A stretch of DNA of 62,181 nt, the filler included, from Sluysia triapertura (Eukaryota), in NCBI GenBank assembly GCA_046118255.1. It is 5 parts of 5 records of this genome, joined end to end, with 100 filler letters (N's around TTAATTAATTAA, not from the genome) between each part and the next. Parts side by side here need not be neighbours in the genome. Positions count along the whole stretch, not along the records: positions 1 to 11,753 come from JBJNIA010173143.1; positions 11,854 to 27,272 come from JBJNIA010228790.1; positions 27,373 to 38,957 come from JBJNIA010183135.1; positions 39,058 to 50,620 come from JBJNIA010183379.1; positions 50,721 to 62,181 come from JBJNIA010184502.1. One strand, written 5' to 3'. Each line of letters opens with the position of its first letter. The first letter of the stretch is position 1. A program made the translations under genes and the position numbers. This document shows, in pieces, positions 1 through 62,181 of this stretch. The notes below the pieces were generated by a model, which was not told where the DNA came from, searched no databases, and worked only from the letters and a program-made list of their open reading frames with translations.

Positions 1-502
1 AACTCATTAACTTTATCAATTACTTTAGAGACGGATGAAATCATATTTCGAAACATATGCATTTGAATTGTCGAATCGGTATATTCGATTATACCATAAT
101 TCACATAATTGTCTTCATCAATTGTTTCATTTAGGTACTTAGGACATAAATCTTTAGATGATTTCGATATGTAATTTTTTTTGACTTGCATAATCACTTT
201 GTTCGGAATTACGTTCCGCCTGATTCTAACATGGGATGGAAATTGTAAATCGTAAGTTATAAGGACTCTGTTCTGCATTAGAAAGCTTTATCAATGCCGA
301 TAACAAAATTTTGACGGTCTGAAACTTGAATTTTAATTGTTGTCTGGTTCTTTTGATTGTTTTGCAATTCAGTACACTAAACCTTTTTATTATCAGTATT
401 AAATTTCCAATTGCTAATATTACTATAAAATTTTTAATTGCTGATGTTACTGTAAAATTTTTAATTGTCTGGAATCTATTTTTGTCTTCGTTTTCTAGAC
501 AT
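1..502 (-). pseudogene. Decayed intronless cargo ORF downstream of the element promoter; weak Unkempt ZF1-ZF2-like similarity
   Basis: ATG at ~502 is followed by ~24-bp repeats (QQLKILQ-like, with CAA>TAA stops). A frame from ATG 278 stays open to the window edge: ...HVRIRRNVIPNKVIMQVKKNYISKSSKDLCPKYLNE..., loosely like Unkempt RRRRSIRRRDGTFNYSPDVYCTKY. Confidence 0.4.
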
Positions 503-559
503 TTTTAATTGTGAATTGTCTGTAAAACTTGTTATTATTTTTAATCCAGACGAGATCTT

Positions 560-799
560 TCATTTGTCATCCAATCGAGGACGTGAAATCATTAATGCAT
601 ATTTAGCCTCGGTTGGATGAAATTTAATAGGTAAGTTTTGATGAATATGACTGATCACTGACTATCATCGATGCTGACAGTCCAATGAAAGTTATACTTA
701 GGCTGTCATCGTAGGTGATGGCAGCAACCAGTTAAATCGACTTTAATTAAATTTTTAATTTGTTTTATTTTCAGGCACACCGATGGAAATGATAATAAA

Positions 800-851
<52 letters not shown>

Positions 852-1740
852 TTAGTAGTAGTAAAAATGATGGAATTATTGTTATTATTATTACTACAAA
901 GCTTTTTAAAGAAATAAACGCATAAATCTTTGAATCTTTGAAACACATGATCTGTTCTTTTATATAATCTTATCTTTTCTGACATATAAGAATGAAATAA
1001 AAAGGAGAAAGACAAATGTACTGTGAAGGAGCAACAACAACTAAGTGTAAGATGTATCGTTTGTGGTTGTTGCTTCACAGTATAATAATAAAATCTTTAA
1101 AGTTATTTGGAATTTGTTTTGAAAACGTGTAATGATTAAAGTTGTAAATGAATGAATAATGTTAGGATAATTTGTTGGTACTTATTAAAAGGTTTATAGT
1201 TTGAAAACAAGATTTGTGCATTAGATTTAATGGTTTGGAATGTTTGTTAAAAGGTTGAAGTTGTTTTAATCTTTAATGATGATTACAAAATAAATCTTAG
1301 TGTATTATAATATTGTTACTGGCAAGCATTAACGATGAATATGCGCATGTGGAGTGTATTTTGGTTGGTGTAGTAGGTTGGAGGTTTTGATGTAGATGAT
1401 CTATTTTTCAAAGATAATTGTTAGAGTTGTTTGACAAAACTATTATTTTAGGGTTTGTGAAGGTTTCTCTTATGATTGTGATTTGTTTGTTGAAATATTT
1501 AATGCATGAATGTTATGAATTGTTTGAGGTAAAATATAGAAGTTTATTGTGTGATAGGTGGTTGAGATATTAGTTAATGAAGTGTTGTGATTATTGAATG
1601 TTGTTTTATGATGTTTGTGTTGGTGTACTTGAGAAGTAAAAAGTATGATTATTGTGAAGATTGCATTTTGATGAAATTTGATTTATGAATATTGGTTTTT
1701 ATGTTTTGATTTGGTTTAGCAATGAGTGTTGACCACTACA
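560..1740 (-). mobile_element. LTR-like terminal region of the cargo-carrying element family (copy 1)
   Basis: Minus strand starts TGTAGTGGTCAAC at 1740. It is followed by ~650 nt of strand-asymmetric CA-rich sequence, an (ATT)n tract and a CCAAT/TGACAG-rich block at 560-735. The same order recurs at 20620 (+) and 53180 (-). Confidence 0.65.
802..850. repeat. (AAT)n microsatellite
   Basis: Near-perfect trinucleotide run; it explains the poly-L/poly-I ORFs 706..948 and 755..1078. Confidence 0.95.
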
Positions 1741-4700
1741 ATTATTTGTTATATATAAGAAATAATCATGACAATGATCTATGACAACGTTATGGAAATT
1801 CGGAATATCTTTTGGAAATTTTAAAAATTCCGGAAACCAAAATGAATATATCTTAAAGATTTAACAACTTATGCAGAATATACAATGATATTAAGATAGG
1901 TTGTAGGTTAATATACTATTTATGTTTCAAAAATATGGAACCAAGTATTAGAGAATGTTAAATTACCGAAAGATTATGAAATATTTAAGGAAAATGGTAA
2001 TTATTGATTAATGTTAAGAACTTTTCAGCACTTATTTTATATAAATTAATATATTAATAATAATTTTTATAAATTATTTCTTATCTTTAAATATATACTA
2101 AATACCATTGATATTTATAATGTAATTAATTATTCATTGAATAATTATTTAAAAATTCAAATATCAATATAATAATTTCATTAATTTAAATAATTAAATA
2201 ATTTTCCTTTTAAAATGGCAATTTTAATATTTCTAAAATTGAAATAAAACACTAAAAAAAGAAATAAAGTAATAAAATTTATTTCCAAAGTCTAGTCATA
2301 ATAAATTATTAATTTCTTTCATTAGAATTAATTTGAATTCTTGAAATTAATTTTATTTTCTTGTTAATAAAATCATAAGATTGTTAATAATAATGACAAT
2401 AACATTGTTAATAATAATGATAATAATAATAATACCTTAAAATGTAAATTAAGTATTAAAATTTAAATTAAAATTAAAAGAACAAAAAAGATTTTAATTT
2501 TTTTTTAAAACTTCAAAAAGAAAAAGCATGAAATATGTACATTTAGTCACGATTTTTGTTTTAAATAAAAGATAAAATGAAAATATACTTTTGCCAATTA
2601 AATGTAAATGTAAAAGTATCGGTTTTATTATATAATTAATTATATAAAAATATGATAAGTAATTCATTTTAAAAATTATTCATATCATTTCAAAGCATTT
2701 TGATTAATAAATCATGCATATCTTTATGGTAATTTTCAAATATTCAGTTATATTTTGAATTTATATGATCATATAGTCATGTATGATAGAACGGTTCATA
2801 CAATAATATAACGGTTCCACAATGTAACTGTAAAATCGAAATTTATCTATTAACTGAAGAAGAAGAAGAAGATTATAACTGTTTATGAATGATATTAGAA
2901 GCAGCAAGAACATATTTGAATAAAGTATTAAAATTGTTTATTTTGTAAAATATGATTATTTATTATTTAATGCTTTATTTATATTATTTAAATATATTCC
3001 AGATGTTTTTTTATTCAAATCTTATAATTTCTATGAATTTGAATTATCTTTTTACAGTCGATTAAATAAAATCTAAAAATATATTTAAAATTAATTATGA
3101 CATTATCTTTTATTAATTTTGTGTTGCAAAAATTTATTTTAAATCCCTTAATTGACAATAACTTTATAAATCTTAAAAAATACTTAACGTAAAAGACGTA
3201 TTGTTAGTTCAGGATAATTTCTCAAAAAAGATTCTTATTTCCAATGATTATAATTCACATTCTTCTCACTAAACAACCCTTGAATTACAATGATAAATTA
3301 GTGACCCTCTTTTTTATATCTGTAGCATATCTAAAACTACAAATGATGAATTTATATAATTAAGAAATATTCTATTACTAATAAATTCAATTTAAAATGG
3401 TTACTTTTTATTAAGTTTACAATAGAACGAAGCATGATCATTCAGTTAGACAGATTTACCCTATTCCGTTATAGCATTGCAATTTTAGAACTAAATATGT
3501 TCTACAGTTTTTGATAATTAATACTGTTCTACGTATACATTGAATAAATAAATAATATGCTGTCAATTGGTAGACACAAATAATGTATAGGCAATGATGG
3601 TTTTGTCAATGAATGAATAATTTACCGACAATTTTAAATAATAAATCTACTATTAATTGTGATGTATCTTTTTATAATTTTTAAAAAATAAAATTAAATA
3701 AATACATGAAATAATTATTATATTAAAAATAGTTTATTTACTAAACAATTTCGATAGATAAACAAAATTGTTTATACATTTTTTGAAAATAAATATTTAT
3801 TAACTAATTTCAAATATCTGAAATGATTTTAATTACAACAGACAATTGATAACGCTTAAAGTTTTAATTAATAAAACAAATTTAAATTTTATGGATTTAT
3901 CTATCATTATATATTTTTAGATTAACAAATAATTTTTGTAATAACTTTTAAAAACATTTATAAAAAATTGTACTATAAATAAATATTTAAAACTTTGATT
4001 TTATTTATGTTTATTAATATATACTGTTATAATTAAGATATTTATATATATTATATCGTTATAAAACAAAAATAGAGTTACTTTTCCAAAAATGAAACCT
4101 AAAATCCTGGAATTTTGGCCAATTTCCATTGATTTTGATTGGCTAATGACTTATTTATTATTCGAAATTTTGGACAATTTAATAATGTTTAATAATTCGA
4201 GGAATTTTATTTATATTGTTGTTTTTAGAAAAATATTTATAAATTATTAAGTTTTTGTTTAAATTGTAAAGCCGATTTCACGCACTCCATGTACTTACTA
4301 ATATACAAGTACATACTAATACATGTACATACTAATATACAAGTAACTTAAATTAATAACTTGTTTTTAATCCCTAATTTACTGCGGATTAAAATCCTTT
4401 TTTATAATACATATATTAAAATAAAAGACCCAAGAAAGGCTTTTATTATAAAATGTCTCTATTATTTTATTCTTTTGTTTATTCAGATCATAATTACAGA
4501 GTTTTATAATCAACTTTCATATTAACTTTGTTACTTGTTTAAAATTATGCAAATCAAAGTTGTTCCAAAAAGATTGATAACATTGTGGTAAATTTAGTTT
4601 GCCTTCTAAATTATTGCATAAATTAGAATCCTTCGTGTAATTAAATAAGATAAATACAAAGATACTAATACTAACTGTGACATAGAATAGAATAGACCCT

Positions 4701-7700
4701 CAAAAATATTTGCTACATTAATTGGTAGAAAAAAATATTAGTTAAAGGTGTCACTTCATATCATAAGTGGTATACTGTAGCCGCAGGTTAAAAATAAATA
4801 TTATATTATAAATAATATATGTTATCATAAATATTATAAATAAAATATAATAATAAATATTAAAAATAAACCACAACAATATTAATGCTTAAAGAAAATT
4901 AAAGTCACAAAAGAATATTCGAAGAAACATCATAGCGCATTTTAAAAGCATTTATGTAACTTGATAAATCAAATAAAATGTATCGGAAATAATGGTTATA
5001 GTTTAATAACTAAAATGAGTCATTTATTTCAATCGTTTTTAAATAAAAGTAAAAATTGTATTTATGATAAATTTCTTAGAAAACATATTTTTTGAATAAC
5101 CAGTGTAATTTTTACATATGAAAAAACAATTTCATGTATTTGACTGACTCACAATTAGTTTCTGGTTTTTCTCTTAAAATTGTACGATTCTAAAAGAATT
5201 TGGACTTTTCATCTTTTAAATATATTGCAAATAAAGCCTGAAGTAAGTAAACATGAATTACGTTACTGAAAATTATATTGTGCTACACATTCATAAACAG
5301 TTATGTTTAACTTGAGTACGTTCTTCAAAATTTATCTCGTTTATCATATTTATGAGTTACATTCATTATACAATGAGTGTACATTTATATAAATTTATAT
5401 ATGTTAACAAAATATATGTTTTGTTGTAATATATTTTTATTTAATCAAACATCAGATTAATGTAGATGAAACTGAATATATATCACTAATAAGTACTTTT
5501 ATGTTGCAAAGAAAGAAATGAAAATAAGCATTCGAAGATTTAAGTTGTACATATAAAAATGAAATCCCAAGCAAATACTAGGCGATAGATTAAGAAATTT
5601 AGAATGGTAGAATGTCTTGTTTTAATGAAAACCAAGCTTGGTGACTGCTGTAAACTTGCACTATAATAAATATGAGAAAAATGATAAATCAATTAGAACT
5701 AAGCCAATTAAAAATTTCGCTATATATCTATTAATAAGGCATAAATTTGAATTATTTCAAGATACAACCAAAATATTTCTATTTTGAAATTATGAAAGAT
5801 CTCGTAACATGGTGAAAAAGTGGGTAAAAAAGAAACGGTTTTTTTAATTTGATAAATTGTGAAATTATGTATTAATATTTATGTTCAATAATGTTAGACG
5901 CATTACTTAAAGAACGTACAAATTATATTGTGCACTTCATTATTATTATTATTATCATTATTATTATTATTATGACGTGTTAATAAACTTTAATTAATTT
6001 AATTAAAATTTAAAATGAAAATAAAATTAAAATTTATTTTAAAATTAAACTTAAAATTTTAGTATAAAATTAATTTAATATTTGAATTCTTTCTTTTAGT
6101 TTTATATAATTTTAATTTAAAATAAAAATTATTAAATATTAGTATAATTTATACAATTTCTTTATTTAATTTTAATTTTTTAATTTAAAATATAAACATT
6201 TCAATAAATAATTTTATATTAATTCTATTTATTTTCTATTTATTCTATTATTATGTTATATTTTTTATTTTAGGACATTTTTATTCAGTATTTTTCTAAA
6301 ATTATAAATGAAATTTATAATAATAATTCTTATTATTAGTGAATAGATTATTTTAAGAAACATTATTTTTTGGTATTAGAAGATGATTTGGTGAATAATT
6401 GCGTTATCACTGAATGGTTTTAATTAAAGATATTTATACAAAATAAATTTTATTATTAAGATTATTATTATTGTGTTGAATTGATATTTTTTAAAAATTC
6501 TTATATAAGAGAATAATTTTATTCCATAAAACTATATTTCAACAATGACAACAAAATTAGTTTATGTAACATTTTTAATCAGACTAATTATAATCATAAA
6601 AAATAAACATTAGCCTTAATACTTTTGTAAATTTTAATTTCTTTTAAGAATATGCTTTGTTTATAAAATGCTATTGTTGAATTTTTTTTTGATTTTTAGA
6701 GGTCTATTTTTAAAAGTCTTATTTCAATGGAAAACAATATTAAAAATAAATATTTTAATCCTTAATATTTTGTTGTTTTTCTTTATATTATGTATTAAAC
6801 ACACAATTTTGCTTTCGAATTATCCGAATATTCTGATGAAATCAAAATCAATGATCTTTTATTTACCTTTTTAGCTAGTCGAATGTTTGTTTATATCATA
6901 TTTTTGTTTGCTCATCCCAGACTCTAAAATATGAATATTAAATAATCTTATATCTACACATATATTTACCAAAATTATACTTGAAATATTATTTGATTAT
7001 TAATTAGATTTTTCTTGATATATAAAGTGATTTATTTTTTATTTTTATAAGTAAATTAAAATTATTAAAAAGTAATATAGTTATAAGATTAATCTGAAAT
7101 TTACTAATTTAAGCTTTGAATCTAACTTAATTATTGACGAATTTTTTATTTGATTTATTAAACAATATAATTTAAACAATAATTTTGATTCAAACTTTAT
7201 CAAAAGTTTTGACGTAATATCAAATGCTGACTCATTATTTTAAAAATTAAATTTAGAAATAAAATTTGGATTTGTCAGTACAATTCATATTTAAATAACA
7301 TTTATTTAATTTTTAAATAAATAATGTAATTGTTTTAATTTGTTTTTTAATTATAATTAGTACAAGTATGGAAAATACGGAAACATAGAGTAGCATAGAG
7401 AACAAGATTATAATCGATGCACATAATTGATGTCTTTTTATTGAACTTCGAGAGGTGCTAGAGAGTTAAATTATGTTTAAAATTATAGATTCTTGATGCT
7501 TGATTTTTAAAAATAACCATATCGAAAAATTCCGCTCAGTTTAAAAGTTATCGATTTGTCCGTATGTCTTATGGCTAATATAATAATAATAAAAATATTC
7601 AATATGGAAAATGTAGTTTATAAAAAAATTCAAACCTCACACACAATTACTAAAAATAGACAAATAAAAATCAAAAATCGGAATACTCATGACACAACTC

Positions 7701-8191
7701 TATACAAAATTCAATAAATTTTCACATCATAATAATGATAATACTTACATTAACATTTCCACTGCAACATAAAATTTAATATTGATATTATAATGTAAAA
7801 CATTATTATTATCATATTCTTTTGAATAATGTATACATGCTTCATGATCTAAATGTATATTATTATCTTTGATAAAATTAAATTTAGAATTTTTAGATTA
7901 TTATTTTGTTAAATTTGACCAACTAAAATTTGAAATCTTTATTCACATTTTCTGTAAATACATTATTTCCAATCTAATATTATTTTATATTTTATTTGTA
8001 TAATTACAATTTAATTAGAATAACCTACTTTAAACGAACAAAAATATACAATATTGAAACTGTGGATTATTTATCATTTTTTTTAATTTTAAATTACATC
8101 TATATTTATAAACTAATTTTTTCGTATCATTTATTTTTAATATTACGAATGGTTCAAAGTTTATAAGATTTTTAATACATTCAATGAAATT

Positions 8192-8800
8192 TTATTTTAT
8201 TTTATAATTCATAAAACAAAGACAAAATTTATTCATTTTTATAAAATTTTTAACATGTAAACTTAAATTTTGTTCTGTGTCGGGAAGTGCCATCAAAGAT
8301 AATATCAGTTCGTGGATTCTACGATGGTGATTTGTCAACTCTGACGTCCAACCAAAAATATCTACGATTTTAGACGTATTATGTGAATACAAACAATTAC
8401 TGCCGAATTTTGAACACTTCCAACTTTGGGTCGTACCGTATAGACACAAACCGGACTTGAAGATTGTTGTTCGTTTTTGTTATGTACAGGACTGATGGAA
8501 TCATTTGAATTCTGGTTGTAAAAATATCACGATCAATGATGAAGTCTATCTATATGTGCAACTTTATCCGAGTAAAAGTTTTAGATTCTAAATCTAATTT
8601 TTGAGGATTGTATGAAAAGGAATTTGTAGAATTTAACTTCATTTCTCTATCACTAATTTTACTATTGATATGTGTCAATACATCCGGCTTTCATCGATAA
8701 TACTTGAATTGTATCTAATAATTCGCAAGCTTCAATCATTTGTTTATTTGATATTCTTGTCTCTTTAGGCTTTATACAACATTCATTGATAACTATAACT
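8192..8800 (-). pseudogene. Unkempt-like CCCH zinc-finger cassette (frameshifted), directly downstream of the E(z) fragment
   Basis: FKSGLCLYGTTQSWKCSKFGSNCLYSH is C-x9-C-x6-C-x3-H (8381-8446), the spacing of Unkempt ZF3 as recalled (YKTGxCIHETDxxGxCxKNGLHCAFAHG). An upstream FIIDRDIF motif is shared with the 51.6 kb copy. Confidence 0.6.
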
Positions 8801-8809
8801 GTATTACAG

Positions 8810-9675
8810 TAGGATGGCTTATTATACATTGAACTTGGTGATCTGCATGGATACATAATAATAATGATCGGAATGTATGGGTTATTTTATCACGACTGTG
8901 CCATAATATTTTACTACTTACTACGGTATTCGTTACTTTTGTGTTATCTTTAAATTTTATTTCTAACTTCGTCATTTCTGACTCATTATCAAAATTCGGT
9001 GTCACTTTGTATGCAACGTGTTCATTTGAACTAAAAATATCTAAATAACGATTTATTAATTTATATTTCTTATATATTTGTTGGACATACGGTAGCAGTT
9101 CGATCTAATACTTTAAAACTTAATAATAATAAACTTAATAATTAATAACATCAATATTCTTTAAATAAACACTAAATAATCTTTCATCAAAATTAAAAGG
9201 AAAATTTACATACAATTTACCTTTGTAATTATTTAAAAATTCATCAATAAATTTTACATCATGTTCATCACTCATGTAAAGAATATTTGTTAATTTAGTT
9301 TCATCTTCCACGCAAAAGTTTTGTTGTAATGGAGTCCAACTAAACATATATGGACGTTTTACAGCATGATTTAATAATTTTACACAACTACGGTATAATT
9401 TATTATTGCTTTTAATTTCAACATCATTATGTTCAATATAAAATTTAAGAAAACGAATTTTTTCTATAAAAGGTTTTAGATCACTGATTTGGCGTAATTT
9501 TGCCGATTCTTGCTCAATAAATTCAAAATTTTCTATTAATAATCCATCTGCATCACTTCGCCTCTTAGCAACAGTATAATTCTTTAATCTATTACATCCT
9601 TCTTGAACTATATCAATTATTTCGTCAGCTACTATTGTAGTTTTAAGTTCATACGATTTTTCAACTTGTGCTCAT
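8810..9675 (-). pseudogene. Intronless E(z)/EZH1/2 N-terminal fragment (SBD-EBD-BAM-SAL-SRM-SANT1, start of MCSS); no CXC or SET domain
   Basis: The open frame 9671-9135 contains VKLLNHAVKRPYMFSWTPLQQNFCVEDETKLTNILYMSDEHDVKFIDEFLNNYKGKL, versus EZH2 [60 protein letters not shown]. After stops/frameshifts come VTPNFD and SRDKITHTFRSLLLC, versus CTPNID and QREQSLHSFHTLFC. The ATG at 9675 is one base out of frame. Confidence 0.88.
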
Positions 9676-11753
9676 TAAATATTTTATTTTTTTAGCGTAT
9701 TTTAAATTTTTGTCATTAATTCAGTTGTTACTAATTATAGTGTCGTGGAATGTGATTTTATGTAGAGTGTGTTGAATTAAATTTAAAATATTTCAATTAA
9801 TTTTTAAAGTACCTCTTTGTTGATTTTCAATGTTGAGTATGATATTGATGTTATGGAATTTTATGTCTAAAGTGTTTAAAAATAGAAAAAAATTGTGAAA
9901 TATTATGAAAGGTGATTTTGTTATGTAGTGATGAAGTAAAACTCCAAAGCAATGGGTTAAATTTTATAATAATAATATTGGTAAATTTATTTATTTTAAT
10001 TATTTATAATTATTTAAGTTCAAGTTATGTTACTTTCTCAAACAAAATTAATGAAGTTAGTAAATTTTGCTACAAAATATTTTAATAATTATTGTTTTCT
10101 TTCGTTTAATTATATTCTTAAATTAAGTAAGATGATTTATTAATTATTTAATTTTTTTATAATTAAAAAAAGAATTCATTATTAAATTATTAAATAATTT
10201 TTATTTTGTTCATTTGCTTTGCATATTTTTGTTGTTCTAGAAAAAGATAGTTGACGATTTAACAATGAATGAACTTTAAGATATTATTTTAAGTAACGTG
10301 TTTCATAAATGTACAAACAAAATGTTCAAATCAATTTCATTATATCATTAAAAAGCATAAATGACACTTTTAAAGATTAATATACAAAACATCATTACAA
10401 TCTCACCGAAGTTGCCAATTTATTATTTAAATATCTACTAATAAACATATTTTACACCTAAAGCAACACTTTTTAGAAAATGTTACAATATTATTCATTT
10501 TAATCCAATTTGCATCTCAAAAATTAAAGAAAAAATTATAAATTTCACATTACAATAATATTACAAATTGCCAAAACTATAAAAATAATTAGAGAAAAGT
10601 CTACATTTATTGGAATATTAATATTTTAAGGTATTATATTTGTGCAAAAATTAATATTAGTTAGCATTATTTTATAATATGTTTGGTCATAATACTATTT
10701 ATGTACATTCATGTTGTAGTTATGTGTTGTTTTACGCATATTAGTATTCATCTTTTTCATTTCCATTTAGGTGAAATTAGTACATTTCTTCGTATTCCTG
10801 GTGCTGCCATATTTTTGTACATTTGACTACGTTTTTAGTTCCACTTTTATTATTCTATCATTCATATTCGTTTATTTATTTTGATGTTACGAAAATATTC
10901 CCCGATTTATTTTATAAATATTTCATAAATTTAAAAGTATTATTTCATAATTTTCTAAATAATCGTACAAAAAGACTTAATAAAATTTAATACCAAAGTC
11001 AATGTTAGTAAGATAAAAATATATACTGAAAAACAAAACATACAAATTAATAAAAATAGTTTTATCTGGAAATATTCCATTACTTTAAATTATTTACATA
11101 AATTCCTAAAAGATTTTTCTTTAAAGGATCAATGAATTTTAGAAATACAATTTATTATTAGATTTATTATTGTAAGAAATAATTATTCTATTTAAAGTTG
11201 CTTTAGAAAATTGAGCTGTAATACTAAACCTAATTAGACAAATGAATCATTACTTTTATTTTAGATTTTCGATTAATGTTTCAGTAAGAATAGTTTTCCA
11301 TTTTAAATAAATACAGAAAATAATCAAAGTTAAGAAAAAATATAATGAAAATATCAATATTTTAAAAGTTCACAGAAAATGTGTTTTTCTTTTCTCATCA
11401 CAACTTTTGAATAGTCAGTTAATGAATCTTCGTGGATTTCTTAAATTCAGAAGTTTTACTTTTATCGTTCATAATATATGTATAATTAAAATATTCCTAT
11501 ATATTTTTCTATATTTTATATATTTTTCAATTTTCTAATAAACATTAATTGATTACTGAAATTTTTTATTGGCTTCAGAACTGATTTTGTTTGATTATTT
11601 TTTTTCATTTTATTCAATAATTTAAGTAAACAAAATTTTATTTATAACTTTTTCCATTTTGAATCTTTGTGCGTCAAAATTTTTGTATTTAATTAAATTA
11701 AATACAATTTGTAAAATATAATTTGTATTTAATTATAATTAAAATTATAAAAT

Positions 11754-11853
11754 NNNNNNNNNNNNNNNNNNNNNNNNNNNNNNNNNNNNNNNNNNNNTTA
11801 ATTAATTAANNNNNNNNNNNNNNNNNNNNNNNNNNNNNNNNNNNNNNNNNNNN
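11754..11853. other. Artificial scaffold linker (N44-TTAATTAATTAA-N44)
   Basis: Six-frame stop linker inside Ns; an identical 100-nt structure occurs four times in the window. Confidence 0.97.
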
Positions 11854-11859
11854 TAATTA

Positions 11860-12450
11860 AGTTAATTAAGATTTTTAATTAATTAATATATTTTTAGACT
11901 TAATCTTATTTTATGTTTAAAGGTTTTATTGAGGTTTTAAAGTTATTTGATAGTTTTTAAGGCACTTAGGAGGCTCTAGATGTTTTCATCTTCACCTCTC
12001 TGGTTCCTTTTTCTACCTCATCATGTTAATTATTACTATGTTAAACTTATCTTTATTATCTTGAATAATGACTTCATCTCTTAAATATTTCGAAGGTTCC
12101 GTACACTCTATGATATTGCTCGAAGATCTTAGATGCTCAATAAGGTTTCAAGATTACTCAAAAGTTAATAAGGTCTCAAATGATCCAAAAGTTCTAAAGC
12201 TTTAAAGGTACCCCCAATGCTTCTAAAGGTTTTCAAGTCCATCTCAAGCTTCCATAAGATCTCAAGCCCTTATATAGGTCATTGGAACCTTAAGATATTC
12301 TTTAACTGTTAGGATCATTATAAATATTTTCTTTATCATGATTCTTATTTCAATAATGTTCAATCCATTACTTCTCATCAATTCTTCCTTCATTTGTAAT
12401 TCTATGTCTTTTACTCGTCTCCTAATCCACAGTTGGACAATCCCAACAGT
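11860..12450 (-). repeat. Dispersed LTR-like repeat, family B (copy 1)
   Basis: Shares TTTAAAGGTTTTA...AGGAGGCTCTAGA...CTTCACC.CTCTG.TTCCTTTT and the end motif TGGACAATCCCA with 60670-60975. Confidence 0.7.
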
Positions 12451-13914
12451 ATGTTACACCATCTTTCATTCAGTATATAGCTTTTCCAAAAATGTCACTT
12501 TAATTCATAGTTATTTTAGAAAATATTAATATAATTAAGTTAATTAACAATGTACTTTTATCACTTTTATACCTTAAAACACATTTCAATGTTTTTATAG
12601 CCTTTTCTTTTTCTGTCTAAAATGACTTATTGTTTCCTTTATTAACTATTATTACAAATTTTATGATTAATTATATAATAAATTATTATTGTTATTGTCA
12701 TTATTATTATTAATTTTAGTAGTTCGTCCACAGTATTTTTTTCTCTATATATTAATGCTGAGTACCACATCTTTGAATTTAGAAAAAAATTATAAAATAA
12801 CACAAAGAATTTATTTTATTACACTGTCAACAAACAACGAGTTTCAAAAGGTATTATAATAAAAAGGGGTTCACCTAATATACTTTCTGTAAACATTATA
12901 ATTGATTTTATGGTAATTTTAAATTACCTTCAAAGAGATTAATTAATTTTGTTGGATCGCAGATTAATTAATTTTGTTGGATCGCTCTAATCATTTTATC
13001 ATTTTACATTTGGTCACTTTACATTAATGATTTTGATTTATATTAATAACAATATTTAATTATTTAATTTTTGATATTTTATTATTTTTACTTATGATAT
13101 TATTTATTACGAACATTTAAAAAATGTATATTTTATATTATAAATATTATTTCAATTATAATAAATTTGTTTATGCAAGATTGTTTAAATTATTCATTTT
13201 ATAAATATGGCGATTATTATATGAAATTTACTATATAACGTATCAGTTTGGAATTATTGTAACACAATTTTCAAACACAATTTTGGCATCGAATTGTTCT
13301 CCAAAGGATCTTTGGATATTAATCGAGAAGACTAAATTTCCATGTAGAAATAATTATATATTTTTAAGTTTTCATACAACCATAATTGTAACATAATAGT
13401 GTTCTTTGAAACACACGTAAACTCATTTTTAAACTGGCTATGTTAAAGTCTTAACTAAAATCTATTTTTTATACGACTAAGATGCTCGCGAAGAAGATGT
13501 TGGTGGGGATGAAGGAGAAGAAAGTGATGATGAAGAAGGTGAAAATCCAGTTTATGAAGAACATAATAATGACGAAGAAGATGAAGATAATTATACCCAT
13601 AATGCTGTTGATACCTCACTTCAGGGGAATGGCATATTGGTGATGCAGCTCGTTATGAAAAAGAAGATGTTCCTGATGAAGACGAAGATGATAATGACAA
13701 TGATGATCCAGATGTAGAAGATGACGCCATAGAACAAGATGATGATGATACGGATGATGACACGGAGAGAAGAACAACATATTGATGGCGATGGAGATTG
13801 CACCGCTCGTGGTTTCCATACAGTAGTTGTACTGTGGATGACACACATAATCCTATCAGTGTTACTGCATTTTTGGAACCCGAAGATGGATCTTCAATTG
13901 TTGGAAACAAAGGC

Positions 13915-14556
13915 CGATTGTTAGGAGAAAAATGGACTGAAGATGGATCAGCTGTTCGAGTACTCTGTTTCAGGGGGTCTTGGCCTTGATTTGCTGCTGC
14001 TGCCAACGTTATTTTATTTTTACTCTGCTTGATCCGATCTTTTTTCTATGTATGTCTGAGATGTAAGTGTGTGCATGATGTATTTTTCTTGTAGTCCAAA
14101 TATTTTTTATAATTTTTATCCTCTTTATTCTGTTGTTGTTGTCGTTGTCGTGCCATCTCTTTTCTCTCACGTCGAAAAAATAAGGATCTTTGGCTGTATG
14201 AAGATGAAATAGAGTCATTCTTCACTTGTCTTCGCTGCCCAGATATCGCTTCCTTATCAAACCTTATCAAACGTTCCATTCTTGGATATCTCCCGGGCTG
14301 CCCTACGATTTGTGCAAATCTGAATCACTTTTCTTTAATTGTCATTGACATCAATAATGGATCTTCCTACGTCATTGACCATCTACGTCGCAAAAACAAT
14401 CAAGCTACCAATGCGGTAGGGAAAGGGCTTTCAAAGCGCATCTGTTTTCTTCTTGACATTAAGGGCATTACGTTTCTCGCAGTCACCTTTCCCCTTTAAG
14501 CTGCAGAGTAATTCCTGTGACCGCGGAGTTATGGTTTGTGGGTATCTGGAGGCCTA
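13915..14556 (+). pseudogene. Ulp1/C48-like cysteine protease domain 1 of the retroelement
   Basis: LGEKWTED...; then NLNHFSLIVIDINNGSSYVIDHL (catalytic H and D); then, after a frameshift, QSNSCDRGVMVC (QxNxxDCG with C>R, one base change). Confidence 0.75.
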
Positions 14557-16249
14557 GCTTTGCGCCGCTCCCTTATGGACAAAGATCCGCGAGCAATTCG
14601 CTGCTTCTTGAGGCTGGAACCTAATTTCTCTAAAAAGTCAATCAAATCTGGTCCTGAGGGTTTCCAATCAACGGCCCGACAGGTTAATCAAAAGACTCGC
14701 TTGTCCCAGAGAACAAAAATATGGCTGCCGCAACAGTCCGACGTATCGCTCCACCTAAGACGGATTATCAACCTCTACCAAAAGCAATTATTCAACGATG
14801 GACCAACATTAAGCCTACATTCACCCAAGCTGTTAAACATACGATTACAGCGCAAACATCGAACAAACTCGTGATCCTAAGTGTACGAATATTAAAGTAT
14901 CGGGACCTCAGACTGCGAACACCCCAATCCCTAGGATAACTAGGAATACCAGGGCGACAACTTCTGAACCTAAGCCGCCTAACCCTACTAATAACATAGG
15001 TCATAAGAATTCTGCTCAGCCTAAGACTGCGACTGTTAAAATATCGAATCCTAAAGTCTCTGGACCTAGGAACAAAAATGCATGTAAAGTTCTTTTCTAA
15101 AAAAGTGACTGGAAGAAAAAACCATTTCGATACAATAATCTTCAAGTCACACTGGTCCCTATTACTAACCCTCCTATGGTGGTACGCGCGACCACCGCCT
15201 ACATAACAAAGGGTTTATCCACCCATAACCCGATAATTACCATTGATGGAGATGCATTCTTCGGTGTAAAACTGAATGTTATTGAACCTAGACCTATCCC
15301 TCTTATTGGTGACGAACCTACGTTGTCTAGTGCTGAATTGTATTCTGAGACTCCTGTGGCAATTCCGCTTGAGATAGCCATCCCTAACCCTAATGTTAAT
15401 CATAATTCTACAACCTACTTCTGTGGCGCACCACCTCAACCTATCAGTACCATTCTAATCCATTCTAATAACTTAACTACTACTGCTGCTAATGTATCGA
15501 TCTTGAACGGCACACCTCTTATGATGCCCGAGAACGATCCAACTGATTCTACCTCTGAACTTCCTCCAACCGCCACCATTATTCCGCCTCAAACAATTTC
15601 TTCTGAACATACTGAGACCTATGAAATTATTAGTCTTCACAATGAATCTATCTCCGTGACCCCTCTTCACATTGCTCCTGCTGAACTCTCTGTTACTTCT
15701 ACTTTCGAAAATGGTATTGATCTTGATGATTGTACCACCTATATTTCTTCAACTTCCTGCGATAAGTTGCATGATAATGCTCTCTCCTAAGGGATACATT
15801 AAAAAATGTTCTCTACTTGACTGCAATATGAAAGGTCTTACTATTAAGAACCGCTCTGATTTCAAGGAAGTATGTAGGCATTTTACTACCAAAATCCAGT
15901 TCACCACCACCTTGAGTAATCTTAAAGTAAGCAATCAAGACATGGAAAGAGTTTACCATGACCCACATTGAACATACTAATGTCCTTAATAGTGACATTC
16001 GTGGTGCGGATAAAAAAGTCACCGTCCTATCCCTTATACCTCAAGGACATACGCAGATCCTGTACACGGTCTCATCTCCTACCACTGTTAGGTGTACTTC
16101 CTGCGAGATTGCGGTAGCCTTACGTGTCACCAACTTAAGAGGCATTGTTAAGTCATTGTTAAGTGCTCCTGTTCCCTTCTTTTTGATAGTCTGGTTTCTC
16201 TCTCTTACTCGAACTAGTAAGGACCTTGATTCCACCCACCGGTCAGATT

Positions 16250-16700
16250 AACTATCCCTGAACGCGATCATGACTTTCTTTGATGCATACATTTCTGACT
16301 CAGTAGTAATTGATTCCATCATAGCCAACTTCTCAATGTTCAATAATGAACAAGCATTTTACAATAATTTCCCCCAACCGAAATGCTCAAGTTGGAAACA
16401 TTTCTATTGGATTTTTAATATTGAGAATTATTGGATTCATCTTATTTTCAATAGAGATTCTAACTTCTACTGCATCATTGACCCATTATGCTCTTCTCCA
16501 CGTCACATGTCCCTTTTATGTGACTTTCTTAAAAATGTTATGATCGCACACATTAGACTACCAGTGTACCCAGCTAAACAAGATTTTGTATATAAAGTCA
16601 TTCCCTATCCAAATTGGTCCTACTTATTACAGTCCCTTTATTTGTGACATTGCCTTGCAATATAAGCTCAGTCCCGATGTACTAATGTTTTCCCAACCTG
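16250..16700 (+). pseudogene. Ulp1/C48-like cysteine protease domain 2 (degenerate)
   Basis: WIFNIENYWIHLIFNRDSNFYCIIDPL (NHW...IDPL pattern), then in a shifted frame QIGPTYYSPFIC (QxxxxDCGxF-like). Confidence 0.55.
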
Positions 16701-18349
16701 ATATCGATGCTACAATGGAAATACTTTATAATATTGATGCTTACTATATTAAACTTCCATCTGACACCAAAAATAAAACACTCACATCCTTCTCTTGAGT
16801 TCATTTGCAATAAAGGAAGTCTTTTCGGAATTCTGTGATTTAATACATAGGTTGTTTCCACCCAAATTCCCCAACACCCTGTGTCAATTTAAAAACGAGG
16901 AAATAAAGAATGAACTGGGTAAAATCTTCCAGCAAAATCAATAAGGCATTCAAATTAATAACTGGTACTGCCTGTCCCCCAGTTACACCTTCAGATATTG
17001 AAATTTGCGATTACTACAGTTCTGGTACTGTTCCTCCTTTTGACCCATCACAACTTGGTACATTTCCTTAACCTTTTTGACATATAAACTAACGATCCAA
17101 TCTCTGAATGAAAGAAATCTCGGCTACTTTGAAATTTTGTAAAAATTCCGCTCCTGAAACAAACAAAATCACGTTTGAACATATTAAAAACGTTGATCCA
17201 TCAGGTAAATTTCTATGCCTCTTTTTTAATAAAATTATTTCTAACCAAAAAATACCGCGAGCCTGAAAGAACTTTATTACCATTCTTATAATAAAACGTA
17301 ATAAATTTCACCTTGTGCATGAGGTCTCTCTCGGCGGCCTATTGCTATACTTGATTTCACATATCGCATTTTACCAAGATAATTAATGACCGTTTTCTCT
17401 TCTGGATACATGCTGGAAACTTTATCAGTGCTCATCAGGCTGCGCTTCTACGTTCTGATGGTTGCACGGAGCATAACTTCCTGTTGCATTCATACAGGAA
17501 ATTATTACTTTCCTAAATCACAAAAAGGCTAGGAAGATTGAGCTCCATGTTATATTCCTTGACTAACCAATGCTTTTGGTTCTATCCCCTACCAACTGAT
17601 CTGGCATACTCTATCACTCATGGGTCTGTACCAACAACCCTTAATCTTTTTAGGGACCTATATGAGGATAGCAGTACATGTTACAAATGCAATAACCTCA
17701 CTACTGATCCTGTTCCAATTAGATATGACTCTTTCTGTTTCGCCATTGATTACTTATTTCGTAGGTTCACTTTCACGGAAGATTACATCTCAATTAGTGG
17801 AATATCATTTCCCCATTATCTTGCCTATGAAGGTGATATTGCATTTATTGATATTTCGCATAAACACCTCCAGCAGATACTCAACTACATCGTAGAACAT
17901 GCTAAATCTGACATGGTTGACCAAAATTCGACAATCTATCTTCAATTTGCGCCGAAAATACCGAATCGATTAATACAAATGTGCATACATTATAGAATTA
18001 TTAATCAATAAATGCAAATTATATATAAACTACAAATTGTTAATACGCACATTATTATAAATTTTTAAAATAATATTTTAATATTTTGGTCATAAACAAT
18101 ATAATTTTGGAATTTATTTAAAAGTAAGTGTTATTTTAATTTAAATATTACTTTAATTTTTTAATTTAATTTTAATTTATAATTTAATTATTAATATTAC
18201 AATTATTATAGTTTGTCACAATGTTATTATAATGCCAAATTTTTAATTTTGTTTTATTTTGTCAAATTTGTTAATAAAATCAAGGTCAACAGACCCAATA
18301 TAAATACTAGAAACATTCTGATATATGACACTCTCAAAATAAACAGTTG

Positions 18350-19000
18350 TGACATCATTTTAAAGTCTAGGATTTTTCTTACGAAGTTTATATTCGGCTA
18401 GGTACCAAAGACAAAAGATTAAAAAGGATCTTTCAAAAATGATATATATATTTGTAGAAATCGTTAGTTTTTTGTTTTTAAGTTATTTCGCAGTTTTTCA
18501 CGCTGCTTCGCTAAATTGGTACTGAAACTTTTATTTAATATTAAATACCTATCATTTAACGATAGCTCATTAAAATTTTATTCTAAAATTCCTAACTCAT
18601 TAGATTATTTATTAAAATAATCATTATTAAAATTCTGTATATATATATATATATATATATTGTATTATAATTTTTATCCAGTTGTTCATAATAAATAGAC
18701 AATTATTTTTAATATTTTTATTTAAAATCATAAAAAGAAAAGGTTCAATTTAAGAACCTAATCAAAATTATTAACTGGTTCAAAGTAAGAACCATATTAA
18801 AATCTTCATAAAATAAAACCTCTAAAATTCTTCACTAAGTAGATACTGAGACATAGGAAATTTTAACGCTACACCTCTAGTCATCTTAATTAGTTTTGTT
18901 CATAAAATCCAACGGTTGGCCCTAACAGATAAGTCCAATACGTTGGTGGACTCACGTTAATCTTTATTTATTCTGTCACTCACGCTTTTCTTACAACTTT
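18350..19000 (+). repeat. Dispersed repeat family C with hairpin cluster (copy 1)
   Basis: Colinear matches with 59080-59800: ATCGTTAGTTTTTT, GATAGCTCATTAAAAT, AAAGGTTCAATTTAAGAACC, CTGGTTCAAAGTAAGAACCATATTAAAATCT, AAAATCCAACGGTTGGCC, AAGTCCAATACGTTGGTGGACTCA. Confidence 0.85.
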
Positions 19001-20619
19001 TTAAAAATAGATTGCTTAAGAACTTTATAAACTTAAGAAAAACTTAGAAATTTGAAACAGTGCACTCAAAATAAGAAAAAATGGAACTTAGCCATGAAAG
19101 TAAATGCAGACTAAACATGAAAGCCAAAAAATTGCGAAACGTGAATTACGAACACAACGTATGTAAATATAGGTATTATAATGTTTGGAGATATAATAGA
19201 AGGTAACAAATAAACAAAAATATGAAAATATGAAAATATTATAAATTGACTATTATGTGTAGAAAATTTGCCACATAACTGCAAAAATATATGGAATAAT
19301 TTTGTAAATAACATATAAATACATTTTTATTAACATTTTAATTTTTTATGTGTATATTTTAATTATAATTTTGTGTGTGATTTTATATATTTTATTAAAA
19401 TAATTTTTTATTATAAAATAAAAAAAAATAATTAATGTAAAAAGTAAATAAAAAGAATTAATTGAAATAACTAAAATTATTAATAGATAATAAATAATAA
19501 TTAATTTATAATTTTAAATTTTATTAATTCATAATAATTTTTATTTTTATTTTATCTTGTTTAACTAAATTAAATTCCAAGAACAGGTAAGACGGCGATC
19601 TGAAATCTTAAAATTAATTTAAGTAGGACAAATTTTTAATAGAAAACACACTCAACAGAAAAGAAAATTTTGGTAGAAGATAAATTCAAATATTTAGGCA
19701 AATATCTAATATCCATGCATAAGTAATTCTTTGTTTATTAAGTTTCTTCCACCTTATAGAAACATTAAAGGTGTAAAATCTAGTAAAATAATTTTATTTT
19801 GTCTAGGCCATAACTGGCTAAATCAATTTTTATCTAAACTTGAATAGTTACCTTTTGTTGTTATAAGCGTATATTTTAACCATTTTACATTAATAAATCT
19901 TGACTAATTTTATTGTGTAAAAACTAGACCGTATCAGGCTAGTTCAAATTCTTAAAACCATTTACTAAAAGATACTAGACAGTACAAAGGCTACTTAAAA
20001 CTATATTGTAATTCTATATTGTAAAACTATATTTTGTAATTAATAAAATTAAACAGCATACTTGATTAGTAAAATATTAAAATATTTTACGATAGAAGTA
20101 AGACAGTCAAAATGTTCACATTCACTCACATTAAAGTAATTCTTACATTTTTTGCAATTTGATTCAAAATCCTAATAATACGTCTTCCACGTTGATATAA
20201 ACCGTGTATATTAGGTGGACTCGACTTTCAGATTTTTTGTAAGTGTAAGTTTTTGCTTTCCAATAAAACACTTGCAATTTGAAGTAATACAGAAGACATA
20301 AGAATACTTTTTAAAATATTTCATGACATTTTATTGTGAAACAACTGGTATTTGAAATATTATTTCGAGACTCATTATTCTACATGCCATAATACCGTAA
20401 CATTAAGGTATTCCATCAGAATATCTATATTTAACACTTTTATTATCAATATGATAAACATTAACCTCAATACACAACAATTAAAAACAAATTAACAATT
20501 AAATATCAACTAAATCTAACACAAGAATTAAAAATTTAACAAATTACGTAAAACAACCAAAATATGCTTTAACTTTCTGGAATTTTATAACTAAATAACT
20601 TTTTTCACAAGATACCAAC

Positions 20620-21720
20620 TGTAGTGGCCAACCCCTTAACTCAATAATAAAACAAAATTTCATCACATCAAACAACACCACTTATCACACCCTTCAAACA
20701 TAAAACACACTCAACTCATTCCATAAACAATAAAATACAATCTTAACACTTCACCAAAATTACATCTCATAATAAATTAATTTACACCCGAACATCTCCA
20801 ACTCACCAAACTCCCACACTCATTTCAACAGCTTAAAACACTCACTCACTAAACACCTTATCAAAATTCACAACATCAATTCATCAAACACTTCATCAAC
20901 CAACTCACAACCACCACATAAACCTTACGAAGCATAAACACAAGAACACTCAAATCATACTTATAACCATTTCAGAAACAAAGACTATCAAACCTAAAAC
21001 AAGAAGCAATAATAACATTCAAGATCCACTCCACACAATCATACCCATCATCTTTAATCATTCTAAAAACACATATACAAAATTATTTCGCAACAACCTT
21101 CTCATTTTATGCCTTCCAATATGTAGAAAATACAAAGATAGACAAGATCGTGTAAAAGAGTTGAAAGGATATTAAAGTACTTATGCATTTTATTATTTTA
21201 TATTATCATCATTCTATTATTATCATTATTTCCATCATTCTTATCATCATTGTCATTTTCTTCATTATTATTCTTATTATTTCAGTATTACAACTATGAT
21301 TCTTTATTATTTCTTTATTATTATTATTATTATTTAAGTAACTAATATTATTATTATCAATTTTATCATTACTATCAATTACTATAAAGTACTTTATTAT
21401 TATTTATTATTATTATACATTAGTATCAATCATTATTATCATTATCATCAATCTTAGTAGTATTCATATGTATTACGTAATAATTATTACGTGAATACTA
21501 GTATACATCGAATTTTCAATTTGTCATGGCAGTCAGCGAAGCTATCAGTGTGTGTGATGGGCTGATGGTGCACAGCAATCAGCCAATAATAATGCAACAA
21601 TCAATAATCATCAGCATGATTGTAAAACAATCAATCAGCCAATGGTGAATGCGTGTATCCATAGACTAAAACTGGAGATCAGCCTTATGATTGGCGATTA
21701 AAAAATTTAATATGGCACAC
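20620..21720 (+). mobile_element. LTR-like terminal region of the cargo-carrying element family (copy 2)
   Basis: Starts TGTAGTGGCCAACCCCTTAA at 20620, followed by a CA-rich tract to ~21120, (ATT/ATC)n, and a block with AATCAGCCAAT x2, GTCAGC and TGATTGGC at 21520-21700. Confidence 0.65.
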
Positions 21721-24700
21721 AAACAATTAGACAATAAGTAAGCAGTGAAGATAATAATTACGCACACAACTAAAAAATCAAGTTCAGTGTACCAATCAAA
21801 ATCAAAATGTGATGTGTTGTTTTGATGTGTTTATTTACAATATTTACCATAAATAAACTTTAACCGAATGACGCAACTAATAAAGATCAAACAAAAAACA
21901 ACACTTGCCATGTAATACAACAACCAAAAAATATTTACACAACAATTATAATAATCACAAGGTTATTGACACTAACATTTACTCATGGCTACAATCTAAA
22001 ATTTAACATTGTTATTAAATTTATTGTTGTTATATTACTGTTTGTTATTATTGTATGCATTTATGTAAAAGATATCCCTGTGTATATGTATCTACAACTA
22101 AGCTTCCTTGAGTTATTACTTTTTATTATTATTTATTACTATTTTTATTAATAATAAAGGTAAGGTATTTTTTATTAATTGTATTATTACTTACAATAAT
22201 TTATTATTATAATTATAACTATTATTACGATTATTATTTGTCAATTAATGAAAAATCAAAAATAACATTAGTGATAAATAAAATCAATCTTTAATAATAG
22301 TGATAATAAAAATCTTTATTATAATATAATCATAAAGTAAATCATAAAGTAAAAGTTACAAATAGATAATGCTCGAACTAATTACTCTTTGATAACACTA
22401 ATAGTATTTAATGATGACTTGTGCGTGAAGTCTGAATATGATAGTGATTCTTGTAATGAAAAAACCTATACTAAAATTAATGACGATAAAACACTGAATC
22501 ATTTTAGTTATACTGCAAGGACGTATAATAAAGTTCAAAACATTCACCCACTTCAAATCAATAGTTATTCACTAAATCACAATCATTCCTCATTCTTCTA
22601 TCATCACAGTCACTTAAATTATTAACAAATGATAAAATTTTATTTTATCGTAATTTTTTAATTTTATTTTTTTAATTTTTTTATTTTAATTTTTACTCTT
22701 GATAATTAATAAATTAATAATTAATAATTAATAATTGATAATTAATAAATTCTTGTGAATTAGGTAACTACATTTTCAACAAAATCGCAAGAGATAGTTG
22801 TAAAGATTCAAATCAAAGATTTATTATGGTGGTAAAATGTTTAGATATGTTTTATTAATGTTCAGAGGCGATTAGAATCGACAGAATATCAATATAAATG
22901 AATTACTTTAAATTTTGTTAAATTTTACATCGTTAATAATGATTTAAATATTATTATTACCTCTCAAACAATATTAAGTATAAAAACAATTACAAAAACA
23001 TGGTTTAAACTTGTTAGATTTCTTTTCTGTTACATGTTTTATGAAATTAATTTTCCTTTTTTATATTGTTCACTATTATTTTAATTATCGTTTAATAATC
23101 CCTATAAAATTTGAATCATTGTTTTATTAGGCTATAAATTTTGTTTCCTTAAGGTGTTAGAGAATGTAAAGTTAAATAAATAGATATTTGATATAGGAAC
23201 TTCTAATTGAGCTTCTGCAGATAATCATGAATATTTCTTTGAAGCATTACCAAACATCCAAACAAACTTAACTTATTCAAATGAATATCCTAACCGATTA
23301 GTCTCCAAAAGAACATTTCCAAAATATTTAAAATTTAAAATTTAAAAATACTATGTCACACTACTGATAGTCTTAATCTTTAAGTTTTCTGGATCTTGGA
23401 GAAGATTTCCATATTACCATAGAGTCACAGAAGAATTCTTATAACAAAATATTCATTGATCAAACATCATTTACTTGGAATGTTGCACTAAATTAAAAAA
23501 AAGAATTTTATTTACTTTAAATTATCATTTTTTTCAACGTCTCTATGCTATACCGATTAATGATCATAAAGAAAATTTAGCGACAATGAAGGATAATGCA
23601 TAAAAGTTTAGGTTATTATCCAAATTTGGAGTGATCATTTGATTCATTGTTTTGAGAAAAGCTGGTATCGAATACGTGATTATTCGACGAATGATTTAAA
23701 TTTAAAAATCCGTCAAAAAAAGCTAAATTTTGATGTTTTTGACGTTATTTTTTTATTAAATATACTAACAAAATTATGTGACTTGGTTTGGAGACTATAA
23801 ATCCGGAAAATGTTTTTAATACAATCTATAGGCTTTTCAAAGCACAAGTAACAATCAATAATCATAAAAATAAAACTTGTGCTACCTTTAGTTTGTGTAA
23901 AAAAATTAAGATAAACATAATTTTATTTTATTTATAAATTATAAATTCAAAATCAATATTTAATTTATAGGAACAAGGCTATTTATGTTTATATTAGAAT
24001 TTTAAATAGTTATTTAAATTTGGTAAACATTTCATAGAGACATTTTCGTATATTTTATATTTAAAATATATTTTTCTTGTAATCAATACTTATTAAGGTC
24101 TATAATAAATATGGATCAGAAAGATGAATCATAAAGATGATGTTAAAAGTAAAATGTAACATCTATATTTATAAATATATAGCTTTATCAAATGGTAATA
24201 TCAATTAAATATTTAACGAGCTCAATATAACCAATAATTTTGACAAAAGTCAATCAATTTGACATTTTATTGTTATTTTTATAATATTTTCTAAATACTT
24301 TATTATTGGTAATTATATATTAAGTTTATATTTCATAGATAATCTTATTGACACGAATAGGTGTTTATAAATATTGAATTTTATAATTTTATTGATTTTA
24401 TATTACCAATTTCCTTTTAATTTCAATTTCATAATAATATTCAAAATAAAATTAAATAATTTCCATATTTTGTTCTATTAAAAAAATTAACTTTAATTTT
24501 AATTTTTAATATTGAATTCTTACAAGAAATTTATTATATTTACAATTTTTTATTTCCATTAGGAGCTAAATATTTGAAATTGGTTATTGCTATATAGTAA
24601 TAAAAATTATATCCAATATCAATATAACAAACATATATCAAACAGATATCAGTATTCTAGAATCATGTTATTTTATGAATTTTTAGTGCCACATATTATG

Positions 24701-25465
24701 TGAAATCACAAATAAAGAAGATTATTTATTTTCTTTGAAGAGGTTTGTTTGATGTTTCACAATTTTAAATATCCATTTTCTTTATAATTCTTAATTCATT
24801 GGTATGTTAAAGTTTATTTTATAATATTGAGGGTATTCGTGGTAGTATTCCCAATATTATTTTATTTCTTTTACTGTTGCATTATGCTCCAAATTCCCTA
24901 CCATGAATACATTTAGCATCATCTTTGAATCTAACGTTTTCAAAATTTACATACACGTACCCCAAATTTGTGCACTTCGTGTTTACATATTTCGTTTTTA
25001 GGAATACCTACGTTTATGCTTCTTTTACTCTCAAACTTGACACTTCTCGTATTTTTTGCCACTTTAATGCGTCGTTTTATATTTATATCAAGTTTTTTTT
25101 CGTATTTATTCTTATACTCAATATTCAGCTTTATATATGCGCAAATATCTTGTTTATGTTTATATCAGATTTTAGCTTTACTTTTAGTCCGTATCTTAAT
25201 TTCAATATCAACTTCGACTTTAATTCTACACTTCTTAAACTTAATATTAAATTTAATTATAAATTCGTTTTCATCATCTTTAGTTTCATCTTTAATTTTG
25301 ATTTATTCTACATTTAATTTAATTTTAACTTTTCGTTTATTATTTTTAACTTTATTTTGAATCACACATTTATATTCGAATTACAATAATAACATTTAAT
25401 CAAATGTAATTTGAAAACGTAAAAGAAAAAGAGACGCAAAATTTTTGGGAATAACATTTAACAAT

Positions 25466-26960
25466 TTAATAAATAACCAATTTTACTATTAAATTTAGTT
25501 GTGTTCGTGAAACTTCAAACTTCATGGTTGGCTGCGCAGGTTCGTTATCTAGTAATCTCGAATCTAAGATAATACTCGTTCCTTTTTGAGTTCGTGCATC
25601 AGCAATTGAATTTTCTCTGCATTCCATATATGGGTATATGTTATGTTTAAATGTTTTGTGTATATTGTTTATACATCGTGATTTGTCAGAGATGGTCTTG
25701 CCTCTAGTCTCGTTAAATATGAAGAGGGCAAATCTTCCATTTATTAAGTAATCTGTAATTTGTATACAAATAATTCTATTGTCTACGAGTAATAAAGAAT
25801 TTATTACTTTTAAAATTCTCATGTATGTGAATATTAGCCTAAATACAATTTTAAGAATGAAAGCTTTGTAGTTATGTTCAATATACATCTCATTAGTATT
25901 AGTTGTAGTCTTCGCTACTTTAATTACAACCTTTAATTTAGAAATGTAGAAGATCAATGATTTATCGTAAACATTTTCAAATTTTGCATTATTAAAGTAA
26001 AATATATAAAAATAACAAAGATAATTATTTATTGGTGTTCTAAATAAAAAGATGGTATTAAAAATCGTTTTAAGTTTTGTAAAATTTTCTGTACACTCTG
26101 CCTCGTTCCAAGTTCCAGTTTCACTAAATTCTAGCTTGTCAGAACTATAATAAATAATATATAAATACATGTTAAAATAAGTGGAATAATAAAAATTTAA
26201 TGTGAAAACATTACCTTGCCCTAACCCGGAATGATTGCATCTGTGCATACTTGAATTGAAGAACAGAATTAACAGGAACAACTCCGCATCGTTAGTGTAA
26301 TTTAATAAATTAATTTCTTTACATCTATGAAGTTGTGTTGTAGTTATATCATAATTGTGTAATGCATCGTCTTTACGTGTAAAAAGTTGTCTTTTCATTA
26401 TTCGGGAAGTATATAAAAACATTACACTAAATGTATCATCTTTACATGTATAAAATTGTTTTTTGATTATTTGTGAACATCTAATAACATTACGCTAACT
26501 GTATCATCTCTAGATGTATAAAATTGTCTTTTAATCATTTCATGAATATCTAATAATATTACACTAAATGTATCATTTTTACGTGTACTAAACTGTCTTT
26601 TCATTATTTCAGAAACATCTAATAACATCAGACTAAAAACATCATCTTTATGTATACGAAATTGGCTTTTAATTACTTTATAAACATCTACTAACATCAG
26701 ACTAAAAACATCATTTTCATATATACAAGGTTGTCTTTTAATTATTTTATAAACATCAAATGGGATCACACTAAAAGCATCATCTTTACGCGAACATGGT
26801 TGTCCTTTCATTATTTGAGAAACATTTAATAACATTACACTAAATGTATTATCTTTACATGTATAAAATTGTCTTTCGATCATTTCGTGAACATTTGACA
26901 ACATTACGCTAAATGTATTATCTTTACATGTATAAAATTGTGTTTTGGATCATTTAGAGT
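25466..26960 (-). pseudogene. Intronless cargo gene of unknown family with N-terminal 23-aa tandem repeats; split by a frameshift (ORFs 26467..26904 and 25466..26422)
   Basis: The repeat FSVMLLDVxExxKRQFxTxKDDx continues into the start of the 318-aa ORF. The gene lies immediately downstream of the family promoter block at 27100-27272. Confidence 0.55.
26360..26955. repeat. 69-bp tandem repeat, ~8 units
   Basis: Recurring AACATTAC(A/G)CTAAATGTAT(C/T)ATCTTTACATGTATAAAATTGT, with a period of 23 codons. Confidence 0.9.
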
Positions 26961-27099
26961 TTACCACTTTATAAAAATTAATGATCATAAAAATTCTGTA
27001 CAGGTTAACAGTAATAATAAACTGTGATTTTTATTGTGACTACCAACCGTATTCTATTTTTGTTCTAATTTTAGCTCTACCCAATTATGTTAGTAAATT

Positions 27100-27272
27100 G
27101 TGAATTAAAAAAATGATGACTTTGATTGGATAGAGTATTGGTAAAATGTTGATGACTGGTTATTGATTAATAAATGAAAAAGACTGATGGCTGACCACCA
27201 TCAAGACTGACAGGTCAATGTTAACATGAAATTGGCTGGCAGCATTGGTGGCAGCAACCAGTGCTATCATCA
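27100..27272 (-). promoter_or_regulatory. CCAAT/TGACAG-rich promoter-like block of the cargo element family (copy 3, cut by the scaffold end)
   Basis: TGGCAGCAACCAGT and CTGACAG-(G)TC(C)AATG are shared with 670-735; several ATTGG boxes. Confidence 0.55.
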
Positions 27273-27372
27273 NNNNNNNNNNNNNNNNNNNNNNNNNNNN
27301 NNNNNNNNNNNNNNNNTTAATTAATTAANNNNNNNNNNNNNNNNNNNNNNNNNNNNNNNNNNNNNNNNNNNN
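27273..27372. other. Artificial scaffold linker
   Basis: N44-TTAATTAATTAA-N44. Confidence 0.97.
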
Positions 27373-27398
27373 CTGAGCTATCAGCCCCGTCTAACAAT
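27373..27398 (-). mobile_element. 5' end of a tRNA-derived SINE (truncated by the scaffold end)
   Basis: TGAGCTATCAGCCCCGTCTAACAAT is nearly identical to 41758-41783. Confidence 0.65.
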
Positions 27399-27519
27399 AT
27401 CATTTTCAATATATTCAATTATACTACTTGGCACTTTTTAGGCCTTTTACCCCAACAATATTGTTATATCTTAATGACATTCATTGGCGGTTTCTATATA
27501 TTTTATTATTACTCAGTAA

Positions 27520-27900
27520 TACATACAAATTTCATAATGATTATGGTCATTATTTTCAATTCGATTCTTGCTTTTCTTGGTAACCAGTGTAATTCTTTAA
27601 GATATGAGATCTCCTTCTTTACTTGAATAATTATTGAGTTCGATATACAATTATCAAAATCTTTATTATTTGTGATCAATTGTCGTATCTTATATTTGAT
27701 ATTCTCATTAAACCTTTTGACAATACAAATAATATATTATTCCACGTTCTTTTTCGAATTCTATATTACGCAATTTCGGTTTTATATCTAACACTTACCA
27801 TTTCATTTTGTTTCATTTATTTTAGTATGACGACTGTTTTTAATAATGAAAATTATAAATTCTGATTTTTCTTCATTTATTTTCAAATATTTATCAATTC
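27520..27900 (-). mobile_element. L2/CR1-type LINE ORF2 C-terminal relic
   Basis: Minus strand reads ISYLKELHWLPRKARIELKIMTI (LxxLHWLP motif). Confidence 0.75.
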
Positions 27901-28079
27901 AGCATCAGTTTTTCAGTTCTATATTAATGAACAATATTATGTGATGAAAATAATGAACCCAAACTGCTACAATTAAAGTCTAACCGATTTTTCACCTTGA
28001 TAAATATTAAAACATTAAATCCGATCCAAAAAATGAATAAGTGAATTAATGAAATATTTAAAATCTTGATAACTAGCAA

Positions 28080-28447
28080 CATAGTTTTAACAATGGTGTG
28101 TAGTGAAAAAAATTACAATTAATAATTAATCAAACAGCAAGACTAATTCTCCAAGTTGGAAGAACATCTCATATAACATATTATCTTAAGGAATTAAATT
28201 GGTTGCCAATAAAAGCAAGAATAGAATTCAAAATTATGACAATAATTTACAAATGCTTACATTACGAAAATCCCGGATATCTTTTAGAAATAATACGAAA
28301 ATGAGAAAGCAAGATGATAGGTTGTATACCGTTTATGTCTCAAAAATGTACAAGCAGTTACCAGAAAATGTCAAATTATTTGAAAATTACGAAATATTTA
28401 AGAAAAAGGCAAAGTTCTTTCTGTTTCAGAAATAACAATATACATTA

Positions 28448-28499
<52 letters not shown>
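28080..28499 (+). mobile_element. L2/CR1-type LINE 3' fragment ending in (ATT)n
   Basis: ITYYLKELNWLPIKARIEFKIMTIIYKCLHYENPGYLLE, then YKQLPENVK and a microsatellite tail. Confidence 0.8.
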
Positions 28500-29107
28500 T
28501 GTTATGAAAGTAAATTTTTTAGTGTATTTTAAATAAATAAATAAATGTTTATGAATCTATAAAAAATAGAAAATGTAATCCTATTCAAGCAAAATGAAGA
28601 AAATATGCACCAAACATTTAAAATCAACTTGGAAATTCAAACAATTTTGCTTATTTAAAAATACTTTGTAATCAAATATAAATGATATCAAAAATAATAT
28701 ATTAAAATTGGAAATGCAAAATTACAATAAATTAATTTTGCATAAAACAAAAATAAAGCCTTATTTATACCAGCAAAATAAAATGTCTAATAATTTCAAT
28801 GATGTTATCTAAAAAAATGACTAATCAAAATGACAAATAATTTATTATTAATACAATATTTTAAGATTAATAATTTAATATTAAAATAAAACATTCCAAA
28901 CGTTAAAACAAAAATAGTAAAATATATTTTAATTTATAATAAAGTGTTATAGTCTTAAGATTTCTAAAAAAACAAAAATTTTCAAAAAACTGTGTTTTTT
29001 TCTAATTAAATTATGCAGTAGAACTTATTATCCTCCAGAAATTTTTACCACATATTTTTAATCGAATTAGAATTATATAATTTTTTTTCTAATTATTATT
29101 GATTAAG

Positions 29108-29233
29108 GAGTTCAAGTGTATGAAAAGGTTATTACAATCAATAAAGTACAACAATACCATGATGGAATTTACATGTGTATTTTGAAAAATGAAGTTGGAA
29201 AATTAGTAAAGTCATTTCAATTAGAAATTTGGT
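29108..29233 (+). CDS. Ig (I-set) domain protein, exon
   Basis: AG/GTATGT-bounded, phase 1-1; ITINKVQQYHDGIYMCILKNEVG contains the DxGxYxC motif. Confidence 0.85.
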
Positions 29234-29466
29234 GTATGTATTTCTTAATTTGACTATAAAATTTAATTAGTTTGTTAAATTCAAAAAGTACAATTTCATT
29301 TAACTGAGTAACAGTTGTTTTATTTTAACTATTTTAAGTATGTATTATGAAAGATATAAAGATATAACATTTATTTTTAGAATTTAAGGTATCTTTTTTC
29401 AACTATTTCTGTAGTTACTAAAATTAAATATTACATTTTTATTATATAAAATGCTAATAATTACAG

Positions 29467-29652
29467 TTCCACCAAAAATTTTAATGGGCAATCAAATAAT
29501 CGAACAGATAAAAAACCAACATACGGTACTTTTAGCTACTATAACTGGACATCCTATTTCGGCTATAGAATGGTTTAGAAATGATCACAAATTAAATTTA
29601 TTTACTAATCCATGTAACAATCAAAAGTATCAGAAATATTGCTTATCTAACG
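29467..29652 (+). CDS. Ig (I-set) domain protein, exon
   Basis: ACAG/GTAATT-bounded, phase 1-1; FPPKI...TVLLATITGHPISAIEWFRND. Confidence 0.85.
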
Positions 29653-29776
29653 GTAATTATATATTCATGATTATATCCGATAAATTTGAGATAACCATTA
29701 ATTCTTTTTTTATTAAAACTGAATTTTTAATTATTTTTTAAATTAATTTAGATTTGTTGAATAATTTTTATTTTAG

Positions 29777-29908
29777 AAGAATCTGTAAATCACAGAGAAA
29801 AAATATCAAAATTATGGATAAATAATTTGAATGATGAAGACTTTACCATGTATATTTGTAGAGTAAATTCACCATTTGGTATTGTTCATGGAACAACAAG
29901 TGTTGTTG
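29777..29908 (+). CDS. Ig (I-set) domain protein, exon (Lachesin/DIP/IgLON-like third-domain flavour)
   Basis: TTTTAG/GTAATA-bounded; SKLWINNLNDEDFTMYICRVNSPFG. Confidence 0.85.
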
Positions 29909-30049
29909 GTAATATTGTTATTGGAAATTAAATTAATCGTTCAATATTTGAAAATAAAAATTAAAGATAAATTAAATGTTACGTATAAAACTTTAAATTT
30001 TATTTCATTATTGAAATAAAACTATGTAAAATTAAAATTTTTATTTTAG

Positions 30050-30084
30050 AAATGAAACAATATGTAAAAAATCCTTGGGGTTAG
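30050..30084 (+). CDS. Possible short terminal or micro-exon of the Ig gene
   Basis: TTTTAG acceptor in phase 1 gives EMKQYVKNPWG*; a GTTAGT donor overlaps the stop. Confidence 0.45.
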
Positions 30085-30469
30085 TATTTTTTTATAATTA
30101 ATAGCTTTTATATTCGCAATTATACTGAATTATATCAAATTAAATGCAAATTTATACAGTGAATATTTGACAAAAGATATAATAAATGTTATATAGTAAT
30201 TTGAACGTACAATAGTGTTTTATGCAACTAATCCAAAAAATGTAACACTTAAAAAATAAAAAAGTGCATTAATTTTCAAAAAAAAGAAAAGTGTAGAATA
30301 CCCACAGGCTGATGACTAGTACGTATTTAAAAATCATAATTTAAAAACACTATCATAAGCTAATATCATACTTTATCAATCACAATTAGAGTACAGCAAA
30401 ATTTTGGACATTCGCCATATTGTTTTTGTCAAACGTTTTAATTTTTAATAAGTTACTTTATATTTTTAC

Positions 30470-30710
30470 TGAATATTTCTTAGGAATAATAAAAATGTAG
30501 GAACAAAGATGAATATTTCATTGAAACATAATCTATACAGAATCCAAAGTGATAATAAGTTAGACGATAGGTTATATACGGTTTATGTTTCAAAAATAGA
30601 CAACCAGCTACCACAGAATGTCAAATTACCGGAAGATCACGAAATATTGAAAAAAAAGGTAAGTTCTTTCTGTTTCAGAAATATTATAATGAATGATTTA
30701 TTTTAAGCAC
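30470..30710 (+). mobile_element. L2-type LINE 3' fragment
   Basis: Closely similar to 28310-28435 and 39060-39280 (DDRLYTVYVSK..QLPxNVK). Confidence 0.75.
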
Positions 30711-30739
30711 TTTTGAATAATTATTTTGAGCAAAATATA

Positions 30740-31632
30740 AATTAAGGCTGCTTTGTCTTTCATGGACAAAATGCTAAAATCCAAAAATCTCGATTTACTT
30801 AGGGAAAAAAATTAGAGTTCGGTTTTTTGATAGAAAATTTCTTGTACTTTCTAAGAAATATTAAAACATATTTTAAAAATTAATTTTGTTGAAAATGGAA
30901 TGGTCGGAAACTATATAATGTATTTGGTTGTAGTGTTACTATGACCCATATGCAGCCGCTTAGAATCAAAGGTCAATAATGACGAAGTAAAGGTCTGACC
31001 CATCTCAGAGTATCTATGAATTATAATTGAAGTTTAGTGTTAGAAAACAACCAATATTAATTCATTTAGCTGAAATCAGTAAAGTGAAAAAGTTCGTTCC
31101 ACACGAACTGAATGAAGGGAAGAAACAAAAACCTTTGGAAGCTTGCTTTCTCGTCACAAATGTGATCTATTTTTGAATCGAATTTTTTACTTTTGATTAA
31201 AAAATAGATCGAATATCACAATTTCAAACTTTCACCAGTGTGGTTGGAGAAGCATGAATGATAAAAACACACCCCAAAAGAAGCTGATGATAAGTGTTTG
31301 GCTCATCAATCAGAGCATAAATGTACTGCAATTTACTGGACGAAATAACACAAAAACTTTTCAAAAAATAGCTTGATAACGCTAGACTAGACACTGCACA
31401 AGCGAATGTAACAAAACTACAATAATTGGAGTTGGACCTTCTTCATCTTCTTACATACTCACCAGATCTAGTCATCTCCGCAATTTGGAAAAGTTCCGAG
31501 AATATTGTAAAACTGACTTTCTAAGAATTTAATGACTCTCGTTTGCGCTTAAATGGTACAAGTGTATAAACAATATGGATGCATATTTTCCTTGTGTTTC
31601 TTTCTATAAATTTCATCCTTGACAACCTAATA
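30740..31632 (+). mobile_element. Decayed mariner transposon
   Basis: Relics of KVKK..VPHELNE (WVPHEL, ~31095), FLNRI and TYSPDL (~31455); the 3' end CAACCTAATA is typical of mariner TIRs. Confidence 0.75.
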
Positions 31633-32699
31633 TAAAGGGAAATTTACATTTACTTTCTAAGCTGATATCACTGACACTGATATAAAACTAGATTCTTCAG
31701 ACAATAAAAAACTAAAACGGAACAAAGCTTGGAATTACCTATGTGTTATGATTTATAGGTTTATTCTAATCATTTGAATTTAAATATATCTGAATATTAG
31801 AATATATTTATTAAAAGTACATAGATGATGTTTGAGAATTTTAAAGAATGCAGTTTTTAAAATATTATCGACAAACAAAGAAATAGTTATTATTGCAAAA
31901 TATCATATTTATATAATTTATTTAATTTTCTTTTTTAAATTTTAAGAATCAGATAAACATTCTTATTTTATGAGCAAAAAACAAAATAAATGTATTAAAA
32001 TTATTATTCAGTACCGATCTATGGGTACAATTTAATTAAATGTAAAATATTAAAAGGATATTATAAATTTTATTCCAAATTAAAACAATTAAATGTAATG
32101 ATATCTTTATATAATTTATCTGCAATAAATAGGGGACTCAGGAAATATTTTAGATTAAACAATGAAATACTTTTAAATTAATTGTTATTAAACAATTAAT
32201 ATTAAACTGTTAATATTAATTAAGAGATTTATTATTAGAAAAATTAAGTGATTTCAGTTTGCAGAAGAAAAAACTAAAACCTGAAGAACGCTAAAGGAGT
32301 ATGAAAAATTAATAAGCTTTCTGAAAGTCTTATATCTACCAAGTATAATAAATAACAAATGCAATTCAGAAACAATTAAATTTTGATAATTGTAAAAATA
32401 CCTTATTAAACTCAGATATGGTGAAAAAACTGAATCGATTTCGCAACTAATTTTACAACAAAATTATTGGAATAATAAATCAATCATTACCTTTTATTTA
32501 ACGACTTCGAGCGGAGATTTATTGTTTCGATTCGAATTAAAATTATAAAATAATGGTTGACTTAATTTTGAGGCACGTTAATGTTTTGATTAATTTTCTT
32601 GTTTGTGTGGTTTTTTCTGGTATTGTTAATTGACGATTATTTGCTTTTTAATTCCATAGCATATTTGAATTTAAAAGATGTTACAGTTAGTTTTTCCAA

Positions 32700-33148
32700 A
32701 AACATATTGATTTTATATACAATGGTGATAAAATTCAACATTTTTCAAGGATACATTGTCACGGAAAATGTAAAATGTAAAATGTTGGATAAAAATTCTG
32801 GTGAAAGTAAAATAATAGATAAAAATACTGAAATCCAAAACATACGAAAATTTTATTCATGTAAAATGTGATAACACAATTTACTACAAATCAAATATGT
32901 ACAAACTGTTGTATCAGTACTTTGTTTGCGATCCTTTGTTATCAAATAATTTCCAGATCCTTAAAGGCATGCCATGGCTGAGCTTGGGCACAAGTCTTTG
33001 ATCTCGTCAATAAGTTCTGTTTGTGGGTAGAAACTTTCCTTCTGACAATATCCCACAGATTTTCTATGGGATTCATGTCTGGAGAGTAGCAAATATTAAG
33101 AAAAGCAAAGGAAAACATATTTTTCCTGTTTTAGTCTAATAATTTGGT
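32700..33148 (-). mobile_element. Non-autonomous Tc1-like element (copy 1)
   Basis: Minus strand YSPDMNPIENLWD; partial TIR TTTAGTCTAATAATTTGG; colinear with 36224-36654. Confidence 0.75.
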
Positions 33149-34959
33149 AAATATAATTTATCTTTCAATGTATTGTTGTTATTTTTGTAAATAACTATTA
33201 ATTTTAAAATGTCAAATTGTTAGTAATAAACCTCGATACTGATTGTTTCATTCCTTGAAAATTTGGTTATATCTTTTCTCTTTGCACACTTTTTCATATA
33301 ATAAGGCTGTGTGTAAGTTACTAAGTTACCTATTCTGTTATCTCTTCATTAAAGACTTCCTTTTGTTTTTATGATGCACTTCTGTTCTCTTTTACAATAT
33401 GCATATACCTTCTTTTTACTTAGCAGTCTTTACAGTCTAATAAGTCGAAGTATATTCTTTATCGTTACTATAGTCATTTTTCAATAGAAGCTTATTTTTA
33501 TCTTATTTTCTTCTATATTTTTTGCTGTTTGTAGTTTATTTTTTGTTTCAGAGTTATTTTGATTTTGTTGTTTTAAGTATTTACTTTAATTTTATATTAT
33601 TTGTGATTTTCTGTACATTAACTTCACATTTTAATTTATATTATTGCTAATTCTCTAATACAATGTTAAATGTATAAATTGTTTGGAGAAACGTTCTAGA
33701 AGCATATTTATGATGTTGCCCACGTAGAATAGTATAAAGTTTATCATTGTGCGTATCAAAAACATTCGACTGCGAAGATCTTGAGACAATTTTTAGTGTG
33801 TCATGTTTAAAACCCCAGAGACTAAAGAATATATTCATTCCCAAGATCCAACCACAAAGGTGCTCAAAGAAATTGAATCTTCATAATTTTCAAGATTCAA
33901 TTATGAATAATCCTAATTAAGTATCCTAAAATATGTGTATAATTTAATAGAATAATATTATAGCTAACTTTGTATTATAGTCTTGCATTATTTACCTTTA
34001 AAATAGTCAAATATCGTTAAATATAAATTCGAATAATGCAAACGTTAATATTATATCAAAAACAATTATTATGTGAAATGTATTATATAAAACTTAAAAA
34101 AGATAATCATACAAATATAATTTATATCAAAATAATAACATAAACAACAATGATAATAACAATAATTTATTTTTGAACAGAATAACCTAGCCCAAAGACT
34201 CGGTCAAGTTGGTGATATTTTATAATTAGCCTTAATGACCAACTAAAATAAAATTATTTTAGAATTTAACGAGCTTTTGTTATTCATCTTAAGGACCTAC
34301 AAAAATTGGATAGTTTAATTAAATTTTGTAACTCTATATTTCCGTAATGTAAAATTAATGATGATACTTTGACCTTGATGTAAATTAATGATATTGATAA
34401 TTTTTTAATTTATTGATGTTGATACGGAATTAAAGAATTAATTTTTATTCTGGATATTTATTCAGGACAAATATTTATTAAAAATGTTTTTGTAAATAGT
34501 TTAATATTTTTTGTAGATATTAAATTTTAATTATTTTTAAAAAAATTTATACATATTTTGTTTTATTAAATTGAATTTTAAATTTTGTTTTAAAAGATTG
34601 ATATGGCCAAGGTCAATAAAATTTATATATAAGGAATGCCTAAATCATGCTATTACACAATTTTGTACAACTTGTAAAGATATAACCTTCATTTCGCAAT
34701 TTTTAATTGATTGGACACAAAATTAGATACAGCTTATAGAACCTAATTTTTATCTGAACTTCTCATTTACGATTGTGACGTTCATTCAAGAAATTATCGC
34801 GTCGAGCTCCAACTTTGGCCAGATCCTTCTATAGTTTTTCAAATAATTAGTTAGTTTGTTCATTTTTTTATTAAAATTTTCTGAGGCTTCAGATTTTCCC
34901 ATTCTGGTGTTAACATTGTTAATAGAAATTTATTAATAATTAAATAAATTTAACACTTA

Positions 34960-35230
34960 ATAAATTAAGAATTTTTTAATACTTTCATGAGATATTCAGG
35001 ACTTTCACAATGCAAACATTTATAAATTATTTTCATAATTTTGAATTCTAATTTTGCTTTTATAGGTAACCAGTGTAATTCTTTAAGATAAGATGTTACA
35101 TTAGATCTTCTTGTTACTTGGAAAATTAGTTTTGCTGATTGATTTATTATTAATTGTAATTTTTGTACTTTTCTATCTAGAATTGAGTACAATATACCAT
35201 TTTAAAAATCTAAGTTATGAGTTATTATTA
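34960..35230 (-). mobile_element. L2/CR1-type LINE ORF2 C-terminal relic
   Basis: VQKLQLIINQSAKLIF...VTSYLKELHWLPIKAKLEFKIMKIIYKCLHCESPEYL. Confidence 0.85.
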
Positions 35231-36223
35231 ATAAATTTTCGATTATATGATATTTTTAATTGATATTTACACTTTTTAACAATACAATTAATATTTTCTT
35301 GTATGAATTAATTAAAAAATTAAATTATTAAATAATTAATTAATTAAATTATTAATTAATTATTAATATACACATATTAAAATATGTATATGACCAGATA
35401 AATTATAATTATAATATCAACAAAGCACTTTTAATTTTTGTATCTACTATATCATTCTAGTTTGTTAATAATTATTTTTAATTTATTGTTTAATGTTTAA
35501 TTAAATTTTTAATTTTTTATGATAATTAATTTACAGTTAAACGGATAAAAATTTTAATTTTAATCGTACATTTAAATGAAAATTTTTGTAAAAAATTTAA
35601 TATCATAATTTAATTTTTAAACTTCAATTTTATGAAATATTTTTTATTGTCAATAAACTGGTTTTATCATTAAAATTTTATTTTATATCATATCACTAAT
35701 ATTTCATATTTCATAATGGTATACAGTTATAAAAGATTATTAATTATTCATTTATAAATAATGAGCCTCTAATTTTTATGAGCCAATTCTAATTTCATTC
35801 TTTTTTTTATTCAATTTATTTAAATACTAAAATATTTTATTTTATCAAATATGTGTACAATTAAATTTATTTTTTCTATGTGATAATTTTAAATTACAAT
35901 GTTATAAATAATTAATTAAATTTAATAATATTATTATTATAATTATTTTAAGTGTGTGTATTTGGTAATGTTTTAAGCATCTATGAAATTCAAAATCGAC
36001 ACACCTAATAAAGGACAAATAAAATCCTAAACTCAGCTAAAATAATATGACGAATATTTTGGATTGTATGTATCTATTTTATTATGACGTCATTTGTGTA
36101 AAGTAAACTAGAATCGATATGAGAGTTTATTATTAATATTTATTTTTAATACAGTGTCGCGCGGTAACTTTTGTGTGTTTTATTTTTAGAATTTGTTTGA
36201 TTATGTACAAATTCATCATAATA

Positions 36224-36654
36224 CAGTGGTGGTCAAATTATTAGACTAAAGACCTTTTTTGATACAATTCAACATTTTTCAAGGATACTATGAAACTATT
36301 AATCATTTACTCATGTAAAATGTTGGAAAATAACTACTTCTGATGAAAATAAAATAATAGATAAAATACTGAAAACCAAAACATACAGAAATTTTATTCG
36401 TGAGGAACGATAACACAATGTACAAACTGCCAATATTTTCCTGTTTTTTAAAGGCATGCCACGAATAAGCTTGGGGTACAAGTCTTTGATCTCGTCATCG
36501 TGATGCAAAACTTTTGGTTAATGGATAAAAGCTCTCCTTTTGACCATATCCCACAGATTCTCTATCGGATTCGTATCTGAAGAGTAGCAAATATTAAGAA
36601 AACCAAAGAAAAACATATTTTTCTTGTTTTAGTCTAATAATTTGGCCACCACTG
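36224..36654 (-). mobile_element. Complete 431-bp non-autonomous Tc1-like element (copy 2)
   Basis: TIRs CAGTGGTGGTCAAATTATTAGACTAAA / TTTAGTCTAATAATTTGGCCACCACTG, with a TA flank on the left; internal DTNPIENLWD relic. Confidence 0.9.
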
Positions 36655-38549
36655 TTTATATTGTTTTTTTAATGAATATTATGAATTTGTAAAATAATAT
36701 AAGCCATCAAAAAATTAATTGTATGTGTAAATGAAAACTAAAACTAAATATTAAGATTTTTATCTAACATTTTTATTTGTTTTTGTAAAATATGTCAGGA
36801 AAATACTTCAAAGTTTTATTTGTATTTAAAGTTCTATAATAAAATTATAAATCATTCTTTATTTAATAAATGAAATAAATTTTTGATTCCTACTAAGTAA
36901 AGTTTAAAAAATTGTTTAAGTACTTTTTAAATACATCTTTTAAAGATTAACATCTAAATATTTATTATTATAGAATATAATTTACACTTAATTTTAAGTA
37001 TAATAATATTTTTCCATTTATTTTTATATTTAAATAAATTCTTTTCTTTCATATCTGGAGAGAGATTATCAAATTTTAAATTTAATTTAATAATTTAAAG
37101 ACAATTTCATTAATTAATTAATTAATTAATTAATTGATAATTAATAATAAAGATTTTAATAATGGTATATTGTGTTCGATTACATAAAGAAAAAATGTGA
37201 AAATTACCCAAATAATTTTTCGGTAGAAAGATCTCTTAAAAATTATTCCAAATAATATTAGCTTTTTTGTAAATGCTTAATTTACAGAAGTCGTGAATCA
37301 ATGACGTAATTAATATAATTTAAACTTTTGTGGATCTCTACTTTATAATTAACTTTTCATTATAATTAAATTAATAATAATAATAATAATAATAATAATG
37401 ATTGTGAATTAATAACAAAAATAATAATTTTGACAATAAATTTATATAAATTATTTTTTATCATTTGTTATATTGAAATGATATATTCATTGTTATAAAA
37501 AGTTTGAACACTCTTCAGAAATTTGGTGCATTAATGAGCCACTAATTTCTAGTACGCTATATATATTCTCATATATTTTCATATTTTCAATAGAAACTTC
37601 CCTTCATTTTTTTTGTTTAACTAAAATTTTAAATATTTGAAAGAAATAATTATTAATAATAGATTTATATTTCTTATTTTTCTAAATATTTAATAATTAT
37701 TTATTTATGTAATAAAATATTTTCATTCAAATTACATATTAACTTTTCTTCGTATTTGTGCAAAATGAATGTGGTATATGTAATTTTTATTTCGAAATGT
37801 AAAACGTGATTTAACTAAGAATTTTATTAGTCACAGTCATTGTTAGTTTAATTGGTTAATTGTTAATTGGCATCAAAATATACAAAAAAAACAACTATAT
37901 TTATTTATCCACAATTTATTTTTTTTTAAATATGAATTGTTTTAATTGGCCGAATTTGCAGCTAAATTTAATGTTGAGTTAATAGAAGTACATAATTACT
38001 TTTGTGATTATTTTGTTTGTTATTTAAGCAAAGTAATTATAGAAATAATTATAACAAATTTGATTATTTAAACGTACATAAAATAAAATATTCGTTCAAA
38101 AATGTAATTCTTGACTCTTAATCTAGGGCAAAATAAAATTGAGCAGTCTTATTTACTGCTAACACAAAGTTAATCTCATAAAAACTTGTGTAATAACTTG
38201 GAATAAAGTTGATGGTCTTATTTCTATTATTAATCGAACCGATTTACAAAAAAACTCGATATATTAAATTCGTTTATTAAATAAAGATTCAAAAAAATTT
38301 ATTAATAAATTAATGCAAAACAGAATAAAGTGATAACATTGAATAAATAATTTTAAAATAAAAATAATCTTCGATTAATAATATTTTAGGTTTCAAAAAT
38401 TCCCCGCATTAGATCGGGTTTTTTTAAATGTTATTACGTATATTTTACGATTCCAATACTCCTATAATAATAAATCTTACCAAAAACCAAATTAATTCTA
38501 AATCAAAATCTCAAATGGCGTATTGAACAATGAATTTCAAAAAATTATA

Positions 38550-38730
38550 GAAATTTCTATTCTATTTTTAGAAGTTTATTTTATTTTTTGGAAAATAAAT
38601 ATTTTTTTAGTTATTTAGAAGCTTTAAAATATTTTTTAAGTGATGTTAAAATTTTTTAATGATATTTTACATAATTTTAGAGGGTTGTGATGGCAACTTA
38701 ACAAATATCTAATGATAATATCACTAAATT
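38550..38730 (+). repeat. Dispersed repeat shared with 50215-50400
   Basis: TTTTAGAGGGT(T/C)GT(G/A)ATG(G/A)CAAC(T/C)TAACAAAT and TTCTATTCTAT..TTAGAAG occur in both. Confidence 0.65.
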
Positions 38731-38957
38731 ACATTTCATTCAGTAAGATTTGGAATAACAAAATATAATATTTAATATAAACAAAATAATTAATTAATAA
38801 AAATTCGACATACTCTCCAGTCGCATAGATAAACAATGATTTTCTTTGTCTCATCCTCATCTATAATTAAAATTTAAAGTGACTGATACAAGATTAAAAT
38901 AATTAAATGACAATTTTGATTGCTCAACTGGTAGGAGATTTTTTTAGAATATATATA

Positions 38958-39057
38958 NNNNNNNNNNNNNNNNNNNNNNNNNNNNNNNNNNNNNNNNNNN
39001 NTTAATTAATTAANNNNNNNNNNNNNNNNNNNNNNNNNNNNNNNNNNNNNNNNNNNN
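38958..39057. other. Artificial scaffold linker
   Basis: N44-TTAATTAATTAA-N44. Confidence 0.97.
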
Positions 39058-39375
39058 GAAGTCCTGAATATCTTTTAGAAATAATAAAAAATTTGGAAAC
39101 CAAGATGAATATTTCATTGAGACATAATAATAATAATCTATCCAGAATCCATAGTGATAATAAGAGCTAGATTATAGGTTGTATACCCCGTTTATGTTTC
39201 AAAAATGTACAGCCAGTTACCAGAGAATGTGAAATATTTATGAAATATTTAAGAAAAAGACAAAGTTGTTTCTGTTACTTATTTTGTAACAGATATCAGC
39301 GCTATATAAATTAATATAAAATTGTTGCTTAGGAATTCCACAAAGTCCTAATAATAATATAATAATTATAATTAA
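39058..39375 (+). mobile_element. L2-type LINE 3' end with (AAT)n tail
   Basis: Similar to the 28270-28435 and 30470-30700 copies; AGCGCTATATAAAT near the end. Confidence 0.75.
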
Positions 39376-39703
39376 TAAAGAAGAGAATTTGCAGATGGAA
39401 AAATGAAATAATAAAAATAAAACTAGATAAACAAACTTGTGACGATAAAAGACACAGAAGATCGAGAAAAAGAAAAATATAACATACGATCGATTCATAT
39501 TGCAAACTTGGTTGCTTGCCATAGTCATACTAGAAACGCAAATGATAAACCTTGATCTGGAAGATACGAACAAATCTAATAAATCAAATTAATCCTCCAT
39601 CAATCTTGTTTATCCACATCAATTTAATGACAACGAATTAAGATGTTGTAGCTATTTCATTCTAATAATAAGTAGACAGTGATTACAAATAAATATTAAA
39701 TAC

Positions 39704-40208
39704 CGGGTCAGGATCGTGGAGGAAGATTTCAGTGAAAAATTGATGTGTTGCAGCAAGCTCGTAACCCTGATCGATGTAGCTCGCCCACCGACTGGAGCGA
39801 GACTCTGGAAGTTCAGATTCGGAACTGATGTCAGCGAGGAATTTTATAATCGATGGAGATTCTGATAGAAGAGATTCATGGATTGGTTGCATGAACGGTT
39901 CCTTAATGGAGAGATACGATGATGTTGCGGCGGAACTTGATGATGCAGTTGCACACGCAGACGTTGTATGGTTTGTCAGACTTTGGAGAGATTTGGAAAT
40001 CAGAGTGAAGTTGCGAATGATGCGAGGATCTTGAGGGTATTCTCGAATTAATTGATACAAGTATGGATTCAAAACAGCCGGACACAAAAGTCGCAAGAAC
40101 AAACAGCTCGAAAGCACTTGCTCAATAGACGGATATTCGAGTGTGGTGTCACCAGAAGTGAGCTTGACCAATCTATTCCTAAGGTGTGTGAATACTTGTT
40201 TTAATTCT
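39704..40208 (-). CDS. RasGAP exon (DAB2IP/SynGAP/RASAL2 family), FLR motif
   Basis: ELKQVF...SSCLFLRLLCPAVLNPYLYQLIREYP..RNFTLISKSLQSLTN...KEPFM...YIDQGYELA; TTCAG acceptor and GTATTT donor. Confidence 0.92.
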
Positions 40209-40296
40209 CTGAATTGAAATGTTAACAATTAGAATAACAAATAAGTATGTAATATAATTTCGATGTATTTAGTATCAATATTCGAAAATAACTAAC

Positions 40297-40742
40297 ACTG
40301 GCATTTCCTCAACACTAGATGTAATACGATGGACCAGGTTCTGGACCATGCTCGTCAACTGAACTTGTGTTAGACGCAACAAAGAGCGATCTTCCAAGCG
40401 AGAAGGGTCCACTTCCAAGGAAGCAGAATAATTTGCAAGTTTGTTGGCGAATTCTCCCAGTACGGACTGTAAATATTCCATACCCACCAACTTCATATAG
40501 CTCTCGATAGCCTTGCTTCCGATAGAATTGGCACGCAAAGCCACTTGCTGACCATAACTGACATTGCTGGCCGTGGTAATGGTGTGGCTAAGGGTTTCGA
40601 CCAAAGAGTCGGTTATGAAAATGGCACAAGATCCAGCTAGTTCGTGAATCGATACTAGACAAGACGCCACTTCTTCTAGCTTGCGGCCAGTCAATCTGTT
40701 ATCCAAGTAAGTTACAAGAACCGAGTACTTTTCCAACACGAA
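40297..40742 (-). CDS. RasGAP exon with the arginine-finger region
   Basis: EEVASCLVSIH...LRANSIGSKAIESYMKLVGMEYLQSVLGEF...EVDPSR; TAG acceptor and GTTAGT donor; phases are compatible with the neighbouring exons. Confidence 0.92.
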
Positions 40743-41403
40743 CTAAATCAATTCAAATAGAAAATATCGAAAAATAACATTATGGTCATATTATTTTTAA
40801 GTTAAATGTCGTGATATCTTACGATTTTAAAAGAATACATTTATTGTATCTTCATTTGATTATTTGATAACTAAAAGAATTAATTATCATGATATAATAA
40901 GGCCAATTCAGTTTTAAAGGTTTTAGAACATCTGTTATTATTTATTAATTGGTCATTGACCCGCCAATATTTAAGGTCAACATGGAACACTTAAATCTAT
41001 TTTACGGAGTAATATGCAGAAGAAACAAGTCGCACCACCAATCAAATTTGACAGCTAACAAAACTGAACGTTATTCTTTCGAGTCTGTTATAAGCCAACC
41101 AATTGTAATAATCAAATTTCTGCGATAATTTTCGTTGACTTCCAATTTACTCTCTCCGAGAAATTACTCACAGATAGTGACAAACAATCCTCTTATCTTG
41201 TTAACCTAATAAAATCAGAAAATAATGTTTACTATTTAAATAATATATCAACTTTACATTGTAAAACATATTATGTAATATTATATAATATTAGTAATAC
41301 TGATGAATTTCAACATTATAATTTGGCACAAACATCTTACATAAAAACAATTTTTTAAATAAATTAATTAAAACGTGTACTTTTACATTTTCAAAGGTAA
41401 TAC

Positions 41404-41439
<36 letters not shown>

Positions 41440-41561
41440 TCCATTAACAAACATAATCCATCATGGTATTTTATTTTATTCTTCTATCAATATTCGTTTC
41501 CTTCTTATTTCTTCCCTACAACATTCTTGTCTACCATCATTTTTCGATACCCCCAAAAAAT

Positions 41562-41574
<13 letters not shown>

Positions 41575-41592
<18 letters not shown>

Positions 41593-41783
41593 GCCGTGGT
41601 GGTAGCTCCAAATTGGTCTGAGTGGCTCCTTAACTCAGCAAATGTTACATTAATATGGAAACCTCCAACAAATGTGAAAATATTATCTTCTATCTGTTGC
41701 ACTTCATTAAATGGACTGACCGGGAATCAAACCCGAGACATCTCGATGCTCTACCCCGTGAGCTATCAGCCCCATCTAACAAT
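41575..41783 (-). mobile_element. tRNA-derived SINE with (AAT)n tail, inside a RasGAP intron
   Basis: Minus strand GGGGCTGATAGCTCACGGGGTAGAGC (A box) ... GGGTTTGATTCCCGG (B box), ~130-nt body and AAT tail; a second copy lies at 27373. Confidence 0.8.
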
Positions 41784-42384
41784 TTTGTTTTATTATGGTC
41801 AATGATAGGCCTGTACCCTATCATTATTCAGTAATTGACTAATGATGATTGGTCGATCATTCATTAATGCAATAAGAAATACAAAATTAGAAAATTCATC
41901 ATTTTTGAAAGTTCTGAAATATTTCGCTGAAAATTTTGAAAAAAGTTAGAAATAATAAAATTAAATTCATTTTGATTTATGTAATCACAGCAATGAACAC
42001 TATTAAAACCTCTATAATTCCTATTTCTAGGTACACTGTAAAACTTCTTTTATTTCTCACCTTCTACCAATTCCCCATCCATACTTATGAAAAATTTTAG
42101 AGATCTCTTCGGTACTTTCAAGAATCTAAATGTTGGGAAGGACCCGTAAGTGGACCCAAGTTTGTAACTCCGGAATCAGAAGGAACAGAATCTGACATTA
42201 TCAATGAATAAAAATAATTTATACATTGTTTATACCTTTATTAAAGGAAAATAACTTTTTCAAAAAACTTCTAGCATTTTCTCACTATCAATAATACTAT
42301 TATTATCATTATTTCCAGTGGAAATAAAAGAAGTATTACAGATATTGTAGAAGGACACAAAATACATCAATTATTATGTCTTAC

Positions 42385-43007
42385 TCGTCTCAAATCTGAA
42401 TAAAACTGCAAAGGCAATATTTCCAAACATTGATATTTGGCACTGATATTAATTCTGGGATGCTCATGATCTTTTCGAGACCGCAAGTATTTTAAGAAGC
42501 CGCCCGACTGTTTCGAAGAAGATCCACCAGACACGGAATTAGTTGTTGTGACATTACCAAGAAGACCACTTTGTCGAGAAGTGCTAGGGTGTCGTAGTAA
42601 CGAAGCGGTGTTGTAGGCAGTGTTATTGGAAGAGAGAGCTGCAGCATCTGAACCATAGTCACCGCTATCACTACGAGATGACCTTTTCCATTTCACACTG
42701 CTATCTTTACTTCTGGAATCTGAGGGTAGACAAAACGACAACAATGACTGATGATCGTCACTGTGATTCGATACGAAGAAACCAGCTCGATCTTCAAGCA
42801 CCTTGTTTTCGTTGGGAACTGCACTTCCACTGACGCAACCCACAGCCGATTGTGATGAATTAGTGTAAGTGTGACGCGTACTAAGTTGATTGGTTGGATT
42901 GTTTAACGAATCAGAAACTGTTGAATTAATACTGTGCTTCTGCATGACGATCTTTTTGCGAACATCGTTTCTTTCGCACAATTCTTCAATTGGAATTGTA
43001 ATGAAAG
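42385..43007 (-). CDS. RasGAP gene exon: C2 domain C-terminal part with a long Ser-rich insertion
   Basis: CCCAG acceptor, AFITIPIEEL..., ending PRINISAKYQCLEILPLQFYSDLRR|GTAAGA; matches family IKARFQxxxILP. Confidence 0.88.
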
Positions 43008-43766
43008 CTGGGAAAAAAGAGTGCATCAATAAACAATTTGTAAACAATTATTTATTTATCCATCTTCAGTTTTGAATCGTGACGAAACAAATAATGATGA
43101 GGATAATCAAAATACAAATTTCTTGCAAGTGGTTGGAAATATCTGAAAAAATATTTCGATCTTTGACATGTTTAATTCGATGTCTTCGTCGTTAATAAAA
43201 TTTCTGGAAGAACAACAAATTTAATTTGTTTAAATAAGTTCCAAGTCGAAGGAAGTGTTGCAAGTCAAATTTTACAATGAATCGTTATTAATTCATCAAA
43301 ATATAAACATTAACTGTTTGAGTCCGGCGCAGCGCGATAGCGCTTTTCTTGTTTTGTGTCGATAATGCGAAGATGCTGCTGCTGTTGGTAAAAAGGAGTT
43401 CGTGGAATTTGTGCAGCAAAACATTTTGTAATAAGTGAAAATAAAAAATATTTTGTTTGCTCAAAGTTACTTATTACATAACAATTAGTGTTAATTATAA
43501 CCATTAACCCAGAAAGTACTACGCATTTCATTCCGGACTTTTTGCATATGCATAAGAAAATTCTCCCGCACTCAAACGGTTAATATTTTTGGCAGCTCCA
43601 AGGACACCACTAATATGCAAATGGGGTTTCTCTATTTCAAACAATATGTTATTCCACTTAAATTACATTTTAAACACTAATTTTAATTATTTTGATAAAA
43701 TATTTTGATAATTATTACAAAACAAAATAATAAAATAATCATAATAATAGTAACTGTATTATTATC

Positions 43767-43769
<3 letters not shown>

Positions 43770-43808
<39 letters not shown>

Positions 43809-43830
43809 CATAATAATTATCATTATTGTT
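43770..43830. repeat. (ATT)n microsatellite
   Basis: Direct observation. Confidence 0.9.
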
Positions 43831-44103
43831 CTGCAATAAATATTTTTCATTATTTTTATTCTCAACATCAAATGCAACTAAATTTCTAATATTTATTTAT
43901 TTCTAGAGATAAAGAGACAGTGTTGGAGTGGATTTAGTGTGGAAACTGGAATATTTATTCACGTGATAACTGTTCAGTTTTCAAATAGACAACTGATACC
44001 GAATATTCGAGAGTGTAGTGGCAACAGCAGCAGTAGAAACAACTACAATAGCTACAATATGTAACAACATCGAATATGGTATTAAGAAATAATTTAATTC
44101 ATC

Positions 44104-44106
<3 letters not shown>

Positions 44107-44157
<51 letters not shown>

Positions 44158-44191
44158 TACTATTACTATTACTATTATTATCATTATTATT
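44107..44191. repeat. (ATT)n/(ATTACT)n microsatellite
   Basis: Direct observation. Confidence 0.9.
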
Positions 44192-47100
44192 GTAAAGTAT
44201 CAAACTTCTTATTAAAATATAATATAATAATAATAATAAAGAAATAATAATAATGAAACTAATGTATGGACAATTACATCATACAACATTGTGTGGTCAC
44301 GTCAAAAGTCAATATAATAAGATCACAGTAAATTGTGTCATTACCAAATCCACTATTTATTAATGTTTGTATATAAATGATAAAAATACTATGGAAAGTG
44401 AATGTCGTCCCAGTGTTCCAGAGTCAGAGTATTCAATATTCAAACTAGCGAAATTAAATTCGAGTCTGTGTATTAATAAAATTATTAAAAAATTCGCGAA
44501 TATTTAAATTATAAAACATCAAATACATTACGTAAAGATAAATATTGTTTTAACATCTTAAAGATAAACAGTCAACTTTAGACTTAGTTTAGTGCAGATC
44601 AATTTTATTTTTGCCCTTCCATCGGGACAGATAGAACTTCAATTATTTAATTATTTAAGTGATAAACTTCACGAATTTGTGTATCTTATTTCAGATATGA
44701 TTTCATTAACGAAAATCCCAACATAATCAAATTAATAAATAAATAAATATTATTATTATCATTATTATTACTATTATTATCATTATCACTATCACTATTA
44801 TCATTATTATTATCATTATGATTAACTAGTGTGTCTAGTGTGTCTTACCACCTACAATTAACTTTGTTTCATTTATTTTGGTATTGTCGCTATTTTTATT
44901 ACTTAAGATTATAAATGCTGACTTTTCTTCATTGATTTTCAAGTATTGATTTCAAGATTTTTATTTATTAGTAATAAGCAAATTACTTAAACATGTTCCA
45001 CGCAAGACGATGTTATAACGATTGCTACAAAAATTTACTTAATAAATAAGAAGTAAATATTTGTTAAATATTCGAACTCAAGTCAGTCATCCATGTTTTC
45101 ATTGTTAAATTACACCATAATTCCAAGTTTATGATCCAAGCCGATGAAGTTAATTATTTAGATCCATTTCTATACTCTGTTCCAAATAGCGTTCTAGTGA
45201 CTTATTGTCATGTTCAACTTGAACCTTATATCGCAACACTGTGGCTACTGGTTAAATTGGCAAGGCATTCTGTTATCATCGATTCAAAAATTGTCTCTAT
45301 CAACCATGTTGATGCAAAAAGCGAAACAGTTAATTAGCAACCTTATTGTTTTAGAAGTCGGTTTAGTCCTGGATAAATACTCTCAAATGATCATTTTTTC
45401 ACGACGCTGAAACTATATGAAGTAAGCAGCTTTCTATTCATGTTGTTAACTACTTGTACGAATTCACTCTCCTAAGTTCATTTAGTTACGCCGTGCCGTT
45501 CTAATATAAACTTGTTCAATTTTTATTCAATAGTTTCGGATTTCAAATTTAATTTCATGAAGTATAAATGATCTTATTATTGTCTTTTCTTTAATTAATT
45601 GTGTCATTAAAAGTAATAATAATCATAATCATAATAATAAAGAATTTGTAACTTCCGATAAAGTATCATGTGTCAGTCAAATACATACTTGTCTGACATT
45701 GTCCGTCCTCGGCAGTGGATATGTTACATATTGATAGTAATAATAAATGTTACTAAATATCTGGCAGTCTACAATCAGCTGCTGTAGAAGTGATAAAAAG
45801 AAGAGTAGTACTCCCTAAATAAGAAATATTATGAGTGATGTCTTATTTCAGAGTAGATATTGCATTTTATTGCATTTTCTGATCAGTACTCCGCATTATA
45901 AATAACAGTGACCTTCAGTGCTAATTCACATTTCATGGGATTACAGTTGTGTGTGTGTGTGTGTGTCAGAAATAGAAAGAATGTGTGTAATTAAATAGAG
46001 TAATAAAATAATTCGATACCAGTTGTTTTGGACTTGTAAGATTACTTCAGACCATCTAACCAAGTTTATTGGGATGCATTGTCTATTTGTGTGACAGCAG
46101 TTTTTCAATTCTTGTAGTGGAATTCGTTTTACCGAATCAAGACAGACGAAGATAAATGAGAGTGCAGAAACAAGAGTAGTCGTCAGTGGTAATATGAAAT
46201 TAATAACAGTTACAAAACTAAACCCAATATAATTAGTGAGTCTTATATTTCATAATTTTATACTACACTCCAATTCAACTCAATCCACTCGGCTTAAAAA
46301 CATTTTATTCCCAAGAAAAATCGAACATGCATATACATTAATCAAGCTGTTTCCATTGCAACAATGGTGTTGAAAAGTAACAATTTGAAGAAGTACATTG
46401 TAGCTTAGCATATGATTTAAAAATACTAAAAGAGATATTTCTGTTAATATATGTGAGACAGACTTAAAAAGACGTTTATCAAGATTTATTGACGAAATTC
46501 ATTCTAAACTTGTATTATATGTCAGAAGTCGAACACACGTTTCTGCACTACAAGTGTTCACAAGACAAGAAGTCTTCGATATTCATCAGTATGAATCTGA
46601 TAATGATTGTGGTAGTACGGTGCAAATTGCTGCTCCTTATATGTACTATTTGTATAATAAATTCCAATAATAATTATTTCAGTAATTCCAATATTAATTT
46701 ACTGCACTATAAATTATTCATTTTTGTAAATTTAATATTAACAACTTCTACAACTATTAATAATTCTTTAACTATTCAGCAACTATTTAATATTAATAAT
46801 AACTGTCTGCAATAGATAATTTTAACTCTAATACAATTATTAACTGTTTGCCACAAATCGAATAACAATGAAAATCTCACATCGATTCATCATCAAGTGA
46901 TGAAAATGATGAAATGATGAAAAGCCAAAAATCAAAGTCATCTTGGAATGATTCTTCATATTTCAATTCGACTGAATTAGTTGCAGCATTTTTCAGACAT
47001 TTATATTCACTGTTTGCATTACGACTTATTGCAGCACTGTCACAATGTCGATGCTCAGCTTGATGACCCAAATAATTAAATATCTATTAAAAGCATATCA

Positions 47101-48040
47101 TCTTAGGGCATTGAAAACATAGATAACTTCCAAAAAATCAATATTTTCTTTTAAAAATTAAAATACCATATTTTCTTGCCTGTAGCCCGCGGGATACACA
47201 TCGAAAAAAGTGTATCTTTGTGTGCAGGTTATACATCAATAGTTTAGAAATTTATTTTATTGATCCTAAAGAAATATTAATTTTTCAATGAATCTAATGT
47301 TGCCTACAATGTTAAAGCAATTGAATTTAAAGAGAAATTGGAATTAAATTTATATTTATTTGGTGATATCAAAGATTTTGTATGTGGGATTATATTAAAA
47401 AATTGTTATTGTTATAATTCGGGCTATGTATTAAGTGCGGATTACGCACAAGAAAATACGGTACAAGTATTTCGTAAAGATGTATTTATTTAAACATACA
47501 ATGTTGATTAAGTAAACAAAATTAAATAAACAAATTTGATTTGAAAAATAGCACAAATCAGAAACTGTTTTACTCATCTTATTGATTGTACAACTTCTGT
47601 TATTATTTCGACATTCGTAAATTAGTAATAAATGCACATAAACTTTAGAATTACACAATGAAAATATAATGAGTGCATGCAGACAACTCATTGGTTGTTT
47701 TTCTGACACCATACGATGACGTCATCAAAGTAGAAGTTATAATGGAAATCGTTTATTAGTAATTATTAAATTGTTGAGAAGAGGATTTAAAATTGAGAAT
47801 TTCATTTTTATTGGCTGATATTTTTAGTGGAAAGAGAATTGAATTCAAAATGAAATAAAATGTACGATAAATTATTTTTAAATCATTTATTTATTTATTT
47901 ATAAATGGTTGAAGTACAACCAATAATTAATTCATGATATAATATTAATAATAATAATAAAGACTTATTGCTACTGTCGAACCACATCATGTAAGTGCCA
48001 TCACAATCTCTCATTACTTCATCATAAAACAACTTCTAAC

Positions 48041-48135
48041 CAATTCTGTGTCGAATGTTCTTTTTCTTGTCTCCTTTTTCTTCCACCAACTCTTTGTACA
48101 AATTGATCGTCACAGACGCCACTGGCGATAGATTA
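48041..48135 (-). CDS. RasGAP gene C2-domain exon (absent from the ORF track)
   Basis: TTTTTCAG|T NLSPVASVTINLYKELVEEKGDKKKNIRHRI G|GTTAGA; matches DAB2IP NLPPLRTVTVHLYRETDKKKKK; the phase-1 end joins 43007 in frame. Confidence 0.85.
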
Positions 48136-48323
48136 CTGAAAAATAACAAATGTTTCTTTAGTATGGTTTGTGTGCGATAAATTATTATGATTCACTTATT
48201 TATACTTTAATCCCGGATATATTATTATAATAATAATAATCATCACTGTCATTCGTTTTATAGATTTTATTATTATTATGAAGATAATTTTATTACTATA
48301 ATATTATATTATCATAATAATCA

Positions 48324-48477
48324 NNNNNNNNNNNNNNNNNNNNNNNNNNNNNNNNNNNNNNNNNNNNNNNNNNNNNNNNNNNNNNNNNNNNNNNNNNNNN
48401 NNNNNNNNNNNNNNNNNNNNNNNNNNNNNNNNNNNNNNNNNNNNNNNNNNNNNNNNNNNNNNNNNNNNNNNNNNNNN
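48324..48477. other. Within-scaffold assembly gap
   Basis: N run without linker, flanked by low-complexity ATT/ATC sequence. Confidence 0.95.
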
Positions 48478-48779
48478 TATTATATTTGCAGTTAATATCA
48501 TCAATTACAATTCACAATCGCATTTGACCAATAATGACCTGAATCAATAAACCAATAAATCGATAATGAAAATAGTAATATTAACAATGCCAGCAACAAA
48601 TCTAAGAAAAGTCTGAAAATAAATACTAGAATCCAGCCAATAAAAGTACAATTCTAAAAATAGAAACGAAATAAAAATATAATCAATGAAATTAGTAATC
48701 ATAGTAATGTCATAAATAAAACTGAAAATCGCATAACCAAATAAAATACAGAGTGAATCAGAAGTAACCAGGCAATCAT

Positions 48780-49200
48780 GATATTCGTGTCCTAAGTGTA
48801 CATAAATGCGTTTACATGGACCAGTCGGTTGATTTCTTGATGTAAACTACCAAGAAGGTCATGTGAACACATCTTACAAATAGTCCATTTAAGTGTTCTG
48901 AATGCATGTGAATACTCCTGATTTCTTTCTTTGAGTGTGTTAAAGAATTCAGTGTAAGCCGAGAACAAAAGATCAACTTGTGTCAATGACAATCAATTCT
49001 TGCACAGAAGTTAATGAAGACTTATGCCGAAGTGTTTGCTATTCTGTCGTTCGAAGGACTGCAAAATACATTGAAGAAGGCGGCCAACATTTTGAGCATT
49101 TACTCTGTTAGATTATGTATATAATTTTAATATGAATAATAAATTGGATTTTTATAACTTGTCATCTGTATATAGAAAATTCTGACTCTAATATTATTCA
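48780..49200 (+). mobile_element. Tc3-like (Tc1/mariner superfamily) transposase C-terminal relic
   Basis: VRRTAKYIEEGGQHFEHLL at ~49050-49105 matches the typical GGxHFEHLL C-terminus. Confidence 0.65.
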
Positions 49201-49430
49201 GTGCAGAAAACGGTACAATATGAATAGGGACGAATAAGCACTGGAAATGCCAGATAAGGTAAAATGCGTGTACGGAGTGGTATGGTGCACGTGGATTGGT
49301 GAATCAAGGACATAACAATTGAAATACAATCATTCATACAGGAAACACATATTTCAATGTAAGAGAAAAACACAGAGCAGCGAATTGATAGATACCGCAC
49401 TAGCAAGTATAATTAATCACGATGGGTTCC

Positions 49431-49561
49431 CTACAGAACGCGGTTTACTCCACGTTGTAAAACGTTTACTGTAACCTAAATCTAAATCTAAGGCTAAATA
49501 AAAATTGAGCAGGGTCCGGTTACAGTAAACGTCTTACAAGGTATAGTTGGCGTTTCTGTAG
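49431..49561. mobile_element. Foldback/MITE-like element
   Basis: Inverted arms CTACAGAACG..TTGTAAAACGTTTACTGTAACC / GGTTACAGTAAACGTCTTACAA..CGTTTCTGTAG around CTAAAT repeats. Confidence 0.7.
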
Positions 49562-50620
49562 TCTCAAAGTTAATAATCTCATTATATTTACTCGAAAAAA
49601 CGCGTTTAATACGTCTCTGACTAAATGACTTCTAAGAGGGTCTTAATTAAAATGTATATACCACAATAAGAAATGCAACCAACTGTAATTATATTTGAAT
49701 ATCGATTAAATACAGCATTTAAAATTAATCAAAGCTCAAAAACAAAATTTAAGCAGTAAGTAAAATTATTCTAAAGACTAAAAAACAAAAATTCAAATTG
49801 TCATTTTATGATTAAAATCCTTTTGGGATTTTTAATAAATTTCTTTTTTAAATTTTAAGGCAAAATTTTCCCTCAGTATATCGGGGTCCTTACAATAAAA
49901 TGATAAAATTTTATAATCTTGATTTTAATAAATCGAACTTGCCTTAAAATAAAACAATTTACTATTTCATGGAATAGACTGCAATGAAAGACAAAGATGG
50001 AACGAGAAGAAATCATTTGTCGTATAACTAAACTGTAGAATTAATTGACTAAAAAATCCAAATTTTTAAAAATTGACTGAATAAAGCACTTGACAAAATG
50101 GCTGCTAATAATTTTGAATTATGTTTTCATTATGGCGATTCTAATTAAACTGATGCTAGTTTATATACTAGTCATAAGCCAATGAGAATCGATGAAAAGT
50201 TTTAGAACATTCTAGAAGCTTCTATTCTATATTTAGAAGCGAATTTTCTTTTTTAAAAATTACATTTTCTTTTTCAGAAAATAGTTATTTTTAAGTGTTT
50301 AGAGATTTATAAATAATTTTAAAGCATTTTATATGATTTTAGAGGGTCGTAATGACAACCTAACAAATCTAAACGACTAATTAAATTTATCCACTTATTA
50401 AAACACAAAAGCCGCCTGGCCGATATTTGTGTGATGACGATATTCTTATAATCGTTTTCTAATCCATGAATTTGCTCTTTGGTTTTTATTTTATATACTT
50501 TTTGAACATTCATACTGTTCGTTACAAATATAATTGTTGCGTTTTACATCTAATTGTGTTTTTGGTGCTAGAGGGGCACGAATCTAATATTTTCCAAAGG
50601 GCTCATCAGTGGATATATAT

Positions 50621-50720
50621 NNNNNNNNNNNNNNNNNNNNNNNNNNNNNNNNNNNNNNNNNNNNTTAATTAATTAANNNNNNNNNNNNNNNNNNNNNNNN
50701 NNNNNNNNNNNNNNNNNNNN
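50621..50720. other. Artificial scaffold linker
   Basis: N44-TTAATTAATTAA-N44. Confidence 0.97.
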
Positions 50721-51131
50721 ATTTTAATATATAAGTTAGAATTTTCATTTATTCTGTGAATATATTGAAATTTAGAGGATAATCAACAATTAGTAACTAT
50801 TTCACAATCACTGAAGATACATTAAAAAATTTTAGAATTAATTTAACTATTAAATTCTTGTTACTAATTTGGATTTAAAACCGAACAGTGAAATTATAAA
50901 ATTTTTATTGAAGATTTAAAGTTTACAGAAATTGTATTTAAAATTTTATATAATTTATTAAAATTAAAATAAACATAACTTATTAAACATTATTAATAAC
51001 ATTTATTAACATAAATTTTTTTATTGTTACTTGAACATATATGCTCCGTCCTTCATAAAATCCTATTAATAAAATTATGAAATTATTAAAATTAAGATCA
51101 AGAGTTATAAGATTATTAAAAAAAACATAAT

Positions 51132-52198
51132 TTACTTTATTGAAGTCTTTGTTGAGATTAGTACCAGCTTGTTAAATCCATGTGCATACGGACAAAGATC
51201 TGCATATTTGACGCATTTACCTGACGATGTGGATTGATAAGGACAAATTGCGCATTTTAGAAAATTTATTTTATCATTTACTTCTCTTTTTCCATCATTA
51301 GTTTCCACATTAATTGGACAGAATGACATATGATCAATTGCCGTTTTGGTATTTAAATCTTTCAATGCATTGAGATTCGAATTAATTACATTTGGAGCAT
51401 CATTATGTAAATATTGTAAATTTAGATGTAAATTTTTAGTTTTATAAATTTAGTAAATTTAATTTAGTTTATATTACTAAATTTAATTTAGATTTTATAT
51501 TACCAACTAAATTTTGTTGAAAAAATAATAAATTAAATTTTAAGTATAGTTTATTTACATAATTAAAATGTTATCTTAGTAATCACAAATTAACGTTTCT
51601 TTGTAGAAACAATGGATTATTTTATAGAATTAACTGTTAAATAAATCACGATCAATAATTAGAATTTCTTTAAATTTAATATTCCTAAATGAATATTGGT
51701 GGTGGAATGAATTGGACCTGTAGAACACTCGATACGAAATTGATTGAAATAACACATTTTCTTCTTGATATTCTTTAATTGAAACATCTTTGTCACGTCC
51801 TTTAGATTTTCTACACGTTGATTTCTGGACGGAACATAATAAGTAGACTTGCAAGTTGGTGGCGTTATATCGATTATCATAAGTTGAATTTATTAATAAT
51901 TTTAATATCATAGCTGGTTGAATTATCATTGGTAGAATTTGGTAAGGCCTAAACACCATAAAATACTTGACATTTGAACCGATACGTCGATTAACTTAAA
52001 TAGTTCTGCACTTAATTCCAATTTTGATTTTTGAATAAAATCGTGATTTTCAATGGGTGCATTATAGTAACTAAGATGCTTATGATAATTTGGTGAGGAT
52101 AATGATTTATACAATTTTAAACGTTTAGCTGCTAATAGAATCGGTTTTACCACAATGTGTGAATGTCTTGTTGTTAGATTGACTAATATTGGTATCAT
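51132..52198 (-). pseudogene. Intronless, frameshifted Unkempt-like tandem CCCH zinc-finger cargo gene
   Basis: CPINVETNDGKREVNDKINFLKCAICPYQSTSSGKCVKYADLCPYAHG versus Unkempt CPFLHRTTGDTERRYHLRYYKTGxCIHETDxxGxCxKNGLHCAFAHG. Upstream lie LKNIKKKMC..C..H (ZF1-like) and IIDRDLFNS. Confidence 0.7.
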
Positions 52199-52269
52199 TA
52201 AAGCATATATTAACTTACATTATTAAATTTTTATGTCGAACTTTTAACTATGTGTATTTTTATTTGTGT

Positions 52270-53180
52270 TAGATGATCGATAATTGGTCATCCAACCAGA
52301 ATTGTTTGTCTGGAAATTTACAAACTTGATTCTGGTTGGATAGCCAGTAACATTGATGCAAAATTTATAATTATGCTAAAATAATCACTGCTAATGATTA
52401 GCCATCATCAGTGTTGACGTAAATATGTCAACAGTAATGCACAATTTCAACACTTGTGATGGTAGTAACAATTTTTTTATTAAATTAATTCAAATTTATG
52501 AAATTTTTCATAATAATAATAATGATAAAGCTGTTATTATTCCTAATATTACTTTTATATAAAAAAATCAAAAATGCATAAATCCCTTGTAATAAGTATA
52601 CACGATCTTTCTAATTTTTCCTATGAATTCTTAACATATCTTAAATTAACAGAGAAATAAAATTTGCATATATTTAGACTAAAAATCTTTAGTCGTAATC
52701 TTATATGGTAAGAATGCTTTTGTTATGTGGTAAAATGTAGGATGTTAGAGTGAATTTCTAGAAAATAACTCATGTTTTTGACTGAAAACGACATTTAAAC
52801 ATTAAGAGATTGCGAACAAAAAATACATTAAGAAGAGGGTGGTTTAGTAAGTGTGAAACAATAAATTATAGTGTAGCTCTTAGTATATTTGAAGGTTATA
52901 GTGCACTGTTTTACGTGATTTGTTTTCTTGTTGTTTTGAATGTTATTATATTTTGTGTTGTTAGTAGTTATGTAATGATAAATGATGGATTTAAGGTGTT
53001 GTAATTGATTCGAAAATATCGAGTAGATCATTTCAAATGTAGTTGTTGTTTGATTGTTATGTGTTTTTGATGAATTTGTTGGTGTAAATTGATGGTATTG
53101 AATGTAAATGTGAAGTGTGAGTATTAAATGTTAGAGGTTGTTTTATAAAATTTTAATAGTATTAAGGGTTGACCACCACA
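52270..53180 (-). mobile_element. LTR-like terminal region of the cargo-carrying element family (copy 4)
   Basis: Minus strand starts TGTGGTGGTCAACCCTTAA at 53180, followed by a CA-rich tract and a promoter-like block at 52280-52440 just upstream of ATG 52198. Confidence 0.68.
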
Positions 53181-55029
53181 GAAATAATGAAATTTAAGGA
53201 AATTAATAAAATTATGAAATTATTAATTAGAATTTTACGCTAATAAAATTTTTAGTAGCTATAAATTTTTATCAAAGCTATTCACAAAATTTTAATGCCA
53301 TTTGCTGTTATAAATAAAAACCGAAAAAAATGTAGACATTTAACAATCTAATATTGAAAGTAGAGATAATTCGACAAACCTTTCTTGATAATCAAAATAA
53401 CTAACAAGTAGTCAATATATAATTTGATATTTTTCATAATGTGATTCGAAGCAACTAGAAATAATTCAACAAACCATGGAGAAATCATGGTGTAAAAAGC
53501 GTGAATATACAATTTACTCAAATTCTGAACAAAATAGGTTATTGATAAAATCCATACGAAAAAGTTATTATTCTAATAATAATTTTAATAAATTATATAT
53601 CAGAATCCCAAGTAATCTTGCTGTAATTCTATAAGTATGGAATTAAATTTTAAACTCGCCTAAAGATTGAATTTTAAACTCTAAAGAATCTCAGAGTCAA
53701 AATTGATATTATAATTTCATTCTGCAGCACAATTTTAACATTATCGTAATCACTTGCATAACGAAATAGCGGTTCTCATAAACCTAGGATCGTAGGCGAA
53801 CTCATAATATAAATCTTATTTATTGATCATGGTAAGTTGAACACTAAGAGAAATCCCGACAGATTTTAATTAGGATTCTTTCGTAAAATAGGATTTGAAA
53901 TATAGAGAGTTTACTGACGATACATAATCGGTTTAACAAATTACAATGATTTTAGCAATTAAATTATTTTTTAAACAAAAAATATTTTATATAACGCAGT
54001 ATAACAATTACTTAATCTGCTTATCAGCAAAGTTATTGAAAATTTTACTTATCCAAATTAAAAGGATGTTTCAAGTTAATGTTTTTATGACTTAATCGTA
54101 AAATTGGCTTTATACAATTATATTTTCTAAAATTTACAATTATATAATTCAATACAAATAAATCAAAAAATTAATGAAAAATGGTGGTTACATACAAAAA
54201 ATATAAAATTTATTATATAATTCAAAATCAAATTATATAATATATTTAATTAAATCAAAAATTTAATTAAAATATTTTCTACACAATAATGTTTATACAC
54301 TAAGTTAATAAATATATAAAAGTTTACCAGATTATTAATAATCAAAAGTTAAAAAGATTAAATTAAATTAATTTAAATTAAAAAGTTAAATTATTATAGA
54401 ACAATTAAAAGTTCTCTTAAAATTAACAACTAAAATTTAAGTGGAAAAATTACTGCACAAATTAAAAAATGAATAACATAATATCACACTAATGGTTAAT
54501 TAAAATCTATACTCTGTAAATTATAATCAAGGATTTCTGGAACCAGTGAAAAATCACTCAATTTGTAAATTTATAACTGAATATAAAACTTATAAGTTTG
54601 TCTATTTAAAAGTAAAATTTCGATCAATATTCATACTAATATGGTGACCTTAAATTAATTTTACTGGTAAAGGTCTTTAATGTTTAAAATATTCAAATAT
54701 TATAATTTTATTATTATTGATTTTTTATTAATTAAAACTAATTAACGTTTTTTGTTATTTAATTAACCATTAAAGTATAATCTAATATTAAAATATAAGT
54801 ACATAAAATTAATATAAAATTGAAATACAAAAACATATACAAAACATAATCTACAACCTAAATCTAATTTTTTCATCAACTTTTTTCTGACAGTAAGTAA
54901 GGATATCTTTGACAATTTTCTTTGAGGAAAATTTACGAGATTAAATTAAATTTGTAGGTTAAAATAGTTATACAAATATGTAATATGCCCAAATAGTAGG
55001 GATAGATTACAAAGAAAATAAAAGAATAC

Positions 55030-55560
55030 TTAGAAACCGAAATAGGTGGAACTCATTAGAAGATATTAGGATGTCAAAACTCATGAATGAATTCAGAGAT
55101 TTCATGTCGCAATTTGCTTATACTATTAAGTCTAATGTAACTTTTCCAGAAATGCATAAGTTTAGTGAAGCTGAAGAAAAACTTTGCGATTTCTTGTTCG
55201 AATATGACAGCATAGCAGAAGTAAACAAGTGGAGTGAAATTGAAAAAGTTAAGTGAATACAAAACTATCTGACAGGTATAGCTATTCAAACCTATGAGGA
55301 AATAGATATTTCAAAAAATCAAAACTTGCACACTTTCGTGGACTCATATTCTGAAAAATTTACTTTAGATAACATTGGGAAATTTTATGCAAAACCGTTA
55401 GTAACTGTGTACGAATTTGCTTGCGCACTAAAGAGTCTTGTAGAAAGAGCAAAAATTCCAACTTTTAAAAAAATAACTTTAATAGATCAATTTAATCGTT
55501 GACTTCGTCCCGAATTGAGAATTTATGTCAGTAATTTAAGGAAACAGTCAGTAAATTAAG
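55030..55560 (+). mobile_element. Ty3/gypsy gag relic
   Basis: PEMHKFSEAEEKLCDFLFEYDSIAEVNKWSEIEKVK*IQNYLTGIAIQTY, then VYEFACALKSLVERA and DQFNR*LRPELR: retrotransposon gag pattern. Confidence 0.75.
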
Positions 55561-57111
55561 AGGCATCGAGAGATCTCGAGCCGTAAAGAAGGACAATATA
55601 AGTTATATAATTATGAGAATTTTGGTTTAACTTTACTTTATATAAGTATAAATGTAATTAGGTAAAATATATTTTGTAATTTTAATCTTATGTAAATCTG
55701 TAATTTTATATAATTTTAAAATATAATAATATAATTTTTTCATATTCATATAATTAGGTAAAATGTATGTAGTTATAAAAATATTTAGAAAGAAGTTGTT
55801 ATATATTTTGTTATTTATTAATTTGTTGATATTATTTAAAATTATTAATATTATTATTAAAAAAGTATTTATGTTATTATTATTGTATCATTATAATTAT
55901 TTATTAATTATTAAATATTATTATTATAAAATTATAAAATTTCATTTATTAGAAATTTATCATCATTCGTAATATTTAACATCATAAAATGTTAACAGTT
56001 AATAATGAGTAGTATCATGAATTAGAATTTTAATTGTCAATGACCTCACACAGCAAAAAATATAAAAACTAAATAGTCATCATTAGTAAATCATAAATGA
56101 GTATCACAAACGATTCATTGTTTAAATTTTGATCTAACAATAATTATATGTTCAGTTCAAGAAATTTAATTTATTTAACTTTTGAGAAATCGTCAGACAT
56201 TAATCACTTCAAGAAAATTGATCTGTTTACTAAGTATATTTTTGAATAATTCAATTAGTTAAAGAGAAAAAACAATAATCGTTAGTATTTAAAAGTTAAG
56301 TTTGATTTAACATTTTATTAACTTAATACGAAAAAATATGATAATATTACAGTTAAATTTAAGTTGACAGTTGACTTTATTAAAGACAGTTACGAAAATA
56401 TTATTGTTAAATAATATTATTAAAATAAATACTATCTCAATTTCAGTTATTATTTAAATTTGGATTATTTATTTGGATTACTACAGTTTAAGTAAATAAT
56501 CATTGTTACATAAATTTTGTTTTAATTATTAAGTCCGATTTTGTCAATATTTTTATTGATATTTTATAAAATTTTTACAAATCTACATAAATATTGATTA
56601 CATTTAACATACGTAAGCTGCACTACTATTTTATAAAATTATTTACCTGTATACGTATTAATTTTGTGTAATATAAATTAACGAATTTTCTTATTTTTAA
56701 AAATAGTTGCTCAGTAGTAGTAGGATTCTTCCGTCACGAAAATAAATTTAAATAACACAGTTACAAATATTTAAAAATATATTTGGCATAATAAAAAATT
56801 GTTGATCATAATTTTTATAATAATTCTAATTTTTATAATCTTTTTAGATCCAATATAAAATAATATATTAATTAATCTCGCTAAACTTAGCGGAACATTA
56901 ATCAAAAGCTGTCCAAAGTCATTTTCTTTAACCTCCAGTACTTTGAATTTTCTTTTAACGCTGATATCTATGCATCGGCCCTTAAGTGCGTAAGCCCGGT
57001 ATAAAGGGAACTCACGAATATAAATACATAAATAAAAATACATTAAAAATTTTATATTAATTTCCAAGCCAAAACCCATAAATTCTCACAATATTATACG
57101 TATTAATGTGT

Positions 57112-57680
57112 TTATGTGAGTCCTTTATGATAATGGGCTTTGACACTTAAAGACCACTTCATAGATGTCAGCCTAAAAGATAAGTTCTTCTCGGCGCCAT
57201 TAAACTTGCGCATTTCTGGAAGTATTACTATTGGCTTAATATTCTGAGTCAGTTGAGTCATACACTCCTTAAATTTTTCATATGGTACTGCCATTGTAAA
57301 TATTTCAAGTGAGTTACTTCTTAGAGTTATCTTATATTTCTTCTTAGGATTATTATTAATAATCCTAATAATAAGCACTTATTAACTTAGCTTAATAAAC
57401 TTATAACCATAAACTTAACCTTAGATTCAACTTAATAATCAACTTAAACTTATAAACTTCAAAGTATACTTTTAATCAAAAACTTAAATTCACAATCAAA
57501 AGTAAACGTGAAGATCAAATGATCAAATCTTAATAAACTTTATTCAACTTAACAATATCAATCGACAAATATAATTTGAAATTCGAATTAACTTTAATAA
57601 ACTTGAACTTATCAAATAATGCTTAATTTAATAGACTTATAATATGCTTTGAGTTGTCCAAATTCTGGAGCCAAAATTTG
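57112..57680 (-). mobile_element. Second gypsy gag 5' relic with leader
   Basis: KFKECMTQLTQNIKPIVILPEMRKFNGAE parallels EFRDFMSQFAYTIKSNVTFPEMHKFSEAE at 55071; a possible PBS start TGGCTCC lies at ~57673. Confidence 0.6.
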
Positions 57681-59079
57681 CAAATGTTTCTTAAAAAAAC
57701 TTACTCTTAACTTCACATTATCAGAGAAATCGGTCCACCTAATATATATTGTTTATACCACTATTGGAGACGCATTATTAGGATTTAGTATGCTTGCTTA
57801 AAAGTATTTAGACTTCACTTATAACTCTTGTTAAATCAAATAATCAATTAAATTGAATTAGTTTATATTTTATAATTACGCAACCCGTATTAAGGTGTTG
57901 CTTTCTTCAAAATAAATGTAAATTTTGCAACCTTTTTTATGGTGTTGCTTCGAGAAATATAGAGTTTAAACATAATTATTAAAAACGAACCTAAACTGAA
58001 ACCTTTTTTATTACACAAATAGTCAATAAACTTACACTAATCAATGAACTTGCAATAGTTGATAAAAAATATAATAATAATAAATTTAACAGAGTAATTC
58101 AACCTCAGTTGATTACGGTTGATTTTAATGAAAGTTACGCAACTCTTATTAAGATGTTGCATTAAAAAAGAAATGAATTTAAGTTGATTTTAGGATTCCA
58201 TTGGAGGTAAATCGGACCTTATCAAAAAATTAAATTAATTGTGCATGGACTGATTTACAATTTTCAATTTTGTCTTCTTGGATTAAATTCTTGTTTTTTA
58301 AATTTAAACTCTTGATCTAAAAAAATTGTGTTAAAAATATATTTCTTACTTCTATTTATATCGATCCAATTAAATTTAGCAAAACAAAATATTTTAATAA
58401 ATTCGAAAAAATATGTTTATTTTTTATTTAATATAAAATTTTATTTGATATTAATATTAATTTTAATATTTTCTCATAAAATTTTAATATTTTAAATTTT
58501 CTATGATAATATTTAAATTAATTATTTTTATAATAAAAGTAATATTTTAATATTTTTTTAAATAAAAATAATATTTTACAATTTTACAATTATAATACAT
58601 AACAAATATATATATATATATATACTAAATACTAAACATAGTTAACTTGTGTGTAATAATATAAATATAGTAGTAAATACCAAATTGATTTGTGTGTAAA
58701 TACTAAACAGTAATTAAAATAAATATTGATTTGTATAAATATAGTAACATAGTTAAGAAATTATGTAAATTTAAATCAATAATTATATTATTTAATTGGA
58801 ATAATGTGTGTTAATATTTAATTATATTATTTGCTTGGAAATTATTATTTACTTGGAACCATTTCATTTAATAAAGGTAAGAAATTATTTTTGTATAATT
58901 TTAAAATTAATTATTTTAAAACAAACTCTGATTATTTTTGTGTATTAATTTTTGTAAGAGTAACTATATTTTATTTATTTAAATTGTTAACTATATTTTA
59001 TTTGTTTAAATTCTTATGCAAGGTCGTTTAATTTTATATATAAATACTTAGCATTTTTACCACTTAAACATAACGTTTG

Positions 59080-59800
59080 ACAATTCTTTTGTCAAATAAA
59101 TCATTCACGCAGAATTCTCGTTTCTTGTAACAAAAGAACAGGCTATCTGAGATTATTGAAAAATCTTCACATAACGATCCTTAACGTGGATTTTCATTCG
59201 TTTTGAAATTATTGAAATTTCATCGTTAGTTTTTTATGTTTAAGTTTTTTCGCAACTTTTAATGTTGCATCTTTAAAATCAACTTAAATTTTCTATTTAA
59301 TTTTCCAATAGCTATCTTTTATTGATAGCTCATTAAAATAATTATTTAAACTAACCACTGTAGAGATTATTCAAGGAATAATCCTGTAAAAATTATATCT
59401 ATTATATAATATTGTTTTATTGATTGTATTCATTTTTTTCGTTTGTTATTAATAAACATATTATTTTATGATTATTTTTAATTCATTTTAAAATCTGCAC
59501 AAAGAATAGGTTCGGTGTAAGAACCTTATTAAAATCTTAATAGTAAATTTAAAGGTTCAATTTAAGAACCAAATTAAAATCATCTCTGGTTCAAAGTAAG
59601 AACCATATTAAAATCTCGTTAAACTAAAGTATAAAGTTCAAATCCTCCTTAAAAGATTAGTGATATTATAATTAAACCACTTCCACGAATTCTTACATAA
59701 AAAATCCAACGGTTGGCCATATAAGTAAGTCCAATACGTTGGTGGACTCAGTTTTAAGATTATTTTTATTCTCTGCATACTTTACGTCACATTTTCTTAC
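59080..59800 (+). repeat. Dispersed repeat family C with hairpin cluster (copy 2)
   Basis: Colinear with 18350-19000. Confidence 0.85.
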
Positions 59801-60669
59801 ATAAATATATACTCCAACTAAATAGGTCAAAGTCTCTATGATAAAATATTCCAATATCTACAAAATTTAACTATTATAGGAAACTATTCAACATTTAAAA
59901 ATTTATTTTAAATAGATCAATAAAATATTCTAATTAAAATCAATATTTATTTATTAAAAAATTAAAGTAATATGTTACCAAAAGCATGGATCTTCATGTT
60001 TGTAATCAGCGGTGAATAAAAACGCCTAAGTGTTCTAATTTATACCTTTTTCATCATCCAATAATTTATACATTCGCAATCAGGAATTACTCTTATACAA
60101 ATCATCAGAACCTCTTTTAAAGATTAAACCAAATAAAACGACTTTGACACTTACGACCTATCAAGAAAAACAATACAATTCGATTAACAATCAATTCTCA
60201 TTTTTTTCTTCTACTTAACTCGATCTAGTTTTTCATGAATCATTTCTTACATTAAAATAACAATTATTATTATTGACACACTCAAAAATAATGAATTTAA
60301 TTTTAGTTTTTACATTTTATTTAATTTTCAATTCATCACACTCAATTTTGTAATGGAAAATGTTTAAGGTTCTCATTCAAAAACTACCCATTTCACAAAC
60401 ATCTCAACCTCATTTTTGGATTCTCCTATTTCATAGCAATCACTCCATACCCAACTCATCATCTCTTCATCATTCTAAATATGAAAATTTTATCATTTTA
60501 AATTAAAAGTTAATTAAAATTCGACTTTATTCAATATAGAGGCTTTCCTCGCATGAACTCGGTCAAACCTTATCTTCATCGAAAGGTCTCTTTAAGACAA
60601 ATACATGCACAATCACAGTTTTAACATAGCATTCTTCATGCGAAAGTTATTCACGCAAACGTAATTGTT

Positions 60670-60975
60670 CTTAATTTAGTTAATTAAGATTTTAATTAAT
60701 TATTTATTTATTTTAACTTATTTTATTCTAAGTTTAAAGGTTTTAATGTGGTTTATAAACTATTAACTCCTTTATAAGGTACTCAGGAGGCTCTAGACAC
60801 TTTCACCTTCACCACTCTGATTCCTTTTTCCATTTTTTTAATTTCAATTATCAATGAATTAAATTTGTTATATTATCATAATTATTATCATAATATTATC
60901 ATATTTCAGATATTTTATAAAATTCCCTTACTTCTTAATCCATTCTCTATACACCAACTGGACAATCCCACCACA
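60670..60975 (-). repeat. Dispersed LTR-like repeat, family B (copy 2)
   Basis: Matches 11860-12450; the minus strand begins TGTGGTGGGATTGTCC at ~60975. Confidence 0.7.
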
Positions 60976-62181
60976 TGAACAAAAAGAAATACAAGAAGAC
61001 AATAAAATTATAAATTGAAATGAGTAGAACTTACATTTGACAAATATAAAGGCTTACATAACTTAAGTAAAATATCAAAATGCATGATTTTTAGAATATT
61101 AACTAAATTATGGAAAGTAGTCTAAATCACAATGAGTTATTTAGCTTTCAGCATAATTTATTACTTGAAAGTTTCGAAAGAAAACGTATTCTTGAATATC
61201 TAGCGATGACGATTTGGAAAGTATATGATATTTTATTGAAGCTAATTATAATTAATGATAAAAATGTAAACTTCTGCGGAAAATAGAAACTGCAATATCG
61301 TATTACATAAAATTGTCAAATAATTTAAGCCCACTTAGTAAAATCAAGATAAAATTTGATTAATTTTTTATTTACTATTCCTAAATTTATTTTATGGTAC
61401 GAATATTTGCATTACAGAGAAAGAAAATAGAAGTTTCTCAAAATATTATTAGAAAGGACTAAAGAGTATTTATATCAAGTAATTAAAAATTTATTGGAAG
61501 CGGTTAGTTTTATTTATTCAACCAAAAGAAGTGAAAATCTATAAACAAACGAAAACAAGTAGTACTACATTTAATGATAAAATGAATGATGTAAATTTTA
61601 TCGTAATTTCTCTCAAGTAATACAAAATGCAGCTTTCGAAATATTGAAGCAGCATCAGAAACATATTACCTTGATCTTATAATATAAGTTGTGCACTGCT
61701 TTATAATGAAATTTAATTTATTTTCTTAACTGTACAAATGTGTTATCTGTTAGGGTTCACCTACAATCTACGATTTATGGCGACGTATCCGTAAGGTTTT
61801 TATGCAAATTTTAATTTGAAGGTCTTTATGTAATATATTGAATCGTGAGTCGTTCAATCATATTCTTGTTCAAAGATTTAATTCATATTATCCTTGATTC
61901 TTATAGAACTCTATAAGTTTTAGTTCTAATTATGTTTAAATGTAATTCTCTTTAGATTTCCAAAAATTATAATTATTAGTTGTATAGTTTATATCTAGTA
62001 TTAAATTTTGTTAGATTTTTATCAATTTTACTAATTCAATTAAGACTTTAATCACTTTTCTTTAAATTTCTTATTTTAATCGTTCGCCATTTAGTCTGAT
62101 TCTATTTAACTTTAACTTTTAAAATAAAAACCCAAGATAGGGACACTAAACTTTATTATACATAATTCTAGGACTAGAATG

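Follow-up and report, generated by a model that had tools for sequence, protein, structure and literature searches.

What kind of repeat ends in the same 13 nucleotides on separate scaffolds, in which direction does it read, and do the genes behind that end belong to it? The window, i.e. the whole 62,181-nt stretch of DNA that was analysed, consists of five scaffolds of 11-15 kb each from the AT-rich genome of Sluysia triapertura, joined by N44-TTAATTAATTAA-N44 spacers. Features of the E(z) sequence, together with base composition and repeat types (PMC11410931), suggest that the host is probably a flatworm, likely a triclad. The initial annotation had described a terminus on three scaffolds, followed by a CA-rich tract, a promoter block, and a variable, intronless gene. 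The motif TGTRGTGGYCAAC indeed occurs exactly at 1740(-), 20620(+), and 53180(-), in what we call copies A, B, and C:

1728..1740, minus strand: terminal motif of copy A, TGTAGTGGTCAAC, reading ...GTTGACCACTACA on the plus (G/T-rich) strand
20620..20632, plus strand: terminal motif of copy B, TGTAGTGGCCAAC
53168..53180, minus strand: terminal motif of copy C, TGTGGTGGTCAAC

These three exact matches in 62 kb compare with an order-2 Markov expectation of 0.0016, for a motif defined post hoc. Allowing up to two mismatches raises the number to six (shuffle mean 1.3; none of 100 shuffles reaches six); two of the three additional matches, at 36225 and 36653, belong to a Tc1-like element, whose inverted ends they form. 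Comparison of the sequences outside the motif revealed nothing common to the flanks of A, B, and C. There is one TG/CA-type end per scaffold, and self-BLAST gave no paired copy on these scaffolds of only 11-15 kb; one end of each copy is present, with no second end or target-site duplication within the window. Two further candidates were dropped: TGTAGTGG at 46113 and 44014 lacks the skewed tract, and chance can account for the inverted-terminus-like GGTTGGCC of the 18460/59222 repeat, where the hairpins are not significant.

Inward of the motif the three copies are homologous and keep the same order of parts; a fourth, truncated member (D) contributes one block:

1020..1727, plus strand: G/T-rich tract of copy A (C/A-rich on the minus strand), the proposed U5, G-C skew 0.63
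916..953, minus strand: second conserved block of copy A, AGATCATGT..TTATGCGTTT, which is YGCATAART..ACAYGATCT on the G/T strand
788..851, no strand: AAT/ATT microsatellite of copy A
641..732, no strand: CCAAT/TGACAG block of copy A, alignable to block D
20633..21100, minus strand: G/T-rich tract of copy B, skew 0.81
21145..21190, plus strand: second conserved block of copy B
21190..21445, no strand: ATT microsatellite of copy B
21520..21700, no strand: CCAAT/CAGC-rich block of copy B
52660..53167, plus strand: G/T-rich tract of copy C, skew 0.55
52572..52608, minus strand: second conserved block of copy C
52270..52460, no strand: block in promoter position of copy C, the weakest of the four and not alignable above chance
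27100..27272, no strand: block D, homologous to block A, on a scaffold that ends before any terminus

The CA-rich tract announced behind the terminus is present in all three copies: the strongest C-over-G tract of the window adjoins the motif in each of them, and in 300-nt windows a C/G skew above 0.55 with A/T skew of the same sign occurs only there and at 9701-10000. The tracts themselves align only marginally, with scores attained by 1, 3, and 10 of 100 shuffles. Overlooked until now was the second block, AGATCRTGT-N18-27-TTATGCRTTT, found in 3/3 copies and nowhere else in the window. Eight ordered word pairs are common to A, B, and C; any such pair turned up in 3 of 300 random triplets, and eight in none of the 300. 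The promoter block stands in part: A aligns with D (27020-27272) at a score of 53 against a shuffle maximum of 28 (0/200 shuffles), but B-D is marginal (6/200 shuffles reach the score) and the remaining four of six same-strand pairs are at chance level. By density of CCAAT/TGAC/CAGC words in 250-nt windows, D, B, and A rank 1, 3, and 5, and C falls outside the top 20.

Behind these blocks lie the following open reading frames, here called cargos:

3..504, minus strand: cargo A, two overlapping open frames of 92 and 95 codons with a 9-aa repeat, running off the scaffold
21864..22622, plus strand: inner frames of copy B, 95 and 90 codons, possibly coding
51135..52219, minus strand: cargo C, three frames (97, 121, and 105 codons) with an Unkempt-type CCCH finger at their end
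25469..26949, minus strand: cargo D, frames of 160 and 342 codons that contain 8.5 repeats of 23 aa, a predicted beta-solenoid

In the comparisons made the four are unrelated to each other. Chance alone would give about 1.7 open frames of 95 aa, 0.16 of 121 aa, 0.005 of 160 aa, and 0.001 of 178 aa. Of the Unkempt-like gene named in the initial annotation, the finger is confirmed in C, the only named cargo that is both recognisable and behind a visible terminus; this finger matches Pfam PF25427 at E 7e-7 (below the curated cut-off) and PDB 5elh at E 0.007. The Q-repeat gene did not survive: in A, 13 stops interrupt the 92 codons of the Q-rich frame, and the frame that stays open through the 27-bp x 2.6 repeat is a different one, with an IKNF-type reading. 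An EF1-gamma domain for cargo A was rejected as well (Pfam E 0.043 among 15 queries, no support from PDB sequence search, and a low-confidence model with pLDDT 56 and best Z 5.8), as was a code with TAA/TAG as Gln, since the 562 codons of three host RasGAP frames hold none of either. The repeat of cargo D is real (69 bp x 8.5), but its terminus would lie past the scaffold end and is thus not in the window. One of five single-sequence models of cargo D reached pLDDT 73, and its structure matches are those of a generic beta-solenoid (best Z 13.9, rmsd 2.5, 156 aligned residues, 14% identity). No homolog of cargo D and no viral match at E <=0.001 was found, and Atlas was uninformative; a word-indexed protein search with cargo D and the RasGAP exon gave no match and carries little weight, having also drawn a blank with the E(z) frame described below, for which another search did find relatives. 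Copy B has no recognisable gene, neither frame matching a family. That the cargos are intronless fits the long frames of D and the E(z) fragment, but in cargo C two stretches, 51558-51507/51477 and 51135-51063, resemble GT..AG introns. What is supported is an old, dispersed repeat family that has a sharp TG/CA end and, inside it, ORFs that vary.

As to the class of the repeat, we read A, B, C, and the truncated D as old, diverged promoter-to-end parts of a long Ty3/gypsy-type LTR, with the polarity opposite to that first proposed, a reading that we consider about equally liable to be right or wrong. The sense strand would be the G/T-rich one and the motif the 3' end of the LTR (...GTTGRCCACYACA). 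Towards that end would follow a CCAAT/TGAC enhancer block, the AAT microsatellite, a TATA-like YGCATAART, ACAYGATCT 23-32 nt on, (A/C)ATAAA 42-56 nt further, a G/T-rich U5 of 500-700 nt, and finally the terminal CA. On the G/T strand these distances suit a TATA box, a start, a poly(A) signal, and a GU-rich U5. The TATA-like word also resembles a POU-type site, which is directionless. ACAYGATCT does not match the planarian Initiator TTTGTTTAAATA given in Table S3 of PMC10558129. The enhancer block would fire backwards too, driving an accessory ORF that lies in U3 or the 3' internal region and runs antisense to gag-pol. Subfamilies would hold different ORFs, at least one of them taken from a host mRNA (the Unkempt finger), and movement would be by ordinary reverse transcription and integration, the present copies being decayed. 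A version with a shorter LTR, limited to the G/T tract and with the promoter internal, fits equally well.

This reading draws its support from the exact motif with unrelated flanks, the second block in all three copies, and, outside the termini, the following features:

20611..20617, minus strand: TGGTATC, primer-binding-site (PBS)-like, separated from terminus B by the two bases GT
1753..2050, plus strand: LINE 3' fragment outside terminus A
55041..55556, plus strand (the G/T strand of C): gag-capsid-like remnant, 1.9 kb outside terminus C
57115..57378, minus strand: second gag-like remnant, about 4 kb beyond terminus C, sharing 43% identity with the first across 47 aa

TGGTATC, the start of the plant/fungal iMet primer, occurs four times in the window, this site included; from word frequencies, its adjoining one of three ends has a chance of ~5e-4 (any TGG, ~0.12). 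Beyond it lie some 300 nt of G/T-skewed sequence (skew 0.43). A and C have no TGG outside the terminus, no tRNA or Rfam match was found in the window, and the outer flank of B does not align with either gag leader, its scores being attained by 85 and 118 of 200 shuffles. Homology of the LINE fragment to other copies stops ~13 nt outside terminus A (chance ~0.02), possibly marking an insertion junction. The first gag-like remnant has an Atlas score of 0.87, with DUF4939/Retrotrans_gag clusters, and is a lead only, as it has no Pfam or PDB match to gag; a tie of the two remnants to the element of copy C is conceivable. Surroundings rich in gypsy remnants are thus supported, but inward of the motif no gag or pol follows. 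Pol, reverse transcriptase, and integrase were found neither among the 148 ORFs of the window scanned for families nor by motif search. The scaffolds of A, C, and D run out within the repeat or beside it, which is the pattern expected at assembly breaks.

The polarity of the initial annotation takes the motif as the 5' start of the LTR (TG...), the C/A strand as sense, and the ORFs as sense genes within or just past a multi-kb LTR, like the upstream accessory ORF of Burro or ORF1 of Ogre. Since LTRs end in short inverted repeats, TG... would suit both ends. From the CCAAT block it is 100-250 nt to the ORFs, as is usual for a promoter, and a Burro-like element of Dugesia tigrina is described as having an accessory ORF upstream (PMC6431247). 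Set against this, a polypurine tract is absent outside all three termini, no LTR end plus PBS separates block from ORF, the second block and AATAAA make sense only on the other strand, and the PBS-like word outside B is left unexplained; the reverse polarity, with the motif at the 3' end and the ORFs antisense, is more likely, and we think the original one rather improbable. Against our own reading it counts that upstream of the blocks no LTR 5' start or polypurine tract was found, the LTR start perhaps lying off-scaffold; purine runs before the G/T tracts are ambiguous as polypurine tract.

Scaffold 1, which carries copy A, raises the further matter of what the element may have captured:

8859..9671, minus strand: intronless, SET-less N-terminal E(z)/EZH2 fragment, a 178-codon open frame followed by three stops in the same frame
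8195..8479, minus strand: CCCH finger of the Unkempt type, lying downstream of the E(z) fragment, Pfam E 1e-4
9741..10000, plus strand: TGTCGTGG with a G/T-rich tract behind it, some 70 nt away from the E(z) frame and not alignable to A/B/C

The fragment is 39% identical to residues 12-282 of the full-length E(z) P0001 (E 5e-46) and matches PDB EZH1/EZH2 at E 1e-13 to 2e-12, which establishes homology to the N-terminal SAL/SRM region. With 8.8 kb of scaffold following there is room for CXC and SET; neither was found, and tblastn of P0001 on the window gave nothing past residue 282 at E up to 1. The nearby finger is related to that of cargo C (0/1000 shuffles). The word IIDRD, found in both cargo C and the E(z) gene, is a chance match (264/1000 shuffles). 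TGTCGTGG at 9741 is a possible LTR 5' start; the tie between fragment and repeat is indirect. An ambitious extension would have a giant flatworm gypsy lineage keep a swappable antisense slot of selected host fragments, the SET-less E(z) and Unkempt finger among them, whose joint protein would take E(z)'s place in PRC2 as a catalytically dead decoy, block H3K27 methylation, and so shield the element. On scaffold 1, A and the TGTCGTGG at 9741 would then be the inner ends of the two LTRs of one element, with the E(z) ORF beside the 3' LTR. We hold this to be unlikely. Should the fragment be cargo after all and its product bind PRC2, an animal stem-cell system would have a Polycomb decoy that is carried by a transposon; if not, we are left with a decayed LTR family with accessory ORFs and an unusual processed paralog of E(z).

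The E(z) fragment looks processed and thereby suggests an RNA step, which speaks against another possibility: that the motif marks the ends of a DNA transposon (Pack-MULE-, Ginger-, or Tc1-like) that has inward terminal promoters and collects pieces of host genes, B and D maybe being two ends of one element. The motif is identical at 11 of 13 positions to the inverted ends of the Tc1-like element noted above, which retains a DDE_3 remnant (E 3e-4), and B and D face each other 6.6 kb apart. Yet TA is missing outside the terminus in 3/3 copies, the blocks of B and D barely align whereas D matches A on another scaffold, and no transposase is linked; an inverted partner terminus was found on none of the scaffolds, the end of D lying beyond its own. 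We judge it improbable. That nothing here is mobile, and that the blocks with the decayed genes behind them are either old segmental duplications or the promoters of a host gene family that is dispersed and evolves fast, is very unlikely: tissue-specific promoters of planarians often have CCAAT boxes (PMC10558129), cargo C may have introns, and the window has two Unkempt-type fingers, but homology stops abruptly at the TG/CA motif ~1 kb from the ORFs, those behind A, C, and D are unrelated, and two ordinary host genes in the window (RasGAP and Ig-domain) lack these blocks.

Returning to the long LTR read backwards, planarian giant retroelements are known for host-like polyprotein domains, and the two short conserved words provide a handle to pull out the whole family and list its cargo. 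One close likeness is to the planarian giant gypsy Burro/GYPSM1, probably the same kind of host and class of element, with accessory ORFs and host-like domains; decayed fragments of it are reported in Dugesia japonica (PMC6431247). Burro/GYPSM1 totals ~30 kb with a polyprotein of ~5,000 aa; the scaffolds here are shorter, and the present elements are at most candidates for such a size and for Burro membership. The domains listed in PMC6431247 are MATH, BIR, BCL2, ankyrin, Smc, SUMO-like, dUTPase, and env; an Unkempt finger, E(z) fragment, or 23-aa beta-solenoid is not among them, nor does an antisense ORF receive mention. Here MATH, BIR, BCL2, ankyrin, dUTPase, and env were absent from 148 of the 186 ORFs of at least 55 aa and from 15 read-through regions, the polyprotein region lying outside the window. 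In the literature covered, thin in subscription journals and without the original Burro account, no planarian giant retroelement was described as bearing accessory genes derived from Unkempt or E(z). Drosophila telomeric non-LTR elements likewise captured fragments of host silencing genes (nxf2, piwi, aub), but these are 140-235 bp long, 76-95% identical to the host gene, and act via piRNA (PMC13534243, in part); the E(z) piece, ~800 bp long and with 39% protein identity to the nearest full-length E(z), could act only as protein. Arabidopsis VANDAL/VANC also encodes an anti-silencing protein, but from a DNA transposon and as sequence-specific DNA-binding proteins against DNA methylation, not as a truncated PRC2 subunit (PMC5735166, in part). 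Extra ORFs that run antisense, under a promoter of their own or one in the LTR, are known from HTLV and from the plant elements Grande, RIRE2, and Retand, where the ORF lies between pol and the 3' LTR (PMC7264820). The plant ORFs are conserved within the family and not recognisably host-derived (PMC7264820), whereas those described here vary by copy and one derives from Unkempt; for the layout of the repeat, Grande, RIRE2, and Retand are the best working model.

As the initial annotation had claimed, an exact terminal 13-mer recurs at 1740 (-), 20620 (+) and 53180 (-) (repeat copies A, B and C); it is found nowhere else in the window. An order-2 model expects 0.0016 occurrences; with two mismatches allowed there are 6 matches, a number reached in 0 of 100 shuffles. 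The CA-rich tract reported behind the terminus is likewise borne out: nowhere in the window is C-over-G skew stronger than in the three tracts that run inward (from the 13-mer towards the ORFs), and 9701-10000 is the sole other stretch of this kind. A second block begins with AGATCRTGT, found three times in the window, once per copy and 525-787 nt inside the motif, and followed 18-27 nt later by TTATGCRTTT in all three. A single degenerate 9-mer in common is often met by chance, in 112 of 427 random triplets; the ordered word pair is beyond chance (any pair in 3 of 300 triplets, the observed 8 pairs in none of 300), and therefore the copies, too diverged for end-to-end alignment, are homologous over about 1 kb. 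The repeat family is real. The promoter block said to be shared throughout is clearly homologous between A and D, a block with a 23-aa-repeat ORF near 27272 (0 of 200 shuffles), but B-D is marginal and four of the six pairs are no better than chance. The outer flanks of the three termini share nothing with each other; at A, a LINE fragment breaks off about 13 nt from the motif yet runs further in other copies (chance about 0.02).

On the strand opposite to the inward ORFs (the G/T strand) the three copies have one order in common: enhancer block, AAT microsatellite, YGCATAART, ACAYGATCT, (A/C)ATAAA, G-rich tract (21-30% G, 3-6% C) and GTTGRCCACYACA. YGCATAART and ACAYGATCT are spaced by 24, 32 and 23 nt, and (A/C)ATAAA stands 51, 42 and 56 nt beyond the latter. 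LTRs are ordered U3-R-U5, and we infer this order, with its labels, for the G/T strand. Only at B do GT and TGGTATC directly follow the motif, with the G/T skew carried on outside; a 5' LTR trailed by its primer site and leader would look like this. Counting against the U3-R-U5 reading, the proposed start-site word ACAYGATCT does not fit the planarian Initiator consensus TTTGTTTAAATA (accessible text of PMC10558129), an LTR start and a polypurine tract were sought at the blocks and not found, and the outer flank of B gave no alignment with gag leaders within the window. On balance we give about even chances to the copies being 3' portions of LTRs from a gypsy group whose LTRs are long, whose promoter works in both directions and whose accessory ORFs run antisense. 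The promoter would serve both the LTR and these ORFs, which would have been gained partly from host mRNAs in the course of reverse transcription. Short LTRs combined with an internal promoter explain the layout equally well. The polarity first proposed, with the motif as LTR 5' start and the C/A strand as sense, appears unlikely. A DNA transposon with inward promoters is somewhat less probable again: the motif resembles local Tc1-type ends in 11 of 13 positions, but the TA site is absent. Non-mobile host promoters are the least probable explanation.

Three cargos had been placed behind the three termini, and one case is firm. The inward strand of C holds frames of 97, 121 and 105 codons (opposite strand, none of at least 60), may contain short introns, and has its ORF region closed by an Unkempt-type finger. 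The 160- and 342-codon frames at D are well above chance, and its 8.5 repeats of 23 aa give a modelled beta-solenoid that points to no particular family, but the scaffold stops short of its terminus. At A, two open frames (92 and 95 codons) overlap, and the frame of the supposed Q-rich product holds 13 stops in 92 codons; the frames of B (95 and 90 codons) have lengths expected by chance. No relation among the ORFs of A, B, C and D emerged from the comparisons carried out.

A locus absent from the initial annotation is of interest whether it is element cargo or not:

8195-9671 (-): N-terminal E(z) fragment, processed and lacking SET, then an Unkempt-type finger
8479-8195 (-): this finger, in a different frame from the E(z) fragment

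A 178-codon frame (9671-9138, -) matches EZH1/EZH2 (E 1e-13). The fragment aligns with residues 12-282 of P0001, an E(z) of full length (777 aa; 39% identity, E 5e-46), keeping a single frame through a cluster of three stops with no gap of intron size; no match to the CXC/SET half of P0001 was found. A related short database protein diverges from P0001 near residue 100, which suggests an intron there, and the fragment reads through that point. Of 135 database hits, 12 share the E(z) signature, presumably flatworm-type. A tree of 17 of the 135, chosen by hand, has the fragment as sister to P0001 (100/98), a placement made unsure by its long branch (1.82 vs 0.16). In neutral substitution decay, with 200 runs at each protein identity, the 178 codons were still stop-free in 59 runs (90%), 19 (80%), 3 (70%) and 0 (60%); provided that the fragment is far removed from E(z) of the host itself, it was therefore maintained as a coding sequence. 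Its finger is related to that of C (0 of 1000 shuffles). At 9741, about 70 nt from the E(z) ORF, TGTCGTGG starts a G/T tract with the polarity to the ORF seen in A, C and D. This tract gave no alignment to A, B or C and has neither the second block nor a polypurine tract ahead of it; the link to the repeat family is suggestive only. That the E(z) piece and finger would form an element-borne Polycomb decoy, displacing E(z) in PRC2, seems doubtful.

The window (five scaffolds of a 75% A+T eukaryote, with artificial spacers between them at 11754, 27273, 38958 and 50621) also contains gypsy-like and Tc1-like pieces, and the following:

39686-43047 (-): RasGAP exons, ordinary host gene (Pfam E 2e-10 and 1e-7)
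about 29000-29930 (+): Ig-domain-like exons, ordinary host gene (by eye)
14100-18000 (+): GC-richer decayed non-LTR (LINE-like) remnant, RT-like and cysteine-protease-like stretches by eye
36220-36659: Tc1-like miniature element, inverted ends CAGTGGTGGYCAAA
32716-33159: related copy with DDE_3 remnant
11854-12480 and 60672-61010: common repeat with degenerate WDCP zinc-knuckle-like word on the minus strand, likely a gag remnant
41720-41810 and 27374-27423: two copies of a tRNA-like A/B-box sequence, probably a SINE (no call by ARAGORN or Rfam)
48478-49400 (+): decayed and coding-like, with clusters of Cys and His, beside a gap within the assembly (Pfam gave nothing meaningful)

The LINE-like remnant, which we take to be R2/NeSL-type, gave no match in a Pfam scan; an Asp/Glu-rich coding-like stretch (13450-14050) lies directly ahead of it. 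One LINE 3' region is the apparent source of seven fragments (1753-2050, 27540-27741, 28108-28449, 30469-30683, 34969-35300, 39058-39276 and 44846-44950). Two separate two-copy repeats (18460-18995 and 59222-59801, both +; 20167-20340, +, and 57600-57790, -) each carry AAATCC...GGTGGAC, accounting for all four GGTGGAC of the window; a gag-like frame begins about 440 nt downstream in one of them, and both repeats may represent the U5/PBS of further gypsy families. Composition, repeat types (accessible text of PMC11410931) and the E(z) signature point to a triclad flatworm as the probable host.

No report of an LTR element carrying E(z) or Unkempt was found in the literature searched, and the original Burro description may already show these LTRs or ORFs. 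Drosophila retroelements capture silencing-gene fragments, but these act through piRNA (PMC13534243, in the part available). The present family may belong with planarian Burro (PMC6431247, PMC8532177 and PMC13238120, in their available parts). The closest systems in its working are the plant Grande/Retand elements, whose extra ORFs are antisense (available sections of PMC7264820).

Follow-up and report, generated by a model that had tools for sequence, protein, structure and literature searches.

A mobile repeat in the genome of Sluysia triapertura (GenBank assembly GCA_046118255.1) has taken up the 5′ part of a host E(z) mRNA and multiplied it; this is a real case of a retroelement transducing part of a host gene, and it is now dead. 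One copy lies on the minus strand at 8057–9960 of the window, by which we mean the whole stretch of DNA analysed (62,181 nucleotides, filler included), and is most likely an eroded solo long terminal repeat (LTR) of a gypsy-like LTR retrotransposon. Taking the evidence together, we consider it probable that this eroded copy of a long mobile repeat, with the gypsy-like solo LTR as its most likely identity, descends from a lineage that transduced the 5′ part of the E(z) mRNA and has carried it since as a neutral passenger. To our knowledge, clear cases of host-gene capture that can be followed base for base are few in invertebrate animals, and here the intron-containing source gene, the spliced copy, the splice-donor junction and a second junction between element variants can all be read in one genome.

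At the centre of the window copy is an intronless version of E(z)/EZH2 that covers the initial ~309 codons (9658–8799, minus strand; the parts are listed in Table 1). The 178-codon open stretch at 9671–9138 matches EZH1/EZH2 chains with E-values of 1e-13 to 1e-12, and the pairing of query residues 97–161 with EZH2 98–165 makes the homology colinear from near the N-terminus. The TPNFD...HTFRSLL part follows at 9005–8860, 3′ of a degraded stretch, and the zinc finger CLYGTTQSWKCSKFGSNCLYSH, with the spacing C-x9-C-x6-C-x3-H, follows on the same (minus) strand. An ORF scan of the window found no CXC or SET ORF downstream. A first-pass annotation of this DNA had described an intronless, colinear N-terminal half of E(z)/EZH2 lacking CXC and SET, continued on the same strand by a CCCH cassette, and both descriptions are borne out. 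We considered 9137–9063 as an intron and rejected it: the stretch, which takes in the exon-2-derived part, is degraded, and other copies read through it without a break. When the window's own pieces were searched against Pfam, no E(z) family was matched; Ezh2_MCSS (PF21358) scored above its cut-off only in sister copies (L003, L014 and L013; E-values 4e-13 to 1.5e-6), and the MCSS motif is degraded in the window copy.

Table 1. Parts of the E(z)-bearing repeat copy, with positions counted along the whole window
Feature	Position	Strand	Evidence
Carrier 5′ segment, start of the LTR-type repeat	9730..9960	-	72–86% match to the 5′ segment of other copies
Degenerate junction and remnant of the E(z) 5′UTR	9659..9729	-	Alignment of start regions; comparison with L006
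E(z) exon 1-derived part: N-terminal, EED-binding and SAL/SRM region	9138..9658	-	EZH1/EZH2 E 1e-13; 86% nucleotide identity to host L051 1462–1983
E(z) exon 2-derived part, degraded	9070..9125	-	9125–9070 matches host L051 2028–2085; host micro-introns missing
E(z) exon 3-derived part: SANT1-like/MCSS region	8799..9062	-	9062–8789 matches host L051 2162–2463
Carrier's own ORF from the AG fusion site, including the CCCH finger (8446–8381)	8283..8798	-	72–77% shared with E(z)-free units L046, L023 and L027
Carrier 3′ terminal segment	8057..8281	-	3′ end common to >20 copies, followed by unrelated flanks

In the tree, the window copy is one of the most derived of its family, and it is dead, as the first-pass annotation had also concluded. 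Scored against the host frame, it carries two stops and three frameshifting indels, its original ATG region has been lost, and the sole remaining ATG is out of frame; alignment of the start regions shows that the ATG-containing stretch is also lost from L045, L019 and L004. Both termini of the repeat unit are eroded, the terminal TGTGGTGGCC motif at the 5′ end and the terminal ...TTTATACCACAACA motif at the 3′ end. About 0.9 kb between the 5′ segment and the E(z) part, present in sister copies, has been deleted (L006 159–390 corresponds to window 9959–9732 and L006 1355 to window 9658, leaving ~900 nt missing from the window), the carrier ORF is frameshifted, and a further deletion of ~150 nt at 8281/8283 takes out the unit's intron together with flanking exon sequence. 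A search of sequencing runs found the window stretch in no RNA run and in one DNA run, where it is present as short contigs that confirm the sequence.

The source gene is present in the same genome, on contig C195376 (L051), with its ATG at 1455. It has two canonical GT–AG micro-introns, at 1992–2026 (35 nt) and 2087–2122 (36 nt), exon 3 ends ...ACAG|GT at 2453, and the spliced coding sequence (CDS) of exons 1–3 comprises 928 nt, or 309 codons. L051 is the best match to a related flatworm E(z) protein (P0001), with exon 1 matching EZH2 97–171 (E 2.5e-20) and exon 3 matching EZH2 273–308 (E 2e-8), and, unlike all other matches, it has no carrier flanks on either side of E(z). A separate host N-terminal E(z) exon was sought with P0001, and the search returned family copies or C195376 only; contigs C20947 and C79255 were considered as host exons and rejected as older, decayed copies. 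The nearest public E(z) proteins are those of flatworms (Echinostoma and Protopolystoma), which share motifs such as HGNFPFDF with the copies, and from this likeness we take the host to be a flatworm. A class of very short introns is known from parasitic flatworms, and the 35- and 36-nt introns of the host gene fit it. The genome is very AT-rich (~20–29% G+C at the locus) and is assembled as 619 Mb in 263,945 contigs. Its sole preSET_CXC match is on contig C48210, a 6.9-kb contig that holds the host E(z) CXC exon without neighbouring exons, which implies large introns in the host gene. A relic of a mariner/Tc1-like transposase (…SPDLTPCDFFLW…) lies ~1.1 kb upstream of the CXC exon on this contig, the two features occupying L042 3050–3265 and 4349–4633.

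The window copy has many relatives. A protein search of the genome with the exon-1-like part gave 67 matches on 38 contigs, a DNA search added further contigs with the exon-3-like part, and the same junctions recur on about 40–50 contigs. The finger segment belongs to a far larger family, with 3,648 first-look candidates, and the E(z) part and the finger occur in the same order and on the same strand on several contigs. In >20 copies, the spliced host CDS aligns as a single HSP (8–928 in the window copy and 1–928 in others) at 80–90% identity; since the alignment is uninterrupted, the copies are without both host introns and derive from mRNA. The E(z) part starts ~70–100 nt before the ATG, ends with the final base of exon 3 and has 85–93% nucleotide identity to the host's own gene. 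The captured residues, ~1–309, are homologous to and colinear with the N-terminal, SAL/SRM, SANT1-like and MCSS regions of EZH2/E(z), whereas SANT2, CXC and SET are missing, so that the piece is a gene fragment and not a methyltransferase. The first-pass annotation had allowed that EZH2 homology might continue into SET in other copies; no E(z) homology past exon 3 (CXC/SET) was found in the aligned copies, all of which end at exon 3.

The junctions at either end of the E(z) part are shared between copies. Twelve aligned E(z) copies, that in the window among them, have the same 3′ junction, which joins the host site ACAG|GT to the ...TTAG| of E(z)-free units. In the window it falls at 8799/8798, the exon-3-derived part stopping immediately before the position of the host exon-3 donor. 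In E(z)-free carrier units the sequence here is ...TTTAAAATTAG, and their homology to the E(z) copies begins with the base that follows. An open frame crosses the junction in L013, L014 and L029, and in the carrier copy L024 a single frame runs from the junction point through the finger. Splicing onto a cryptic acceptor would be expected to produce just such an in-frame union of a host splice donor and an AG site. At the other end, the ~750 nt upstream of the captured 5′UTR are themselves an abundant repeat, and the 5′ junction lies at ~1275–1278 of L006, where the match to E(z)-free carriers (C55596, C220166 and others) stops. Upstream of the E(z) part the chimera matches a C55596-type LTR variant that is without the CCCH module, and downstream it matches a C125078-type variant that has the module.

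Because the copies share both junctions, they all come from one chimera, made of the front of one carrier variant, the E(z) segment from 5′UTR to exon 3, and the back of another variant, which points to one capture event followed by amplification. In this respect the first-pass annotation was right: it had suggested that a mobile element captured E(z) cDNA and fused it to its own RNA-binding accessory gene, and the E(z) part is spliced, in frame and bounded by the recurring junctions. The tree of copies is ladder-like, with distances from the host gene of 0.10–0.24, so the lineage was active for some time while the E(z) part drifted. Two loci, L031 (C248758) and L038 (C98327), are much more diverged (tree distance 0.40–0.47 from the host). 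In both, the CCCH body is preceded by the exon-3-derived E(z) part only, and they could represent a branch of this capture that is older or evolves faster.

As to the nature of the carrier, the likeliest reading is a gypsy-like retrotransposon LTR that is now found mostly as solo copies. Intact units start TGTGGTGGCCAACCCATTGC (TGTGGTGG...), with unrelated upstream flanks, and have a sharp 3′ end, ...CCACAACA / ...CAGTTTATACCACAACA, again followed by unrelated flanks; the termini are thus of the form TG...CA, with short imperfect inverted ends. On C55596, an integrase-like ORF (the Pfam match, to rve_3, is weak, E 0.0014) stops 38 nt before the unit, the unit begins directly after the polypurine tract AAAGGGGG, and the 5′ segment of the window copy is the same segment that follows integrase and polypurine tract there. 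A search for this junction between pol end and unit gave 1,155 candidates, and at least 35 of the 40 scored run into the first 16–85 nt of the unit. Contig C228735 presents the pol end, the unit start, ~900 nt and the CCCH module in that order. A perfect 5-bp target-site duplication (ATATT) flanks L007, with four of five bases matching at L015 and no match at L010 and others. A canonical 74–75 nt GT–AG intron is precisely missing from some units and kept in others, indicating passage through spliced RNA.

It is unlikely, given these features, that the carrier is instead a non-autonomous retroposon or other terminal-repeat element that happens to lie near retrotransposon sequence, with the capture otherwise as described. 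Such an element would not be expected from the TG...CA termini, from the position of the unit directly after the integrase stop and polypurine tract in nearly all of the scored junctions, from the order on C228735, or from the perfect duplication at L007. In its favour, a repeat finder run around four copies returned no LTR pairs and no terminal inverted repeats of at least 40 nt, a pattern search for the unit 5′ end found 28 places but no pair on a single contig, the 263,945 short contigs yielded no full-length element with two matching LTRs, and no primer-binding site was recognised after the unit on the contigs examined. The mostly unclear target-site duplications, the variable internal start points of some copies, the tandem of two diverged units on C76150 and the conserved, spliced protein-coding gene that the unit carries, an unusual content for an LTR, favour it as well. 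The capture account itself holds whether or not the carrier is an LTR.

Several observations were made around other carrier units. On C76150 (L061 and L068), ~320 nt separate two CCCH units that are strongly diverged and arranged head to tail (204–1100 and 1623–4488 in element orientation); this contig was considered as an LTR, a short internal region and a second LTR, and this was rejected, since the two units are different. The second of them has a decapeptide-repeat region before the finger, as does the plus-strand ORF L060 441–1331. The flanks of the unit on C125078 are other abundant repeats, with 871 candidates for the repeat that starts where the unit ends. The same unit is followed, after ~230 nt, by a 180-aa ORF (L046 1902–2441, minus strand, corresponding to L025 459–998) that pairs the retroviral aspartyl protease motif DTG with a match (PF24664, E 4e-7) to the C-terminal portion of a Monjiviricetes-type viral fusion glycoprotein. 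A search against Rfam found nothing, including no Penelope-type hammerhead ribozymes.

For the gypsy-like LTR as carrier, we infer a splice-plus-template-switch route from the junctions. A copy of the element lying downstream of E(z) exon 3 in the sense orientation would have supplied a cryptic splice acceptor and a polyadenylation site, giving a chimeric mRNA in which E(z) exons 1–3 were joined to the 3′ part of the LTR. This chimeric RNA would have been co-packaged, and reverse transcriptase, on reaching its 5′ end, would have switched to the genomic RNA of the other LTR variant. The switch would have placed the E(z) fragment inside U3, from which it would be copied into both LTRs, and the chimeric lineage would then have transposed in successive rounds. 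This route matches both the exact donor junction and the three-part structure.

The E(z) fragment appears to have travelled as a neutral passenger, with neither its frame nor its amino acids preserved. Stops or frameshifting indels interrupt every copy compared with the host frame (28 of 28, in a base-by-base census covering 28 of about 45 copies). An intact fusion should span ~560 aa, whereas the longest open frame among the 67 matches has 298 aa; on this reading of the sequences, every copy examined, that in the window included, is non-functional. The 244 nt that include the finger (window 8383–8626) are missing from many copies, and one subgroup has lost the ATG. For the E(z) part, the median of the pairwise dN/dS values between copies is 0.87, pooling gives 0.89, and differences from the host are spread evenly over codon positions 1, 2 and 3 (0.105, 0.104 and 0.113). 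Grouped by how widely variants are shared, omega is 1.0 for singletons, 0.95 for variants in 2–30% of copies and 0.95 for those in 30–70%, although the power of these tests to reveal function confined to a short early period is limited. Near-fixed variants give an omega of 0.29 (14 synonymous and 18 non-synonymous), a class that mixes the family stem with the constrained host lineage.

These results bear on a more attractive reading. E(z) is the catalytic subunit of PRC2, and PRC2 silences repeats, so a fragment of it as cargo invites an anti-silencing story; the first-pass annotation had proposed a decoy that titrates EED/SUZ12 or tethers inactive PRC2 to RNA. The form of this idea confined to the time of capture, in which an in-frame E(z)(1–309)–CCCH protein expressed from the LTR acted as a dominant-negative PRC2 subunit or RNA tether, gave brief escape from H3K27me3 silencing and left a selection signal that has since been erased, is in our view very improbable. 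If true, it would explain how the chimeric lineage outlasted several amplification waves. Broader still, and very improbable as well, is a functional element-encoded E(z)–CCCH protein, at present or in the past, that would have aided escape from Polycomb silencing by either activity. The in-frame fusion, the coverage of the EED- and SUZ12-contacting regions of EZH2 (~97–171 and 273–308), the persistence of the E(z)-bearing lineage through several waves, as read from the ladder-like tree and the range of host distances, and the constraint on the carrier's own CCCH module all speak for such a protein. Against it stand the want of a single intact copy among the 28 examined, the even spread of differences over codon positions, the loss of the finger and ATG from subsets of copies, and the variants common to 2–70% of copies, which come from internal branches during amplification and have accumulated at the near-neutral omega given above. 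The check that the first-pass annotation had suggested, a copy count with dN/dS, thus gave many relatives, with none of 28 intact and no signal of selection (dN/dS ~0.9) either after insertion or on the branches that copies have in common. The decoy or tether finds no support in this, and by the annotation's own refuting condition, a lack of intact or selected relatives, the decoy fails. A neutral cargo makes the anti-silencing story unnecessary.

An ordinary processed E(z) pseudogene lying by chance beside a CCCH relic, a possibility raised in the first-pass annotation, or a family of host E(z)-like paralogues spread by segmental duplication, would account for an E(z) part that is intronless and decayed, and is nonetheless extremely unlikely, because all aligned copies have the same 5′ and 3′ carrier junctions, the 3′ junction falls at a splice donor, no poly(A) tail follows the E(z) part, and the copies end at the carrier's own termini in unrelated flanks.

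In contrast to the E(z) part, the carrier's CCCH module is conserved among diverged units, and its substitution pattern indicates constraint by purifying selection. Invariant positions are the C, C, C and H of the finger and the H, R and I of an HxxRI motif. The module has a pN/pS of 0.37, with differences of 0.24, 0.23 and 0.39 at codon positions 1, 2 and 3; because the set was picked for having the finger intact, conservation of the cysteines is overstated, but the third-position excess is unaffected. The gene has the canonical 74–75 nt GT–AG intron just after the finger region (seen by comparing L024, L027 and L037 with L046 and L023), at a position near window 8281. Its best solved-structure match, with the module profile as query, is Unkempt (5ELH residues 93–123, E 0.0015), which has the same spacing. 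The UNK-like CCCH family PF25427 scores 13–30.7 bits in 12 family members, all below the gathering cut-off of 31.1. An exhaustive profile search of 1.84 billion representative proteins gave weak generic CCCH matches only and no close relatives, the ESM Atlas gave no usable match, and a word-indexed protein search with the 290-aa carrier ORF gave nothing.

The likeness to Unkempt, which the first-pass annotation had named, consequently stands only in part. It lies in the rare C-x9-C-x6-C-x3-H spacing, in the residues around the cysteines and in the top match to 5ELH; the carrier differs in having one finger and not six, followed by a lineage-specific NHHRRI helix-like motif, and every copy remains below the Pfam cut-off. 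On these comparisons the finger is best described as Unkempt-like in type, and not as a demonstrated Unkempt relative. The CCCH gene may be an accessory gene embedded in the LTR, which would be an uncommon location for one. A retrotransposon family with a conserved, intron-containing, Unkempt-type CCCH gene inside its LTR is better supported than an early decoy function, and the carrier, as an LTR-type unit with a constrained and spliced CCCH gene of its own that has no relatives in public protein sets, is possibly more interesting than its cargo.

Transduction of host genes is well known from retroviruses, in the capture of v-onc genes and in gag–onc fusions. As there, a segment of spliced host mRNA in the sense orientation has been fused in frame to an element ORF and propagated as a chimera, with one junction attributable to splicing or read-through and the other to template switching in reverse transcription. 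The present case differs in that the E(z) insert lies inside an LTR-type unit and does not replace gag–pol–env, in its flatworm host, and in showing no sign of selection or function. Maize Bs1 is an LTR retrotransposon with a captured gene fragment. Additional ORFs are also carried by LTR retrotransposons of bdelloid rotifers (PMC5408684) and, as aORFs, by those of plants (PMC7264820). All three resemble our family in that extra ORFs or host gene fragments are carried and amplified by LTR retrotransposons, and differ in that their ORFs sit in the internal region between the LTRs. A literature search found no report of an E(z)/PRC2 fragment in an LTR retrotransposon or of a CCCH gene within an LTR. 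Accessory ORFs in or overlapping U3 are known, namely MMTV sag and HIV nef. These likewise have a protein-coding gene within the LTR, at the 3′ terminus of the genomic RNA, but have no sequence relation to the carrier CCCH gene.

Three other features of the window were noted. At its edge, on the minus strand (3–287), a 95-codon open stretch weakly matches the conserved domain of elongation factor 1-gamma (PF00647, E 0.01) and may be a host gene exon cut by the contig end. The interval 900–2080 has a strong skew of G over C (0.53–0.57) and matches the ends of other contigs (L024 103–715, L017, L012, L016, L026 and L032), and it is a further dispersed repeat, at which contigs tend to break. Finally, (AAT)n/(ATT)n microsatellites occur at 787–871, 2365–2434 and 5936–5973, as they do in many of the loci examined, and translate as poly-N or poly-I.

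What the first reader, a model, noticed from the sequence alone, without database searches (positions are those of the whole stretch)
51132..52198. Unkempt-derived CCCH cluster amplified as TE cargo
The finger at 51180-51245 and the one at 8381-8446 share the unusual C-x9-C-x6-C-x3-H spacing. Both are preceded by IIDRD(L/I)F and by a helical segment ending in YQ-stop. The spacing and the preceding linker match Unkempt ZF2-ZF3 as I recall them. Two diverged intronless copies (perhaps a third at 1-330) on separate scaffolds imply an old capture and expansion of a host translational-regulator domain.
Basis: partly seen in the sequence, partly recalled or inferred. Interest (0 to 1): 0.78.

Follow-up and report, generated by a model that had tools for sequence, protein, structure and literature searches.

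The report
Lone Unkempt-type zinc finger in orphan ORFs
A very AT-rich stretch holds three collinear open reading frames whose last one ends in a single zinc finger of the Unkempt third-finger type, but nothing in this piece shows that it is carried or multiplied by a transposable element.

Summary
On the minus strand, 51245-51180 encodes CPYQSTSSGKCVKYADLCPYAH (C-x9-C-x6-C-x3-H), the only CCCH pattern in the piece. IIDRDLF (51659-51639) and a predicted helical ORF ending YQ-TGA-TAA (52198-51923) lie upstream.

The finger is Unkempt-like. Its only meaningful Pfam hit is zf-CCCH_UNK (E 4.7e-7, 30.1 bits, cut-off 31.1). Its best solved relative is mouse Unkempt ZnF1-3, aligned gap-free to ZnF3 with the same spacing. 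The ZnF2-ZnF3 linker adds score beyond chance (anchored shuffle p 0.0014).

It is not a cluster. ZnF2 keeps only its last Cys-Pro. No ZnF1 can be shown. The two upstream ORFs match nothing.

The three ORFs are open far beyond chance (323 codons against 151±20). They show a coding-like GC1>GC2>GC3 gradient. They are not one intronless ORF: A and B differ in frame, and B and C are split by a 14%-GC spacer with 11 stops.

No terminal inverted repeats, transposase, recognised gag or second copy is present. No relative was found in 1.84 billion proteins, in metagenomes or in viral contigs. Amplification could not be tested.

Best reading: a lineage-specific, fast-diverged offshoot of the unk RNA-binding module, live or recently broken. 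TE cargo is unsupported but not excluded.

The parts
51180..51245 (-). Complete CCCH zinc finger, CPYQSTSSGKCVKYADLCPYAH (C-x9-C-x6-C-x3-H), of the Unkempt ZnF3 type
   Evidence: Translation. It is the only CCCH pattern in the piece. Pfam PF25427 zf-CCCH_UNK gives E 4.7e-7 over ORF residues 35-65, that is 51263-51171. It aligns gap-free to 5elh_A CIHETDSKGNCTKNGLHCAFAHG.
51168..51320 (-). Stretch aligned by HMMER to mouse Unkempt 5elh_A residues 77-126: the last Cys-Pro of ZnF2 (the His that follows is replaced by Val), the ZnF2-ZnF3 linker (one residue longer), and ZnF3
   Evidence: E 0.0024 against 177,635 PDB sequences. Anchored shuffle of the pre-finger part: observed score 73 against 55.9 +/- 2.9, p 0.0014. 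The pre-finger part alone is not significant (p 0.55).
51135..51449 (-). Open stretch C, 105 codons; stop TAA at 51134-51132
   Evidence: GC at codon positions 1/2/3 is 0.36/0.32/0.19.
51450..51632 (-). Spacer between B and C: same frame as both, 11 in-frame stops (all TAA or TAG), 14% GC, with a 24-nt tandem repeat at 51450-51503. It is intron-like or an insertion.
   Evidence: The only in-frame GT..AG joins use weak sites: donor at 51634 or 51649, acceptor at 51359.
51633..51995 (-). Open stretch B, 121 codons, ending ..IIDRDLFNS (IIDRDLF = 51659-51639); no recognisable relative
   Evidence: No Pfam hit, no PDB hit, no word-search hit, no Atlas hit. Local alignment to Unkempt 5elh_A 7-61 gives p 0.65.
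51662..51889 (-). Second open frame (76 codons) overlapping B, in the frame of A; holds C-x8-C-x5-H. It is unclear which of the two frames was coding.
   Evidence: No Pfam or PDB hit. Best local alignment to Unkempt 5elh_A 7-61 gives p 0.02, not significant after four tests.
51923..52219 (-). Open stretch A (97 codons; ATG at 52198), ending ..KFYQ followed by TGA TAA (51928-51923); predicted helical hairpin. It overlaps B by 66 nt in another frame.
   Evidence: No Pfam or PDB hit. The Atlas-by-features lead to THAP9/P-element C-terminal domains is weak: score 0.92, 148 of 256 features.
52283..52348 (.). Strong hairpin (about 24 bp stem, 10-nt loop), 85-150 nt 5' of ORF A's ATG; role unknown
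   Evidence: MFE -32.2 kcal/mol (z -7.7) on the + strand and -28.9 (z -7.05) on the - strand. The arms are non-chance. Only sub-threshold miRNA-hairpin matches in Rfam.
51065..51089 (+). Exact 25-nt direct repeat, copy 1 (ATTAATAAAATTATGAAATTATTAA), 43 nt 3' of ORF C's stop
   Evidence: 2 exact matches against 0.01 expected in shuffles. There is no similarity beyond the 25 nt.
53202..53226 (+). Exact 25-nt direct repeat, copy 2, about 1 kb 5' of ORF A. With copy 1 it brackets a 2.1-kb segment holding ORFs A-C and the hairpins.

Best explanation
The locus is the body of a lineage-specific protein-coding gene, or a recently broken copy of one. It descends in part from the N-terminal RNA-binding module of Unkempt.

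Of Unkempt's three-finger unit, only the third finger, the linker before it and the last Cys-Pro of the second finger survive. The other zinc ligands of ZnF2 are replaced, and no ZnF1 can be recognised. Upstream of this remnant sit about 200 codons of coding-like sequence with no known relative. They begin with a predicted helical hairpin.

In this copy the reading is interrupted twice. The first break is a frame change inside a 66-nt zone where A and B are both open; this is a frameshift mutation or an assembly indel. The second is a 14%-GC, stop-filled spacer between B and C that looks like an intron.

If the protein is made (inference), it would be about 250-320 residues with a single CCCH finger. 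One such finger contacts only two or three bases of single-stranded RNA. By analogy with Unkempt ZnF1-3, those bases would be U/A-rich. Useful affinity would then need oligomerisation (the helical N-terminus is a candidate) or a partner protein.

Nothing in this piece shows that the locus is carried by a mobile element.
For: Shown:
- The finger is real and Unkempt ZnF3-like in spacing, flanks (K-x-x-I-C ... AHG) and linker.
- A, B and C are open far beyond chance: 323 codons against 151 +/- 20, with 0 of 2000 shuffles reaching that.
- All three have GC1>GC2>GC3, while the spacer has 14% GC.
- Glutamines inside B and C are all CAA/CAG, while the spacer holds 11 TAA/TAG. So the spacer is non-coding rather than ciliate-code Gln.
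- In-frame GT..AG joins exist for B->C and A->B.

Inferred:
- Canonical Unkempt is very conserved; sponge and human share about 80% similarity in the RNA-binding domains (PMC11436793). A copy lacking the ZnF1 and ZnF2 ligands is therefore not the ordinary orthologue.
- Neutral decay long enough to erase ZnF1 and ZnF2 would, at about 9% stops per codon in this composition, also have closed the frames and eroded ZnF3. The pattern therefore points to long evolution as a coding sequence that kept one finger.
Against: - No relative of A, B or C was found anywhere, so no conservation or selection test was possible.
- The Pfam score is 1 bit under the gathering cut-off.
- The candidate splice sites are weak (ACA|GTTAAT ... 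TTGAAAG|AT). The candidate A->B introns have exon-like composition, so a true frameshift, and hence a pseudogene, is at least as likely there.
- Two frames are open over B, and it is unclear which was coding.
- The AlphaFold model of ORF C is useless, with pLDDT 36.
Confidence: 0.45

Rival explanations
1. TE cargo: a fragment of host unk was captured by a mobile element and multiplied with it. The ORF ends (YQ-stop, IIDRDLFNS-stop) are breaks inherited by all copies.
For: - An exact 25-nt direct repeat brackets a 2.1-kb segment holding the ORFs.
- A very strong hairpin lies near the segment's 5' side.
- The piece is a short, gene-poor, AT-rich scaffold. It holds two related relic ORFs in inverted orientation: 54984-55499 (+) and 57378-57115 (-), 43% identical over 47 aa.
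- There is a weak Atlas lead from ORF A to P-element/THAP9 C-terminal domains.
Against: - No terminal inverted repeats above chance; the best pair flanking the ORFs is 33 nt at 76% in AT-only sequence.
- No poly(A) next to either 25-mer.
- No Pfam-recognised transposase, RT, integrase or gag in 11.4 kb.
- No second copy in the piece.
- No relatives in public data.
- The copy number in the source genome was not measurable here.
Confidence: 0.17
2. An old, dead pseudogene fragment of unk with no present or recent function. On this view the open frames are luck plus locally higher GC.
For: - Zinc ligands are lost in ZnF2, and ZnF1 is absent.
- There is a frame change between A and B and a stop-filled gap between B and C.
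- Splice signals are weak.
- No RNA run was found.
Against: - Openness of 323 codons was never reached in 2000 shuffles of the same, locally GC-richer region.
- The codon-position GC gradient is present in all three stretches.
- ZnF3 keeps all four ligands and the conserved flanks while its neighbours are erased. That is not what uniform neutral decay gives.
Confidence: 0.2
3. These are the 5' exons of the species' own, extremely diverged unk orthologue. ZnF4-6, the coiled coil and the RING would lie beyond the piece's edge at 50721.
For: - The order ZnF2 remnant, linker, ZnF3 matches Unkempt.
- A possible donor (CTG|GTACTA) follows ..AHGFNKL at 51165 (read).
- Only about 410 bp remain before the edge.
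Against: - Unkempt's RNA-binding domains are strongly conserved from sponge to human, while here ZnF1 and ZnF2 are gone.
- About 200 unrelated codons precede the remnant.
- Nothing coding-like lies in 50721-51131.
Confidence: 0.08
4. ORFs A and B are the C-terminal relic of a P-element/THAP9-like transposase. On this view the finger belongs to, or was fused to, that transposase.
For: Atlas by features: the nearest clusters to ORF A are THAP9 C-terminal domain and TNP-like RNaseH_C proteins of arthropods, at score 0.92.
Against: - Only 148 of 256 features are shared and recognition is 1360, both in the range of chance hits.
- No Pfam hit to PF22824, PF12596 or PF21789, even at E 10.
- The three published consensus helices of these domains (..YIAGYVARKL.. 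first) are not found in that order in A then B (bioRxiv 10.64898/2026.08.31.747927).
- No structural match.
- No transposase remains upstream.
Confidence: 0.05

Closest known systems
Unkempt (UNK/UNKL), N-terminal CCCH cluster ZnF1-3 (mouse structure 5ELH)
   Same: - The finger has the ligand spacing of ZnF3 (C-x9-C-x6-C-x3-H) and aligns without a gap.
- It shares K-x-x-I-C before and AHG after the finger.
- The distance from the last Cys-Pro of ZnF2 to the first Cys of ZnF3 is 25 residues, against 24 in Unkempt.
- The Pfam family hit is zf-CCCH_UNK.
   Different: - There is one finger instead of six.
- ZnF2 has lost three of its four ligands.
- ZnF1 is not detectable.
- No RING or coiled coil is present in the piece.
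- About 200 unrelated codons lie upstream.
- The Pfam score is just under the cut-off.
- The reading frame is interrupted.
TTP/TIS11-type tandem CCCH fingers (for example TIS11d, 1RGO)
   Same: These are the second-best PDB matches, at E 0.07-2.5. They share the C..C...C-x-[FY]-AHG pattern.
   Different: - Their spacing is C-x8-C-x5-C-x3-H, and the alignment needs gaps.
- The generic zf-CCCH Pfam model gives no hit.
- There is no second tandem finger and no (R/K)YKTEL lead-in.
Gene fragments carried by transposons (Pack-MULEs, Helitron captures) and LINE-made retrocopies
   Same: A fragment of a host gene's domain sits in repeat-like, gene-poor DNA, bracketed by a short direct repeat.
   Different: No TIRs, no Helitron-type end (short-loop hairpin before CTRR), no poly(A) tail, no 2-10 bp target-site duplication, and no demonstrated multiplicity.

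Membership tests
Unkempt family (UNK/UNKL) | ZnF3-type finger with C-x9-C-x6-C-x3-H spacing and AHG tail | tested here: met
   Gap-free alignment to 5elh_A residues 101-123.
Unkempt family (UNK/UNKL) | Pfam zf-CCCH_UNK (PF25427) at or above its gathering score | tested here: inconclusive
   30.1 bits against a cut-off of 31.1; E 4.7e-7.
Unkempt family (UNK/UNKL) | Compact cluster of three intact CCCH fingers (ZnF1-3) | tested here: not met
   - There is only one CCCH pattern in the piece.
- ZnF2 keeps only its last Cys.
- ORF B, in both frames, is not significantly similar to 5elh_A 7-61.
Unkempt family (UNK/UNKL) | Second cluster ZnF4-6, coiled coil and C-terminal RING | not testable with these tools
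   The piece ends 410 bp 3' of ORF C. Nothing coding-like lies in 50721-51131.
Transposon-carried gene fragment (TE cargo) | Defined element ends (TIRs or LTRs, a Helitron end, or a poly(A) tail) with target-site duplication | tested here: not met
   No inverted repeat above chance flanks the ORFs, and there is no poly(A). The only flanking feature is an exact 25-nt direct repeat with no known meaning.
Transposon-carried gene fragment (TE cargo) | Several copies sharing flanks beyond the captured fragment | not testable with these tools
   - There is no second copy in the piece.
- One DNA run holds a third of the sampled words.
Transposon-carried gene fragment (TE cargo) | Element-encoded protein (transposase, RT, gag) in the same unit or family | tested here: not met
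   No Pfam family at E <= 1 in any ORF of the piece. The paired relic ORFs at 54984-55499 and 57115-57378 have no Pfam or PDB match.
P-element/THAP9 transposase C-terminal domain (ORF A) | Pfam THAP9_C / Tnp_P_element_C match, and the three conserved helices in order | tested here: not met
   No Pfam hit. The published consensus motifs are not found in order. There is only a weak language-model lead.
Processed retrocopy | Continuous intronless ORF, 3' poly(A), flanking target-site duplication | tested here: not met
   There is a frame change between A and B, a 183-nt stop-filled spacer between B and C, and T8 rather than a poly(A) after the stop.

The most novel reading that the evidence does not exclude
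A 2.1-kb unit (51065-53226) is a so far undescribed non-autonomous mobile or duplicative element. It is bracketed by an exact 25-nt direct repeat and carries a strong 5' hairpin. It has captured and spread a one-finger remnant of the host translational regulator Unkempt, seeding a family of small single-CCCH proteins in this lineage.
Probability: 0.1. Interest if true: 0.6.

Novelty: new member of a known kind. Interest (0 to 1): 0.27.

Why it matters
Unkempt is one of the most conserved animal RNA-binding proteins, and its six fingers work as two rigid three-finger units. A paralogue that kept only ZnF3 and joined it to unrelated sequence would be a natural experiment on what a single Unkempt finger can do. 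If such copies were really spread by a mobile element, it would be a rare animal case of an RNA-binding domain moved as transposon cargo. With one copy, no relatives and no expression data, none of this is shown. As it stands, this is a modest curiosity in repeat-rich DNA.

Tried and rejected
- Ciliate code (TAA/TAG = Gln). It fuses B and C into a 413-codon ORF, but shuffles give a mean longest ORF of 376. B and C also use only CAA/CAG for Gln, while the spacer holds 11 TAA/TAG. Rejected.
- ORF B as a decayed Unkempt ZnF1. This was my by-eye reading, in two frames. The Unkempt sequence was confirmed from the PDB tool. Local alignments give p 0.65 (frame of B) and p 0.02 (overlapping frame), not significant after four tests. 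Pfam and PDB give nothing. Not established.
- ORF A as a THAP9/P-element C-terminal domain (Atlas lead). There is no Pfam hit, no motif order and no fold match. Left as a weak lead.
- 'Gag-like' label for the relic ORFs at 54984-55499 and 57115-57378. This was by eye only. There is no Pfam, PDB or word-search support.
- Homologue searches, all blank: word search with C, B and the relic ORF; exhaustive phmmer of the finger ORF against 1.84 billion representatives; metagenome and viral contig scans; exact-protein look-ups.
- Structure of ORF C. The single-sequence model has pLDDT 36 and was unusable.
- Reads.
Only its pieces were searched, by reference.

Full report
**What is there.** The piece (50721-62181) has 23% GC and no N. 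On its minus strand, three collinear stop-free stretches lie within 1.1 kb.
- A (52219-51929) has 97 codons, with an ATG at 52198. It ends ..KFYQ followed by TGA TAA.
- B (51995-51633) has 121 codons and ends ..IIDRDLFNS followed by TAA.
- C (51449-51135) has 105 codons and ends ..AHGFNKLVLISTKTSIK followed by TAA.
- C holds CPYQSTSSGKCVKYADLCPYAH at 51245-51180.
- It is the only CCCH pattern in six frames of the piece, and only 5 of 300 shuffles hold any such pattern.

**Is it coding?**
- The three stretches sum to 323 codons. Shuffles of the same 1.15 kb give 151 +/- 20, and none of 2000 reaches 323.
- All three show GC1>GC2>GC3: 0.35/0.29/0.23, 0.34/0.28/0.28 and 0.36/0.32/0.19.
- The 183 nt between B and C have 14% GC, 11 in-frame stops and a 24-nt tandem repeat.
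- B and C share a frame. The ciliate code would fuse them, but that is no more than chance gives. Gln inside B and C is always CAA/CAG. The spacer is therefore non-coding: an intron or an insertion.
- A and B are in different frames and overlap by 66 nt in which both are open. That is the signature of a single-base frameshift (mutation or assembly indel) in a once continuous ORF.
- The in-frame GT..AG alternatives for A->B (23-53 nt) have exon-like composition.
- For B->C, the only in-frame joins use weak sites: donor 51634 or 51649, acceptor 51359.
- A second frame (51889-51662, 76 codons) is also open over B.

**What the finger is.**
- Pfam gives one meaningful hit, PF25427 zf-CCCH_UNK. E is 4.7e-7 and the score 30.1 bits, one bit under the gathering score. 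No generic CCCH model is hit.
- Against all PDB sequences, the best match is mouse Unkempt ZnF1-3 (5elh_A, E 0.0024). ORF residues 16-66 align to chain residues 77-126: the last Cys-Pro of ZnF2, the linker, and ZnF3.
- TTP-type fingers follow at E 0.07-2.5.
- The finger aligns to CIHETDSKGNCTKNGLHCAFAHG without a gap.
- The pre-finger part alone is not significant (p 0.55). When it is shuffled with the finger held fixed, the observed total score of 73 is reached in only 0.14% of trials. So the linker and the ZnF2 remnant are probably homologous too.

**What it is not.**
- ZnF2 has lost three of its four ligands: its His is now Val, and no upstream Cys pair exists.
- I confirmed the Unkempt ZnF1 region from the PDB tool. 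I then aligned it to A, to B in both open frames, and to C. Nothing survives correction; the best result is p 0.02 in one of four tests.
- Pfam and PDB see nothing in A or B. So there is no cluster, and IIDRDLF cannot be tied to Unkempt.
- ORF A's model is a two-helix hairpin of middling confidence, without fold matches.
- The ESM Atlas places ORF A near THAP9/P-element C-terminal domains (score 0.92). The feature overlap (148 of 256) and recognition value are in the chance range. Pfam does not agree, and the published consensus helices of those domains are not present in order.

**Relatives and copies.**
- No protein in the word-indexed 5.8-billion set shares enough words with B or C.
- Exhaustive phmmer of the finger ORF against 1.84 billion representatives gives no hit at E <= 0.001.
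- Metagenome and viral contig scans are blank.
- The exact ORFs are on no recorded contig.
- Within the piece there is no second copy.
- One coded DNA run holds a third of the sampled words, and no RNA run does.
I kept those places out of all later searches.
- Amplification and expression are therefore untested, not disproved.

**Element ends and context.**
- No inverted repeat above chance flanks the ORFs.
- There is no poly(A) tail and no Pfam-recognised mobile-element protein in the 11.4 kb.
- Two things are non-random and unexplained. The first is an exact 25-nt direct repeat at 51065-51089 and 53202-53226, which brackets the ORFs and shows no similarity beyond the 25 nt. The second is a very stable hairpin at 52283-52348, with z -7.7.
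- Two related relic ORFs in inverted orientation lie at 54984-55499 and 57378-57115. They have no family assignment.

**Reading.**
- Canonical Unkempt is strongly conserved from sponge to human (PMC11436793), so this is not an ordinary orthologue.
- ZnF3 is selectively retained with intact flanks, and the frames are long and open in DNA where about 9% of random codons are stops. Both argue that the sequence evolved for a long time as a coding gene that needed only one finger.
- The frame change and weak splice sites leave open whether this particular copy still works.
- My confidences are as follows.

| Reading | Confidence |
|---|---|
| Lineage-specific Unkempt-ZnF3-derived gene, or a recently broken copy of one | 0.45 |
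| Old dead fragment | 0.20 |
| TE cargo | 0.17 |
| Diverged true orthologue cut by the scaffold edge | 0.08 |
| P-element-like relic | 0.05 |

- The function (weak binding of U/A-rich single-stranded RNA by one finger, helped by oligomerisation through the helical N-terminus) is inference by analogy with Unkempt ZnF1-3. It is not shown.

**Verdict.** The Unkempt derivation of the finger is supported. 'Cluster', 'intronless' and 'amplified as TE cargo' are unsupported in this piece. Interest is modest.

Noticed in passing
window 52283-52348 (both strands): A very stable hairpin in 23%-GC DNA: about 24 bp of stem with a 10-nt loop, MFE -32.2 kcal/mol, z -7.7. It lies 85-150 nt 5' of ORF A's ATG. 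Only sub-threshold generic miRNA-precursor matches appear in Rfam. It could be a small foldback or MITE, a regulatory palindrome or a hairpin RNA.
   Followed up: partly
window 52401-52463: A second, weaker hairpin (16-nt arms at 88%, z -3.3 and -4.1) lies about 55 nt from the first. It contains the internal palindrome TGTTGAC..GTCAACA.
   Followed up: partly
window 51065-51089 and 53202-53226: An exact 25-nt direct repeat (ATTAATAAAATTATGAAATTATTAA), 2137 nt apart, brackets the ORFs and both hairpins. There is no similarity beyond the 25 nt, and 0.01 matches are expected in shuffles. Its meaning is unknown: a recombination or duplication junction, the ends of a unit, or a shared dispersed motif.
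   Followed up: partly
window 54984-55499 (+) and 57378-57115 (-): Two related relic ORFs in inverted orientation, 43% identical over 47 aa (E 7e-8). The first is a 172-codon frame broken by one stop at 55254-55256. They look gag-like by eye (..FPEMHKF..AEEKL..W.EIEK..), but have no Pfam, PDB or word-search support.
   Followed up: partly
window 59509-59616: Three copies of a 29-nt unit, each holding the small palindrome GGTTC-N7-GAACC followed by ATTAAAATC. The spacings are 45 and 34 nt.
   Followed up: no
window 52721-53220: A strong strand asymmetry: GC skew +0.61 (G/T-rich on the + strand, C/A-rich on the minus strand). It lies about 0.5-1 kb 5' of ORF A and holds a 100-codon minus-strand open stretch (53130-52831) of low-complexity T/N/H/Q-rich sequence.
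   Followed up: no
No letters of them were sent to any search afterwards. Nothing is claimed about them.
   Followed up: no
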